Positions 1 to 64,000 of a stretch of 64,000 nucleotides of DNA are shown here, piece after piece. How positions within the stretch are numbered: position 1 is the first letter of the stretch; every line of letters starts with the position of its first letter. The stretch is from Psilocybe cubensis (lineage: Eukaryota). The position numbers and the translations under genes were made by a program. The DNA lies in contig CM039002.1 of NCBI GenBank assembly GCA_017499595.2, positions 2,914,001-2,978,000 on the forward strand, in the 5' to 3' direction. The notes beneath the pieces were generated by a model, which worked only from the letters and a program-made list of their open reading frames with translations, was not told the origin of the DNA and ran no database searches.

Positions 1-3000
1 TACCAATGGATTGCGATACGTCGAGAAGCATGAAAGACCGAATTGTCGGATTCCTTAATCCATGCAACACGCCGTCTGGAAGCTGTCCATTGTATTTCAT
101 GGTGGTGATATGATCTAATATATTGAGTTCACGGAATTCCTGGCGCAGGTGCCCACTAATACCCTTTGTAATCTTAGACGCATCGAATCTACCGAGTAAG
201 ATGGTACCACTGGCGTTCGAACTTCTAGATACACAGGTGTAATAAGACGAATGATCCTTACAATGATCTAAATGTATCAAGTTATAATCTCGCGTCTTAC
301 CTTGAGACGAATAATCGGTCATGGCAAAATTGGGCAGCACTAATACCTGCTGGCGGTTTACATTGATTTTTGTGCCAGACTTGAGAGTACATGTTACTCG
401 AGACGACGTTCGCGTAAGTGGAACAACATTAACAGGCAAGTCAGCTAATGATACAGGGTTCGGCGGTCTGATTAATTCCACGAACAGCGTATCAAGTACA
501 GGTCTACCAAACGCACCAACAGAAGATTCCCATCCTACGACGACAGCCTCCTGTCCTTTAGTGATACACAACTCTGTGGCGTCGTTATGCCGTATCATAA
601 CTGGCAGACCTACGCACAGAGAAAGTTTTGCTGGCACTTGTTCGCTAGAACAGGCGCTGCGACCCCATAGGGCTTCCTGAAGACGCTGGGACATCTTTGT
701 CTGTTTGGTTGCTTTAGACGATCCTGATGGTCGTCCGCGAGGCCTGCGAGTTTCTCCTTCTTGTGTACCCAGACTATCGACAGAGAAAAAATGATGCAAT
801 GTACGTCCGCTCTCTTTAGCGTATCTTGCGATGCCCTGCTCATTGAACCTATCCTTTTGATTATTCCACGCAGTGATAACAGATACGTTGCGAAAAGCAG
901 GGTCAGTCAATATAGGTTTACCTTCAATAGTCGTCAGTTTAGAAGCTAACCTTGACTTGAGGAACGATATATCAGCGTCTGTACAGGCGGCATACCGCAT
1001 GTTTTCAAGTGCAGTGCGCAACTTTGCGTCTTCCTCAGTCTGCGTTTTTTGTCTCATGTTTTGTTTTAGAATAACGACAGTCGTGAATTGGTGCCAGAAT
1101 ATCTTGCCTAGAGTAGCTTCTTGCTCGGACACCTTCATGCGAGCGTCTTGCGTATGTTTAATGGAAGGACTATAAAAGGGGAGATTACCTACCGGCGGTA
1201 GCTGAGCGAAGTCACCAGCTAAGATCATTGATATACCTCCGAACAGTGTATCGTCGTTAAACACTTGTGACAGACGTCTACTAATGGCATATAAATCCCT
1301 CGACGACAGCATAGATATTTCATCAATAAAGATATACTTGACACCCTTTAATCGAGCTCGTACGTCATTTATTACTGCGACTTCGTTTTTTGAAAAGTCT
1401 TGACCACGATCCGACTTGGACCGTATTCCTAATACACTGTGATAAGTAGATCCGTTGAGGAGTGCAGCAGCGGTACCTGTGGGTGCGAGAACCACAAATC
1501 GGTGAGATTCGCCTCTCGACTCAAACATATGAATGATAGATTTGATCACTTGACTTTTGCCAGTACCGCCCATGCCACCGAGATGCATCCTCAGCTGACC
1601 AGGCGACAGCAAACTAGCGTGATTGGCAACAATACGGAAAGCCCTTTCCTGTTCCGTATTCAAGGTGAAATCGGCGACTGTAGAATCTACTAACACATTA
1701 TGTTCCATTTGCTTTGCCTTGTACGACCTGAGCAGATAATCCGAAGAAACTACTTTGACGTCATTAGTAGACTCTTCGTTGGAAATATGAATGTTTGTTA
1801 TATCATCTGAGGGATCTGAAGGCACGTAACCGGACAACTTCTGTTTAAACAGTCTAATTTTTTCAGCTTTTATTAGAGATGCCCAGCTCGTATGCGTCTT
1901 GTATTCAGCAGGCCTGAACATGCTGACTTCTTGACATGTAACATCGCTAGAGGCGTTAGAAAACAATCCTGCAGATTGTATGATGCCATCTACTTCTCGC
2001 TTTAACAACACCTCTCTGCGGTATGCCTCACCAATCTCTTCATAATCTAAATGATCTTCACCGAATTCAAGGCCGACAAAGTCGTTGTATTGATCGTCGA
2101 GACCGCAACCATCAGGATAGAGTTCATCCGTGTAAACATCTTGTTGTTCTCCGTCTTTCCTTCTTAACTGTGCGTGAAAATCGTCTCTGTCGTCTAAACA
2201 TTCATATCGCAGATTAAAGTTATCCATTAGTTTCAACTGTCGGTCGGAAAAAGCGTAAATGGTGAATGCATGTTCCCAAGTCTGATGCAATGATTTCAAA
2301 TCTAACCCAGACCTCCAAGGTTTGAACAAGGTCAGCATACTGCAACAATAATACTCTCTGTCGCCTTTGTCGCGCCGTGGAAGGGGACCGCCTAGAAAAT
2401 TGGGGACAATATTGTGCGCTCGGGATGAGTCACATTTGACTACGTGAGTGGAATAAAGAGGGTGCTCCTCAGTGAAACGTTCAAAACTTCTTTTGTTTAT
2501 TTTAATATTTTTTCGCACACCGTCATATTTAACACGTTGATCAGAATCATCATCTGCAGGTATACCAAGACATGCATCAATGAAATCTTCCATCCCCCCG
2601 CCTTCACGTATGTCGGACGCATGATCATCTTCGAAGGTGAGTGTTTCACTACGCAAACGCTCCATTTCATTTTTAGTGAGCTTACGGCGCTCATAAGATC
2701 TAATCCAGTCGAATAGAGACATGTCTTCTTGAGTGACTGGGCGGTATTTATAATCATCTACATTACTAGAACCTACATAATGACCGTCATGTCGAGCTAA
2801 TATAACTTTCTGTTCTTCATCTTCAGCATTTTCTAGATCCTCTACGGTAGGTAGGTGGGCGGCTTGGTCATCAGTGATACCGGATTTATGACTGCTCCTT
2901 GCGTCACTTACAAAACTTCTCCACCAAAAAGGTACAAAGGTATGATCAGTGTAATGATCAGGGTTGCCCAATAAATACAAGGAGGCCATCGGAGAACCTA

Positions 3001-6000
3001 TCTCCATCTTAGAAGACAGAGAGTTGACAATTTTAAGCATCAACCTTCTGCCTGCGTCTTTACCTTCAATCTTGACATCGTCTTTAACTTTTTTTTCTTC
3101 ACGTTCAAACACGTCATACATAGAGGTAAATATCTGATACGTTTTCAATGCGGGTTTGCTAATATAGTCTGATATATAATATATTATTGCTTTTATCGAA
3201 GTACCCGACAACAGACATGTCACGTCGGTATTACTTCTTGTGAGGTACGACAGCGGAAGAGTAAAGGTATTTAACATCGCTTCCAACTTTTTCAAAAATA
3301 TGTGACCGTCGACGTGATCGACTTGAGACTGTTCGTACAGCCTTCGCGGAAATCGTGCTTTACAATTTCCATTCCAATCCAGGCAACCTTTCGGGCCCTT
3401 AGGCATATTTTTTATACCTTTTGATCCGTCAGGGTCATCAATTTGCTGACCGTATGAAACAGTGCATCTGTGCACATTGGACTTCAATATGATATCATCG
3501 ACTGTAGTTTCGTAATTGTCCCACCATTCAGCATTAGAAATGCATGATGTGCAGTGGTCCGGACCATTGGAATCTTGACAAGCATGTTCTACCGGTATAG
3601 GGAGTGTTAGAGTCGGATCTGCGTAACTGGAATTTACAGCCTCGTCATCCTCTTGTATAATTGAATGAAGTCCATCAATTTCTTTGTCGTAAATATGTGG
3701 CACGCGGTCTTTAACAGTCTGCATGTTTCCTGTAAGAAATTCGCCTTGATGACAGCCTTCCAAATATGATAGAAGGCTCGCCTGAAATGCAGAGTCGTTG
3801 TTCATAATACGGTCACGGATTTGCTGTGGAGACAAGCAATTCTCAATCCATAGTAACATATGCAAATGTAAGGTGAGTCTTCCCTGCTGTTCTACCGTAC
3901 CATAGTACGCTGAAGTTTTACCATACAAACCTCGATGAATATTGGATCCGACGCCTAGCACGTGTTTAATAAACAATTCAATTATGAGATGAAAAAAACG
4001 GGCAGCCGATACGGGATTCTGTGCAACCAGTCTATTCCTTTCAGAAGAAGGTAATATGTCTGGTGTAAAGGTCAGCTGTTCTTTGGCATAATATATTGAT
4101 ATAGGATGTCTGTTATCGGCAGGTGACAAGGTTATAAACCATATTGGGCAACCTTTGAAAGAAAGCAAAGACCATATCTCATTGCGCATATACTTTTTAG
4201 ACGTGATTGACCCTTTAACATATCCTCCAACGTGGTCAAGATCATCTAAAAGTTTGTAACAGTCTTTCTCACTGTCTGTTTCAGGTGATACATGGTCCCC
4301 ATTTACAAGACGAGAGGAAATGTCTTGAAGAACCGTTTTGTCTATAGAGAGCAATCTTTTAGATATCGCATCAAAATTACGGCGTTTTGCAACAAGAAAG
4401 CTACCAGTAACGCCACCTTTCAGTTGCTCGTGATTGAATGCAATAATAGGAAAATAAAGGTCGCGCTGGAAACGCTTATCATGGTGCATAAGCAGTATTC
4501 GCTTATGTTCTGACTCTGAAAGTTTACGCTTATGACAATGCTGACCTATTCCACCATAACCGTAAGGAAATAGCCAAGGGAACATCTGCGGATAGGCCTG
4601 AGGATTATCGTACATAGACTGCGGTTTTGGATCATGCCCAATAGCTAGCATTTTGCCTTCATTTTCTATGTGTTGCAAGGCTTTTGCCTTCAAAGCTTGT
4701 ATGGACATATTGCCATAGTCTGTTCCACTCAAGCCATGGACAGTAAACGGACAAGGTCCGTCTACAGTTCCTTCATCTTCGCCTTCGTCGTGTAGACTCA
4801 TTGTAGACTCCATACGATTAGTACCGTTGCGCTGTCTGTAGTCTACAGCTACGGGGACACCTATCAGCGGGTAAGACTGGAGATTTTTCTTGGATATTTC
4901 AAGATCAATATAATCCTTATGGTTAAGTTTCAACCATTCCAGAGCATCTGCGACCTTATTGCGACGCACTAGCATTGGACTACGCTTGAACTCTTCTTCC
5001 GTGGGTTGGGTTGGTCCTGTAAATATAAAGGCAAGTACCTCGTCAAGTTCTGGCTTTGAAGGAGGTAATTCATGATACACTTTCAGCGTTGGATTAGAGT
5101 ACATGATGACATTTGCTGTCATTTTAGCCCGCCCAGAGGAAACTCTGACCAGACAGCGATTATGCCGAATGCGAGCAATCATCATGCGCTCTGCAAACGA
5201 AAGATCTTGCAGCTGAGAAGGTATTTTACCTAACCACAAATGATTTGCAAGCGAATGTCTCGGCACATGACCTTTTTTCAACGCAGCAGAGCAAGTATCG
5301 CATACATGGTTACATGCAGGATCGATCACAGGGCCCGGGATGTCCTTCACCGGGTCGTCAGGATGTAATCTCTCTACACGGGTAGCTCCCTCAACTGCGA
5401 GTATGTCAAGGGGATGATCAAACATAGACAAGTGAGTTAAATTATGCAAAGGCTGCAGCAGACCGCAGACCATGCAGCCTGCTTCCTCCAGTAGAGATGC
5501 AGATGAATCAGCGCAAAATCCATTGATGATTTCCTCTATCAGAAGCTTTGACGGTGGTTGTGGCGGAAACACATGGTCGTTTGAAGTGTGGTCAGAGTCT
5601 GATGTGGATACAAAAGCATCACCGTTGAGCATGTCAACATCGGAATTAGCAGATTCTGCGCCTGCCTGCCTCTGACGTTCTCGAGATGCTCGTTTATGTA
5701 GAACATTTTGGTTACGATTATGCATGATTGACTCTTCTGAATTGACTGTACTAGGTATTGCCTCAAAGATATATAAATGAGTGGAACATATACCACATTC
5801 ATGACCATCTGTTAATTTTATCAGAGCAGATTTTTTGGTCTTGGAATTAAATGATGTAATACCGTGTTCTTTCAGTACATCCCGAAGCTCGCTTGAAGTG
5901 AGCCATTTGGTTGCACTTTGTATAGAAAATCGACAAAGAACTAGACGGCGTTTGTGGGGTGCGGACGCTTCGGCAGAGAGAAATGACTCTAAATCACGTA

Positions 6001-7240
6001 TGTACGGCATATACCTAACGAACTTGTATGTATCACTATAATTAAACGATGCTGTGCCACTATAGGGTACAATATGACTTTCTATTAAAGCAGATGAAAC
6101 GAAGCGAGAAAAATTTACAGCACTGTCTGTAAGTTCAAACTGCCGATCTGGATTACAAGAAGATGAATTGCTCTTAATTTTTCTATCTGACACTGATACC
6201 ACACGTTCAAAAATACAGACATTACGAAGGCAAGTTCCGCACACATGATCACGCAAAAGTTCAATGGCATTGCCTCTATTTGTGGTTGAATTGATGCCGT
6301 ACACTCCATGTAAACTTGCAATAGACCTAATTTCAGAAACAGACAGCCAACTAGCAGTGTCAAAGAGAGAGAACCTAGCAACTATTAAATCAGATATATT
6401 GTCAATGGAAGTTGAAATGTGAGCGTCTGTAGCAAGGTACTTCACAAATCTGTATTTAGTTTTAGCTTGAACGGAGGCACATCCCGTATCTTGTACCACA
6501 CGGTATCGCAAAATCTCTGAGCTGACAACCTTTGAAACACCGCCACCTCCGCCTTGCAAGACATCGGAAGGATGATAGTATGAGCATTCAGAAACATTAG
6601 CAGTAAATGAGATGTAGTGGAAATAGTTGAGACCGAATAACCAGGAACACTGAAACGGATACATTAGAACGCCCTTCGATACTATATTAATGAAGGGATA
6701 TTTCTCTGACCAAAGACGAGGTTGCGTGTAATGTCTGTCGAGCGTGAATTGATGCAAGGCGCATCTTGGCAAAATGGCTACCAGGCACCTATTATATTCC
6801 CACTTCCTGAGATGATTACGTTGGAGCAACAGAGATACTAAAATAGAAACTCTACGTGTATACGTTGCAGGCGTGAATCTTAACCACAAATAAGCCGACA
6901 TTGAATGACAATCAATATATATGAAGCGGCGAAATTGCGAGTGCAACAAACGCACATTTCCATACGAGTGGGACTGTTTGACGGGTATCTCAGAAGCGGA
7001 CGTAGTAGTACGATACAAGCAATGCATAACATGAACTAATACTACAGTAAGACGCACTCTACAAACTTTGTGCCCACTTGATACGCTGCTAGATCTAGTA
7101 CATGTACGACTACGCAATAGATTATTGCCAGGAAATCGAACATCGTAGGTTGGAAATTCCCCACAGGGTAAGCAAAAGTCTATTGACCAATTATTTGTTT
7201 TAAACAACTGTTGATTGACAGCTATACAACTACTAAGCAT
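1..7240 (-). CDS. Helitron RepHel transposase (DUF6570-like region + HUH Rep + PIF1-family helicase), intronless, 3'-truncated by the window edge
   Basis: One frame appears open from 7351 to base 1: read by hand at both ends and at the motifs, and the ORF track lists no stop-terminated ORF in this frame. Motifs in frame: SLANHLWLGKIPSQLQDLSFAERMMIAR (~5170-5255), Rep FITLSPAD (~4115-4138), YYGTVEQQGRLTLHLH (~3860-3907), YYISDYISK (~3155-3181), Walker A GGMGGTGKS (~1553-1579), LAPTGTAA, FIDEISM (~1310-1330), GDFAQLPPV (~1190-1216), FAMTDYSSQGKT (~297-330). First in-frame ATG is at 7240; the true start could be downstream. Confidence 0.95.
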   Translation of the reverse strand, partial: MLSSCIAVNQQLFKTNNWSIDFCLPCGEFPTYDVRFPGNNLLRSRTCTRSSSVSSGHKVCRVRLTVVLVHVMHCLYRTTTSASEIPVKQSHSYGNVRLLHSQFRRFIYIDCHSMSAYLWLRFTPATYTRRVSILVSLLLQRNHLRKWEYNRCLVAILPRCALHQFTLDRHYTQPRLWSEKYPFINIVSKGVLMYPFQCSWLFGLNYFHYISFTANVSECSYYHPSDVLQGGGGGVSKVVSSEILRYRVVQDTGCASVQAKTKYRFVKYLATDAHISTSIDNISDLIVARFSLFDTASWLSVSEIRSIASLHGVYGINSTTNRGNAIELLRDHVCGTCLRNVCIFERVVSVSDRKIKSNSSSCNPDRQFELTDSAVNFSRFVSSALIESHIVPYSGTASFNYSDTYKFVRYMPYIRDLESFLSAEASAPHKRRLVLCRFSIQSATKWLTSSELRDVLKEHGITSFNSKTKKSALIKLTDGHECGICSTHLYIFEAIPSTVNSEESIMHNRNQNVLHKRASRERQRQAGAESANSDVDMLNGDAFVSTSDSDHTSNDHVFPPQPPSKLLIEEIINGFCADSSASLLEEAGCMVCGLLQPLHNLTHLSMFDHPLDILAVEGATRVERLHPDDPVKDIPGPVIDPACNHVCDTCSAALKKGHVPRHSLANHLWLGKIPSQLQDLSFAERMMIARIRHNRCLVRVSSGRAKMTANVIMYSNPTLKVYHELPPSKPELDEVLAFIFTGPTQPTEEEFKRSPMLVRRNKVADALEWLKLNHKDYIDLEISKKNLQSYPLIGVPVAVDYRQRNGTNRMESTMSLHDEGEDEGTVDGPCPFTVHGLSGTDYGNMSIQALKAKALQHIENEGKMLAIGHDPKPQSMYDNPQAYPQMFPWLFPYGYGGIGQHCHKRKLSESEHKRILLMHHDKRFQRDLYFPIIAFNHEQLKGGVTGSFLVAKRRNFDAISKRLLSIDKTVLQDISSRLVNGDHVSPETDSEKDCYKLLDDLDHVGGYVKGSITSKKYMRNEIWSLLSFKGCPIWFITLSPADNRHPISIYYAKEQLTFTPDILPSSERNRLVAQNPVSAARFFHLIIELFIKHVLGVGSNIHRGLYGKTSAYYGTVEQQGRLTLHLHMLLWIENCLSPQQIRDRIMNNDSAFQASLLSYLEGCHQGEFLTGNMQTVKDRVPHIYDKEIDGLHSIIQEDDEAVNSSYADPTLTLPIPVEHACQDSNGPDHCTSCISNAEWWDNYETTVDDIILKSNVHRCTVSYGQQIDDPDGSKGIKNMPKGPKGCLDWNGNCKARFPRRLYEQSQVDHVDGHIFLKKLEAMLNTFTLPLSYLTRSNTDVTCLLSGTSIKAIIYYISDYISKPALKTYQIFTSMYDVFEREEKKVKDDVKIEGKDAGRRLMLKIVNSLSSKMEIGSPMASLYLLGNPDHYTDHTFVPFWWRSFVSDARSSHKSGITDDQAAHLPTVEDLENAEDEEQKVILARHDGHYVGSSNVDDYKYRPVTQEDMSLFDWIRSYERRKLTKNEMERLRSETLTFEDDHASDIREGGGMEDFIDACLGIPADDDSDQRVKYDGVRKNIKINKRSFERFTEEHPLYSTHVVKCDSSRAHNIVPNFLGGPLPRRDKGDREYYCCSMLTLFKPWRSGLDLKSLHQTWEHAFTIYAFSDRQLKLMDNFNLRYECLDDRDDFHAQLRRKDGEQQDVYTDELYPDGCGLDDQYNDFVGLEFGEDHLDYEEIGEAYRREVLLKREVDGIIQSAGLFSNASSDVTCQEVSMFRPAEYKTHTSWASLIKAEKIRLFKQKLSGYVPSDPSDDITNIHISNEESTNDVKVVSSDYLLRSYKAKQMEHNVLVDSTVADFTLNTEQERAFRIVANHASLLSPGQLRMHLGGMGGTGKSQVIKSIIHMFESRGESHRFVVLAPTGTAAALLNGSTYHSVLGIRSKSDRGQDFSKNEVAVINDVRARLKGVKYIFIDEISMLSSRDLYAISRRLSQVFNDDTLFGGISMILAGDFAQLPPVGNLPFYSPSIKHTQDARMKVSEQEATLGKIFWHQFTTVVILKQNMRQKTQTEEDAKLRTALENMRYAACTDADISFLKSRLASKLTTIEGKPILTDPAFRNVSVITAWNNQKDRFNEQGIARYAKESGRTLHHFFSVDSLGTQEGETRRPRGRPSGSSKATKQTKMSQRLQEALWGRSACSSEQVPAKLSLCVGLPVMIRHNDATELCITKGQEAVVVGWESSVGAFGRPVLDTLFVELIRPPNPVSLADLPVNVVPLTRTSSRVTCTLKSGTKINVNRQQVLVLPNFAMTDYSSQGKTRDYNLIHLDHCKDHSSYYTCVSRSSNASGTILLGRFDASKITKGISGHLRQEFRELNILDHITTMKYNGQLPDGVLHGLRNPTIRSFMLLDVSQSIG

Positions 7241-7973
7241 CGATATTGTTCGAGAATCACCAGCATAATTGGATGCGTTCAAGGAGTGTACATTAATGCA
7301 ACATTGTATGTGGCCACATAGGATTCCTACAAAATAGCGACAAATGTCAGATCATACACAGTACACATAAGGAGAAGATAACTCACCCCAACCAGAAACT
7401 AAAATAAAAAGAGCGTAGAAATGAAGTGATGCGGCGAGCATATATAAAAGAGTAATGTAAGTTTCAAGGTAAATAGATATGTTCACTAGTCTGATGGATA
7501 TGAGTGTGAGATCGATCAAGGGGGGGGGGGAGGAATGTGTAGGAATAATTAAAGGAATCGCATCGAGGACCCTCGATTTATATAAGTAGACACTGACAAC
7601 AGGTAACACCGGGTAACTCTGTGTAGCGTACGATTATTGACAACGGGCGCTTAAATTTTGGCAGAGGGGACACGCAAAGGAAAAGCATATGTCCAACTGT
7701 AATGCCATGATAATATGTATGTATTATTATATCGGGAGAAATTTGTACGGAAGACAAGTAGAATATGATACGAAGCAGTTGATAAGACAGAATACTAACT
7801 GGATATTCAAAGATACAGGAAGCAGAGTACAAATGACACGAAGAAAGAACAAAAACATTGAAGTAATAGACTACGCGACGTATATGATACCAAAAAATAA
7901 CAACAGATAGCAAGGAGAATGTAAATAATACCATAACTATGTGTATTAAAAGACATTAGGTTTAATGAAATAT

Positions 7974-10900
7974 TCAGTCTTCATCAAAACCTGCAAAGGA
8001 CTCCTGTTCTGCCTCTATGTCGCTGGTATCGTGTTCCGTACCGAACACAACGGCATACTGTATGTTGGTACACAGATGAAATGACCGTTCCTTCTCGTAT
8101 TGAGTCATAGTGTACGCCACCATAACAAAGGAGTTAGGTGGAATCTCTCCGCGACGCCATCTAGGTAGCAATTCGTCTAACCGGTCGAGGTCAGTGTTGA
8201 AATTGAAGGCATGGTTACGTGAATCATATATGGGAACTAATATATGACATTGTCAGTGGTTTGAAGCACATACAATGTTGATAACTTACTAGTGTCGGTT
8301 GAATCCATCATGGTCTTGAACCTGGTGCTTGATTTAAGTGCTTTTCGGCTTCCTCCTTGGAGTTTGGCATCTTTCTGTCCAGAAAGTATGCCGGGTGTCC
8401 TAGGAGGTTTTGAAGGAGAGATTGATTCCCGCTCCGCTATTTGAGTGAGTGTCTGAGTGAGTACAAAAAGAAAAAAAAAAAAAAGTAAGCATATGTGCCC
8501 ACTGACATTTAACTCCCATAGTGCCAAAGGTGATTGCCTTATCACGGATAGAGGCTACCATAACCTGATGTCCGAACGCCATGCAAGCAAATCCAGCGAA
8601 GCGTTCCCACTCCTGGTGCATCATGTGACCAGACAAAAATTTGTTACACAGTCCTTTGGATATCGGCTCCAATAGATACGAATCGCGGGTGAGAATTGCA
8701 CTCAGGCAGATAGCAGGCACCGAGTTGCACTGCAAAGTGGCACGCTTACGATCGTTTCCCATATACAGGATGCTGACGTCCAGAGGCGAAACCCGCGAAG
8801 GATTGATAAAGTTCTTGTTCCTTACAAAAGTCACAGCGTCATAAGCGTTTCTATATAACATAGTAGAGAGAGTAAGCAATACGCATCATTAAGTAAAGTA
8901 TAGCAAAGGCTTTACGAAACTCACTCAAAATTCATCTCAGGGAAATTCTCACCGCAGAGAGAAAAAGAAACACAGTCGACTGGTGCCATGACATTAGGCG
9001 AGTTCCATTGCTTGAGAATACCATGCCTTGAAATAGTCAAAACAAAACATCGATTATCTTAGAAGGTAAAAACTTACTGAAGATTGGGAAGGTCAACGTA
9101 AGTGCTTTCTAAAAGACTATCTTGTAAATCTGTCTTCGTAACTTCGCATTTCTTCGGCAGATGTCTTAAGGTCAGACACAAATCAAGTCAGACAACAGAT
9201 TGAAGATGACATATGGGTACGTTAACTTACTTGACCGAGAAGCGCATGGTATCCTCCATCAGAGCCGGCCCGTTCAATCCAAGACTGGGAGTTTTGTTCA
9301 CAGGACCGGCAGGCACAACATCCTTGAACTTGCGGGGAACTCGAACTGGAGTGACAGGTGTAGGGGGAGCTTCAACAGCGGCATTGATTGGAACAGCTGT
9401 CAAAGAAGATTGAAACTGCACTTGTCGAGTTTTTGGCTGTTCAGAAAGACTGGCCATAACCACATCAGAATGCGCGTCGATAGATTTGGCACTGTTGAAT
9501 AAAGGTAGATAAAGACGATCACATATATTGGCATGACGGATATTTACCTTATTACAGACGCCTTAAATTGAACAGGGGGGTCCAAAGTCGAATGTTCGGT
9601 TTTAAGAGCATCTGCTTCACTGTACTTTTCATACGCATCATCGAGCGCTTTGAGCAACTTGCTAGAGGAAGGACCGCTGGGGAGAGCATTGGAAGATGGA
9701 TAAGTGGTCTGATGCATTCGACTCTCTCTGACCGCGTGCCTGATCAAACCCGATTAAGAAGTGATAAAAGAAAAACACCACAAATGAACATTACTGACGC
9801 AAACATCATAGCTTCATCTTCGTGAAGATCGATTGGACCGCTGGGAAGAACAATGCGAATGGATTTGCCTTTTCCTGGAATTCTGTAAATCAAGTTAAGT
9901 GATGCTCACGTAGACTTTTAGAGCATACACATACTTGGTGCCCAAAATGACTTCAGGTGACGGCAAGAAGGGGTTGATATCAGAATCAGCATCACCCTGC
10001 AAAGTAATGGGTGGAGACAAAACAGCAGATCCAGAAATTTCAGACCCAATCTTCAGCGGAGACACCGACAGACTAAGAGCAGGACGTCAGTCAATCGCAA
10101 TGTGGAATAAAAGAGAACGGTACTCGCTCGATCGCAGCTTCCGAACGCCGAGCGGATCTACGAATCCCAACAGAGCCCTTCTTTGAAACGGATGATTTTC
10201 CTTTGTCTTTCTTTGTGGGGGTGGACGCAACGTTATCCGGTGCAAGAGGGATATGAACATCGACAGACTCTTTCTTAACCATAACTTCAGAGGGCAATAC
10301 GGACGTGGGACGAGCAGATGCTTCTTGCTTTATGACAATGCCAGGCTCTTGTTTGATACGGACCGTTTGGGGCATTGTCTTCTGTGGCTTCTTGCCTTTC
10401 TGTTTATTCGGTTTTGCTCTGACAGGAGCACGAATTGTAATACGCGGATGTGAGAACGTATGACATAATAACATAAAAGATGTAAATGATAAACATACCC
10501 GCTGGTAGGATGAACAGAGACCATTTCATCCGCGGATGAATCATCGACTAATATGGCATCACTAATACCCTTCTGATATCGGGCGTTGGCTCTGTTCAGA
10601 GTATCCAACGGTATTAAGCAGAACGAAATAATGGCGAGATTTGATACAAGCAGTAAAACTTACGAATTATCGACGACTCGAATGACTTCGACCGAAGAAT
10701 CACTCGAGTAAGATACGTGATTGACAGTCGCATCAACGTTCGCGCTGACGGATGTACGACTCTTCTTCGGAGGGGAAATTCGGGCTCTGAGGTAAATATA
10801 TAACAAAACCAAAATATCAGCATAACATAAGGGTTATCAGATTGCAATTTCACTAACGGCAACTCCTCATCGGAACAAACGAGCGCAGCATCTTCGATAT

Positions 10901-11441
10901 CGCGTTTCCTATAACGACAATAAAGTAGTCAAAACAAAAGAAAAAAAGTGCGGAATGTGCAGCTAAAATCATACAAGCCACTTGTTGACCTGGTCTTCCT
11001 AACAAAATTGTCCAACGCATCTGATCCGCTGCAATACAGAGATAAGAAAACGGAAGGAACGCATGTAAACGACGTGCGTGATTGAAGACACAGGGTAAGA
11101 TAGTATGGGATACACGTACGCAACAGTCTTGTTCCCCGGTTTGACGACCTTTGCGGCAGCAATGCGAGAGGCGACGCTGTCTAACGGTCCGTCATCAGAG
11201 TCAGTGGCAACAGAAAAAGAATCTTCTTTGTTGTCGGGTTTGACGTGGATTATGACGTTGCGAATGCCTTTTGCAGGACGATGTCTGTTACAACGCACAA
11301 CGTTTAAAATCATAAACTGTACATAGAATAACATGGAACGGCTTACTTGTATTCAGCAGAGGGCGAGCGATCACCAGCAACCACATCGGCATATGTAGGC
11401 TTGGGAGAAGCAGGAGCATAAGCAGAGTTGATGGAAACCAT
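7974..11441 (-). CDS. Helitron accessory gene B, multi-intron; long low-complexity N-terminus, C-terminal beta-rich domain with acidic tail
   Basis: GT-AG-bounded exons encoding FINPSRVSPLDV, HQEWERFAGFACMAFG and VPIYDSRNHAFNFNTDLDRLDELLPRWRRGEIPPNSFVMVAYTMTQY...NIQYAVVFGT...FDED*. The start (MVSINSAYAPASPKPTYADVV, 11441) and 5' exons are provisional. Confidence 0.65.
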
Positions 11442-12459
11442 AATGTGATTGAAACGATAAAGAGACTTAGGAATACTGTAGATGATAGAGCTCGAGGCAG
11501 GTAGAGCGTCGAAGATGGAAAGCACTAAACAAAAAAAAACCAAGGTTTTATAGAAAAGGTTATGAGACAGCATCACAAGAATTCAACATGATAAATACTA
11601 CTTGGAGAAACATGAAAAACAGAGAAAAAGGATAATAAAATCCATGAGTTGATACGGAGTAGAAAAATGCAAAGACTAACGCTCGGTACGATAGAAAGCG
11701 ATGAGTGGAAACGCCTTTAGCGAATACCATACACACTCCCGAAGCCACTGAGACAAGCAAGTCAGCACGAATAAGATATTACGCGTGATGAGCGTACCAA
11801 GAGCAAACACCATTGTACAGGAGCGATTGCCTTAAGGGATTAAAGACGCCAAAAAAAATGATGGACCAAAATTTGATGTAAAAAAAAAGCCGACAGATGA
11901 TGGTCGCACTACGCATAAAAACACGAAAAAGGTGAACTAGGCGAAGCGACACGTTGATGAGCAAAGGCAAAGAGCAAGCAAAGCAAGAGGAGCTCCATGA
12001 AACGAGAAAAGTAGGCACTCGGTACACCAAATCAAGTTAAAGAACAAATGCAATTTAATGAAGCGCGTCATATGAGGAGACGACAACACCATAGATGAAC
12101 AACCGACCTAATGCCGCGGTCGAGAACAGGAACACCAGGGAAGAGGAACATATGAGAGCGAAGTAGACAGGGTCAAAACGGCGCCGATAGCGAATAAGCA
12201 AGGAGGAAAAATATATGAAAATTTTACAAAATGATCGGTGGTAACAACAACCGGAGAGGAGACAAAACATTAACAACCAGTACGAACCAAGCACGACGAT
12301 GAGAACGGAACAGTAGCAGATTTCGGACAGAAACGGAAAGATTACACAAGAGGGACACACGAATACGAGTCGGAAAGCGAGAAACATCATAAAACCAAAC
12401 GGTCAAACAAGGCCAAAAAAAAAAAAAAGTGAAACAGAATCCCACCCTCAACCAATTGC

Positions 12460-13590
12460 ATGGACCCAAACTATAACCAATACGCTGCGCAGGCCCTCAT
12501 GGACCAAGGGTACTGCGACGCCCGAAAATCGATACACGATGCTATGCCGGTGGTAGACTTTCAGGTATTTTACATATTCATATGGATGGACGAACATACT
12601 GACGATTCCAAAAACACGATTGACAGCTCGAAGATCATAGAGTGGTCTACGTAGAACAACCTCGCTCGTGGAGAATTACACGAACGAATTCCACTGAAGA
12701 ACAAAACTTCTACGTGTACGGCGCAATATGCAGAAACGAATTGCCGCCTATTAAATTAAGGTAAATGATATAACTATATATACAAAATGCATACCCAACT
12801 GACCCAATCGTAGTGACGCAACACCGTCTATGAAGAAGAAAGCGATATATCTTCGACAGGGAGTTAGAATTACCGGACTGCGGAGCAACGGATTCAACGA
12901 CGATGCGGTTAGTATAAAGCATGTACACGAGATGATGAAGACATACCTCAAAAAGGAAGACATAGAGGTAAAGCCGTGGAACTTAAGCATGTACGAAGGT
13001 CATTGGGCGGTCGACGCAAGTACGCGTTACTTCACACCTAGAAAGCATGCGCCGACAGAAGCAGGACTGGCGTTCGATATGGGTGTAGATCCAGACGGCG
13101 TGTTGGCGCACATGAGAGGAGACGATCTCATACACACCATGGACAACAAGGTCGACTATTTGCGAGAAGTCAAAAACGATAACGGTACAAGGTGAGCTTT
13201 GTGGTACATCTCATACACAGCGGCATACTAACAGTATCCGATCAATGACTCAGCACATCGCGTGTGGTTCCCAGCGTGTTCAAAGTTGGAGACATAGTCC
13301 GAGCGACCATAGCATTCATAGGAGTGATGCACAAAGACAAAGCTGTCGCGATGACCACAGTTCTGAGAGCGCTTACGCTCATACATGATGTGGTTAGTGA
13401 GGCAAGCATGTTCAGGGAAAATGAATAACACTGACCTCACAAACAGCAAGACGTACGAAATGGCCCAGCAGAGTTCATAGAGAATGACGCAGAAATCGCG
13501 AAGATACCCGTCATGAAGCGCCGTCGAGTGTATGACGAAGATAGAGAAGTAAGACAAAAGATGGAGGACATGACCATACACAGAGAATAG
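12460..13590 (+). CDS. Helitron accessory gene C (5 exons), uncharacterised, C-terminal KRRR basic patch
   Basis: Four GT-AG introns splice into one frame: MDPNYNQ...VYGAICRNELPP...YLRQGVRITGL...STRYFTPR...VDPDGVL...HTMDNKVDY...PSVFKVGDIVRATIAF...LRALTLI...KRRRVY...HRE*. Divergent from gene B. Confidence 0.8.
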
Positions 13591-14102
13591 AAGAGAAATG
13601 AATATCTTATATTAAAAACATTAGTTGTTAGTATATAACTGCACATTACGCTGACAGAAAGACATAAACAGTTGAAAGACTACATGGCTATCAGGATGGA
13701 ATCTTCACATCAACATCATTTAGAGCGCGATAAAGCAGATAAAGCAGTAGACATATCCACGAGAAATAGACGGCCTAACAGAGACGCATATTGAGGCAGC
13801 TTATGCACAATAAGTACAGACAAGTACATAAAAATATGGTACTGTAGCGAAAACAAAGGAAAGGAATCAAATATAACGACAACGCGCACAGACGGCAACT
13901 AACATAGAGGATGAGGAAGAGAGAGAGAAAAGGGGAAACAGTCTCACGGTGCGGCATAAACGAGCAGCTCGCGAAAAAATTTCGGCAATAAGCGAATGAA
14001 CAAAAGATCAGAATACATAAGCAGAACATTCATTTTGGGAAATAAATTCCCGCGGAAACGCATACCTGACATTGGCCACCTGAGAAAGGCCTGGGAAAAA
14101 GA

Positions 14103-14157
14103 ACGAGTCTATACTCCGTATAGGACTCGTAACCCAACGTCACGCTCTTCCAACTAG
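14103..14157 (+). other. Candidate Helitron terminus: subterminal hairpin followed by CTAG
   Basis: ACGAGTCTATAC-tcc-GTATAGGACTCGT forms a 12-bp stem with a 1-nt bulge. CTAG follows 23 nt later at the compositional switch, but the next base is A rather than the canonical T. Confidence 0.5.
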
Positions 14158-14790
14158 AGTGCTTTACCCTGCCCTCGTTATCTATTTGCTATCTTTTTGC
14201 TCCAGATACCTACGATCATCTCAGCTCATATGTTACGTTTATGCTGCGTTTGTATGTACGTCTATGTTTTGCCACATCTGTGTCCTGTATCATTATTATT
14301 GTCACAACTCCACGCGCCCAGCCCTGACTGGAATAGCCAATTTAAACAACTCGCACTATTTGTGCACATCCAAATTTAAGCGCGGGCTCCGCTATTTATA
14401 TGTCTTGGTCGTGCTTGACAGATTGCGTCGGACAGCTGAGGCTTCTGCCAGAGTAATCGGTTTGTAATAGTAAGTTTATTTGGCGCTTATCTGGCCTCTA
14501 CAACCGAGATGAAGCCGCATTGTAGTTCTTTAAATCATTGAAGTAAGAGATTGGCATTTGTTTTGAGTAGATGAAAGGAAAGAAAGGAAATGAAACTGCG
14601 AATAAGTGACATCCATGAACTCAGCCCCCTCCGTTAATAACCTAAGTTTCTCCTCTTCGATAGACTGATCTCTGTGGTACCCGTATGTCATCCGATCTAT
14701 GAACGCAATTTAGTCTAGCGTCGACTGGATAAGGGATGGGGTAATAGTAAAACAATGCCTACCAATTTCTGCTTCACGCTCCACAAGAGA

Positions 14791-15969
14791 CTAATCGGAT
14801 GAGGTTTCGCTGATCGCGGGGCCGATATGAATAAATGGACTGCCCTCTTCGCTGAAGGACAGTGAGTCCGCAATGGCGTCCTGTGCGCCTTCGTTTACTG
14901 GCGCGCCTATTCACAGTAACTAAGTTGAACGTTTGGAAGCGAATAAACGATGCAGTATACCAATTACTTCTTGTACAAAGTTAAGAACGATTGGGGAGGA
15001 TGGCGCGGGTGTCACGATTCGATAACGTGTACCTGAAGATTCAGATAGAGGGCACACATTCAATTTTGTAATTGAAATTTCTGCGTTGAATTTCCTCACC
15101 GTTGAATCTTCCCGTTTCCAAGCTTCGTCTCATGAATAACGCAGGGTCCTATATGCAATGTCAATGTGTTAAACTCAGAGATAAATCTGAGATATGTAAC
15201 CGTGCCCACCGTTCCTTGAAAGATCCCTGAGTTTAAACATCAAATTTAAATTTCAATAAAAACACACCTTCTTCCCCCAAAGCATTACCCATTATCTCCC
15301 CGACCTATTGGTTTGTAATCAGTCGAGAGCAGAGTGCACTGTTGGACCATTATTATTACCTCTTCCCGTGCCGACTCATCTACAGGAGATGCTGAGCTCC
15401 CTCTGGCTGCAATTTAATCAAATCAATTGGTCTTAGATATGTACTTTTTTGCCGGTCTTCCAGGTCATAATATACGAACCTTCTGAAACGGAGTCCTCTG
15501 AGTCCCGTTCCAACTCTCCTGGTCCAAGCCAGAGGTGTGCAATCGCCTGTATTACCACATCTTCCATCGTACACGTTTTTTTCTTTTTTGGGATGAGTGC
15601 AAGGAATGAAGGTAAGAACATTTAGAATGGTGCTCGGTAGACAGAACATACTTTGTAATCCGTCATGAGCGTTGTGTACATGTCGGTATAGTTTTCTACG
15701 TCTGTTTTTTTAATTCTTGATAATAGTTTGTTTTTATGCTTAATAACATTTGACTTCAAGCTACCGTCGCCTTAGTATGATATACAGTGGATGAAACGGA
15801 TGTCTTACATTGAAAATTGTTGCATCTTTTCCTTTGCCAATTCTCGGTCTGTCTCGATAGTATCTATAGCCTCAATGCAAAGGTCGATCGCTTGTATCAA
15901 AATCTTCGCGTCATCAACAGGTTTAAACTGTAATTTGAGTGCTTTTAAAAAGTTCGGTAGGTTCGGCAT
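14791..15969 (-). CDS. Unknown helical protein family copy X1 (IDxCI / LWxGPG motifs, acidic tail)
   Basis: Exons MPNLPNFLKAL...IDLCIEAIDTIETDRELAKEKMQQF / LKSNVIKH...YTTLMTDYK / ...AIAHLWLGPGEL. The last exon (APVNEGAQDAIADSLSFSEEGSPFIHIGPAISETSSD*) is homologous to the last exon of X3. The first two intron positions are shared with X2 and X3. Confidence 0.75.
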
Positions 15970-16498
15970 ATTGACGTGGGTGGTCAAAGGGACGGAAAGT
16001 AGAATTTTCAAAAACTACCGTAGACGCAATGGTACTTATAATGTTAACATGCACACAACACTGATTTGGCAGAGATATCGATCGGTAAGACTAGATGTCT
16101 TCCTGAGTCATCAGACTCGTCTTCTATATGCCACGTCAAGACGTCATGGTGGTGTGTACAGTGTGTGTCGCAGTGACTTATCAGTTTGACCGAATCGGAT
16201 ATGATAAGTCCGATCCATCGATAATAAGAAGCACTGTAGAACGTGGATTTCTGAGGTTTTGGGACTGTTAAACAGGACGTTGAAACAGATGAAGAATGTT
16301 CAGCCAACTTTAGTTACAGTGCCGTACTCTCACAACCTGAAGAATTCGTGAGTCATGAGGTGACTGTGAATCAAATGGGATCAAATGTCGGCCTAAAAGA
16401 GTCTAAAGGTCCCTATTGTTCTACTCCAATCCTTATCGTTGGGCCATATTATCTTATATAGGACTATAGCCCCAAACATGGATTGAGTAGTTGCGTTT

Positions 16499-18025
16499 GG
16501 AGGAAGTGAAATTTGATGTAGTACCACCGACATTAGATTTTCCCTCTACCTCATGATTACGTTCTTACGGTTCAGAAGCACCGAGAATTATATTTAGGGG
16601 ACTAGGGATTGCGTTCATCACACCTAATAAAATACACTACATGGCTTCAAGAAAAGCGTGATTATTTCCATGTTCGTGTAGTTGTAATATGAAAAGATGT
16701 TTATCGCGTGGGGTTCCATCCAAACCGAACTTTCACCCTGTCGAAGGTCGACAGCTTCAGGGTAGGGGGGGCTCCATCGGGGATTAATTTCTCCGATTTC
16801 CATCGCCATATACGACTAGTCATTCTGCCAGTTTTTCTTGAATCTTCGATGATTTTCTTACATATATCGACAGAACCTGCCGCATTGGGTCGATCGTTTG
16901 GATTTGTCTTGGTCATGGCGTCAGCTAACTCAGAAAACGCATCAAGACCTTTATATTTCTGTTCTACTGCGTTAATATAATGCTATGGCTTGACTGAAGC
17001 GCTAGTAGCATACCTCGATACACTCTTTAAAAACATTTCCCAGCTGGTATATATCGACCATAAAAATGTCACACCACTCCGGCTTCGACATCTCTGGGAC
17101 GGTTCGGTCTTGACCCCATCGTCCTCGTCCTTTTGCATCTTTGCTTTGACATCTGACAGAGATTCCAAAGTCAATAATATAGTACTGAACAGGCTGAACG
17201 GTCCATCGTGGCTTCCAATGAAATTTTTTGAATGGTATTCCAGTGTGAGAATCCCAGCGCGAAAAGTGGCTTCCCTTTGGAATCACTTTAGAAATGTCCA
17301 TCATTATATTACCCCAACACATATCCCTGATAGTTTCTAAACGTCAATGTCGTGAATAATCACAGGGGTACAAGGCAAATACCTGTGTGCCACATTATGT
17401 TCGTGCAAAAACTCGAGTCCCTGTGGGTTCGTTGATTCAGGACTCAGTGATAGTTCCACTGTTCAGAAAGAAGGAAAGCTCACTTGGAGTATCTGTAGAG
17501 CAAATTCAGAGAATTCTCCAAAAAATCTAAACGGAAGCAAGTGAAAGGCTAGAAGCTGAGGCATAACCAAAAGGGCATGAGCATCATCGCCCGGAATCAT
17601 GATGACGTCTAGTATAGGCACAGAGCAATTTCTGGGATCCTCTTTCCATGTTTTAGAAGACAGAAGCGTAGCAAGCGGAATCTCTTGAGAGTCGGTTGAT
17701 ACTTTCTTGAGAACGACCTTCTGACCGTTGTCTAGTTTGACTGCATCATTTAAAACGGCTAGCTTCATGAAGAAATATAAGTAGTTAGTGCCATGCAGAA
17801 TAGTCAAGAAGGAAAGGACCAAACTGTGCCCAGACAATCCTCGCACATGATGGGAGAGGGCCGTTTTTTGCCCCGCTTTACCTGACGCCATGAAGGTACC
17901 CAGTTTGGATCATATCTTGGTCGAAGACGATAGCCCCGGTGTAGAAGAAATGGCTGCATAGTGATCCAGAACTTCTCGTGTCCATAAATCAGAAACATAT
18001 GGTCAGGTTCGGTCGACATGGTGAG
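16499..18025. repeat. Direct segmental duplication, copy 1 (partner 22872-24400, offset ~6375 bp)
   Basis: Sequence and ORF-track translations are essentially identical between the two copies. Confidence 0.95.
16701..18019 (-). CDS. AgaK1-type fungal protein kinase K1 (5 exons)
   Basis: FW..MQPFLLHRGYRLRPRYDPNWVPSW N-terminal signature, VVLKKV, HRDMCWGN split by an intron, YYIIDFGIS, GQDRTVPEM, VDIYQLGN, PNDRP. Four GT-AG introns. Confidence 0.9.
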
Positions 18026-18573
18026 TGTTCAATTTACGGTTTGTAAGTATTAAAATATGAACATTTACCCACGTTTTCACACAACATAGTGGCTGTGTAT
18101 GGTTGGCGGAACATCTTCACATCAGATTCCCACATCAGGTCGTTGTCTTGCCCGTCCAATCGGCGCGGCGGAGCCAAAATGAGTACAACATAATGTCTAA
18201 CGTCTCGCTACTAATGACGTTGAGAAGTACTTACCGTGAAAGATATGTACCTAGTAATCCGTACTGGATAAGAGTTTTTTTCACGCATAACATACTTAAA
18301 ATGCTCACATTTCTTATCTCAATTAGGCGCCGGATCTTCTATTTATAAGTTGTCAGTCTACCTTAATAGAAGATCGACCGGCCAACAGCAACGTTGTCTT
18401 ACGAGAGTGTGTGGCAGCTAGCTTCATACCATGGGTACGTATACGTAACTCACAATTTCACGCTCATTTTCCTATTCGTTTCATTGACATTTAAAGATCA
18501 AATTTAGTGAGCAATAAAAGAGATACAGGTAATTCAAAGTCGCCCCTACACGGGCCACGCCAGTCTAGGCTTG

Positions 18574-19894
18574 TCAGATTGCTGTCCGCCCCTCTATTCT
18601 TCACGATATCCATACATGAGTCGATCTGCAAAGTGGAAATGAAATACAACCTACCATATTCATCTTCACGGGCAACAGCAGAGGTGCTCTCATTAATTGT
18701 TTCAATGGTCTGAGGCTCTGCCTGAGATGTTGGCACCCGAAGATGCATTCCCTACGTCGCCTTTTTGTGGGGATTAACTTCGGAGGTGTGGAATGGTAAA
18801 GGATGAAGCATACCAAGCGCTTGGAAGACAGAATCCAAAAACGCAGAGGATGGTATCGGAGTGACAATACGATAACGCCTCCCTGACCATGGCATACAGA
18901 AATTTAGTTATGCATCTGAGATTTATGCGTCAAATCACACACCATCAGCAAATTTCCGCGCCAATTCTAAGCTCTTTCTCATAATCAGATCTGCGTCCTA
19001 ATCGAAAACGCTGTTTTAATACTCTATGCCATTATACCGCAGACAGTAAAATAGCATTAAAACTACTTGACCTACCTCCCAAGTTCCTTGAATAAATTTC
19101 ACTTTATTTTCAATGAAACAAGATATGAGATCTACATAGAGACACACCTTTTGATGCTAAAGCACTATCGATTAACTCGCCAACCTGCCCGTAGAATCAT
19201 TAGTTGGAAATTCTATCCCAGGAATGAATTTATACCTCGTCCTGAGCAGCTTCATCTACTGGAGATGACATAACCCCAGCTGTCATTCGTCAGATTCCAG
19301 TTACGCGGCTATTCAGCTAACTAAGTAAATGCCACTTACAATCTGTACTTAGTTCTTCATTGTCGCTTGACTGCTGGTCGCTTGACTGCTGGTCTGCGAC
19401 ATATATCGGTGTGGAATTTTCACCGGAGTCTGAGACAATGAGTTTTCCAGGGCCAAACCAGAGGCGCGCGATGGTGTTAATGATAACTTGTTTATTAGTA
19501 ATAGTTTTGTTCTAGTTCAATGTGAGCCTGGATCTGCTAGTGGTTGATAGGGAATGAGAACGTACACTGTAGTCTTGAAGGAGACTATTGTACACTTCAG
19601 TATAGGTTTGGACTTCGTGCGGCTTGACCTTCGTAAACAATTTATCGGTATTTGCGATGATGAACCCTTGGAGCCTAGAGTTCGACAGTGAGCATGAACA
19701 CTTACTATGGAAGGAAAGCCAACATACCGTTTAAATTCTGAAATTTTTCGGTCTGCCAACTTTGGAGTTTTCTCCACGAGTCGAATAGTCGCAATGCACA
19801 TGTCGATCGTACGTATTAAATCTGAGACATCGTCAAAAGGTTGGCCCGAAATAAGCCTCTTCAAGAATGCAGGTATACGCTGTCTTGTTGACAT
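18574..19894 (-). CDS. Unknown helical protein family copy X2
   Basis: MSTRQRIPAFLKRL...IDMCIATI...LADRKISEF / LQGFII...YNSLLQDYS / ...TIARLWFGPGKL; the late exon INESTSAVAREDEY matches X3 ISENSSAVAREECD. The 3' end is provisional. Confidence 0.7.
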
Positions 19895-20544
19895 TTCACG
19901 TGTCGTGTGGTGGTTGTTTCAATACAGGAGGGAGAAACTGAGTTATCCAGGCGCGTTCAGTCAAAGATGCAGTGGTTTATATATTTTGGCACGGTCGATA
20001 TCGATTTCTATTGATTCTGTTTGTGTATTGACGTCCTTCCCACGTCATGTCGCAAGACTTCTGACCTGTCGTGGATCCGTTACAGCGAGCGTGATATCTC
20101 AATTGAATAAAAGAGAGCGAGGGTTTATCCGGGACGTCTCGAGGTACACAAGTTAGGCCCAGTGTCCTGGTACAGTTAGCTAGCAGGTAAACACAGACAG
20201 AATATGAGTATTTCACAGCAGCGGTCAGACCCCTGAACTCTGTAACAATTTCAAAATTGCCATTGATTTATTAAAACAGTCGCCAGCAACAATCCGCGAA
20301 GCGATACTTCAGATTGCTCTGATTTGATCCAGTCATTTGGTTCAGCCTTGTCTAGTTTAGAGAATGGTCCTGTAAATCCGTCGAAAAGGTTGGATAAAGA
20401 CAGGAGACCGGAAAACAAGGAATACTACTACCGATATCTGATCTTCCCTCACCGTCATCCAAGGTGTGATATCATTGTAGGAACCCGTAATTGCTTACTT
20501 TGAAAAGAAAGATCTTTATCCATAAAAATTGAATTAGCATACAT

Positions 20545-21830
20545 TCAAACTGTAGGATTCCATCCACATCTGACTTGCATCCTCTCAAGTGTTGTAAGCA
20601 TTAAGCCAGAACCTAACTTTCCATCGAGTAGCCTTTTGATCTTCCATACGCGATTGGTCATATTATCCGTTCCTGTCGCGTCAGCGATGATCTTCTTGCA
20701 CATGCGGACAGACTCCGCAGCAGTGGGCCGTTCGTTTGGATTCTCCTTTGTCATCATATCAGCTAGTTCAGCAAAGGCATAGAGGCCTTGGTAAGTCTGA
20801 CATTCCAAGTTAGCTTCAGGTCATTCAGAATCTTGGTAACGTACCGAGAGGCATTGTTTGAACACATTTCCCAACTGGTAAATGTCAACCATAAGAAGAT
20901 TGCACCATTCGTTCTTCAGCATTTCTGGTACAGTCTTGTCTTGACCCCATTGCCCCAAGCCTAGAGCATCTTTGTCCAGGCATTTCATAGAAATTCCAAA
21001 GTCAATGATGTAGTATTGAACAGGCTTCACAGACCATCGTGTCTTCCATTCAAACTTCTTGAATGGTTTCCCTGTATGAGAGTTCCACAGTACAAAATGG
21101 GTTCCTTTAGGGATGACCTTTGAAGGGTCCATCATTATGTTGCCCCAGCAGATATCTCTGTTGTGTATACATATGAGCATTCGCGATAAGTTCGGCTGTA
21201 TAGGGCTCACCCGTGAGCTATGTTTCCGTCATGCAAAAATTCGAGTCCCTGTACGTTGTTGAATACGAACGTCAAGTCCTAGCATAAAGCACCGACTTGC
21301 CTGCAATATTTGTAAGGCAAACTCGCAAAATTCTCCAAGAAACCTGAATGGAAGCAAATGGAAGGCTAAAAGCTGAGGCATCACGATGAAAGCATGGTCA
21401 TCGTCGCATGGGATCATGATGACGTCCAATATCGGAACACAGCAGTTCCTGGGATCCTTCTTCCACTCTTTTGAGGAAAACGTCGTGGCAAATGGAATCT
21501 CTTGCGTCGCTGTTTCTACTTTCTTGAGAACAACCTTCTGACCGTCCTCCATTCTAATTGCGTCGATCAAAATGTCTCCCTTCTTGAAGAATCGTTGATA
21601 AACGGTTGGTATACATAATAAAAAATAAAGGACTCAACTGAAAATAGACTGTCTTCGTACAGCAAGGGATTAGGGTCCTTACCAGGCTTGACCTGCAGCC
21701 ATGATGGCTTCCAGTTCGGGTCGTATCTTGGTCGTAGTCGGTACCCTCGTTGCAGAAGAAATGGCTGAATATCGACCCAGAACTGCTCCCACTCACGAAT
21801 CAGAAAGAATTCATCCGACAGGGAAGACAT
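20545..21830 (-). CDS. AgaK1-type protein kinase K2 (catalytic loop HGD)
   Basis: Same motifs and intron pattern as K1; spliced CAC-GG|A-GAT gives HGDICWGN. Inverted paralog of K7. Confidence 0.9.
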
Positions 21831-22387
21831 GCTCGACGACGTTTGAATTGTGAGTGTAAACGTTTCGACAAACTGACGTTACAAACCTTGACCCATGATT
21901 CCCACCCTAGTCAGACGTTGCCCAATCATTTGATTAGCGGACCAATCACCTGGTTCGCGGCTGCCATCCGATATCGGTTTCACCATTTACCATACTCTAT
22001 TTTCAAAGTGCCTTAAGTATGTCACGTCGTCTGTGAATAAAAGCACTGAAGTAAAAGCTAGTATACATAGTTTCAATTCTTTGATTGCCATTTACGAGAA
22101 AATGCAACTCAGTGGTCATACGTAGATTGGAAGAAATTTGGAAAACCGAATTTTGATCACGAACGATTCGTGGTCATAATTATCACTTTTTCAACATTTT
22201 TTCGCATTTTATGCATCTGTAACCATTGAATGATTTGATAACTTTATTTAAAAAATTATCCGCATGTTTTATTGAAAATGGACTAGTTGACCAATTTTCA
22301 AAGAACTGTGAGATTCAAGGCGCATGTGGTTCGTCATCGGACATAACCGACGATTTTTTTGGGTTTCTGTCACCATACCCTGACGCC

Positions 22388-22594
22388 GACATGGCCCCTC
22401 TCGTGGACGACCAGAACCCTCTGTATTTCCCAGGTATAACTGCGGATGCACACTTTCAATCACTTCGGAGAAGTCTCTCGCATTTCAAAGCGTTCACAGA
22501 ATAGTTCCTCACAGTCGGGATCTTTCTCTATAGTTTGTTCATGTCTTTGGAAGGATTTCACATAAAGCAGACGCAGGTTCTGATGCTAAAGAAG
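22388..22594 (+). pseudogene. Decayed 5' fragment of the LRR gene at 26243
   Basis: MAPLVDDQNPLYFPGITADA matches 26243 onward. A 2-nt insertion (tctctcg vs tctcg) shifts the frame into a stop; homology ends at ~22594. Confidence 0.85.
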
Positions 22595-22871
22595 CTCAAA
22601 ATCGCCGGGGACCTATAATAGCCTCAACACGTTTTGACCACTATACTATCCAGCCCACCGTTTGACCCCAACCTCACGACACTCGAGCATTGCAAACCCA
22701 ACAGGACGGACATGCTCCTCCTCGTCCAAATCTCCATTCCGCCTCATTTCAAACGCCTTCTTTCTCTTCGGCCCTCCAAGCCCACTAGCTCTAGACTCCT
22801 CGACTATCCTGACGCAGCATACAAGTGGCAATTAATGAACTTTTTTTTCAAGTAGAAGAGGAAGCATTCTG

Positions 22872-24400
22872 GGAGGAAATGAAATTTGATGTAGTACCAC
22901 CGACATTAGATTTTCTCTCTCTACCTCATGATTGCATTCTTACAGTTTAAAAGCACCGAGAATTATATCTAGGGGATTAGGGATTGTGTTGATCACACCT
23001 AATAAAATACACTACATGGCTTCAAGAAAAGCGTGATTATTTCCATGTTCGTGTAGTTGTAATATGAAAAGATGTTTATCGCGTGGGGTTCCATCCAAAC
23101 CGAACTTTCACCCTGTCGAAGGTCGACAGCTTCAGGGTAGGGGGGGCTCCATCGGGGATTAATTTCTCCGATTTCCATCGCCATATACGACTAGTCATTC
23201 TGCCAGTTTTTCTTGAATCTTCGATGATTTTCTTACATATATCGACAGAACCTGCCGCATTGGGTCGATCGTTTGGATTTGTCTTGGTCATGGCGTCAGC
23301 TAACTCAGAAAACGCATCAAGACCTTTATATTTCTGTTCTACTGCGTTAATATAATGCTATGGCTTGACTGAAGCGCTAGTAGCATACCTCGATACACTC
23401 TTTAAAAACATTTCCCAGCTGGTATATATCGACCATAAAAATGTCACACCACTCCGGCTTCGACATCTCTGGGACGGTTCGGTCTTGACCCCATCGTCCT
23501 CGTCCTTTTGCATCTTTGCTTTGACATCTGACAGAGATTCCAAAGTCAATAATATAGTACTGAACAGGCTGAACGGTCCATCGTGGCTTCCAATGAAATT
23601 TTTTGAATGGTATTCCAGTGTGAGAATCCCAGCGCGAAAAGTGGCTTCCCTTTGGAATCACTTTAGAAATGTCCATCATTATATTACCCCAACACATATC
23701 CCTGATAGTTTCTAAACGTCAATGTCGTGAATAATCACAGGGGTACAAGGCAAATACCTGTGTGCCACATTATGTTCGTGCAAAAACTCGAGTCCCTGTG
23801 GGTTCGTTGATTCAGGACTCAGTGATAGTTCCACTGTTCAGAAAGAAGGAAAGCTCACTTGGAGTATCTGTAGAGCAAATTCAGAGAATTCTCCAAAAAA
23901 TCTAAACGGAAGCAAGTGAAAGGCTAGAAGCTGAGGCATAACCAAAAGGGCATGAGCATCATCGCCCGGAATCATGATGACGTCTAGTATAGGCACAGAG
24001 CAATTTCTGGGATCCTCTTTCCATGTTTTAGAAGACAGAAGCGTGGCAAGCGGAATCTCTTGAGAGTCGGTTGATACTTTCTTGAGAACGACCTTCTGAC
24101 CGTTGTCTAGTTTGACTGCATCATTTAAAACGGCTAACTTCATGAAGAAATATAAGTAGTTAGTGCCATGCAGAATAGTCAAGAAGGAAAGGACCAAACT
24201 GTGCCCAGACAATCCTCGCACATGATGGGGGAGGGCCGTTTTTTGCCCCGCTTTACCTGACGCCATGAAGGTACCCAGTTTGGATCATATCTTGGTCGAA
24301 GACGATAGCCCCGGTGTAGAAGAAATGGCTGCATAGTGACCCAGAACTTCTCGTGCTCATAAATCATAAACATATGATCAGGTTCGGTTGACATGCTGAG
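22872..24400. repeat. Direct segmental duplication, copy 2 (partner 16499-18025)
   Basis: Near-identical sequence including introns. Confidence 0.95.
23076..24394 (-). CDS. AgaK1-type protein kinase K3 (near-identical to K1)
   Basis: Same exons as K1 with only a few N-terminal substitutions (HMFMIYEHEKFWVT vs HMFLIYGHEKFWIT). Confidence 0.9.
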
Positions 24401-24770
24401 CACTGTGATTGCTTTGCTGAAAGTAAGTACGGCTTTCCACCCTCATATTTACGTAAGAAGTCCAACCAATGTTTACTTGTATTTACATGGTTAAACATAT
24501 CGTCAACGAAAGTTACGAAACGGATATTAAAAGGCTTTAGGATACCAGCAACAAAAATATATCGTGATAAACAGACATAGGTGACCTATGATAGCGGCAA
24601 ATGACAATCGCTCAAAGATGAATCAGTGTCTACAACCATTTCGAGTCTGAGGCGGGAAAAAGAGAATCGAGTCACCGACTGTCGAAGGATTTTTTTAGAT
24701 TGAATCTTTTAACAATAATCAAACAGTGTTCCGATAGCAAACACATTTATGGACTAATCTGACAGACCGT

Positions 24771-26057
24771 TCAAAGTCGAGGATTCCATCCACATCTAAC
24801 TTTAATTCGATCAAGGGTGCTAAGCATCAGGGCGGAGGTTTTTCTGCCATCCAATGGCTGATCCAGTCGCCATACACGTTTGGCCATTTTTCCCGCTTCC
24901 GTTATATCAGCAATAATCTTTTTGCACATGCGAACAGATTCTGTGGCAGTTGGCCGTTCTTTTGGATACTCCCTCGTCATAGCATCGGCTAGTTCAACGA
25001 AGGCATTGAGGCCTTGGTATCTCTAATATTCTATGTCAGCTGCAGGTCAACCAAAGTATTAGTAACATAGCGTGATACATCGTTTGAATACATTTCCCAG
25101 CTGATATATGTCAACCATAAAAAGATTACACCATTCGTTCTTCAGCATTTCTGGTACCGTTCGGTCTTGACCCCATTGTCCAAGTCCTCGAGCGTCTTTG
25201 GATAAGCATTGCAAAGAAATTCCAAAATCGATGATGTAGTACTGAATAGGCATTACGGACCATCGCGTCTTCCACTCAAACTTTTCGAACAGTTTCCCTG
25301 AGTGAGAGTTCCATCGTACGAAATGGTTACCTTTCGGAATGAGTTTGGACGTGTCCATCAGTATATTGCCCCAGCAAATATCCCTGACATTTACGTACAT
25401 CAAGATCACGTTAAATGAAAAGGGTAGAGGCTCACCTATGCACGATATTATACTCATGCAAAAACTCGAGTCCCTTATGGGGTACGATCAGAACCTAATT
25501 TCAAATATGCAAAGCTAGCGTACCTGTAGAATTTGAAGAGTAAACTCGCAGAATTCTCCAAGAAACCTGAAAGGGAGATGGTGGAAGCCTAAAAGCTGGG
25601 GCATAACCAAAAGAGCGTGGTCATCGTCGCATGGAATCATGATGACGTCCAATATCGGAACACAGCAATTTCTAACATCCTTTTTCCATTCTTTGGAAGA
25701 GAAAGTCACGGCAAATGGAATCTCCTGCGAATTTGTTTCCACTTTTTTGAGAACGACCTTCTGACCGTTCTCCAGCCTGGTTGCGTCTAGCACAATGTCA
25801 CTTCTCTTTGGAGCATGAATAGTTGTTTGATTATGTTTAAAAACTAATATAAACGACTCAACTATACAGACACTGTCTTCGAACACGATAGGAGAAGGGT
25901 GCTTTTTCCCTGACTTGCCCTGCAGCCACGACGGTGTCCAATTTGGATCATATCTTGGGCGGAGACGGTACCCTCGTTGCAGAAGAAATGGTTGAATGTT
26001 GACCCAGAATATTTCATCACTGTGAATTTGATACAGAGCTTCAATTGAATTGGACAT
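24771..26057 (-). CDS. AgaK1-type protein kinase K4
   Basis: MSNSIEALYQ...GYRLRPRYDPNWTPSW...VVLKKV...HRDICWGN...DFG...VDIYQLGN. Inverted paralog of K6. Confidence 0.9.
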
Positions 26058-26242
26058 GATAAGTTGAGGCCCAATATGAGAAGGAATGGGTGTCCACCGC
26101 GACAGCAAATGCGAACTGACGTAAGCATCCCCTTCCCAAATATTTGAAGTCCGCTTGTACTCCGCTTAATAAACTGGGGAAATCGGTTCAACTTTCGACC
26201 GACCAGAACACTGGCCAAGCCAGCGACACCGCAGATTTTGAC

Positions 26243-27815
26243 ATGGCCCCTCTGGTGGACGACCAGAACCCTCTGTATTGCCCGGGTATAACTGCGGATG
26301 CGTACTTGCAATCACTTCGGACAAGTCTCGCATTTCAAAGCGTTCATAGAATGGTTCCTCACAATCGGGATCTTTCTCGATCGTTCGTTCGTGTCTTTGG
26401 AAGGCTTTTACATAAAGCAGACTCGAGCTCTGAGGCTAGAGAAGATACGTTCATGGATACTTGCGATCTATCGGCTCAAGGATGTCTGGTTGACCACTGC
26501 TCGTCCGAGGATTTACCCCCCTATTCTCCCTTGTCTTCAGCTCGGGAGAAACATGATGCTCAGGGCACACAAGGACGTCAGACAGAAGGCATTCCTCTGA
26601 AGCGGAAAAGCCATTTCAGCGATTTCTATGCCCCTCCAAAGTATGCTCGGTCTTTGGAGTCGCCTCATAATAGCTCTTTTGATGTCGAGACTTTCCACGA
26701 AACACTTTGTTACGATGTTTCAGGTTCAACACCACAGTTCACAGATACTTTGGCGCAGAATAAGGATGATGTCTCTATCTTGCTAAAAACGTTTCGTGGC
26801 CTCTTTCCCGACTTGCATCTACAAGACAAACTTGCCAATGTGGATCCGATCACCGTCCAGGCTATTGCAGATGTCCTTTGCGAGCATGGTATTCCGAATA
26901 CGTCTTATTCCGTGGTTTTAGTAATATATTGCTACAGGTTATATAAACGAACGATCGCTCAAGGTTTTGTGCTATACATCCGTCGAGCGCATTATCCTTG
27001 CTCCATCCATGTCCGACGAAAATGGCCTCAATCTTGCCAGGGATGGCATATACTCTGGTATTTCTTCCTCAAAGCTCGTTGTTCAACGCCGTAACAATGT
27101 TCTAGTCTTCAGGCACACCGATGGGTTCCAGACTTTGACTGAGCTCTCTTTTGCCGGTATCCGTATCAATGATTCCGACATTCAACATATTCAACGTTTG
27201 CCAAGGCTCTCGATCCTCCATTTAAACGAGGTTGGCATTGGGAACGAAGGGTATTTGCATCCATTTAGTTCTGTATCCATTGACGCCAAAGATATGCAGC
27301 GTATTTCTTTTGGTTTCTCTCAAACATACTCTTACAAAACTCTTTCTGACGGCCAACCACGAGGTTAACAACGATGCTGTTCCTGCTCTGCTCTGCCTCA
27401 ATAACCTGGTCTTTCTGTCTATTCTGGACACTGGTATTGATATGGTTGGATTACGGCGTTTGGCTGGACATATGCACAAGGAAGACCACGTCATGGATAT
27501 CGAAATACCCTTCTCCTGTGAAGCATACGTTGACAGTACGTCGTACTTTTTTTCTGTTATTGTTGTAAATAACTTTCAAAAGACATCGCTTCTCAGTATC
27601 TCTTGCATCCCATACCACCATTGATCACAAACCCGCATATATGCAGTCATCTATCGTCTGCGGCCCTCAAACGCAACCTCGAGGCCCATGCAGCGCGAAA
27701 TTCCTCGATCGTCGCCTCTGGTACACGCCTTGAAATGATCGAAAGGTTGACTAAAATCCTGGAGACTAGGTTGCTTGACCTTCTGGTTGTTGAAATGCTT
27801 GATGGCGGCTGCTAA
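26243..27815 (+). CDS. Leucine-rich-repeat (RNI-like) protein
   Basis: Spliced exons give LTELSFAGIRINDSDIQHIQRLPRLSILHLNEVGIGNEG and LTKLFLTANHEVNNDAVPALLCLNNLVFLSILDTGID (LxxLxLxx repeats). Head-to-head with K4, with ATGs 186 bp apart. Confidence 0.8.
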
Positions 27816-28035
27816 TGCAAATCGCTGTGATCTGCTTTTGCGTGTTTCTTACAACATTGTCTCCTCTGCACTTCGTAATTGGTGATCGTGCTATATTAGT
27901 TCTCGATTTGCTTCTGTGACGTGTCTGCACATTGTTATTGTTTGTTTTTGCTGTCTTCTGCACCATTTTCTTATTGCAAACTGGTCACCCCATTCTACGT
28001 TTTTGCGAAAAAAATCATCTTGCCCTAGCGATTCC

Positions 28036-30197
28036 ATGCGACACATCTCTCACAGCTTCTGCTTGTTGCTTGGTATATCGAGCCTATTGTTGTCAGCATG
28101 GGCTGGATCATCACGCCCGGCATCTCTTCCATTGTCATCCTTTCAGCGTATCCAACTATCGCATATAACCACGGCTCCGATTCGGAATATATCCAGACTC
28201 TTTGCTTCAAATTACTCGGAACCTTTTGCTCATGGCGAAACTTTATCAACCACAGATGGACCTCTTATGTATGAGCGGGTTATTCGCCAAGCTGTGCATC
28301 TCAAAATTCATGGAACACGTACCACACTTTCCATGGGGCGTCACAGAGAACAGCGATATTCTCCCACTGTGCCAACCAGTATGGTGACTCTTAGGTTCGT
28401 CTTTATTATCCAGTGTTGCTTTCTCTTGGTGGCGGGAATTTGTCTTCTCTGGGTGTTCTCTTCACCGCGTGGTATAGGTCCTTTCTGTCAAAACTTGTGG
28501 ATCCTACTATCGTGGACTTCTAAGCTCTTTTTTATTCGGCCTATTACATGTTATTGGGAGATGGTCATATGGATCGACAATTCCATCGATTATCTTATTC
28601 CTTCGCTTATGCACGCTTTTGCTTCATTGAGCGAACAATGTAATCGCATTCGCGACCACCTAAATGCTAGAGAGCGGGAATGGGAAAGAGTTCATTGCAT
28701 TTTACGCAAAAAGGACGCTCGCAGACTTCACGTCAGGCCGTCTGGGCAAAAATCTGCCACCCCGCTATTCAGGGAGCAAGCTTCCAAAACTATCAAGCAT
28801 CTCTATCTTCCAGAGGAGCGGGACGATCCGTTGAGGCACATGCGCGACCCCCGGCATTTCAGCCATTTGCAGAAGATTGGTGCCGGCGCCTTCGGTAGCA
28901 TCTGTCTCGTCGAAAATAGAATCACGGGGAAGAAGATGGCCATGAAGTCGCTCCGTAGGAAAGATAATACCAGTGAGGAGATCAATTTGGAGATCCGTGC
29001 TTTGCTGCGCGCTCAGGAGAGTGGATGGTTCCCAAAGTTGCTGAGTACATTTATGGATCCCGTCAACTTTTATATCCTGATGGTAAGCTCATGGAACATA
29101 AACCTTGCATTTATTCGCACCATTCACCAGATGCAAACATTAGCCATTCTATCCACTCGGGGACTTGTACACAGTCATGACCTCTTCTGGAGGTTGTTTG
29201 AGTCGGGAGCTTTGTCGATTCTACTTAGCGGAACTTGTAATAACGCTTTTATGCCACTCGTACCATTCGATACTCACAGTAATCCCTACAGATTCTGGCA
29301 TTGCAGTGTCTCCACAAAATCGGAATAATTCATCGAGATATCAAGCCGGATAATATTCTATTTGAAGAAACAGGCCACCTCGTTGTCGCAGACTTGGGCG
29401 TGGCACATGTCTTCATAGAAGATGAGGAAGATGCCACATTTATGGCGGATGAATACCCTCTATGGGAGGAGATGAAGTTTATCAACGACGATGGGTTTCC
29501 GCTTCTTACTCCGAGCATCGATAACCCGCACACGATCAAGGGGGTGGCAGGTACACCCTTTTATGCTGCTCCAGAGGTGCTTGAGGGTCGACAATATAGT
29601 TATGGCGTGGATTACTATTCTTTGGCTATTGTGTATCACGAAATGGTGACAGGATATGTCAGTTATATCCTTGAAAGTAGCAAACGCGGATGTAGTGACA
29701 GCTTTTTTTGCAGGTGCCTATACAATGTGGGCCGTGCTTGCCAGGACAATCGGAGCCAACCATTACACTTGACCTTGGAAGGAAAGACGTGCATTTCCAA
29801 CCGCTATCAGTTTCAGACTACGACTTTCTATCCCAGGTATATATACAAAGGTGCGCGATCATCAGTGTGCTAACGCGAACTTGGAATATAGATGCTAGAT
29901 GAGGATTGTTATGCTCGCCCGAGTGTAAAGCAAATGAAGAATCATCCGGTTCTTGCAGGAATGTAAGTCTTTTGTCATTTATGGTTCTTTTCGAGCTCAT
30001 AGCCATTACAAAGCGACTGGGACAAACTCTCTCGTCGTGAGGGCCCGATACCCCAACCGAAAGTGTTGAGAAAGAGAGTCCCAATCAGTCCTGGTTTTGA
30101 GAGATGCTTAACCATTAGGTACGTACATATCTTGATGATCCCTTGCGTCGTTAGACAAAAATGCTGACTTTATATCTCACCAAGCTCTCAAGCTTGA
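28036..30197 (+). CDS. AGC-like Ser/Thr kinase with N-terminal signal peptide and transmembrane segment
   Basis: KIGAGAFGSICLV, MAMKSL, HRDIKPDNILF, ADLG, GTPFYAAPEV, GVDYYSL, HPVLAGIDWD. The first exon also encodes MRHISHSFCLLLGISSLLLSAWA and FVFIIQCCFLLVAGICLLWVF. Stop is at 30167 or 30197 depending on the last intron. Confidence 0.85.
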
Positions 30198-30485
30198 GAA
30201 TTCGCTTTAGTGGCATAATTTTTTTTTCGAATTTTCTTTATTCATGTCATTTATTTGTTTTGTCTACGAGATCAATCTTTCTATGTGAATATCATCAGGT
30301 TTTAATTCCGTGACGGTCCACCGCATTTCAAACACTCAAGACAGGACTTAGCTTGCCAATCGGCCTATTCATTAAGTTTGAGGGTACCAGTTGAGGCGAG
30401 CTAAGAGTGAAAAGGGGCTATCTCCGTCTAAATCATCTAGTCTATAATTTACCGTATCTCAACTCAGCTTGTCAGAGGCAGGTTG

Positions 30486-32339
30486 TCAGGTCTTGAACTC
30501 GAATGATTCTACCCGGCGAATGCACTTCGGTTGTGGGTTGGTTTTTTCTTCCTCAGTGAGGAAAAACGGCCACATGGGTATATAACACATCTCCTGCCGT
30601 AATGTACATTGTAAGTCTTTCAGCTCCATCGCTCGCACATTAAATTCACTAACCTCATAGCCGCATGCCGGGTTGCACCTAACCCAGTAGCTCCAGTCAA
30701 GCCATTCCATCAGACCTTTCACTCGATTTTTCCAGATCACCAAGGTCTTGAAATCTGTACCCGTTAATTGCTGTGAAGGTAGTTCGATATCCGGTCCATC
30801 CAAGCCCATCACCATCCCTTCGGCCCAGATTCCAACTAGGGCAGTACATATCTGTTTTGAAACCCCGTTGATGGATTTGACGATGAGCTGCTCAGAGATC
30901 GCCAAATTAAACTGCTCCAAGTCTCTAGTATGCGCATCACTGCACTGTTTATAAACAGGCAACGCCCAATCATGGTTTGTACCCAGCGTTGTGGGCATGT
31001 TGGACAGAGATGACCAAAGTAAGTAGGGGGCAATCATGCTGGAAACCTGGCGATGAGCCTGTTTTAAAGTCGCGTTGTAGTCGGTGTTGCCATTTGCAGA
31101 GCTCAGAATGTAGTGTAGTAACTCAAGCCTCTCTGCGTATCGAGTGACGACGACATTTTGCAAGCTGTTCCAATCGAGGCCGTTCCCGGGGTCGGAGGAT
31201 CCCTGGGTCAAAAGGGCATCTAGTCGAGCTTTGAAGCGATTTACTTCCTGTGTGGTGATCTTGTCAAGCCTATGGGCGCGACGATCTTTACCTGCACGGG
31301 AACTATGGAGATTCGGGAACAAGGACGTGTCGTAGAAGGAAATTAAACGTGAATAATCGAGTTTGATGCGCGTTTCTCCTGGATAGTGATTGTGCCAGGT
31401 TCCAGACTCTAACAATCTATATGCTGTCGAAAGGCGCAACGGATATATTTGGGGATTCTTTGGGTTGTCAGGAAAAAATGATTTGTGTCGTGCATTGTCG
31501 GCTGCTATGATATTTAGGAACGAAGAGATTTTGACGCCTCGAGAGAAATCGCAAAGCATGATCTCGCTACAGTGATTTAACACTGGCTTGCTTTGAAAAT
31601 TTTCGGAAATGAAGACTTACAAATTTATTGCCATTCTTTTTGTGCTGGTGAGACGACGTACAAGGCGTTATTAGTTCCAGCAGACGTACCTAAGAAAGCC
31701 ATCCAGTGCGTACTGCTGCCCCCATTCGCACAACCGTCCAATCCTTTCTCCTTCTTCCCATGTCTTATTCGGCATAACTTGGTCCCAAATCAGTAGGTCC
31801 TGACTGTCCATCACTCCTTCCGACATCTTGGCTGCGCTGCTTCCGTCAAAGTACAGCAGTTTTAACGGACGTGTGGTCATCAGAGTCAAGTGCCAGCATC
31901 CCGAGTCCGTCGACAGACTGCGACAGAAGCTGAATGAATGCTCCGGATCAGTGGCGACCCATTCAGGACTTTGTGGTACCTCATTTTTGGATGTGCCGTG
32001 GTACAACAAGGTGCCTACCGGTACTTCCGCGGCAACAACGGTATGTCCTGAAAGGTTTGCAAGTTAGTTTCGTTGGAAGCATGCGATGTGAAGATACTCA
32101 CCGTTTCGGTACCTGGTATTCGGCCACTTTTGAAGAAGGGATGACACCGTATTGAAGATCAGATTGTCTGGGCTGTGCACCGCACCCGATTCAAAAATCA
32201 CGTCGTTGGCAAACTCTGATTTGTCTGAAGAACTAAACAGGTGTTGGCGGCTGAGACCATATGCAAATGGTGCACTCGTGATGAAACAAAGATACATGGC
32301 ATAAATAGGCCATCTGAAGGAGCTGTCTCCCAACAGCAT
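30486..32339 (-). CDS. Uncharacterised fungal protein, probably secreted, paralog 1 (LYHGT family)
   Basis: NLIFNTVSSLLQKWPNTRYRNG, GTLLYHGT, PEWVATDPEHSFSFC, RPLKLLYFDGSSAAK, LDGFLR, microexon MAINF, EIMLCDF, LMEWLDWSYWVRCNPAC. Paralog at 48160-50097. Confidence 0.85.
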
Positions 32340-32564
32340 CGGAGGCCAGTTTATGGACGTGACAAAAGAAATCAAGTTCTTGAAGCATGTTGACAACCGA
32401 TTCTCATGTGTTACCAGGCTTTGACTTAGTAAACTCAGTATTTAAACGCCGCGTCCGGCCGATGTCAACTTCGAAGGTGAGAGAAAAAATCATCTGGTAT
32501 ATTTCGATTTAGAGATGATCACAACAAAAACTACAAGCCAATGTCCTTATTATGTCCCAATGGA

Positions 32565-34745
32565 TCATTGCTGCTGCTCTGGACGATCTCGAGCCTCCAC
32601 CCAAGCATTTTCTCCAGGGACTTTGATTTCCCACTCCGTTTCCAAATTGACTTTAGCGCCTCCAGCAACTTTCCACCTCCATTCATATTTCCCCTCCTTT
32701 TCCCCTCCCTTTCCATCAACAAGCGGCTCCCAGCCAACACGGAGCCCATCTTTGTTCAAGTCCACATATTTGCCATCCTTCGCGTCCGCCAGACCCACAG
32801 GCTTGCGGAGCACAATAGACGCCCCCTTGTCATCGGAAGTTGGAATGACATCGCGCACCACGAGGTCAGTAATCTCGAACTGGTGCTTGTTGTGTATGGA
32901 TATCTTCGTGTTATACGTCGTGGTGTTGGTGACCTCGGAGAAGTGACCTCCATCTGATTTGACAGTCTTTGCCGTTCGCGAATAGGTCACTTTCGTGGAC
33001 GCATCGTCCCCAAGCGTGCATTCGAAATTGTCGCCCGTGTTGATGTCCTAAGAAAGCGTCAGTCTGGCCGTGTTCTGTAATTTGATGGTATAGCCTACGT
33101 TGATGGAGGTTTTCGATACAAAGCTGTCGTCGAAAATAACACTGACAGGTCCTGGTAAGAGGCGGTATTCGCTGCTGTTCTTCACAACACACTGTTGGCC
33201 AGTCAGAGAAGAATAAAATGATAGAAACAGTAGGCCGACCTGCAAAAAGACCCTAGGGTCGATTCGGGGGATACAAATGTAGGAAATCGTCGCTTCAAAG
33301 GAAAGCAGGGCCACAGATACTTGGTGTTCTACACCGTCGCTGGGGATGGTGGACTCGCCGTGGACACAGAAGGAGACAGCAACGGGCGTCTCTGAAACGA
33401 CAGTAGTGGGCTCCAAAATGGCTCCAGGGCTTGCAACTTCTTCAAACTCATTGTACAGACTAGAGCTGTCATCGACATGGAGTGTCATGTCTTGTAGCGT
33501 TTCCGTACCGGCAGCTTGTTGCCCAACCATTGTGGACCCGAATGCCGAAGGCACGCGGGCAGTACTTGATCCAAAGAGGCCGCCACGGCCAGTGCCAAAT
33601 TTCCCAGTAAATTTTGGATGCTGCGGTGGTTGACCAAAAAGTGATTTCCCTGGTCCAAAGTCCGTGTCCGAGGTCTGTTGCTGGACATTCTGTGTGTTTG
33701 TAGGTAAGCGGACGGGAGCTACAACATACGAAAAAGGTTACCGAAAATCCTACGAGTCCCTTCTGGAACAGAACAACCTTTGGTCTGATTTTGACAGGGT
33801 AGAGCTCCGGGATGCGTTTGACGACGGTGTCAGATGCGATAGTACTGAGAGTGAGTGTGGCGTTGTTCCAGTCCTCTCCCGTGCTCTGGGTAACTCGGGC
33901 TCTGTAGTGCAAAGACACGGAGGATGATGGTTTGCCATTCACAGTCGTGGCGTGGAGCTCATATGTGGGAGTCCATTTAACATTGCTAACGACTGCAACA
34001 AGATAAGTCGAGATAACGATGGATGCGTATAAAGTTACACACTATATGTCAATTTCAGCTCAACCTGGGTGTCCGAGTCGGCTACAATCACGATGTCCAC
34101 TTGGCCCAAGGCAGTACCCTTTTTACTGGCACTCTCGGAATCGTGGAGATCGATTTGGCGCGTGATGGCTACGATTTTCTCGTTGAGTTCAGTGATCTCA
34201 ATAAAAATTCAGCAAAATCACTCGTTATTCAAGTAGAAGGTTGGCTTACAGCTGACACAATCTTATGACCGCGTTCGACATAGCTCTCCAAAAAAAGGCC
34301 CATTTGAGTAGGAGTGACATGTTCTCCATTTAAAGTCTGAGCATACTGCCACAAAAGCTTTGACTCTTGTTCTCTCACAGCTTTCTCGCTCTCAAGGGCA
34401 GCCTTCTTCACTAACAGAGTACGCTTGATCTCAGCAGCACTACCTGGAAGATACAACGCAGCGTTGCTGTCTGCATGGGTGCATGTAACATCAAATAAGC
34501 GGGCATCACCAAGGCCCGAGACTCGAATCGACTGCGTGTCGATACAGCTTGAAAGGCCTCTTATTTTGATCTTATTTTGCCCTGTCTGTACAATACGAAG
34601 ATGTCGAAAACCATTGCTGCTGGCTTGGAATGTTGAGACTTACCTGTAACTGTAAAGAGAAACATCTAACGACCTCTGCTTTGGATGACTTGAAGACAGT
34701 CACCGACTTGATAGAGTGTTCAGACGCCTCAATGATCAGGGCCAT
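32565..34745 (-). CDS. DUF4139/DUF4140 (MuiA/F37C4.5-like) protein
   Basis: HSIKSVTVFKSSKAEVVR, SIRVSGLG, VSLHYRARVTQSTGEDWNNATLTLST, STIPSDGVEHQVSV, NSSEYRLLPGPVSVIFDDSFVSKT, LVVRDVIPTS. Confidence 0.85.
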
Positions 34746-35141
34746 AGTATGGTATGAAGAGACCTGCGGGTGTCCTCTGGAGGTTTTATAGCGTTTGTGA
34801 ACGAGTCAACTTGCGGAAGCGATAAAGATCCGCACCTGCGCTTCCGGAGTTATTGACTCACGGCATCGATGTGATCAGTGTAGACTTGACATGAAGAACA
34901 CCCCGTGCGTCTTGTCCTGGCTTTTGATTTTCTGCCTGATTGCGCGATCATGAATAGAATTCCAACTTGAAAGAAACAAATGTGTTGCAAAAGAGTGACG
35001 TTGAACAAATGAGTGGCAAAAGTGACAAAGAGTGACGTTACCTGCTTTACACGTGCTTTAGTGACACAGTGTAACGCGGTGAAAGTTGCCACTGTCAAAT
35101 TTTGTTGACAAGACGCGCAAAGTTGAACTAATGGCCTAGAA

Positions 35142-35822
35142 ATGGTCAGATTCAAAGTAAGCATTTATATAAAGCTCCTGTGCTCAATATTGAGTTTAAA
35201 AAGGCCTTAGAACCGTTGGCTTCTCGTTGAATTCATACCTGTTCTACAAGGGCATGCCCAACTCGGCAAATCCACGTTCGGGAACGGTTCGTTGTTGGAT
35301 GGGAAAGCAATATGGGCTTCCTTGAAGCAGAGTGTGTTGACAAACTTTGGTGACACGGGATGGGGAGCTGTAGGATTGTCTCTCACTGGTATGTCGCAAA
35401 GAATAACCTTTCCGATGTATGTAACCTTTTTCAGTCAAATACTTTTCGCCTACGACGAATATTTGTATCATACGCGTTGCCCGAGATCAGCATAACGTTG
35501 CATGGGGAGCTTTAACTCTTCTCTCTATCATTGATGGAGTAAGATATATCCCGAATGTCGTCCATGTATCAGGTACGTCAATTTTTTCGTCCCATGTGTC
35601 AAGCACTAAAGGTGAGTTCAGGAACAATAAAGCATGCCCAACTATCCGCCATATCACACAACAGAGAAGTCATAGCTCGTTACCGTGCATTAGCCAAGAA
35701 CAGTGGTATGTGATCTGTTAATCGCTTTTTTTCCTGATTTAAAGTTCGTTTCAGATTACGATGACATTTATGACACCTATCTTGATAACAGCGAACGAGA
35801 AATAGAAAGTCTTCAAGATTAG
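35142..35822 (+). CDS. POP5: RNase P/MRP subunit Pop5 (Rpp14/Pop5 family)
   Basis: MVRFK|NRWLLVEF, IWASLKQSVLTNFGDTGWGAV, KYFSPTTNICIIRVARD, HVSGTIKHAQ. Confidence 0.9.
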
Positions 35823-36370
35823 CCGCCAGATTTCGATGCTCGGCTTTCGAATCGTGCTTTCCACTAGAGTTATCACTTTACAGGACTTTTCATAATGGGC
35901 AACTGTTTCTAAGGGCAAAACCCGCGAACAAACGCCCAAACGTCCACCGTTTTGCCTGTCTTTTGCTTCAAATCTTCTCATAACGCTCTGAAAATGACCA
36001 TATAGTCTCTGATCTGTATAATGAAACAATTTAAACAGTTACATTTAGTATCAGCGATTTAGGTATTGTATCTGTTGGATCTTGTTCTACAGCAAAATTG
36101 CGGCGTAGTTATTATTTTCCTCGGCAAACCCTAACCTCAACGACACCGATATCGTAACCTGCAAAATTTGGGGTAAATCTTTTTTATGAATGTCAAGGGT
36201 TTTCTCCCAACCGTATTTTGCTCTTCTTTCTTTTGTATTTATCGCTTCGGAAAGCCCCAAGAGCTCCATGTTTTAACGCCACGGCAATAAGACCCGACGG
36301 CAGCCGAAACCGGGGGTTATATTAGGACCAGAGTTTTTCGTCTTTTCTTGCTTTCTTCCTCACTTTCAAA

Positions 36371-37816
36371 ATGGAATCCAGGAGTGCACTGGCGGGAAAG
36401 CTTCAAGCTGCATTATCGTCTAGAGACGAGAGATGGATCCGTCGACGACTTCCAGATCCAAACACATCATCCTCGAATTCGCCGTTGATCGACTTTAACT
36501 CAAATGATTATCTATCTCTCTCAGCCTCATCAAAGTTGCGTTCCCACTTTCTCAACAAGCTCGCAGAGTCCCCTGACGTGCTAGGATCTGGGGGATCGAG
36601 GCTGCTTGTTAATGGACGCGCTCACGCAGCGTTGGAAGCTCGTCTGGCCGAATTTTTTCGCTCAGAGACCGCCCTCTTGTTCAACTCCGGGTTCGACGCC
36701 AACGTCGGATTCTTCTCGTGTATTCCTCAAGCGGGGGATGTGGTGGTCTACGATGAGTACATACACGCATCTGTCCACGACGGCGTTCGATCTTCGCGTG
36801 CCAGGGATGCCCAGTACTCGTTCAACCATAACTCGATGACCGACCTCCGGCAAGTTTTGTACCGTTTGAGGGAGGAAAAGGCCGCTTTGCGTACTGCAAA
36901 AAGCAGTCTGTTTCTCGCGGTGGAAAGCTTGTACAGCATGGATGGAACGTTTGCGCCATTGAAGGAGATTGCGGACATATTGGACGAGGTTTTCCCTCTC
37001 AAAAATGGATATCTGGTGGTGGATGAGGCTCACTGTACCGGGATATATGGACCACAAGGCAGGGGACGCGTTGCTATGCTCGGATTGGAGGGCAGAGTAC
37101 TGGCGAGGTTGCATACATTCGGAAAAGCACTGGCTGCGACAGGAGGTACGCATCTTTCTCTATTCCTCAATCGGTTTCTCATGTGGGGTCGCCTTTCAGC
37201 GGTGGTAATCACAAATACCCTTATTAGAGATTATCTATTAAATTACGCGCGATCGCTTATTTATACTACATCTCTCAGCTATGCGAACATAGTAGCTGCA
37301 GACTGTTCCTTTGATATGTTAATTGACGGCACTGCTCAGCACGTAAGTCGTTATATTTCTCCACCAACATCTTCAGGCTAATTGCAAAACTAGTTGTCCA
37401 ACCATCTGTTCGAACTATCCACGTACTTTACCGATACTCTCCGTCCCCTCCTCATATCCAAAAATATCCCGGCAGCGCTTGTCTCCTTGCCATCCCACCT
37501 TCATCTCCCGCCCGCATCCTCCCCACAACCCCCTTCCCCGATCATACCCGTTCTAACTCCCCATCCACGCCCACTCTCCGCGTATCTCCTCGCCCTGGGC
37601 ATGAATGCACGACCTATCACCTGGCCGACGGTGCCCAAGGGAAAAGACCGCGTGAGGGTGTGTTTGCACGCAGGAAACACCAAACAGGATGTGGATGCCT
37701 TAATTAAGGGGATCGTGGCGTGGGCACTGGAGACTATGAAAGGGGACTCGTCTGACAAGGCTATTCTATCGACTAGAAAGGTTGCGCTCCATGGACTATT
37801 AGAGAGCAAATTGTGA
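36371..37816 (+). CDS. bioF: 8-amino-7-oxononanoate synthase (class II PLP-dependent aminotransferase family)
   Basis: DFNSNDYLSL, GSGGSRLL, FNSGFDAN, DEYIHASVHDG, ESLYSMDG, VDEAH, HTFGKAL, PTVPKGKDRVRVCLH. Two introns. Confidence 0.92.
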
Positions 37817-38307
37817 CGGAACATGTATGATTATTCTACTTCTCGGAGATGCTTTTAATTGATCAAAGATAGTGACTTTTATCGCGGCAGTGAGAAGCGA
37901 ATGTTTTGTTCAGAGCAACTATTAACCCCTATTCGACACGACGAACAATCCGTCTAAAAATAGTCGGCATAGTATTTGCTTCCGAGTCTCTGTTTCGTAT
38001 GGAATCGAGGCAGGCTAGTTCAGTGTGAATGTAGCTGATTGAGGTATACGTTAAGTTCGGTTGAATGCCACCCGTTATCACGACAGAAATGAAAAGAGAA
38101 GTGTCTGCTGACCATCTATGGTTTACTTGAATACAACCCTGGACTCTCGAAACCAGCTTTTCGATGATCAAAGATGTCTCGCATTGCCCCATGTTGATCT
38201 GTGACGTAGACGTATAGACATCGTGAAACAGTTTCGCATGCCGCATATAAAAATCACACTTCAGCCACTTTCCAGATTGAAGAAACACATACGAAACCGT
38301 TAAAGCC

Positions 38308-38895
38308 ATGTCGATTTTCTACTACGAGCCCTTTTACGACTTCGAACAATTCCTCGACAATGCACTCACTACTCGCTCCAAACCAGAAGGGGCGATCCAG
38401 CTACGTTCGAAAGAAGGAGACAACAGTATCACCACATTGAGGCCCAGGTATGTGTTTGTTTCGTTGTTAAAGAATACCGGTTTACAGTCCTATCATCCGA
38501 TACAGAATGGACCTTCATGAAGACTCCAAACAGAACATCGTGACTGCTACTTTTGAACTTCCCGGTCTCAAGAAAGAGGACGTTGACATCCAGGTCAACA
38601 ATAATCGTTTGACCATCTCCGGTGAAAGCAAAATATCTACTGAGAAGGAAGAAAACGGATATGTCGCCAGAGAGAGGCGGTTCGGGAAGTTTTCGAGGAC
38701 ACTCCAGCTTCCTCATGGCGTCGAGGTCCGTCGGTGTTGCTGTATTTGCAACATTTTTTTCGCTCACGTCAATTTCCTGGTTTTTTACAGGACAAACAAA
38801 TCAAAGCTGGGTTGGACAATGGTGTGCTTACTGTCACTTTCCCCAAGTCTGTCGCTCCGAAGGCGCAGGAATCGAAGAAAATTACCATTAATTAG
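38308..38895 (+). CDS. Small heat-shock protein (HSP20/alpha-crystallin family)
   Basis: LRPRMDLHED, TATFELPGLKKEDVDIQV, RERRFGKFSRTLQLP, IKAGLDNGVLTVTFPK. Two introns; TATAAAA at ~38246. Confidence 0.95.
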
Positions 38896-39193
38896 TAATT
38901 TCTGCACTTGCTTCATCAATTTCCCATCCCTCTTAAGTCGTTTGTAAACGAGTTTTAATGGTACATTGAACGCATACATTTAAGCTCATGTTAATGGTTC
39001 ATAGTATGTTCATGGTTACACAAGATCAGTGGGACATTGAGTGGAGAATCATCTATTTGCCAACAATGGCGAATAGAATTCAGAGCTTCCGTCATTCTCA
39101 CACGCCGGGTGCCTAGTTCGTTTGTTACGTTAGTTTGCCGTTGCAACACAACCACAACATAAGTGCCCTTCCTCTATCATACCTGGGCTCACC

Positions 39194-40483
39194 ATGTCCT
39201 CCGACACTGAAGAATTCTACTTGATTCGTGAGTGGGAGCAGTTCTGGGTTGATATTCAGCCATTTCTCCTGCAACGAGGTTACCGACTACGACCGAGATA
39301 TAATCCGAACTGGAAACCGTCATGGTTGCAAGGTAAGGCCGGAAAGCACCCTGTTTTGTGTGAGGACGGTATACTTGCAGTTGAGTCCAATCTGAAGTTG
39401 TTTCGATGTGTTCAAATTGTTTCTCAACGTTGCTTCAAAGAGGGGAGAAACCGTGATCGACGCAATCAGACTGGAGAACGGTCAGAAGGTTGTTCTCAAG
39501 AAAGTAGAAACAGCGTCGCAAGAGATTTCGTTCGCCACGGCATTTTCCTCCAAAGAGTGGAAAAAGGATCCAAGGAATTGCTGTGTTCCAATACTAGACG
39601 TCGTCATGATCCCATGCGATGACGACCATGCTCTCATTGTCATGCCTCAACTTTTAGCTTTCCATTTGCTTCCATTCAGGTTTCTTGGAGAATTCTGTGA
39701 ATTTGCATTACAAGTACTGCAAGTAAGTTTTTCTTCTTGCTAGGAAATGGATTCGATACTCACCAACGTATACAGGGACTTGAGTTTTTGCACGAGCGTA
39801 CAATAGCTCACAGGCGAGTCTTGTATAGCTTACGCTTACCGCAAATTCTCATGTAAATAATCACCAGGGATATCTGCTGGGGTAACATAATGATGGACCC
39901 TTCAAAGGTTATTCCCAAGGGAAACCATTTTATACGTTGGGACTCTCATACAGGGAAGCCATTCAAAAAGTTTGAATGGAAGACACGGTGGTCTGTAAAG
40001 CCTGTGCAATATTACATCATTGATTTTGGGATTTCTGTGAAATGTCTAAACAAAGACGCTCGAGGATTGGGGCAATGGGGTCAAGACAAGACTGTACCAG
40101 AAATGCTGAAGAAAGAATGGTGTAATCTTCTTATGGTTGACATTTACCAGTTGGGAAATGTGTTCAAACAATGCCTCTCGGTACCTCAATAACATTTTGG
40201 TTGACCTGAAACTGACTTGGAACATTAGAATTACCAAGGCCTCGATGTCTTTGCTGAACTAGCTAACGCTATGACGAAGGAAAATCCAAATGAACGGCCC
40301 ACTGCAGTGGAGTCTGTCCGCATGTGTAAGAAGATCATTGATGACGCTACTGGAACGGGGACAATGACCAGTCGCGTATGGCAGCTGAAGAGGCTTATTG
40401 GTGGAAGGTTAGGGTCTGGCCTAATGCTTTCTACAATTGAAAGGCTGAGAGTCAGATGCGGATGCCAGAATCCTCTACTTTGA
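39194..40483 (+). CDS. AgaK1-type protein kinase K5 (intron 3 has a GC donor)
   Basis: Same motifs and exon structure as the other copies; intron 39814-39867 begins GCGAGT. Confidence 0.88.
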
Positions 40484-40599
40484 TTATACTTATCCTATGG
40501 CTAAGGACGGGGGTGCTCAGAGTCACCCAAAATTAGACGCAGCTTATCGGTAGTATTTTTTTGTGTTGTCCTGCTTGTAATCAACAATCAACCTTTTCA

Positions 40600-40695
40600 A
40601 CACGTCAAGTTTCTAATTTTTACAGGATAAATGAATCAGAGCTTGGTTGGACAATGGCGCAGCCTGAATCTAAGAAAATCATGATCAATTATTGA
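40600..40695 (+). pseudogene. Remnant of the last intron and exon of the HSP20 gene
   Basis: cacgtcaa..tttacagGATAAATGAATCAGAGCTTGGTTGGACAATGG..GAATCTAAGAAAAT aligns with 38765-38895, with an internal deletion and a stop. Confidence 0.75.
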
Positions 40696-41018
40696 TCAAT
40701 TACTTTATCTTATAATTCATGTTTTTGACTCCCATGTATATAAAGTCGCGTGTAGATTTAACCCATGATGCATGATCCTTAGTGGTTCCCAGTTTTTAGA
40801 CTAAGGGGAGATAGCTATGTCTAGGTACGCTGCTTTTCTTCATCTAATCGAATTCTGGAACATGTCGGGCTGTTAAGCGGAGTAAAAGCGGGCTTCAAAT
40901 ATTTTGAAATGGAACGCTTACGTCATTACTACTAGTAGTTCACACAGTTCGTAAATGCGTTTGCTGTCGCGATACACCCCCATTCAACGCGCCTTCTCAT
41001 ATTGGGCCTCAACTTATC

Positions 41019-42305
41019 ATGTCCAATTCAATTGAAGCTCTGTATCAAATTCATAGCCATGAAATATTCTGGATCAACATCCAACCATTTCTTCTGCAAC
41101 GAGGGTACCGTCTCCGCCCAAGATATGATCCGAATTGGACACCGTCGTGGCTGCAGGGCAAGTCAGGGAAAAAGCACCCTTCTCCTATCTTGTTCGAAGA
41201 TAGTGTCTGTATAGTTGAGTGGTTTATATTGGTTTTTAAACATATTCAAACAACTATTCATGCTCCAAAGAGCAGAGACATTTTGATAGACGCAACCAGG
41301 CTGGAGAACGGTGAGAAGGTCGTTCTCAAAAAGGTGGAAACAAATTCGCAAGAGATTCCATTTGCCGTGACTTTCTCTTCCAAAGAATGGAAAAAGGATG
41401 TTAGAAATTGCTGTGTTCCGATATTGGACGTCATCATGATTCCATGCGACGATGACCACGCTCTTTTGGTTATGCCCCAGCTTTTAGGCTTCCATTTTCT
41501 CCCTTTCAGGTTTCTCGGTGAATTCTGTCAGTTTACTCTTCAAGTCCTTCAGGTATGTTAGCTTTGCATATTTGAAAGTTGGTTCTGATCGTACCACATA
41601 AGGGACTCGAGTTTTTGCATGAGTATAATATCGTGCATAGGTGAGCCTCTACCCTTTTTATTTAACGTGATCTTGATGTACGTAAATGTCAGGGATATTT
41701 GCTGGGGCAATATACTGATGGACACGTCCAAACTCATTCCGAAAGGTAACCATTTTGTACGATGGGATTCTCACACAGGGAAACTGTTCGAAAAGTTTGA
41801 GTGGAAGACGCGATGGTCCGTAATGCCTATTCAGTACTACATCATCGATTTTGGAATTTCTTTGCAATGCTTATCCAAAGATGCTCGAGGACTTGGACAA
41901 TGGGGTCAAGACCGAACGGTACCAGAAATGCTGAAGAACGAATGGTGCAATCTTTTTATGGTTGACATATATCAGCTGGGAAATGTATTTAAACGATGTA
42001 TCACGGTATGTTACTAATACTTTGGTTGACCTGCAGCTGACATAGAATATTAGAGATACCAAGGCCTCAATGCCTTCATTGAACTAGCCGATGCTATGAC
42101 AAAGGAGAATCCGAACGAACGGCCGACTGCTACAGAATCTGTTCGCATGTGCAAAAAGATTATTGCTGATATAACGGAAGCGGGAAAAATGGCCAAACGT
42201 GTATGGCGACTGGATCAGACATTGGATGGTAGACAAACCTCCGCCCTGATGCTTAGCACCCTCGATCGAATTCAAGTTAGATTAGGATGGAATCCTACAC
42301 TTTGA
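41019..42305 (+). CDS. AgaK1-type protein kinase K6
   Basis: Close inverted paralog of K4; HRD, DFG and the Lys of VVLKK are intact. Confidence 0.9.
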
Positions 42306-42944
42306 ACTATACCAATCCTTCTGCCGGCCTACTGTCCGTGCTGCAAATGCGTTATAAGAGTATTAGCTCTTTTTTTATCTACAATCATATACCATACTAT
42401 CACAGTATCATATTCCTCGGAGAAGAGTTCATGTTCCCACAATGGTAGATCATCAATGCCCATCTCATCGAGAAGGTTTAATTTAGAAAGCAAAATCAGA
42501 TATCGGCAGTATTTCGTTGTCTGCCTTGCCTTTATTCAACTATTTCAATGACATTTCGCAGGGCCAATTCGAACAGGGCAGGGATGCCCCAGATACCTGG
42601 TATCTAGAAAGAAGCAGAACGATTCGAGACATTGATTCACAGAATGGGGTAGACACATAGCCGATATAGAGCCATGATAAGGACAGTAACAGCGGTTGAG
42701 ATATCTGCAAATTCTTGGACGGATGTCCTTTCCGTCGGCCCCCTGACAATAATTGCTTTACTCGTATATCACCGCACAAAAAGAGATGTCTAGTTTTTGA
42801 CATGGGAAGAACATCGGGCAGCCATAGCAATCGATATCATCTGGTGAATATATATCACCGTTACCTTTGACTGCATGCGTCGGAAAATATCAAATCTCCC
42901 TCCCCCTCTCTCAATATTCAAAGACCGTCTATTCGATACGAAAT

Positions 42945-44305
42945 ATGTCACACACAAAGCCTATACCCACCTTAATCAAGAAGCTTACGTCGAAAAAATC
43001 TGTCAAGGATGCCTCCTCTCTACTTAGAACCATCGATCTCTGTATTACAGCTATCAATGCAGTGGAGTCAAACCGAGAGTTGGCAGACCAAAAAATCCTT
43101 GAGTTTCAGATGTATGTTGTCATGAATATCCGTACCTTTCCACACTTCATTCAAATCAAGGCTTCAAAAATCCATCACCGAGCACATTAACACTCTGTCA
43201 AAAAAGATCAGGCCAGCCCAGGTCAAAGACTATGCAAACAAATACAACAGACTCCTGACGAATTATGGTGTATGCCTTTTCTGCCCTGTTGATTTATATC
43301 TTTTCATCCCGATTGACCCAGGAAAGAACTGTGACGAAGAAAGACATTATCCTTACGGCCATTGGGCACCTATGGTTTGGTCCCGGACAACTCATCTTGC
43401 CGGACTCTAGTACCCCTTCCGTAGACGAATCCGCCAGAGAAGAGGTAATGCTTAAGTATTTATATTATCTCTCCGACTCATGATTATATTGCCAGGTTGA
43501 GGATATGGTTGTTGATGCGCTATTAAGGAGTGGTATGTCTCCATGTTGCTCTCATGATACTTCATTTTATTTAGAACCATGTGACAATTCGTCTGAAGGA
43601 TCTGGAGAGGTGGGTCAACTAGTGTCAAATGCTACCTATCTCCATGCGATCTGTTGGTATGGAGTAAGCTCACCGCCTTTCTTCCAGGAGGCGGACGCAA
43701 TCATTAGACAGAGCTTAGAGTCGGTAGAGAGATTTTCTAATGGTAGGTTACTTGATACATGAGTCCCAATTACAAACCTTAATGGCCATACTTTGTGGAC
43801 AGGTTTACGCCATCGCATTGTCTCCTTAGAACCATCCTCGCCAATCTTTCTTGAGCACTTGAACAATGCCCTCGGTACGCCTCAAACTTCTTTTCTCCAA
43901 AAACTTGAAACTTAGTTGCTACCAACAGCCGCATTAGGGTATGAAAGTGAGGAATCAGGTACTCACGACAACATTGAAATTAGTTCTGCAATTAGTGAGA
44001 ATTCTTCTGCTGTCGCCCGGGAAGAATGTGATGGTAAGTGTTATTTGCTACTACTCCTGTCGAAGTTTGTCAACTGACTTTTCCATACCATCCTCCCTAA
44101 TTGTTCTTGACCTTGTACACGAAGTAATTGGTATACTGCATAATTCATTTACCTCCAAACCGGTAAACTTAACAGACTGTGAATAGGCGCGCCAGCAAGA
44201 GACGGCGCTCAGAACGCCATTGCGGACTCACAGTCTATCAGCGAAGAGGGCAGCATATTTCTTCATATTGGCTCCTCCATCAGCGAAACCTCTTCTCTTG
44301 GGTAG
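42945..44305 (+). CDS. Unknown helical protein family copy X3 (about 9 exons)
   Basis: MSHTKPIPTLIKKL...IDLCITAINAVESNRELADQKILEF / LQKSITEHI...YNRLLTNYG / ...AIGHLWFGPGQL, then short acidic exons ending ...SISEEGSIFLHIGSSISETSSLG*. Confidence 0.75.
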
Positions 44306-44643
44306 CGTGAAGCATAAATTGGTAGGCAGTGTTTTACTACTACCCAGTGCCTTATGCGGTCGATGGTCAATTAAATTTTGCTCTTAGATTGAAGGATATA
44401 TGGATACTAGAGATATTAATCTATGTAAGAAGAGAAAAGGGGTGAATACTGCATAGTTCATGGGTGTCATCCATTCGCCGAATTTTGATTTCTTTTCCTT
44501 TTCTTCTCTTTCGTCTACTTAAGTCTAAAATATGAATTTTTTGTTTGAACGAGTTAAAAACTACAATGCGGTTTTGTCTCGTATTTAAAGGTCAGATTTA
44601 TGTTACTTAAACACCGTATGCCCTTACCAGTGTCAGAAGCCGA

Positions 44644-44890
44644 TTACTCAGAGAAGCCACAGCCGTAGTCTCGGGCATCATAACCGCCTTTAGAGGACTT
44701 ATATTTGTCGTCATACCTCCTCGACGACGACTTGTGTTTATCGCGTGAGCTATAGTATTCGTCGTCGCGTCTATCTCGTTTGCGTCGTCGATCATGATCT
44801 TAGTCCCAATCACGATCCCCGTTCGCGTTCTCTGTTCCGTTCGCGTTCGCCGTCGGAGTCACGCCGCGAGCGCTCGCGACCTGCGTAGTG
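44644..44890 (-). pseudogene. Frameshifted fragment encoding an Arg/Asp/Glu/Ser-rich (RD/RS-type) C-terminus
   Basis: The minus strand reads GRERSRRDSDGERERNRERER, then after a frameshift DRDWD*DHDRRRKRDRRDDEYYSSRDKHKSSSRRYDDKYKSSK. It abuts the K7 duplication boundary. Confidence 0.6.
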
Positions 44891-44964
44891 TGGGAATTAT
44901 GGGTCAAGGTTTGTAACGTCAAGTTGTCGAAACGTTTACACTCACAATTTAAACTTCGTCGAGC

Positions 44965-46250
44965 ATGTCTTCCCTATCTGATGAGTTCTTTCTGATTCGT
45001 GAGTGGGAGCAGTTCTGGGTCGATATTCAGCCATTTCTGCTGCAACGAGGTTACCGTCTACGACCAAGATATGATCCAAACTGGAAGCCATCATGGCTGC
45101 AGGTCAAGCCTGGTAAGGACCCTAATCCCTTGCTGTTCGAAGACAGCCTATTTTCAGTTGAGTCCTTTATTTTTTATTATGTATACCAACCGTTTATCAA
45201 CGATGCTTCAAGAAGGGAGACATTTTGATCGACGCAATTAGAATGGAGGACGGTCAGAAGGTTGTTCTCAAGAAAGTAGAAACAGCGACGCAAGAGATTC
45301 CATTTGCCACGACGTTTTCCTCAAAAGAGTGGAAGAAGGATCCCAGGAACTGCTGTGTTCCGATATTGGACGTCATCATGATCCCATGCGACGATGACCA
45401 TGCTTTCATCGTGATGCCTCAGCTTTTAGCCTTCCATCTGCTTCCATTCAGGTTTCTTGGAGAATTTTGCGAGTTTGCCTTACAAGTATTGCAGGTAAGT
45501 CGGTGCTTTATACTAGGACTTGACGTTCGTACTCAACAACGTACAGGGACTTGAGTTCCTACATGACCATAACATAGCTCATGGGTAAGCCCTATATTGC
45601 CACACTTTCTGTGAATGCTTATATGGATAAACACTAGGGATATTTGCTGGGGTAACATAATGATGGACCCTTCAAAGGTCATCCCTAAGGGGACACATTT
45701 TGTTCTTTGGCAATCTCATACAGGGAAGCCATTCAAAAAGTTTGAATGGAAGACACGGTGGTCTGTGAAGCCTGTTCAATACTACATCATTGATTTTGGA
45801 ATTTCTATGAAATGCCTGGACAAAGATGCTCAAGGCTTGGGGCAATGGGGTCAAGACAAGACTGTACCAGAAATGCTGAAGAACGAATGGTGCAATCTTC
45901 TTATGGTTGACATTTACCAGTTGGGAAATGTGTTCAAACAATGCCTCTCGGTACGTTACCAAGATTCTGAATGACCTGAAGCTGACCTGGCATGTCAGAC
46001 TTACCAAGGCCTCGATGCCTTTGCTGAACTAGCTGACGCTATGACGAAGCAGAATCCAAATGAACGGCCCACTGCTGCGGAGTCTGTCCGCATGTGCAAG
46101 AAGATTATCGCTGACACGACAGGAACGGATAATATGACCAATCGCGTATGGAAGATCAAAAGACTAGTCGATGGAAAGTTAGGCTCTGGCTTAATGCTTA
46201 CAAAACTTGAGAGGATGAGAGTCAGATGTGGATGGAATCCTACCATTTGA
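44965..46250 (+). CDS. AgaK1-type protein kinase K7 (catalytic loop HGD)
   Basis: Inverted paralog of K2; CAT-GG|G-GAT across intron 45585-45637. Confidence 0.9.
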
Positions 46251-46534
46251 ATAATCACGATCCAGATTGCATTCGTTTCTAAATTCATTAACATACCTCT
46301 GGTATCACAAGTTGACAGATAGACTCGCGTAGGACATAAATAGCATACCAGGCGCCTAATTCTGATGTACACATATCACAAAACAGATTCAGAATGGATA
46401 TCTAACCGCCAATCAACACTGGGAAAAGTACATTAATTGATGTGTTTCCACGCATTTTCTTGATGAAAATGGTATCATTTCGATACATGCAAAACGGTGT
46501 ATGTAGGACGGCGGGGAGCATAATAACTTGACAC

Positions 46535-47951
46535 TTAAAGACAAAACGGCGTTGTTGCAATAATTCCAAAATACTTGACAAGATTATTGAGATGATACCC
46601 AATGTTCACCGATGTTTCTATTACTCACATTGGTGTGTGCTAATGTGACGCCTTGAGAAGGGACCGAGGCGGAGCAAATTGGATCTTCGCCATCGGCACT
46701 ACACTTTGCGGTTGTATCCCCTGATGGTGGATGCGTATATTGCCAATACTCAACGCCTAATTTCACAGATTAGTTGAGATAATCAAAAAAATTCAGTTAC
46801 TTGCCATGGTGGTGATAACCTAGCATTCTGGGGATCATCGTAGGGACGCTGTGTATTATATTTGATTAATTGAACCCTCATAGGTAGGATAGGACATGTT
46901 TCTCACCCATCATCTCCATGGACGACTGTTAGCAGCGAGCTGGTTATCGATGCTTAATTTCAGAGTAGGTAGTGCTTGTACAAACCTCGATACGCATTTT
47001 CGCCGAATGTAGCATTCACATAATCAGCGAATATCTTGTTCTACGACAATTCTTCAGTGAAAGAATCATTCGGAAATGAGAGGCGATTCACGTACCCCGG
47101 AGCGCGGTGAACCATATGAATAAGTTCGAACATGCCTATGTTGACATTCAATACGTTTCCAAAGATAAATATATGATCCCTGACGTGGTATTGAACTTCT
47201 GCTGTAGATTGACTGCAGCAAAGAGTGCCATAGCACCGCCCAGCGAGTGTCCAACTGTGATGATCGAATACCCGGGGTTTTCTTCCATCTGTTTCTCAAC
47301 TACGAGGATAACTTGAAAAGCGACAGATTCCCAGCTACAGATACTCAGACTTGAGCGAATCTCCCGATGGAGGTGTCTTACGCAAAAAGAAAGCCTGAAT
47401 GGACTTTGGCGCTTGCTATAATGTTGAGGTCTTGGTTAAGACGTTTTGTTCCAGGTTCCGGAGCTATACTGTACCTGGCAGTTTCACTCCAGGTCCGACG
47501 AATGGAACCAAAGCAACCTGGGAATCCAACAATATATCCATGAGCGAGGCACTATTATATCATTGGGGTAAGCAAAGTAATGAATGAATTGTTACACTGC
47601 CATTGACCTTCCCCTCAAGGAAACGATGATCTCCTGTCGTTGATCATCGCGAGCGACAAATCCTTGAATGTCCGTTAGTGGGTTGGATATCTGTCCATAA
47701 ACATTCTTTCATCTGAGACAGGAGGTTTCGAGGAACTAAACCATGCAAACCGTCATAACAAGGTGCTTTCCGTTAGGACGTGGGCATATCATACTATACG
47801 CAGACGACGCGTATTTGAAGTAATGGACCAAGTCATCATACAATTCTACAATCAATCATCAGAGCAAGCATTTTGGACGTGGATGCAAAGGCATACCTTC
47901 GGATATGGATGTGAGGCCTCTCCTCTTGAACTCTTCAACTGTAGTGTCCAT
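46535..47951 (-). CDS. Class 3 lipase (alpha/beta hydrolase)
   Basis: LVHYFKYASSAY, GFVARDD..EIIVSLRG, VGHSLGG nucleophile elbow, YSYGSPRSG, GVEYWQ..EDPICSAS..H..YFGI..PFCL*. Start provisional. Confidence 0.85.
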
Positions 47952-48159
47952 GATGTCACCCTATTTCATCCAGATGGGGCGATCTTCCCTCGTTCGTGGT
48001 GGTAAGAGTCCAAGAGAGAAGCGAAGGTTCCGTTCCGGGAATTGATCGGCCCCGCACTGGCATTTAATGAAAGGAAGATTCCGAACATCGGTTAATGACA
48101 AGGCGAACTTGTCTTCATCATGGTCGAATCTACGCAAAAACATAGTATACACACAATTT

Positions 48160-50097
48160 CTACTGCATAATCTCTTCATCTACAAAAGGCTCTACGCGTC
48201 TAATGCACATGGGTTGTGGATCAGCCCAATTGCTTTCATCCGGTCCTTCACCATCGATATCCTGGGAGTAATCGGCTTTTGGGAAAGGGCGTTTGGAGTA
48301 TAAAAATGGCCACGTTGGAAGGTAGCACATTTCCTGTTCCAGCGAAAGACATATCAGGACTTTTCATATATCAAATATACGGAAAACAAACCTCGTAACT
48401 GCAAGCAGGCCGGCATCGAAGCCAGTGGCTCCAGTCCAGCCAAGCCATGAGATTTTCTACTTTCTTGGACCATCGACCAATTATTTCTGCCGAGTGCTCG
48501 AAAGCGGTGGGTGGTTTCTTGTCAGTTGGATCAGCAAGACCATACTCCATCCCCTCTGCCCATATACCGACGAGAACACGACATATCTCTTTCGTAACAC
48601 CCTTGATCGAGTCCAAAATAAGAACCTCGGAAGGCGTCAAGAGAGAAAGAAACTCTGCGCCTTCCATGTACGTTGTATGGGTGGTAGCACATAGCTCGAA
48701 CACAGGGGAAGCCCATGGATACCCACCTTTGGGTAGATCATTGTTGTTTGTCGGCGGAGTGGCCGAGTAGAGTGTATAAGGTGTGAGTATGCTTCTGACG
48801 TGCCGGTGAGCTACCTGCACAGTAGAATTGGCATCGCGAATGGCCGGGTCTGTCGAGTTCAAGATGTACTGAAGAACCTCGAGTCGCTCGGCATAACGAT
48901 TGGTTATGACTCTCATCAAAACTTTCCAGTTTACACCAGATCCCTGCGCATTCCCAGTTAGAGCTTTTTTGATACGCGCTTGCAACATGTTTGCGTCATC
49001 TCCACTGATACCGTCTAGCCGGTGTTCTAGTCGCTTCTTATTGAACCGACTACTTTGTAGGCTAGGGAAGGTTGCTGTGTCGTATAACGATATCAGACGT
49101 GAGTAATCGAGTTCGATGCGAGTGTCTCCCGGGAAGTGATTATGCCAGCTGCCTGATTCCATCACACGGTAAACGGTAGCGTAGAACATAGGGGAGCTGG
49201 GTGGGGGATGTGACGGTGAAAGTTGCGCACGGAGATCTTCCTTTGGTGGCGGATTCCACTTTGGTGGCCCTCCTCTCGTCGGAGCCAAGTTTAGGAAAGA
49301 AACGGTCTGCACGCCTGATGAAAAGTCACAAAGCATTATTTCGCTGGCAACCATTCAGCGAAGGCAAAGTTTGGTAAACAAAAAGGGAGGCTCACAAATT
49401 CATTTCCATCCTAAGAACCAAAACTGAGAATATACAATGAGATAATTCGATATGGCTACTCACCGGAGGAAACCATCGAGGCCGTACGGCTGCCCCCATT
49501 TACAGAGTTCCACAATCCTTTCCTTCTCGCGGAACGTCCATTCTGGTCTGACTTTTCCCCAGAGAGTGAGGTCCTGAGTGTCCATAGGGCCTCCGAGCAT
49601 CTTCGCGGCACTGCTTCCATCGAAATGTAGCACTTTGAGAGGACGCGATGTCACCATTGTGAGCTGCCAGCACCCAGAGGATTTACTGAGAGTGCGACAA
49701 AATAGAAACGAGTGCTCGGGATCGGTTGCCACCCACTCTGGTACGTCGGGAACTATTTCCCTGGATGTTCCGTGATACAGAAGGGTGCCTACTGGAATAG
49801 TCGCTGGTATGATGGTATGACCTGTCCCGAACAATCATCAGTCGCTTTCTTGCCTCCAATTGAACCATGGTACATGCCATTGCGATACCGCGTGTTTGGC
49901 CAATGCTGAAGTAAAGAATCCACGGTACCGAAAACCAAGTGGCTTGTAGAATTAACGGATGGTAGGTCGTCAAAATTCCATTGCGATTCTGTCATTATCT
50001 CCGTGCCCGAGCTTGAAAATACTGTCTGCCCAGGTCTAGAGAGCACGAGATCAATCAAGCCTGCAAGCAGCAGGAGGTTCGTCTTCACATAATGCAT
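48160..50097 (-). CDS. Uncharacterised secreted fungal protein, paralog 2 (LYHGT family)
   Basis: Signal-like MHYVKTNLLLLAGLIDLVLS; SLLQHWPNTRYRNG, GTLLYHGT, PEWVATDPEHSFLFC, HFDGSSAAK, LDGFLR, microexon MEMNF, EIMLCDF, LMAWLDWSHWLRCRPAC, PQPMCIRRVEP. Confidence 0.85.
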
Positions 50098-50433
50098 CCT
50101 GCAGTTCGACAAGATTATGATAGTGTTCTGGAGAAAAGGATGGGGCTGTAGTTGTCCGATAAGAGCATAGTTAACAACATAGAAGCACTGCCGCAGTTAT
50201 CTCCTTGAATCGACATATTTGCTGATGGCCCGACCAACACGCTTTTTCGACATATCAATTATGGGGGCGTCCAGAGGTAAATTCGCACGGGGTGACGATC
50301 AAAACACTTGTGGATCACGTGTGCTTAAGCATTTTTGGGTCGCTACCAGTGGGAGCAAGCTCCCCAATAAACCGGAATTCCAGGCAGCGAACGCTCACCG
50401 GCACAAACTGCATAACGGTGATCAGTCCACATT

Positions 50434-51177
50434 ATGAATTCTCGAATTCTATTTGCAAGGCCTACCTATTGCGGGATTACAAGTTATAGGTCATGTCGAC
50501 TTATTCATTACACTAGCTTGCCAAAACCACCCATGATTTCTGAATTGGTGAGCGAGAAGGACAATAAGGACGCGTCTGAATGGGTGGAACGCTTTGGGTC
50601 GACGGAGAAGAGGATACCAAAGGAACTTGTGGAACTTTCTTTCTCCAGAAGTTCAGGGCCAGGAGGACAGGTGAGTTGCAAAAATTCGTTTAGTTCTCAA
50701 ATCTAACTATGTGTCAGAACGTGAATAAAGTGAACACAAAAGCTACAGTTCGCTGTTCAATCAACGATTACTGGATTCCCCGTTGGGCTATACCAGCATT
50801 GAAGAAAAATGTACATCATATTTTCTGAATTCCTTTCAACAGTTGACGTGAGACATGTAGCCGCACTATGTCGAATCCACAAAGTCCCTACTCGTCACTT
50901 CCACGGTGCATCGCTCGCAACTCCAGAATGTAGAGGAATGTCTGCGAAAAGTGAGTCTAATATTTCACCCGAATATTTCTACCCCATAACCGAATTTCAG
51001 CTACACTCCGTGATCCTCTCAGCCGCTTCTAGTGCCATCCAGAAAGGCCCGTCTGAAGCGCAAGTTAAGAAAGTTGAGGGACTTGTGAAAGCGGAGAAGG
51101 CTCGACGCAAGATGGATAAAATGAAACGGAGCAGTGTCAAGCAATCAAGGAGTGGGCGAGGTGGATTCGATTTCTAA
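50434..51177 (+). CDS. Mitochondrial peptidyl-tRNA hydrolase, RF-1/GGQ domain (ICT1/Pth4-like)
   Basis: FSRSSGPGGQ|NVNKVNTKA, SQLQNVEECL, basic C-terminal tail KARRKMDKMKRSSVKQSR. Confidence 0.88.
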
Positions 51178-54100
51178 TTGGAAGAGAGACGACATTATGC
51201 ACGTCCAGGGTTGACCGGAAACGACGCAATCTGGATAACAACCGGACTGCCACCATGGCCAAAGGCGAAAGCAACGATCTCGATTCCCTTTCTGTCTGAT
51301 TCCAAAACGTTGGGCGGGAAGCCTGATTCATGAATCCTACGGCAACCAACGTCACCGGCTTAAGCCTTAACCTGGAAGTGAATTTGTGCTGCTTCATATT
51401 GCACTCGATTCACAGGGAATATGCCTCCAGCAATACTTGCGACTTACGTGTGTCGTGCCCTTCATTCGAAGAGAATAAGAAACGCAACCCCTTTTACGTG
51501 TTGAACTTCCCGGTGGGCTTACCTGCGGGCGACCCCGCTCGTTGCACCGTTGTACCTCCAATCCGACTGCATTTTCCATCATCAGTACCCACGCTGCGCT
51601 CCGGGCTGTCCTTCAAGATGTCAAAGGCGGAAGAAAAGATGGACAGTCAACTCGCAGTCAACAATCACACCGACCTGCTCGGACGATCTGCTCAACGCCT
51701 ACGGATACCACGCCCAATCCTAGGAACTCGGCATGAACAGGGCGGGAAGGGTAGATAACGCTGCTTCCTGACCTCGGATCTAAATTTCATTTCCTGCATC
51801 CGCACCAAAGCACGTTATAGAAACTCAAGGCAGGTCCAAAGAAGACTACTGGCATCAACATTGCGCGACCCTTGCTTTACTCCCCCCTTCGGCTCCGTTC
51901 AAAGACCCAATGACAGATGATGGGGATTGTACCTCCATCGGATTTGCGATAACTATTCGGCGCGCAGTGTTTCGATTATGATCGGGAAATATGGGAGAAG
52001 GAGCTTGAGGCCGCGACAAGATGCCTCTGCGATTGGATTGGCGCGATCGGTTTCCCCCTGACGTCAATCGTATTGTGTATGCACATACATGCATCACTCT
52101 CTTCGCCTAGCGCATCGCGGGGAGCGTTCCATGCAGAATAATCTATGGAAATGAATGAATGGGTTTTTGGCGTCAACTGTGAAAGAGACGCCGTTTGCTT
52201 TGCCACAGCCGTACACGTTACGTTGGAGAAGGGGGGTTTGAAGAGGCCTGAACTGCATTGGTGACTCCAGGATGACTCGATGAATGTGTCGTATGGACGT
52301 CCTTCTTTCGTTTCCTGTACAGCAAAAAAACCCTCGATCGTGCCCGTCTGTCGATTGAACTGAGAACCGTTCTATTGGAATATACTCTTTCGATAGTCAT
52401 TTCGATGTCGATTTTTGAACTCCTTAGGTGCTTTGCTGGGCATGTGCTGCTTAGCGGACTCCATTCCAATGAAGCTGTGGAGAGAGATTATCAAGTGTCC
52501 TCGATGCAATGAACGGGAAGACGAGAACTGGCGAAAAAAGTTTGCGCAATGGCATATGACTTGAACTCCAAGCTCCAAAGCAAAAGCATCGCATGACACC
52601 GCTTCCTCTCCCTTCCTTCGCTCTTATCTTATCTTTCCTCCACCCTTGATGAGCTCATTCCACCAACTAGACTTGACGGCTCGTCCATTGGCTAGAACGA
52701 ACGGACGAATGAACGAGCGCAGAGCAAGCCACACTGAAATGCACTTTCGAAGCCTGATTTCTCCTTCTCAACCGCCACCCCTCGCGATAGATTACAGCTT
52801 CTGGGCTTCTAATGAGTGTTTCGCGCGTCGCGCGCTCCTTCTGCCTCAGTCCTCCCAAGCTTCACCGAGTCTGGCCCCCCTGGGTGGCTGTATTGCTCCG
52901 GTGTCCCTGTACCCGGAATCCCGGTCCGGGACTTGGCACACTGTGTGGCGGTGCTCGAGGCTGACTTCCTTGATGCCTTTGAGCTTGAATTCTGAATGGC
53001 ATTTTTCAATTGCGGTGTTATGGTCCTTTTTTCAGTTTTCATACAACACACATGATGATGACGATGCTGTTAGACACTGAGATAGTGTCAGGTGTATGTG
53101 GAGTTAGTCCGTCAGCTGGACTGCACGCTCTTCTTTCCTCATCGATGATGTTCAGTGGTGTTGGAGGAATCGAGCGGTACTAGCTGCGGGACGCGCGTAT
53201 TAGGACATACGCCGCATGACTATGAGTGTGGATAGGATGGACGAATATTTTTTCTGAAGGGATAATGTGTGTAAGACAGTTTGTGCCTCATTCGCAGAGA
53301 TGGAAGGGCTACATTCTCGTGTTCTTATCTGCGAGTGTGTGTAGCACTGTATGACATTCCCAGAACACTTTTTTCATTCATTTCATCTTTGTCATGGACA
53401 GGGAAGAAGAGTCAAAGCAGATGAAGATTCGACTGCCAGGACGTTTAGGTTAAAACCGGTGACTTGAGGTGCGGGTTCGCGAAGATGCGGAGTCAATGAG
53501 TGGTTTGTGCTGCTTGTGCCACTGCCACTCTTCTGCGTATTCTCGAAGGCGCTTGGTCTTGGGGCGACGGCTGCGCTGGGAGAGATGGACGAAGGGAGCC
53601 GCTAATGGTGGCTGTCATGTGTTTTAATTTTAGAGTATGCGTTGGTGTAGTTTGTGTACCCCGAGGCACCGGGAGTGGTGTATGGTGAGTGCGAGGTACC
53701 CATACACTCATTTGTCGAGTGGGAGTCTGACTCATGGCTGAATTGGCTGAATGAAGCCTCAGATTCTCCTTGCTGATCCCTTCAACCCTCAAGACACATC
53801 CTATTTGGATTGGGATTCATTCATGCCTCTCGTTGGCTGGATCGGTTTCCTTGGTGGATTTCGCTATTCATTTCCATATAGTACGTGTTTGTGCTTGTTC
53901 TATTTTTGCGTTCGAAGGAGTCTTTTTAAACGTGGATGACCTCCGGTGTTGGATAATTTAACTGATGGTTTGAATCTTTTTAGGATATCTTTAGAACTTT
54001 AGGTCGCTGAAAATCCTACATCGACTCGGAGTTTTCTTCACTCTCCTCAATTCTGCAGTGACGGCGGCGCCGCAAATTTTACTTCCGCCAAACGATGTTT

Positions 54101-55344
54101 GGTTGCAAGGGGTAAAGTTCATATATCAACGCGGATATACCTGCAGGAGAATATTCAGTAAGTCCTTTACATCGCATTCATAAGGAAACCCGTTATCCTG
54201 GGTAGTGGATTTTCGATTTTAAGCTTTGTGGGTATTTTTGGCTATGGAACGCTTCGTTTGAAACATTCTGATTTTGTCATTTCCAGTTATTGCCTATGCA
54301 TGGGGAATACGAACATCATCGATCATAAACCTTCAAATATGATTCCGAAAATCAGACGCAAATCATGCGTTCTAAGGGTTGTTAAAGGCGACGAGCGTGC
54401 TTTCGAGATCGAATAATCCATTTCGCTGCAACAAGCGCTTGTTATGAGTTTTGACTGCGGGATACTGATCTTTTGAGCATTGGCAAGTAACTGGATACAT
54501 ATCCATTCTTGGTGGTGGTTACCAACTTTCCACGCGGCCTTTCAGCGAATTTTGACTTTCAAATTGTTCTCACTCTTATGATCTTTCCCATGTCAGCACG
54601 GTGTATTGTTTTCATTAGGTGGCCAGCATCATCAACAATCAGCCTTGTTTTCATTAATCGAAGCTGATGCCGTCATCCATGTGCAAATTTTCTCCGATAA
54701 AGGGGGACTCGAATGACATGACTGCATTCTCACTTTTCGTCAGCGTGGTATGTTGTGGCTTTCCTTCGGGCAACATCAAAATATCAGCGACCTCATCAAC
54801 CGTATTTAATTCACAACGCGGAGTGGATGCGGATATCAGCACAAGTAAAGCTCGAAGCATGCTGAACGTATATGGACGATATTAAGAGGCAAAGTGCTTC
54901 GCCATGGGTCATATTATGACCCTCGGATGTGCTTCTGGGAGCATGCTGGAAGCACGATAAGATATCTCGAAAAAGACTATTATCTCGCTGAGTCGGAGAC
55001 AAGGTGTCAGCGGCGTTCTTTGGATTGCATCTGGATGGTAACAAGGCGAAGGGTGATAGCTACTTTTAGCCTGCCAACTTCCACGGAATGTCACTTTGCT
55101 GGGTTTAATACAAGCAGCGATATTCAGGGGAGGGGGATAGCAGAATGCCAAACAGACGCAAAGTTTGTTTTTCCCTAGAACAGCAGGTGCTCTTCGGATT
55201 TCGATTTCAACTCTTCTTGTCTCCTACTTCCATCATCTCCCTCCCTTCTCCTCTTCTTCCCTTTATAACGTTCTCTTCTTTCTCCAGCGCTCTTCAGCTG
55301 GTCCCCCTCAGTCTTTTCTTCAGCACACTCGCTCATCTTTCACA

Positions 55345-57951
55345 ATGAAGCTCTTGTTGACGTTGGCCGCCGCGGCTGCCTCGGCGAACGCATACTGGCT
55401 TATGGGAATCGGTACGTTGAAAATTTGCACACACTGGCTCCATAGATGACGAATTGATTGCTCGCAGAGGATTTTATCACCACTGAGCGTATTGACCCCG
55501 TTGTCAACCCTGGCAAGGTCTCGGGTCATGCTCATTCAGGTTAGTGCGCGCGTCTATTCGCTTAATGGATTGTGATCGACCGTAATTGGTTGTCCCTATC
55601 CGTACATCCAGTTCTTGGCGGCAGCAACTTCAGATTTTCCACAACCACAGCGCAGTTGCGCGAGAGTGACTGCACTTCAATTCCTATTCCGCAGGACAAG
55701 TCTGCGTACTGGTTCCCGGTAAGGTTTATCCGGACTCAATAGTTTCATCATACTGATGGAAATTTCTTTTCAGCATCTTTACTTCCAGTAAGATAAGGAG
55801 CTGTGTGGTCAGTGGAGCATACTAACATCGGCATACAGATGGAACAATGGAAGCTTCACCAGTCTTAACGGTGGAGCCGTCATGTAAGTTTCCCTTTTCG
55901 TTGCTATTTTCGCTACATCTGAACTCAACCTTTTTCTTCTTCAAGCTGTAAGCAAAAAAGATCCATACCGTCGCGAGGGATCGTAAACTGATTGATCTTC
56001 TATTATAAGATTACTTGTTCAGCGATACTCCAGGAACCACAACCGCCTTTCCCGATGATGTCAGTTTGTCTTGTTGCTATACGCGTGTCATCATATCTGA
56101 CGTGACCATTTTTTTCAGTTCCGTATGATCAGCGGTATGTATTCTCCAGATAGATGGCATAGAAAACAAGTTTGATGAAAGATTTTCTTAGGTGACCCAA
56201 CCCTTCGTACCTACGACCCTACCAGTTTTGCACAGCAAGCAGTGACTTTCCTTTGCCTCGATTTCAACGGCGTTTCCACCAAGCACAACGAACTTCCCTC
56301 CGGCCCCTGCCCATCTGGTATTCGTGCTCAGATTGTATGTTCATTTGGCATATTATTATCTAGAAAACTAGAACTGACTTTGTCGTCGAATTATAGAACT
56401 TCCCTAGTTGCTGGGATGGAAAGGTTGGTTTTGCGTTTGTCTTATGTTCGTTGCTGCGTGATTGACTGGATCCTTTCAAACAACAGAACCTAGACTCGCC
56501 TGACCACAAGTCCCATGTTGCTTTCCTGTCCAACGGACCTGACAGTGGAACCTGCAGTGATCCCAAATTCCCAGTTGTTCTGCCCCGTATCTTCATGGAG
56601 GTACGTCCTAGCATAGCAACGAAACGTTTTGCTCTGCGCGATCCTGATAATCCTTTGACCTTTAGGTCTACTGGGGATCCCAGGACTTCGACAGTGTTAG
56701 GTCTCAAGCCCGAAATACCTCTCAGCCTTTCGTGTAAGTTCGATTTCTCTGTACCCGAGAACAATGTTGACCAATTGAACGCCATCAGTTACGCTCACGG
56801 AGACCCTACCGGCTACGGATACCACGCTGGTTAGTTTTTCCTTTTTTATTTCGAATGTTTCTTAATAACTCCCCGTCAATTCAGATTTCATCAATGGATG
56901 GGATAAGGGAGTCTTGCAAAAGGCCGTCGACAACTGCCACTGCAACGAATTCGGCGATGTCAGTCAGCTTATGAACCTGTGAAGGTCATTCAAAACTAAT
57001 TCCTGCATTTGTAGGCTACTTGCTGCGCCCAACAGGGTATCTTCGACCTGAACCAAGGAAAGAACTGCCGCATTACCAAGGCCATCGACGAGCAGAGTAA
57101 GTCGCAATAAGTAATTTTTTCGTTTTTAGGGGTGACGCTAAAACGTCCCTCAAGCTACTGGCACTCTTCTCAAGCTCCCCGGAAACAACCCAGTGCAGCC
57201 CTATGGAAAGAAGGCTACTATCTTCACTGATAATGTCACTCCTCCCCTTCTTTCCCCCATCTTCGCATACACTGGCGACTCCCCGACCGCCACGGGTACC
57301 GTTGTGACTCCGGGTCAAACGCAGGCCCAACAAGTGAGCTCGGTCGCCGCCACCTCTGCCGCCGCCACTTCTGCCGCCATCAGTTCTGCCGCTGTCAGTT
57401 CTGCCGCCGCTGCCACCTCTGTCAACGCCCCCGTTCCCCCAGCTTCATCGTCGTCCGCTGTGGCTGCCAACCCAGGCGGAGTTAGTAGCGCCGTGTCCAG
57501 CGCACATGTCCCGACCACTACCCCCGTCGCCAGCTCCCAAGTTCCTGCCACTTCACCTAGGTCTGCTACCTCCTCTGTTGCTGTGTCGCACCAGACCACT
57601 GCTACAGTCAAAGCGACGTCCATCGTCCCACCCGCTACACGTCCCTCTGCCCTTCCTTCGCAAGGTAATGGACTGTACGGTGGCCCTGGCTCTGCCTCTG
57701 GAAGCGGTTCCAATTCAGGCAGCACATCTGGTAGCCACCCAGGATCAGGATCTTCCAACGCCCCAGGGAACTCATCTAACAACCACTCTGGCTCAGGTAT
57801 GTCCTCTGGCTCACACTCGGGACCTGGCTCCTCCGGACACGGCACATGCTCCTCCAAGAAGAAGCGCCGTGCGATGGAACAGCACCGCCGCCGCACCTTC
57901 GACTCGCAGGCGCCGCACGTCCGCCACTTGGACTACGTTTACACGAATTAA
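55345..57951 (+). CDS. Secreted DUF1996-domain protein with Ser/Ala/Gly-rich tail; many short exons
   Basis: Signal MKLLLTLAAAAASANA; ERIDPVVNPG, GHAHSVLGGSNF, DKSAYWFP, FRMISGDP, CPSGIRAQINFPSCWDGKNLDSPDHKSHVA, GDPTGYGYHADFINGWD. Confidence 0.92.
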
Positions 57952-59361
57952 CGACCCCTCACCCCTTTTTTTTAACGACTCCGCCTTTCCCCCGCTTTTT
58001 TTATTCTTATATTCTGCATTCTCTCTGTCATTGCAAGCAACACAGTCACCCCCTTGAAGCGAGAAACAAACTTGCGGTTTTATTTCTCCTTCGCCTTACC
58101 TTCTTTTGTCCTTTCAGCGACCGAGCGCTCCCAGAACGCCCTCGCTCAACTCCGACACATCCTTGTCTGATTCTATTTTTTTTTCAATCGGGTTCTTTGG
58201 CTTTCAACTCGTTCCACTATCGTCATCAGCATCATCATCAGCATTGCTATCGGTTTTTTTCCCCATTGACAGACGCCGTCGCGTCTCGCCCCGTTTTCAC
58301 TTTTTCCTTTCTCGTCGTCTCGCCTCGTCTCGCTATCCCACGTGTTCTCTTTCTCCAAATTCCATTCCTCCGCTAAGTCAGAGGAACCGAGGAATCGACC
58401 CATCCGTGATGGGCGTACATAGATTAACAAACTACCCACCCCAACAATCTCGATGGTAGCAGCAGTCCGAATCCAGCTCGCTACGCTCTTTGTAGTGGAC
58501 GGATTCGTCTTCATGCTCTGGATAAAACCATCGAGATTTAACTGGGTTGAAAGACGCCAAAAAAAAGAGCCAAATTTGTATATACACCACCTGCGGTTGC
58601 GTGTTTCTTTTAAAATACCTTTTTGTCAAAATGCTTTTATGTAGATTGATTTAAAATTGCATAATGCATTTTCGTAGTGTTTTGAGTGTTTTCGGGCGGT
58701 TTTCGGTTCTTTTTCATTTGACTATTGGGTCCGAGATGTCAAGAGGCCAGCGTAGGTGTGAGTGTTATTTTTAGATGGCCCTGTTTTGCTTGGCAAAGCA
58801 GCACGTGTTCCGATAATTCGGCTTTCGTCATCGACGCAAGAGCGCTGCGTTGCAGACACAGAGATCGAAGGGAAGAATGTACACTGAACGATGAGGACGA
58901 TTGTAAATTAAAGAAACAAGTGTGTCGACGTAAGGATACAAAGAGAAAATGCATGTTCTAATCAAATGTACTAGCACAAAATTGCAATGGGGTCCAGGAG
59001 GAAAGAAAGGAGAAAAAAAAAACAACGAAGCAAAGCAACGCGACATGTCAAAAATACAAAGTGTAAAGTAGGATATGGGGGTTGCTGCCTAATGGCAGAG
59101 CCCAGGTCCCTAAGGGTATGTAGAAGGGACGGGGACATCGGACATGCGATGTCTGACTCGTCCCAGGGCATACCCCCGCAATGGGGCAGCTACACAATAA
59201 ATTAAAAGCGGTGCTGCCCCAAACCAAAAAAATACAAAAGTGTTGATAGCAATGATAGTTCTCACCCCCAACCCCCAACCTGTCGAATCAAAGTCTCGCT
59301 GTAGGTATGAAGGGAGGGAGGGGGGACCGAGTACAGCAGACGAAACAATGTACGTCGAAAC

Positions 59362-61044
59362 CTAAGCAAATACAGCAACGGCACCTCTCGCCTCGTCTTT
59401 GATGCCCTTGACATTTTTGAAGTCTCTATCGACTTCTGGGCCCCAGACGCCGTCGATCTTGACGCTGAGGTGCACGCGCCCGCATTCCGCCACGGGGCAT
59501 TTCCACTCGAACTCGCCTTCGATTTTCGGTTTTTTGGCTGGTCCACGCCGCCTTTTAGGTGTGGGGATGTACTCTGTCAAACGAGAGAGTGCGGCGTACG
59601 ACGCGGACGCAAATGATGCAGCAGATGAGACAGGTGGTGGAGGGGAAACAAGGGGAGCGGTAGACGAGGAAGCCGGCGCGTTCTGCCTTGACCGCAACCG
59701 CGAGCGGATACTATTCGTCGCATCCTCCTCTGCGGGTGCCTGGGCCTGGGGATCTGTTGGCGCGTCCCCGCTGCCATACGTCGGGGATACGACGGCTTTA
59801 GCTTTCCCTTTTCCTTTGCGATCTTTAGGTGCGGGCTTGTCTCCTACTTGTTCTTCGTGAGGCCGTCCAAGTTCGTTGAGACATTTTTCGTCGATGAGAT
59901 GCCCACAACGGAGCCCCCAAACTCGTTTAAACTGACCTTCTTCGGGTGCAAGAGCCGCGTTCAGAACCAGGGGGTCTAAGCATTTGGCACACACGAGCAC
60001 CAAGTTTAATGTCCCTGATCCTGACGAATCGCTTTGTCCAGACGTTGAGGGCCCGGAAGATGAGGGTGTATCCTCATCGTCGTCATCTATAATGATAGGC
60101 TGTTCTGCGGACGTGGGTGGGAAAAGGCGTGTTCGTGTGTTCTCATCATCGTCAGCCGGAGCAAAATCAAAGGTGAAGCCAGGCTCGGGTTTGGAAGGAT
60201 GCGTGTAATGTTGGTGATACTGCTCCTTTTCTCTAGGCTGTTTAACAAAGTGGTGCCGTTGCCGCCATAAATATTCAGGTCGATCTGTCGGACTCGTATG
60301 AGCCAGCTCGTGAAAAAACATTTGGATGTTTGATTCCATGTAATTTGCGAAGAAATCATCGTCGTCAATTGCATTTCTCCGCCGCGCAGCGGCCGCAACC
60401 CGCGCGTATTGGCGCATATGCTGTGCTCTGTTTTGAGTCCTATTATTTGAAGAAATAAGAGCTCCGCCTAGACCTAGCGCTGGAATGTGTCGAGATATAG
60501 GTGCCGCTTCTAGTGGGGGAGATGGAGCATTTGGAGCGTTTGACGGTCCAGCGATGGGCCCCGTTTCAATTCTAGGTGGTGGTGCACTTGGAAAAACAGG
60601 CAGAGATCTCAACGTATTTAATTGTGCTCTCTGGTGGCGAGTAGCCAGACGGGGATTGATGGCAGGTACTGGAGGAATGCGGTGGTTAGAGCTTCGCGGA
60701 GGTGGTGGCGAAATATACTGTCGATGGCTTTGAGCCCGGTCTGCGTCTGCAGTAATATATTTTTAGTCAGTAAGTGGCCTTCTCGGGGATGAATAAAACT
60801 GACTGTGGCCAGATAGCGACATAGTCGACAGAATTTCTATATCGCCCTCGTCATCGCTCTCGATCCATATAGAGTCTGTGCGCGAAGTCCCCCTTCTAAG
60901 GTTCCGGGGTGGGAGCTGTGGCTGTCCACCACCAGGGTCAAGGGAGTCAACATCGATAATTTCGATAGAATCGCTTCTTGAACGAGACCCCGAGGCTTCA
61001 GCATTGTTCGTGGTGGCCATAGGACGTTCGACAGCGGTGGACAT
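59362..61044 (-). CDS. SIM-containing RING-type protein (Rfp1/Slx5-like STUbL subunit candidate)
   Basis: SIM-like motifs IEIIDVD, IWIESDDE, IEILS, IIIDDDDED; CAKC...LRCGHLIDEKC...CPVAEC. One intron near 60750-60805. Confidence 0.75.
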
Positions 61045-63357
61045 GGATGTTGGCGGAGATGGTCGTGGTAAGTGGTCAAGTGCTCTTGTTCGCTGTTCGT
61101 GTGCCGTTAGTTTTTGCGCACGGCTCCTGCCACGTGACTTCTTTATTCTTGACGCGTCCGCCAAACAAAAGCTGACAGGAAATAGGAGGTCTGGCACAGT
61201 TTTTGGTCAGTAAAACGTGTGATATGTGTCTATAGCTTTAATACTATGAATATACACTTTTATCATTTTTAAAGTGCAAAGTCGGTCATCACAGGATACC
61301 CCAAAGGTGCCTTCGGCTTTTCGGCAATTCATTGATCACTCGCACCGCCACCACGAGGCTTCTTTAGATGTCTTGGCACTGTTTGTTTGAGCTCATCCAA
61401 ATCGTTCAAACCCTGTTCAGATGATTGTGAAAACATTTGGACACATTTTACCTCACAGGTATGTAGTAGTTGACGTTGTGGGTGCCTATATACTGCAATT
61501 TTTATAGGCTTTCATTTTGACAACAAATCTAGTTGAATCATGATGGGCCATCTCGGACTCCGATGTTGCCATCAAGGTCCTAACTTCGATGTCATATGGA
61601 CTGGTTAAGCATGGGTCATTTCCCATCGATACAGGTACTTTTAAAATATATAATGACTCTGGTATGGGAGGATAAAGTCAGGCGTCCTTTCTGCCAGTGT
61701 GGATTTACCCACCCTAGCCGACGAAAAATAGGCGCCCATGACTCGGCCGACGAGATCTGCGGAAGCTCGAGAATGAAGATCGAACGTTCAGTGACAGACT
61801 AGGGGTGTGAGCAGGTGGATTATCCACTCGGGACTAACCACTGTCTTGGTTCAAAGACGCCCAGGATATAGATATAGTGTCTAAAATTAAGTATCTGTTA
61901 GAACTCCAGAAACAATCCTCCAAAAAACGGTGAAATGACTTGTTGGGCTCTTCAATGAAATTCCAAGTCCAAATTTAACCAAGATAAAAATGGTGAGAGG
62001 GACTCATTATATTCGTTTATCTTTGCGATGATGACGGAGTCTGGTAAATTGGATGCTGTCGGACCAACGACAGGCCATCCGATGGATCCAGGGCATTACC
62101 ATTCCAACCAGGAGTGACAACTGACGGGACGGAGATGGGAGAGGGGAGAGGGGCGAGTAAGGGGAGAAGAAGTCGACATGTAGTCTTACAGGAAGCAATA
62201 GCAGGCGGGGCGCAACCAAAGACCGTAAACAGAACAGACCCTCCTTTAACAGTCAGAACTGCGCCACCAGCCCACAGATGCTCCGCTGGCAGTGTGACTG
62301 GACTTAAAGAAACCGTTACCTTAGCATTACGAGAAACAGTCAGCCTAGTAGCTTTTTCCTGGCTGTTATGCCGTACACAAAGCTGACAGCATTGATTGGC
62401 CGAGACACGAGAAATATGCCGCATAGTGTAGCTTTTTTCCTTTTGCTGTGCTGCTTGATATGATGGTAAAATACACTGTGCGATCATAGAGAGGACACAG
62501 GCTATATCTCTGAGCTAGAGGTGGCACAAAATGTCGCTCAGTATTGCCAAAGTATCAGTTACCAGCTAAACGGTGTGTGGAAGGATGACCATGCGAGCTC
62601 AGAACATGAGCTTGTAGTGTGGCTGGTTTAACATATAGTTTAAAGTTATAATTCACCCTTTTACCAGCCTAATGCTAAGTTTTAAGGATATACATGTATG
62701 GCACGCTAGTAAGATATTAGTCGGTGGATCGATGAGTTATAGGTATACATAGCTAACCTGACTGAATCAAAAAGGTAGATAATCCCATTGAACCTGAGTT
62801 CCCAAGTCCATTGGGTTCTCTGATCATATAGCGACATCACATTGCACGTAAACCCGAGTTTTTCGGTGCTTGGATCTGTGGGATGGGATACATGCAGGCC
62901 TCGCCGTCGAGGAGACAGGTTCGAACCTCCATTGTAGCTTGTTTGGTTTCTCAGTTCATCTCGCCGAAACCCCATCCAGAAGAGAAACCGAACCAGAAAT
63001 CTCATCCCACACTAATTGCAAATTGCACCAGACCAGGGGCCTGGGACTAGAAAGCACAATTTCGAACAACGACAGGGATACCTCGATGCAGTAAAAAAAT
63101 AGACACCGCCTTCCAGGATTTAACTTTCGAACCAACGTTGTTGAGATAAATTTGTCATTAAAAAAAACTTTGGGACCAGCCGGCTGGTTCCAACGAGCAT
63201 TTTTGCGTAAACAGGAAGCCATCTTCGCCATGCGTGAAGTTGTTAGACAAGATAAATCAGGGGCTAGAAAAGTACAAGAGTGTCATTGAGTGAGTTTGTA
63301 GTACATCTTTTCATTTATCGCGGAGATGCCCTTAAGTCGATGGGTGGTGCCATTGAA

Positions 63358-64000
63358 TTACGGCTTTCCACATGAATCGATGACATATTGTCGCGCCTTT
63401 CTCTGTTCGGAGCCTCCGACACCTTCCATAGCTTCAGGAGTCTCTTCATCCAGGTTTTCCTGTAGGGAGATGTGAAAGCGCCATCGATGTCAGACTATTC
63501 ATTCTCACTGCGGTAAAAGAGGGGTATCAAAAGGACTAACGCGTGTTCGATCTGCACCTGCGTTGATAAGAACTACAGCTGCTTCTGCATGAGCCGAGTC
63601 CATGGCAAGATGCAAAGGGGTATTTCCTGTACACATACGAACATGCGATAAAAATAACGAATGAGAATAAGAGTCGTGGGTTTTGAAATGTATGCAGATG
63701 GGCAAAAAGAGCAACTTACCAATTCGATCAGCCGTATTTAGGCGCAGCTTGTTGGACGGGGTCGACGATTCAATAAGAAGACGAATAAATCCCACAGAAC
63801 CGGTGGTGGCAGCCCGATGTCTAAAAAGATGGAGGAAGTATTTCCAGCCCTTCGAAGCATTTAAAAAGGACAAAAAGACAGCGTACAAAGGGAGTTGATT
63901 GGCCTTATCCCGTGCGTTGTACTTCGACAAAGTTTCAGAACTCCTCGGTCATGAACAAACCGTCAAAAATACGTACGTCTGCGCCCCTCGAAATCAGGAG
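63358..64000 (-). CDS. Ankyrin-repeat protein, 3' part; resembles proteasome chaperone Nas6/gankyrin
   Basis: NARDKANQLPLHRAATTGSVGFIRLL, NTADRIGNTPLHLAMDSAHAEAAVVLINAGAD, ENLDEETPE...SCGKP*. The 5' end is outside the window. Confidence 0.8.

Follow-up and report, generated by a model that had tools for sequence, protein, structure and literature searches.

One ancestral adjacency probably underlies the kinase-orphan gene pairs of a Psilocybe cubensis kinase array

Three of the seven protein kinase genes (K1-K7) in an array in Psilocybe cubensis are each followed, on the same strand, by a copy of an orphan gene, here called X. Sequence comparison indicates that the three pairs, K1-X1, K2-X2 and K6-X3, all descend from one ancestral kinase-X adjacency and are not independent of one another. 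A first-pass annotation of this DNA had read the repeated pairing as evidence for a two-gene module. That reading is not supported: there appears to have been a single adjacency, and the kinases were copied four times without X. X itself is a real gene family, conserved, with its own conserved promoter and under purifying selection.

The kinase array and the X genes

The window analysed is a stretch of 64,000 nucleotides (assembly GCA_017499595.2, contig CM039002.1, positions 2,914,001 to 2,978,000). Coordinates below are those of the window.

X1, 14791..15969, minus strand: orphan gene of 9 exons, 235 aa model
K1, 16701..18019, minus strand: kinase of 5 exons and 360 aa, HRD and DFG intact
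X2, 18655..19894, minus strand: orphan gene with a model of at least 242 aa, 3' limit at about 18655 approximate
K2, 20545..21830, minus strand: kinase of 358 aa, HGD in place of HRD, intron 2 GC-AG
LRR-like fragment, 22388..22594, plus strand: truncated 5'-end copy (88%) of the gene at 26243
K3, 23076..24394, minus strand: recent copy of K1 (99.2% at the aa level)
K4, 24771..26057, minus strand: copy of K6 (93.9% at the aa level), intron-4 donor CT, no X
Weakly LRR-like gene, 26243..27815, plus strand: single-copy, head-to-head with K4, limits approximate
K5, 39194..40483, plus strand: kinase of 357 aa, 83% to K2, no X
K6, 41019..42305, plus strand: kinase of 359 aa
X3, 42945..44305, plus strand: orphan gene of 9 exons, 265 aa model
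K7, 44965..46250, plus strand: copy of K2 (96.4% at the aa level), HGD, no X downstream

The catalytic Lys, HxD, N and DFG motifs are present in all seven kinase models, HxD reading HGD in K2 and K7. K6 scores 39.6 bits against Pkinase (cut-off 31.7) but just 12.5 bits against Pkinase_fungal (cut-off 24.1); the window kinases have a eukaryotic protein kinase domain and are distinct from FunK1. A search at E up to 1e-20 recovered 210 relatives. Among the 120 matches listed, all named proteins are from Agaricomycetes, the nearest from outside Psilocybe belonging to Galerina (GALMADRAFT_76876), Agrocybe and Pholiota; those 120 include no protein named AgaK1 and none from Coprinopsis. That the name AgaK1 applies to the window kinases is our assumption. 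None of the sequencing runs listed is registered as RNA. GT-AG-spliced contigs for K6/K4 and for the HSP20 gene were found in two RNA-like runs of one study; X3 and K7 have no contig cover in those runs, which is no evidence either way.

The three X paralogs, each an open gene of 9 exons, lie where the first-pass annotation had placed them, each co-oriented with and downstream of K1, K2 or K6, and its caveat that four of the seven kinases lack an X also holds. The distance from kinase stop codon to X is 731 bp for K1-X1, 650 bp for K2-X2 and 639 bp for K6-X3. X2 and X3 are just as near the kinase that follows, whose start is 636 bp away at most for X2 and 659 bp away for X3. The database model of X1 (JR316_0006378) leaves out the middle exons, whereas for X2 the first seven introns of our model also appear in the database model (JR316_0006380, P0001).

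The N-domains of the X proteins are about 40-46% identical (41, 41 and 46% for the three pairs), with local alignment scores of 232-279 against shuffle maxima of 53-54 (500 shuffles per pair). The shared intron positions described earlier are confirmed: intron 1 is in phase 2 after residues 53-55, intron 2 is in phase 0 after residues 90-92, and five more introns agree in position and phase by the gene models of this analysis. The N-domain motifs reported earlier are present, with WxGPG invariant and either I or M after the Lys of LAxxK. The rest of the protein had been described as an acidic, Ser-rich tail; it is acidic and Ser-rich, but a second conserved domain lies within it, with 44-56% identity over about 50 aligned residues. 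The dN/dS check proposed for X shows purifying selection on both domains: in every pair, at least 299 of 300 bootstrap samples gave a pN lower than pS.

One conserved promoter 9-mer is common to the three X genes and is found upstream of none of the seven window kinases:

16074..16082, minus strand: promoter 9-mer ATCGATATC, 113 nt before the X1 ATG and followed by a TATA-like element
19997..20005, minus strand: promoter 9-mer, 111 nt before the X2 ATG
42830..42838, plus strand: promoter 9-mer, 115 nt before the X3 ATG

Another motif, TGACGT, occurs upstream of two of the three X genes and five of the seven kinases. For comparison, it occurs in 14% of background windows and in front of 5 of 22 other kinases. 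It was not counted as a common kinase and X promoter motif because the copies are not independent.

Origin of the kinase-X pairs

Evidence for a single ancestral adjacency came from comparing the pairs with one another. K2-X2 and K6-X3 are collinear: the kinases are 75% identical, the X promoter plus N-domain 61% and the X tail 61%, and the spacer between kinase and X matches at 66% over 123 nt (z 5.4 for the whole spacer). Their ages also match, with pS of 0.56 for K2/K6 and 0.56 for the N-domains of X2/X3. The outgroup pairs are older, at 0.65-0.71 for pairs with K1 and 0.77 for pairs with X1. In a 28-row kinase tree K1-K7 group in a single clade (100/100) in which K1/K3 branch first, and there is exactly one X for each of its three subclades. 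Because K2-X2 and K6-X3 are collinear and of the same age, with K1 and X1 as outgroups, one ancestral kinase-X neighbourhood was probably copied twice. The matching pS ages and tree shape bear out co-divergence of X with its kinase. The X-adjacent kinases K1, K2 and K6 are 67, 67 and 75% identical, with pN of 0.15-0.20 as against 0.33-0.38 for the X N-domain, and X is therefore more diverged, as had been judged by eye. The opposite unit, X followed by kinase (X2-K1, X3-K7), was considered and fits worse because only the kinase-then-X order is collinear and age-matched.

These data indicate two block duplications of an ancestral kinase plus X, in the P. cubensis lineage, that produced K1-X1, K2-X2 and K6-X3 in a tandem and inverted array. 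Later and shorter duplications copied the kinase alone four times, giving K3, K4, K5 and K7. The kinase-only copies stop at the kinase stop codon or no more than about 200 bp from it; the segment copied to K3 (22872-24400) ends some 530 bp before it would reach the start of X1. K4/K2 and K5/K6 have copied scraps of the LRR-like and HSP20 neighbours in common. X3 is itself a mosaic, X2-like in its 5' part and X1-like in its last exon:

44088..44666, plus strand: X1-like graft, reaching from X3 intron 8 into the 3' flank

Similarity of the graft to X1 is 86% over a degenerate exon in X3 intron 8, 80% over the last exon and 69% over the 3' flank, and recombination may have placed this X1-type 3' end on X3.

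X and other kinase neighbours in the genome

X was found only in P. cubensis, and each of its three copies in the genome adjoins a kinase. The same genome has at least 30 related kinase matches, 27 of 30 being without an adjoining X in the DNA examined; at 23 other related kinase loci, covered by 17 stretches of 10 kb, no X-like sequence was found. Scanning metagenomes gave 210 pattern matches with X2 and 139 with a kinase alignment but no confirmed kinase-X locus, and none of 126 proteins is a kinase-X fusion. A long Gymnopilus match, considered as a candidate fusion, is a merge of two kinases.

The other kinase loci have repeated neighbours of their own, in other orientations. These include an orphan family Y, tail-to-tail with kinases in all four copies found; P450 genes, with four copies recognised from DNA similarity and Pfam confirming one of them; FunK1, with one gene that Pfam confirms and another recognised from DNA similarity; and a family arranged head-to-head. 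Like these neighbours, which the kinases have dragged along elsewhere, X most likely sits behind its kinase by historical accident and not of necessity. On balance we lean towards regarding the kinase-X pairs as co-duplicated neighbours. Several observations run counter to this view. All three old duplicates have kept an intact X until synonymous sites were nearly saturated; there is one X per kinase subclade, and no X was found away from a kinase; Y has an X-like layout at the kinase 3' end; and K4, which has no X, carries a defective splice donor.

X as a possible partner of its kinase

In the X protein, an acidic linker joins the helical N-domain (about 110 aa) to a second helical domain, and the tail that follows is acidic and rich in Ser and Thr. 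The N-domain begins with an amphipathic basic helix and is predicted to be all-helical with four main helices (models at pLDDT 49 and 52). The highest 19-residue hydropathy is 1.1-1.3, and the protein would be soluble, with no transmembrane segment. X is most likely an intracellular protein-binding adaptor. Database searches gave few leads: a Pfam search found no NACHT or other known domain, a PDB sequence search gave a single match (E 8.6), and an Atlas feature search returned only unrelated bacterial helical clusters. Foldseek with the full, low-confidence model gave nothing at E up to 0.001. A wide fold search with the models at pLDDT 49 and 52 found generic helical bundles (best Z 6.6, rmsd 3.6, 89 aligned residues).

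The main alternative to co-duplication, which we regard as possible but distinctly less probable, is that each kinase subclade has X as its dedicated partner, be it substrate, adaptor or inhibitor. The X N-domain would dock on the kinase, the Ser/Thr-rich tail would be phosphorylated, and the single X of a subclade would serve the recent kinase-only copies in trans. One X per subclade, with matching ages and tree shape, is consistent with such a cognate pair, although block duplication alone accounts for the co-divergence. Purifying selection on both X domains also argues for it, as do the 35-50 Ser plus Thr residues of each X protein and six S/T columns conserved within the well-aligned domains. 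The lack of the X promoter 9-mer upstream of all seven kinases argues against it, as do the many related kinase matches with no adjoining X.

The second orphan family, Y, bears on the same question. Like X, Y is an orphan at the 3' end of kinases (those of the C8 clade) with a helical N-domain and a low-complexity tail. The first exon is 167 nt in X2, X3 and all four Y genes, and intron phases run 2 then 0 in both families. Unlike X, Y lies on the strand opposite to its kinase and has a second exon of 133-136 nt rather than 109 nt. While this similar layout favours a cognate pair, the X-Y profile score is at shuffle level (11.6 vs 11.5 +/- 2.3). Were X and Y diverged homologs, their linkage to kinases would be ancient. 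A broader proposal would have AgaK1-type kinases of mushrooms working with small, fast-evolving helical partners whose genes lie at the 3' end of the kinase. X (C5) and Y (C8) would be one family, beside the kinase since the split of clades now 30-38% identical, with one cognate substrate or inhibitor per subclade, possibly in an LRR-flanked recognition locus like somA of Coprinopsis. We consider this combination rather unlikely.

somA of Coprinopsis cinerea is a somatic-incompatibility locus of repeated kinase and NACHT pairs, tail-to-tail and at times with an extra kinase, beside one conserved flanking LRR gene; its alleles are highly divergent, generally less than 50% similar, and the authors found no such arrangement outside close relatives (10.64898/2026.06.24.733965). 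The P. cubensis array is alike in its repeated kinase-partner pairs and its unpaired kinases, and possibly in its flanking gene. The left array is flanked by the single-copy gene at 26243-27815, which is weakly LRR-like: its five PDB matches are all LRR-type or tubulin-chaperone-E (E 0.15-1.3), and Pfam LRR_4 matches at E 0.058. It is improbable, however, that the array is a non-self-recognition or toxin-antidote locus of this kind, in which, beside a single conserved LRR gene, the kinase would kill and X would serve as guard or sensor. X is an orphan of only 235-265 aa with no NACHT match, and the pairs are tandem and co-oriented, not tail-to-tail. Divergent X alleles, expected of a somA-type locus, were not seen in two DNA runs. 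In one DNA run a single contig spans X3 with 0 differences, and the other run has 2 coding differences, both synonymous; this near-identity is weak evidence, as the two runs come from one study, are possibly from close kin, and were compared using reads of at least 95% identity.

A role for X as a four-helix executioner of the HeLo/MLKL type, encoded apart from the kinase that activates it, is very improbable: fungal HELL domains fused to kinases exist (PMC12881547), and X has a similar-sized helical N-domain beside a kinase, with four predicted helices and the amphipathic basic helix first, but it has no MLKL_N or HeLo match at E up to 10 (P0001/P0002), its profile scores a probability of 0.05 against an MLKL_N domain detected elsewhere in the same genome at E 5.8e-8, and its peak hydropathy is low. 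PF17111 was no useful control because it has no match over its cut-off in the P. cubensis genome. The 50 matches listed from the wide fold search include no MLKL or HeLo chain, although models of such low confidence exclude nothing.

Significance

AgaK1-type kinase expansions in Agaricomycetes fall within the 'Other' group of the Coprinopsis kinome and, like the array described here, are lineage-specific tandem arrays of compact kinases (10.1101/349894). The accessible portion of that account describes no partner gene, whereas in the window X lies behind K1, K2 and K6. If co-duplication is the whole explanation, the locus is a good cautionary example: repeated adjacency in one array would not be evidence of a system, because this kinase family has dragged along at least four unrelated neighbours. 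The window kinases belong to a large family, specific to mushrooms, on whose function very little has been published. If the pairing is true, the three cognate pairs of graded divergence would offer a clean test of specificity, and a dedicated partner would be the first handle on what these kinases phosphorylate.

Structure and conservation of the X genes

The window (C5:2914001-2978000) lies in an assembly of 46.6 Mb and 21 contigs, and its matching database proteins are annotated as Psilocybe cubensis hypothetical proteins. As the first-pass annotation had claimed, three orphan paralogs sit directly behind kinases:

14791-15969 (-), X1, 731 bp behind kinase K1; predicted 235 aa
18655-19894 (-), X2, 650 bp behind K2; predicted at least 242 aa, the 3' end of the model left incomplete
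42945-44305 (+), X3, 639 bp behind K6; predicted 265 aa

The predicted models, rebuilt from the DNA, each have nine exons, open frames and GT-AG introns, and the first seven introns of the predicted X2 model are those of its database model. The proposed common N-domain is borne out by pairwise identities of 41, 41 and 46%, with alignment scores of 232-279 vs shuffle maxima of 53-54. The accompanying description of the rest of the protein as an acidic, Ser-rich tail was incomplete, having overlooked a second domain of ~50 aligned residues with 44-56% identity. Pfam gave no family match for X, no hydrophobic segment of membrane-spanning length was found in it, and the N-domain is predicted, with low confidence, to be helical (pLDDT 49-52).

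The selection check proposed earlier gave nonsynonymous divergence (pN) below synonymous divergence (pS) in both X domains for all three pairs, with N-domain pN of 0.33-0.38 vs pS of 0.56-0.77. The 9-mer ATCGATATC precedes the start codons of X1, X2 and X3 by 113, 111 and 115 nt, followed in each case by a TATA-like element; it has four copies in the window vs 0.57 expected, a count reached in 0 of 100 shuffles. One other DNA run differed from the X3 coding sequence at two sites, both synonymous. Judging from pN below pS, the conserved promoter 9-mer and the predicted open models, X is a real gene family. The fourth 9-mer copy (48253-48261) lies just upstream of the right-hand copy of an inverted paralog pair (30562-32161 and 48302-49937, 59% DNA identity).

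Duplication history of the kinase-X pairs

Of the two kinase arrays, the minus-strand one holds K1-K4 and the plus-strand one K5-K7; their predicted models, also rebuilt from DNA, have 5 exons and 357-360 aa. K2-X2 and K6-X3 can be aligned through kinase, spacer, promoter, N-domain and tail, and pS is 0.56 for both K2/K6 and X2/X3. Values for pairs involving K1 (0.65-0.71) and X1 (0.77) are higher; K1 branches first in the kinase tree, and among the X genes X1 stands furthest from the others. This collinearity, the equal pS and the outermost position of K1 and X1 argue that one kinase-X adjacency was copied twice. On these comparisons, the pairing is real and has a single origin. Four of the seven kinases had been noted to have no adjacent X, correctly: K3, K4, K5 and K7 have no detectable X remnant behind them. 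These kinase-only copies are younger (pS 0.02 for K3, 0.10 for K4, 0.16 for K7 and 0.39 for K5). X3 shares 69-86% identity with X1 in its last exon, its 3' flank and a degenerate exon of the last intron, and by sequence this X1-like 3' part is a later graft.

Intron 4 of K4 (25070-25023) has a CT donor instead of GT. One K4-type contig keeps this intron. At another joint the donor used lies 8 nt upstream, with a predicted frameshift; the contig with correct intron-4 splicing is K6-type. HGD replaces HRD in K2 (21830-20545) and K7 (44965-46250), and GC-AG introns occur in K2 (intron 2) and K5 (intron 3). A 58-nt HSP20-region scrap upstream of K5 is repeated upstream of K6 (38765-38822, 40601-40657).

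Related kinase loci elsewhere in the genome

A kinase exon matched the genome at least 30 times. The control set comprised 17 stretches of 10 kb, covering 23 kinase matches outside the window (two being an exact duplicate pair). No X-like sequence was found in these stretches (best profile E 3.5 vs 2e-13 or lower for X exons), and protein and DNA searches found only three X copies in the genome. Repeated neighbours at the control loci were P450s, FunK1 kinases and a family in head-to-head orientation, besides another orphan family, Y, which is tail-to-tail with a related kinase in 4/4 copies found. The first exons of Y, all on contig C8, are as follows (positions within fetched stretches):

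L035:567-731 (-), Y first exon
L036:8219-8383 (+), Y first exon
L039:879-1043 (-), Y first exon
L039:5312-5476 (-), Y first exon

At C11:2275001-2295000, FunK1 kinase genes alternate with related kinases. C7:3094001-3104000 and 3230001-3240000 are an inverted duplicate, 100% identical across the aligned kinase flanks, reflecting either duplication in the very recent past or an artefact of the assembly. The locus tags of several related kinases in Hypsizygus, Arthromyces and Tricholomella differ by two, which places one gene between them.

Possible relationships between the kinases and X

The kinase-X pairs are probably, if by a modest measure, co-duplicated neighbours. A cognate signalling pair is a more tentative reading: the X copies have all stayed intact, one and only one occurs per kinase subclade, and no X stands alone. 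Y offers a parallel, being likewise at the kinase 3' end with a helical N-domain, a low-complexity tail and intron phases 2 then 0; its first coding exon measures 167 nt, the length seen in X2 and X3 (161 nt in X1). However, this likeness was spotted only after about four neighbour families had been inspected, and X-Y similarity does not exceed that of shuffles, so that any homology is putative.

A non-self-recognition or toxin-antidote locus is unlikely, and is suggested by a gene reminiscent of the Coprinopsis cinerea incompatibility locus somA, where kinase and NACHT pairs are flanked by an LRR gene (10.64898/2026.06.24.733965). The gene (26243-27815, +) is single-copy and weakly LRR-like, has a faint SAP-like match at its C-terminus, and borders the left kinase array head-to-head with K4; upstream of K2, a relic (22388-22594) matches that gene's 5' end at 88% but is truncated. 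That X is an MLKL-like four-helix-bundle executioner is highly improbable; the positive control was an MLKL_N match at C3:527727-528050 (L067:1501-1824), with E 5.8e-8, inside an open frame of 920 aa.

Distribution of the two families

No account of X or of an AgaK1 partner was found in the mostly open-access literature, including the available passages of 10.1101/349894, PMC4704728, PMC12881547 and PMC13214342; those of PMC4704728 describe one AgaK1 gene as induced by bacteria. Of 534 candidate proteins, an X first-exon profile matched two, each encoded in the window itself. A 151-position profile matched the same two and nothing beyond among 1.84 billion representatives, although, being built on three sequences, it might miss relatives below an estimated ~25-30% identity. 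K1-K7 form a single clade (100/100) in a 28-row tree whose other 21 rows were drawn from the listed outside relatives; among the matches listed, the closest outside kinases are 46-55% identical. Judged from these searches, the K1-K7 clade is as narrow in distribution as X.

Follow-up and report, generated by a model that had tools for sequence, protein, structure and literature searches.

A signal-like start and predicted membrane helices precede an AGC-type kinase domain in Psilocybe cubensis and a few related mushrooms

Results

The Kinase Gene, Its Public Models and Its RNA Cover

The window, which is the whole stretch of 64,000 nucleotides of Psilocybe cubensis DNA that was analysed (GCA_017499595.2 CM039002.1:2914001-2978000), carries on its plus strand a protein kinase gene, the features of which are collected in Table 1. 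The first exon is a single stop-free frame of 349 codons that extends from the ATG at 28036 to a GTAAGC donor at 29083, as the original prediction of one uninterrupted exon had stated; the frame that contains it is open over 27886-29325, and the ATG at 28036 is the first one in it. Since the N-terminal module and the kinase lie in one reading frame, their fusion is not an artefact of splicing, which had also been claimed. Two public proteins, which come from independent annotations, are letter-for-letter products of this gene, i.e., XP_047749480.1/KAH9481855.1, which is named "Serine/threonine-protein kinase 38-like" and has 412 aa, and UniRef A0A8H8CF56, which has 376 aa. Both of them start at Met192 and omit the N-terminal 191 residues. 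The exon set listed in Table 1 yields the 412-aa protein exactly, and all six introns of the gene have GT..AG ends; when the same RefSeq exon set is read from the ATG at 28036, the product has 603 aa. The 3' end of the gene, which had been put at 30197, was not confirmed: the last exon of the set that yields the RefSeq protein closes at 30305, the end at 30197 uses another last intron, and neither of the two ends is covered by RNA.

Table 1. Features of the kinase gene in the coordinates of the window
Feature	Position	Strand	Basis
5' leader, minimal	27926-28035	+	RNA-like X1 contig colinear over 27926-28541; ATG scan
Exon 1: signal-like start, N-terminal stretch, hydrophobic region, basic juxtamembrane region, kinase N-lobe	28036-29082	+	Frame, Pfam, GT donor
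Signal-peptide-like residues 1-23 (MRH..., hydrophobic core, A-W-A / G)	28036-28104	+	Features in 5/5 complete N-termini
N-terminal stretch, residues 24-118	28105-28389	+	Cys-free, 25% Ser+Thr, sequons N51/N59, disordered in model
Conserved basic motif VHLKIHGTRT (consensus HLKPRGSRT)	28294-28323	+	Alignments; ~22 residues ahead of helix
Strong hydrophobic helix, residues 119-141, then conserved FSSPRG turn	28390-28458	+	Hydropathy; 71% identity to P0002 over 119-150
Weaker hydrophobic region, residues 146-195 (LWILLSW..., CYWEMVIWI...)	28471-28620	+	Hydropathy, alignments
ATG of Met192, start in both public P. cubensis models	28609-28611	+	Protein comparison
Basic helical juxtamembrane region; motifs I-x-RK, PLF, LYLPEE, RHM-x-DPR-x-F	28621-28860	+	Invariant alignment columns
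Protein kinase domain, exons 1-5	28861-29962	+	Pfam; exon set reproduces RefSeq protein
Kinase-domain introns	29083-29143, 29237-29291, 29658-29713, 29837-29891	+	Exon set; introns 2 and 3 also X1 GT..AG joints
Activation segment DLG to APE, 62 aa, acidic	29391-29576	+	Translation; relatives DFG
C-terminal tail exons including stop	30014-30118, 30299-30305	+	RefSeq model; conserved ERCLT motif; without RNA cover
Exon set of the 412-aa protein	28609-29082, 29144-29236, 29292-29657, 29714-29836, 29892-29962, 30014-30118, 30299-30305	+	Yields the RefSeq protein exactly

The gene had been described as a member of a kinase array and as the neighbour of an LRR gene, and neither description was confirmed. 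An HMM that was built from three full-length members of the family matched five ORF pieces of the window, all of them within 27886-30164, a tblastn search of the window with the homolog from Pholiota conissans returned the kinase gene only, and Pfam found no second kinase in the 30 ORFs that were searched among the 53 of at least 130 aa in the window. As for the LRR neighbour, a weak hint is left, i.e., a sub-threshold LRR_4 match in the upstream gene (E 0.12, 13 bits vs a cut-off of 27).

The RNA cover of the gene was taken from run X1, which is RNA by a guessed label; runs X2 and X4 are DNA-like. The X1 contigs showed three GT..AG joints (27535>27583, 29236>29292 and 29657>29714) that were absent from X2 and X4, one of them being located in the upstream gene and two corresponding to introns 2 and 3 of the kinase gene. 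One X1 contig is unbroken over 27926-28541 and takes in the start codon, the signal segment and the helix. Cover by X1 is lacking over 28542-28626, over 28893-29291 and beyond 29836, so the RNA check does not extend to the 3' end or to introns 1 and 4-6, and contigs of this kind cannot show the start of a transcript or one continuous mRNA. The contig over 27926-28541 belongs to the other allele, which differs at 24 of the 616 aligned bases and carries 3 inserted nt, which keep the frame, behind 28123; there is no stop among the listed changes, and the same allele was found in DNA run X4. Both of the two allelic differences that were listed for the N-lobe are synonymous. Run X5 contained next to none of the gene.

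The scan of the 220 nt upstream of the first codon (27816-28035) detected no ATG, and 12 ATGs, i.e., that at 28036 and 11 more, lie ahead of 28609, so a start at Met192 would need an internal transcript start. The ATG at 28036 itself lies in a weak context (T at -3, C at +4). A translation start at a downstream Met had been named as one finding that would speak against the fused protein. In-frame Met codons do exist at 28609 and 28840, and the former is the Met192 that the public models use; however, the N-terminus upstream of them is conserved, as described below.

Relatives of the Gene and Conservation of the N-Terminus

When residues 1-275 were compared with 1.84 billion representative proteins using phmmer, four matches were obtained: P0002 (a 369-aa ORF that aligned from residue 1 at 4.3e-71), the truncated model of the gene itself, P0004 and P0005. 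A word-indexed single-sequence search with exon 1 among longer proteins had as its sole match a "kinase-like protein" of 628 aa from Pholiota conissans (P0001), and a profile search of ~8000 word-sharing candidates added a 515-aa protein of P. cyanescens (P0006) as its sole new member. Clustered with the latter is another copy from P. cyanescens, which has 640 aa (P0008); of this pair, one carries a LOW QUALITY flag. A second profile search, again among ~8000 word-sharing candidates, yielded no further members, which is weak as evidence of absence, and a scan of metagenomes yielded one locus (L001), the P0004 sequence cut at its 5' end, which adds no N-terminus. The known family consists of the P. 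cubensis gene, the two P. cyanescens copies, the Pholiota conissans protein and the sequences P0002, P0004 and P0005. Judged from these sequences, it is a real, conserved, small and lineage-restricted family of an AGC-kinase variant.

The identity to these relatives reached 50% over residues 1-275 (phmmer) and 56% over the whole of exon 1, and it was unevenly spread over the segments of the exon (Table 2), with a range of 17-37% in the N-terminal stretch vs 47-79% in the N-lobe. Whether the homologs keep a signal peptide and a transmembrane segment at the N-terminus had been proposed as a check, and the comparison supports the proposed layout, which was found in four other proteins, i.e., P0008 from P. 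cyanescens, P0001 from Pholiota conissans and the ORFs P0002 and P0004. All five complete N-termini that were compared (those four and the P. cubensis gene) have a hydrophobic core, followed by 95-113 aa that include one or more sequons and 0-1 Cys, and then a helix of the transmembrane class, with two of the five layouts being derived from raw ORF calls in a family that is small. Moreover, the start MRH is common to the P. cubensis gene, P0002 and P0008, and the full-length models of P. cyanescens and Pholiota contain the N-terminal module. Across species, the 191 codons stay free of stops and align in frame, which would not be expected of an untranslated leader.

Table 2. Identity of the P. 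cubensis protein to three relatives by segment of exon 1
Segment (residues)	P0002	P0008 (P. cyanescens)	P0001 (Pholiota conissans)
Signal-like start (1-23)	47%	47%	14%
N-terminal stretch (24-118)	37%	34%	20%
Helix and turn (119-150)	71%	37%	29%
Basic juxtamembrane region (206-275)	67%	58%	35%
Kinase N-lobe (276-349)	79%	75%	47%

Signal-like Start, N-Terminal Stretch and Hydrophobic Region

Residues 1-23 agree well with the signal-peptide-like start that had been described, in that R2 is followed by the hydrophobic core FCLLLGISSLLLSAW and by A-W-A directly ahead of G24. By heuristic features, all five complete N-termini have a charged start, a core of ~16 residues (KD ~1.6) and small residues at positions -3/-1, the putative cleavage contexts being AWA/G, VLA/Q (twice), TLA/F and ALS/Q. 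Cores that are this short and close with small residues at these positions resemble signal peptides more than membrane anchors. Reading the N-terminus as a mitochondrial presequence was considered and set aside because the hydrophobic run is uninterrupted and has few basic residues.

The two sequons of the original prediction were found again in the N-terminal stretch as N51 (NIS, 28186) and N59 (NYS, 28210). The stretch, which comprises ~95 aa, contains only two conserved motifs, IxLSH and HLKPRGSRT, both of them short, and is net basic ahead of the helix (11 K/R vs 5 D/E); a net-basic segment on the outside is disfavoured by the positive-inside rule. Searches of Pfam, PDB and the ESM Atlas with the N-terminal stretch gave no match, residues 1-232 gave no usable match in the ESM Atlas, and the whole P. 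cyanescens protein gave generic kinase clusters only in the same resource. A profile of residues 1-275 that was compared with the PDB found no NDR, LATS or Cbk1 chain, and its sole match was eL15 at E 0.71. In the AlphaFold2 model of exon 1, which was based on seven sequences, is poor overall (mean pLDDT 48.7) and is too weak for helix packing, secondary structure was absent from residues 24-118 (pLDDT ~27) and one helix extended over residues 144-227. An AlphaFold2 model of the Pholiota protein was discarded (eight sequences, mean pLDDT 38.1, with the kinase domain also poor). Among the allelic differences that were listed for residues 1-94, seven out of 12 change the residue vs ~9 that would be expected under neutrality, and the N-terminal stretch is classed as weakly constrained and fast-evolving by these comparisons. 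The receptor that had been proposed is not borne out by this part of the protein: the ~95-aa stretch has no Cys and no match in Pfam, PDB or the Atlas, is disordered in a low-confidence model and evolves fast.

The hydrophobic helix, which had been placed at ~28396-28458, was recovered as residues 119-141. On the Kyte-Doolittle and Hessa scales, it has a 19-residue mean of 2.71 and a sum of -2.46, respectively, and it is the sole segment of the P. cubensis protein after the signal that exceeds the threshold. A helical hairpin would be compatible with the five-residue SSPRG turn, which is conserved and comes directly after this first helix. Three of the four full relatives (P0002, P0008 and P0004) have a second clear segment of the transmembrane class ~40 residues past the first, and in P0001 a single clear hydrophobic segment after the signal is accompanied by two marginal ones; the P. 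cubensis protein has an alignment gap where the relatives carry the second strong hydrophobic segment. A single pass would fit the one segment above the threshold in P. cubensis, but it does not fit the relatives readily, three of which have a second segment and the fourth marginal ones. Taken together, the sequences suggest that the gene encodes one to three membrane helices. With a cleaved signal and an even number of passes, the kinase would be luminal, and it would be cytosolic only with an odd number (one or three). The densest cluster of K/R lies after the last hydrophobic segment, which favours an odd number of passes; the stretch ahead of the helix is also net basic. The K/R-rich juxtamembrane stretch that comes after the hydrophobic region is followed by the kinase N-lobe, which begins at residue 276 (Pfam PF00069), and the order of the two is the one that had been described.

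The Kinase Domain

The protein that is identical to the gene from Met192 matched PF00069 at 4.1e-45 (154.7 bits). The glycine loop IGAGAFGS, AMK, HRD and APE can be read in the sequence, and DFG is replaced by DLG, which is specific to P. cubensis; the segment from DLG to APE contains 14 D/E vs 2 K/R. These observations match the intact catalytic residues, the DLG and the acidic insert of the original prediction. DLG is also found in active kinases such as the TGF-beta type I receptors. The assignment to the AGC type was supported as well: the best structures in the PDB were NDR1/STK38 (3e-37) and Cbk1 (6.5e-32), and the best 60 PDB matches comprised NDR1, Cbk1, MRCK, PKA, ROCK, DMPK and RSK, all of them AGC kinases. 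The match to Cbk1 starts ~27 residues ahead of the kinase core. Based on the catalytic domain alone, the protein is classified as an AGC-type kinase with NDR1/Cbk1 as its nearest relatives.

Directly after the kinase core there is an IDWDKL motif, and the C-terminal tail after IDW has only ~35 aa. Pkinase_C (PF00433) was not matched at E <= 0.1 in P0001, the C-terminus of which is complete, and the conserved ERCLT motif of the tail is a candidate equivalent of the AGC hydrophobic motif. In the alignment to NDR1 (...AFSTVGTP vs ...IKGVAGTP), the position of the activation-loop Ser is occupied by Gly; the canonical activation-loop site of NDR1 is Ser281. Because of the missing Pkinase_C match, the change from Ser to Gly, the acidic insert and an NDR regulatory region that was not found, the protein is best described as an AGC catalytic domain of NDR-like type that is set in an unusual framework and not as a standard NDR kinase.

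Discussion

In this study, we attempted to characterise a kinase gene of P. cubensis whose layout is rare in fungi, common to a few related mushrooms and absent from the gene models that are public for P. cubensis. We consider it somewhat better than an even chance (roughly 55%) that the gene encodes, from the ATG at 28036, an integral membrane Ser/Thr kinase of ~603 aa with a cytosolic catalytic domain, and not a soluble protein of 376 or 412 aa. In this mechanism, a cleavable signal peptide (residues 1-23) would bring the nascent chain to the ER, and the ~95-aa unstructured and probably glycosylated stretch would remain luminal or extracellular. The helix at residues 119-141 would serve as the anchor, with the later, weaker hydrophobic segments adding either no further pass or two of them. 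The juxtamembrane helix, which is strongly basic, and the catalytic domain of NDR-like AGC type would then lie on the cytosolic side, where substrates would be phosphorylated at the membrane surface. Of this picture, the continuous frame and its conservation, the RNA cover, the hydrophobicity and the affinity to AGC kinases are observations, whereas cleavage of the signal, glycosylation, orientation, catalytic activity and location in the cell are deduced. The N-terminal stretch would be less a folded ligand-binding domain than an element for anchoring or sorting, or a stalk; a sensing role of this short outside stretch is possible, albeit unsupported.

That the main product is a soluble STK38-like kinase of ~412 aa, which begins with Met192 on a transcript that itself starts internally and whose upstream frame is little or never translated, seems quite improbable to us. 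Such a product would be in agreement with the start of both public P. cubensis models, the weak context of the first ATG, the fast evolution of the N-terminal stretch and the interval 28542-28626, which no RNA contig bridges. However, the 191 upstream codons are open and aligned in frame with the relatives from residue 1, conservation extends to the start and the helix, RNA contigs cover 27926-28541, the module is part of the full-length models from P. cyanescens and Pholiota, and ribosomes would have to pass 12 ATGs ahead of 28609 if transcription begins upstream. It is even harder to see the gene as a lineage-specific paralog in decay that functions little or not at all in P. cubensis; we regard this as very unlikely. 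Its frame is intact, its introns have the expected ends, it is spliced in the RNA-like run X1, its N-lobe is 75-79% identical to those of P0002 and P0008, and the listed allelic differences in the N-lobe are synonymous; set against this are the DLG in place of the DFG of the relatives (although active kinases with DLG are known), the gap in the hydrophobic region, the high allelic diversity of the 5' end and the LOW QUALITY flag on one of the P. cyanescens copies.

The arrangement of the chain in the membrane could also differ from the one that we propose. It could have a cleaved signal and two passes, with the kinase being luminal or outside, or an uncleaved anchor, a cytosolic basic stretch of 95 aa and a helical hairpin composed of the helix, the SSPRG turn and a further helix. 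The second transmembrane-class segment of P0002, P0008 and P0004, which is marginal in P0001, the conserved turn right after the first helix and the net positive charge of the stretch ahead of it, with its conserved HLKPRGSRT, all point in this direction. Nevertheless, we consider such an arrangement unlikely, since the N-terminal cores are short and have small residues at -3/-1 in all five cases, the densest K/R cluster comes after the last hydrophobic segment, only one segment is above the threshold in P. cubensis, and a luminal AGC kinase would presumably miss its usual substrates.

A more far-reaching form of the membrane-kinase reading, which we put forward as doubtful, is that of a receptor-like kinase of the Strophariaceae/Hymenogastraceae, in which an NDR-type AGC domain was joined to a new module of signal, stalk and transmembrane segment. 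The glycosylated stalk with its motifs IxLSH and HLKPRGSRT would sense a cue from the cell wall or the extracellular space and would switch the cytosolic kinase directly. If this doubtful reading were true, transmembrane kinase signalling in mushrooms would have arisen independently of the TKL receptors of plants and animals. On the whole, the protein is probably an integral membrane protein, and a receptor function is unproven.

Among the known systems, the NDR/LATS kinases (STK38/NDR1, Cbk1) share with the P. cubensis kinase the best structure matches, the long insert between DFG and APE, the IDWDKL after the core and the RefSeq name 'STK38-like'. In contrast to them, the P. cubensis kinase has a signal-like start and membrane helices, the N-terminal regulatory (Mob-binding) region of NDR was not found by the PDB profile search, the insert is acidic, Ser281 of NDR1 is replaced by Gly, and Pkinase_C gave no match. 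The insert of NDR is basic and auto-inhibitory (KRKAETWKRNRR, which is visible in the NDR1 alignment). Ire1 is likewise a fungal type I transmembrane Ser/Thr kinase, but its folded luminal sensor, its C-terminal RNase and its non-AGC kinase have no counterpart that was seen in the P. cubensis gene. The order of a signal, an outside part, a transmembrane segment, a juxtamembrane region and a kinase is also that of the plant RLKs, the animal receptor Ser/Thr kinases and the transmembrane TKLs of oomycetes; these belong to the TKL group and mostly have folded ectodomains, whereas the kinase here is of the AGC type and no outside fold was detected. The fungal cell-wall stress sensors Wsc1 and Mid2 would be similar in having a signal peptide, a short, Ser/Thr-enriched, glycosylated and probably unstructured stalk and one membrane helix, and different in their short cytosolic tail without a kinase and, for Wsc, in a Cys-rich domain vs the Cys-free stretch here. 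PINK1 would resemble the protein in its N-terminal targeting sequence, which is followed by ~100 residues, a membrane helix and then the kinase; it differs in its mitochondrial presequence and non-AGC kinase vs the uninterrupted hydrophobic core here, which is typical of an ER signal.

The scarcity of transmembrane Ser/Thr kinases in fungi, which the original prediction had presupposed, is reported in a comparison of 18 fungi, according to which there are only 54 transmembrane kinases, with the Ire1 homologs as the major family (PMC10463195). An atlas of mushroom development describes expanded TKL kinases without extracellular domains or secretion signals (bioRxiv 10.1101/349894). In Phytophthora infestans, transmembrane domains are reported for TKLs only (PMC3019232), and LRR-receptor kinases are said to be absent from fungi in another paper (PMC2939053). 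In the parts of the literature that were accessible, no description of a fungal AGC/NDR kinase with a signal or transmembrane segment was found; relatives may already be included in supplementary material, for instance in Table S4 of PMC10463195, which lists fungal transmembrane kinases.

An AGC kinase with a signal and membrane helices of its own would be a rare way of fixing an NDR-type kinase at the membrane, and direct transmembrane signalling in Agaricales could start from such a layout. Additionally, because the public P. cubensis models appear without the 191 N-terminal residues, kinome surveys that use these models will class the protein as soluble.

Public models of the kinase gene

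Both public protein records of the kinase gene in P. cubensis (UniRef A0A8H8CF56, 376 aa, and XP_047749480.1/KAH9481855.1, 412 aa) start at Met192 (ATG at 28609), and therefore both lack the 191 N-terminal residues that are encoded from the ATG at 28036. In addition, the UniRef record is cut short at its C-terminus, where exon 5 is the last one included.

Intergenic leader

The TAA stop codon of the upstream neighbour is separated from the kinase ATG by 220 nt. Because RNA contigs cover this gap completely, the 3' UTR of the upstream neighbour and the 5' UTR of the kinase gene abut or overlap. The leader also varied between alleles: in both run X1, which we take to be RNA, and the DNA-like run X4, 87 bases within the intergenic 27838-27926 were replaced by 24 other letters, and approximately 10 substitutions relative to the window were found within 27966-28021.

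Homologs

The two Psilocybe cyanescens homologs of the kinase, P0006 and P0008 (locus tags CVT25_000548 and CVT25_000563), were more than 90% identical and were encoded on one contig of 205,834 bases, which suggests that they arose from a recent local duplication. Both of the records are flagged LOW QUALITY, and the predicted 5' end differs in one of them. Positions 1-1625 of the metagenome contig L001 were identical, across the shared part, to P0004, an open reading frame homologous to the kinase. L001 retains the end of exon 1 after ...NFYILM, which is followed by the PYY...GDLY exon, and thus the position of the first intron is conserved in a distant relative.

Neighbouring genes

Runs X1 and X5 both carry a GT..AG joint at 27536-27582, which confirms this intron of the upstream neighbour. 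The gene itself gave just two weak domain hints, one of LRR_4 at E 0.12 and the other of a SAP-like domain at E 0.23. For the 376-codon frame downstream of the kinase gene, a Pfam scan at E <= 0.01 gave no family.

Features flanking the kinase gene (window positions)
Feature	Position	Strand	Remark
Single open frame, 2450 codons	2-7351	-	Extends past the left window edge
Upstream neighbour of the kinase gene	26120-27815	+	TAA stop at 27813-27815
Downstream neighbour, 376-codon open frame	30489-31616	-	Pfam scan
DUF4139/DUF4140 gene	32568-34639	-	Ordinary neighbour, Pfam
Class I/II aminotransferase	36326-37378	+	Ordinary neighbour, Pfam
Hsp20	38471-38944	+	Ordinary neighbour, Pfam

The 2450-codon frame at the left end is probably a large transposon-type gene; its scanned part (5002-7351) matched DUF6570 in Pfam (1.5e-23) and, weakly, HeH/LEM. 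Given where DUF6570 occurs, the frame is probably Helitron-like. Long ORFs were few within 6001-14000, a region that differs from the rest of the window in that A strongly exceeds T on the strand (AT skew 0.19-0.37) and the GC skew is positive.
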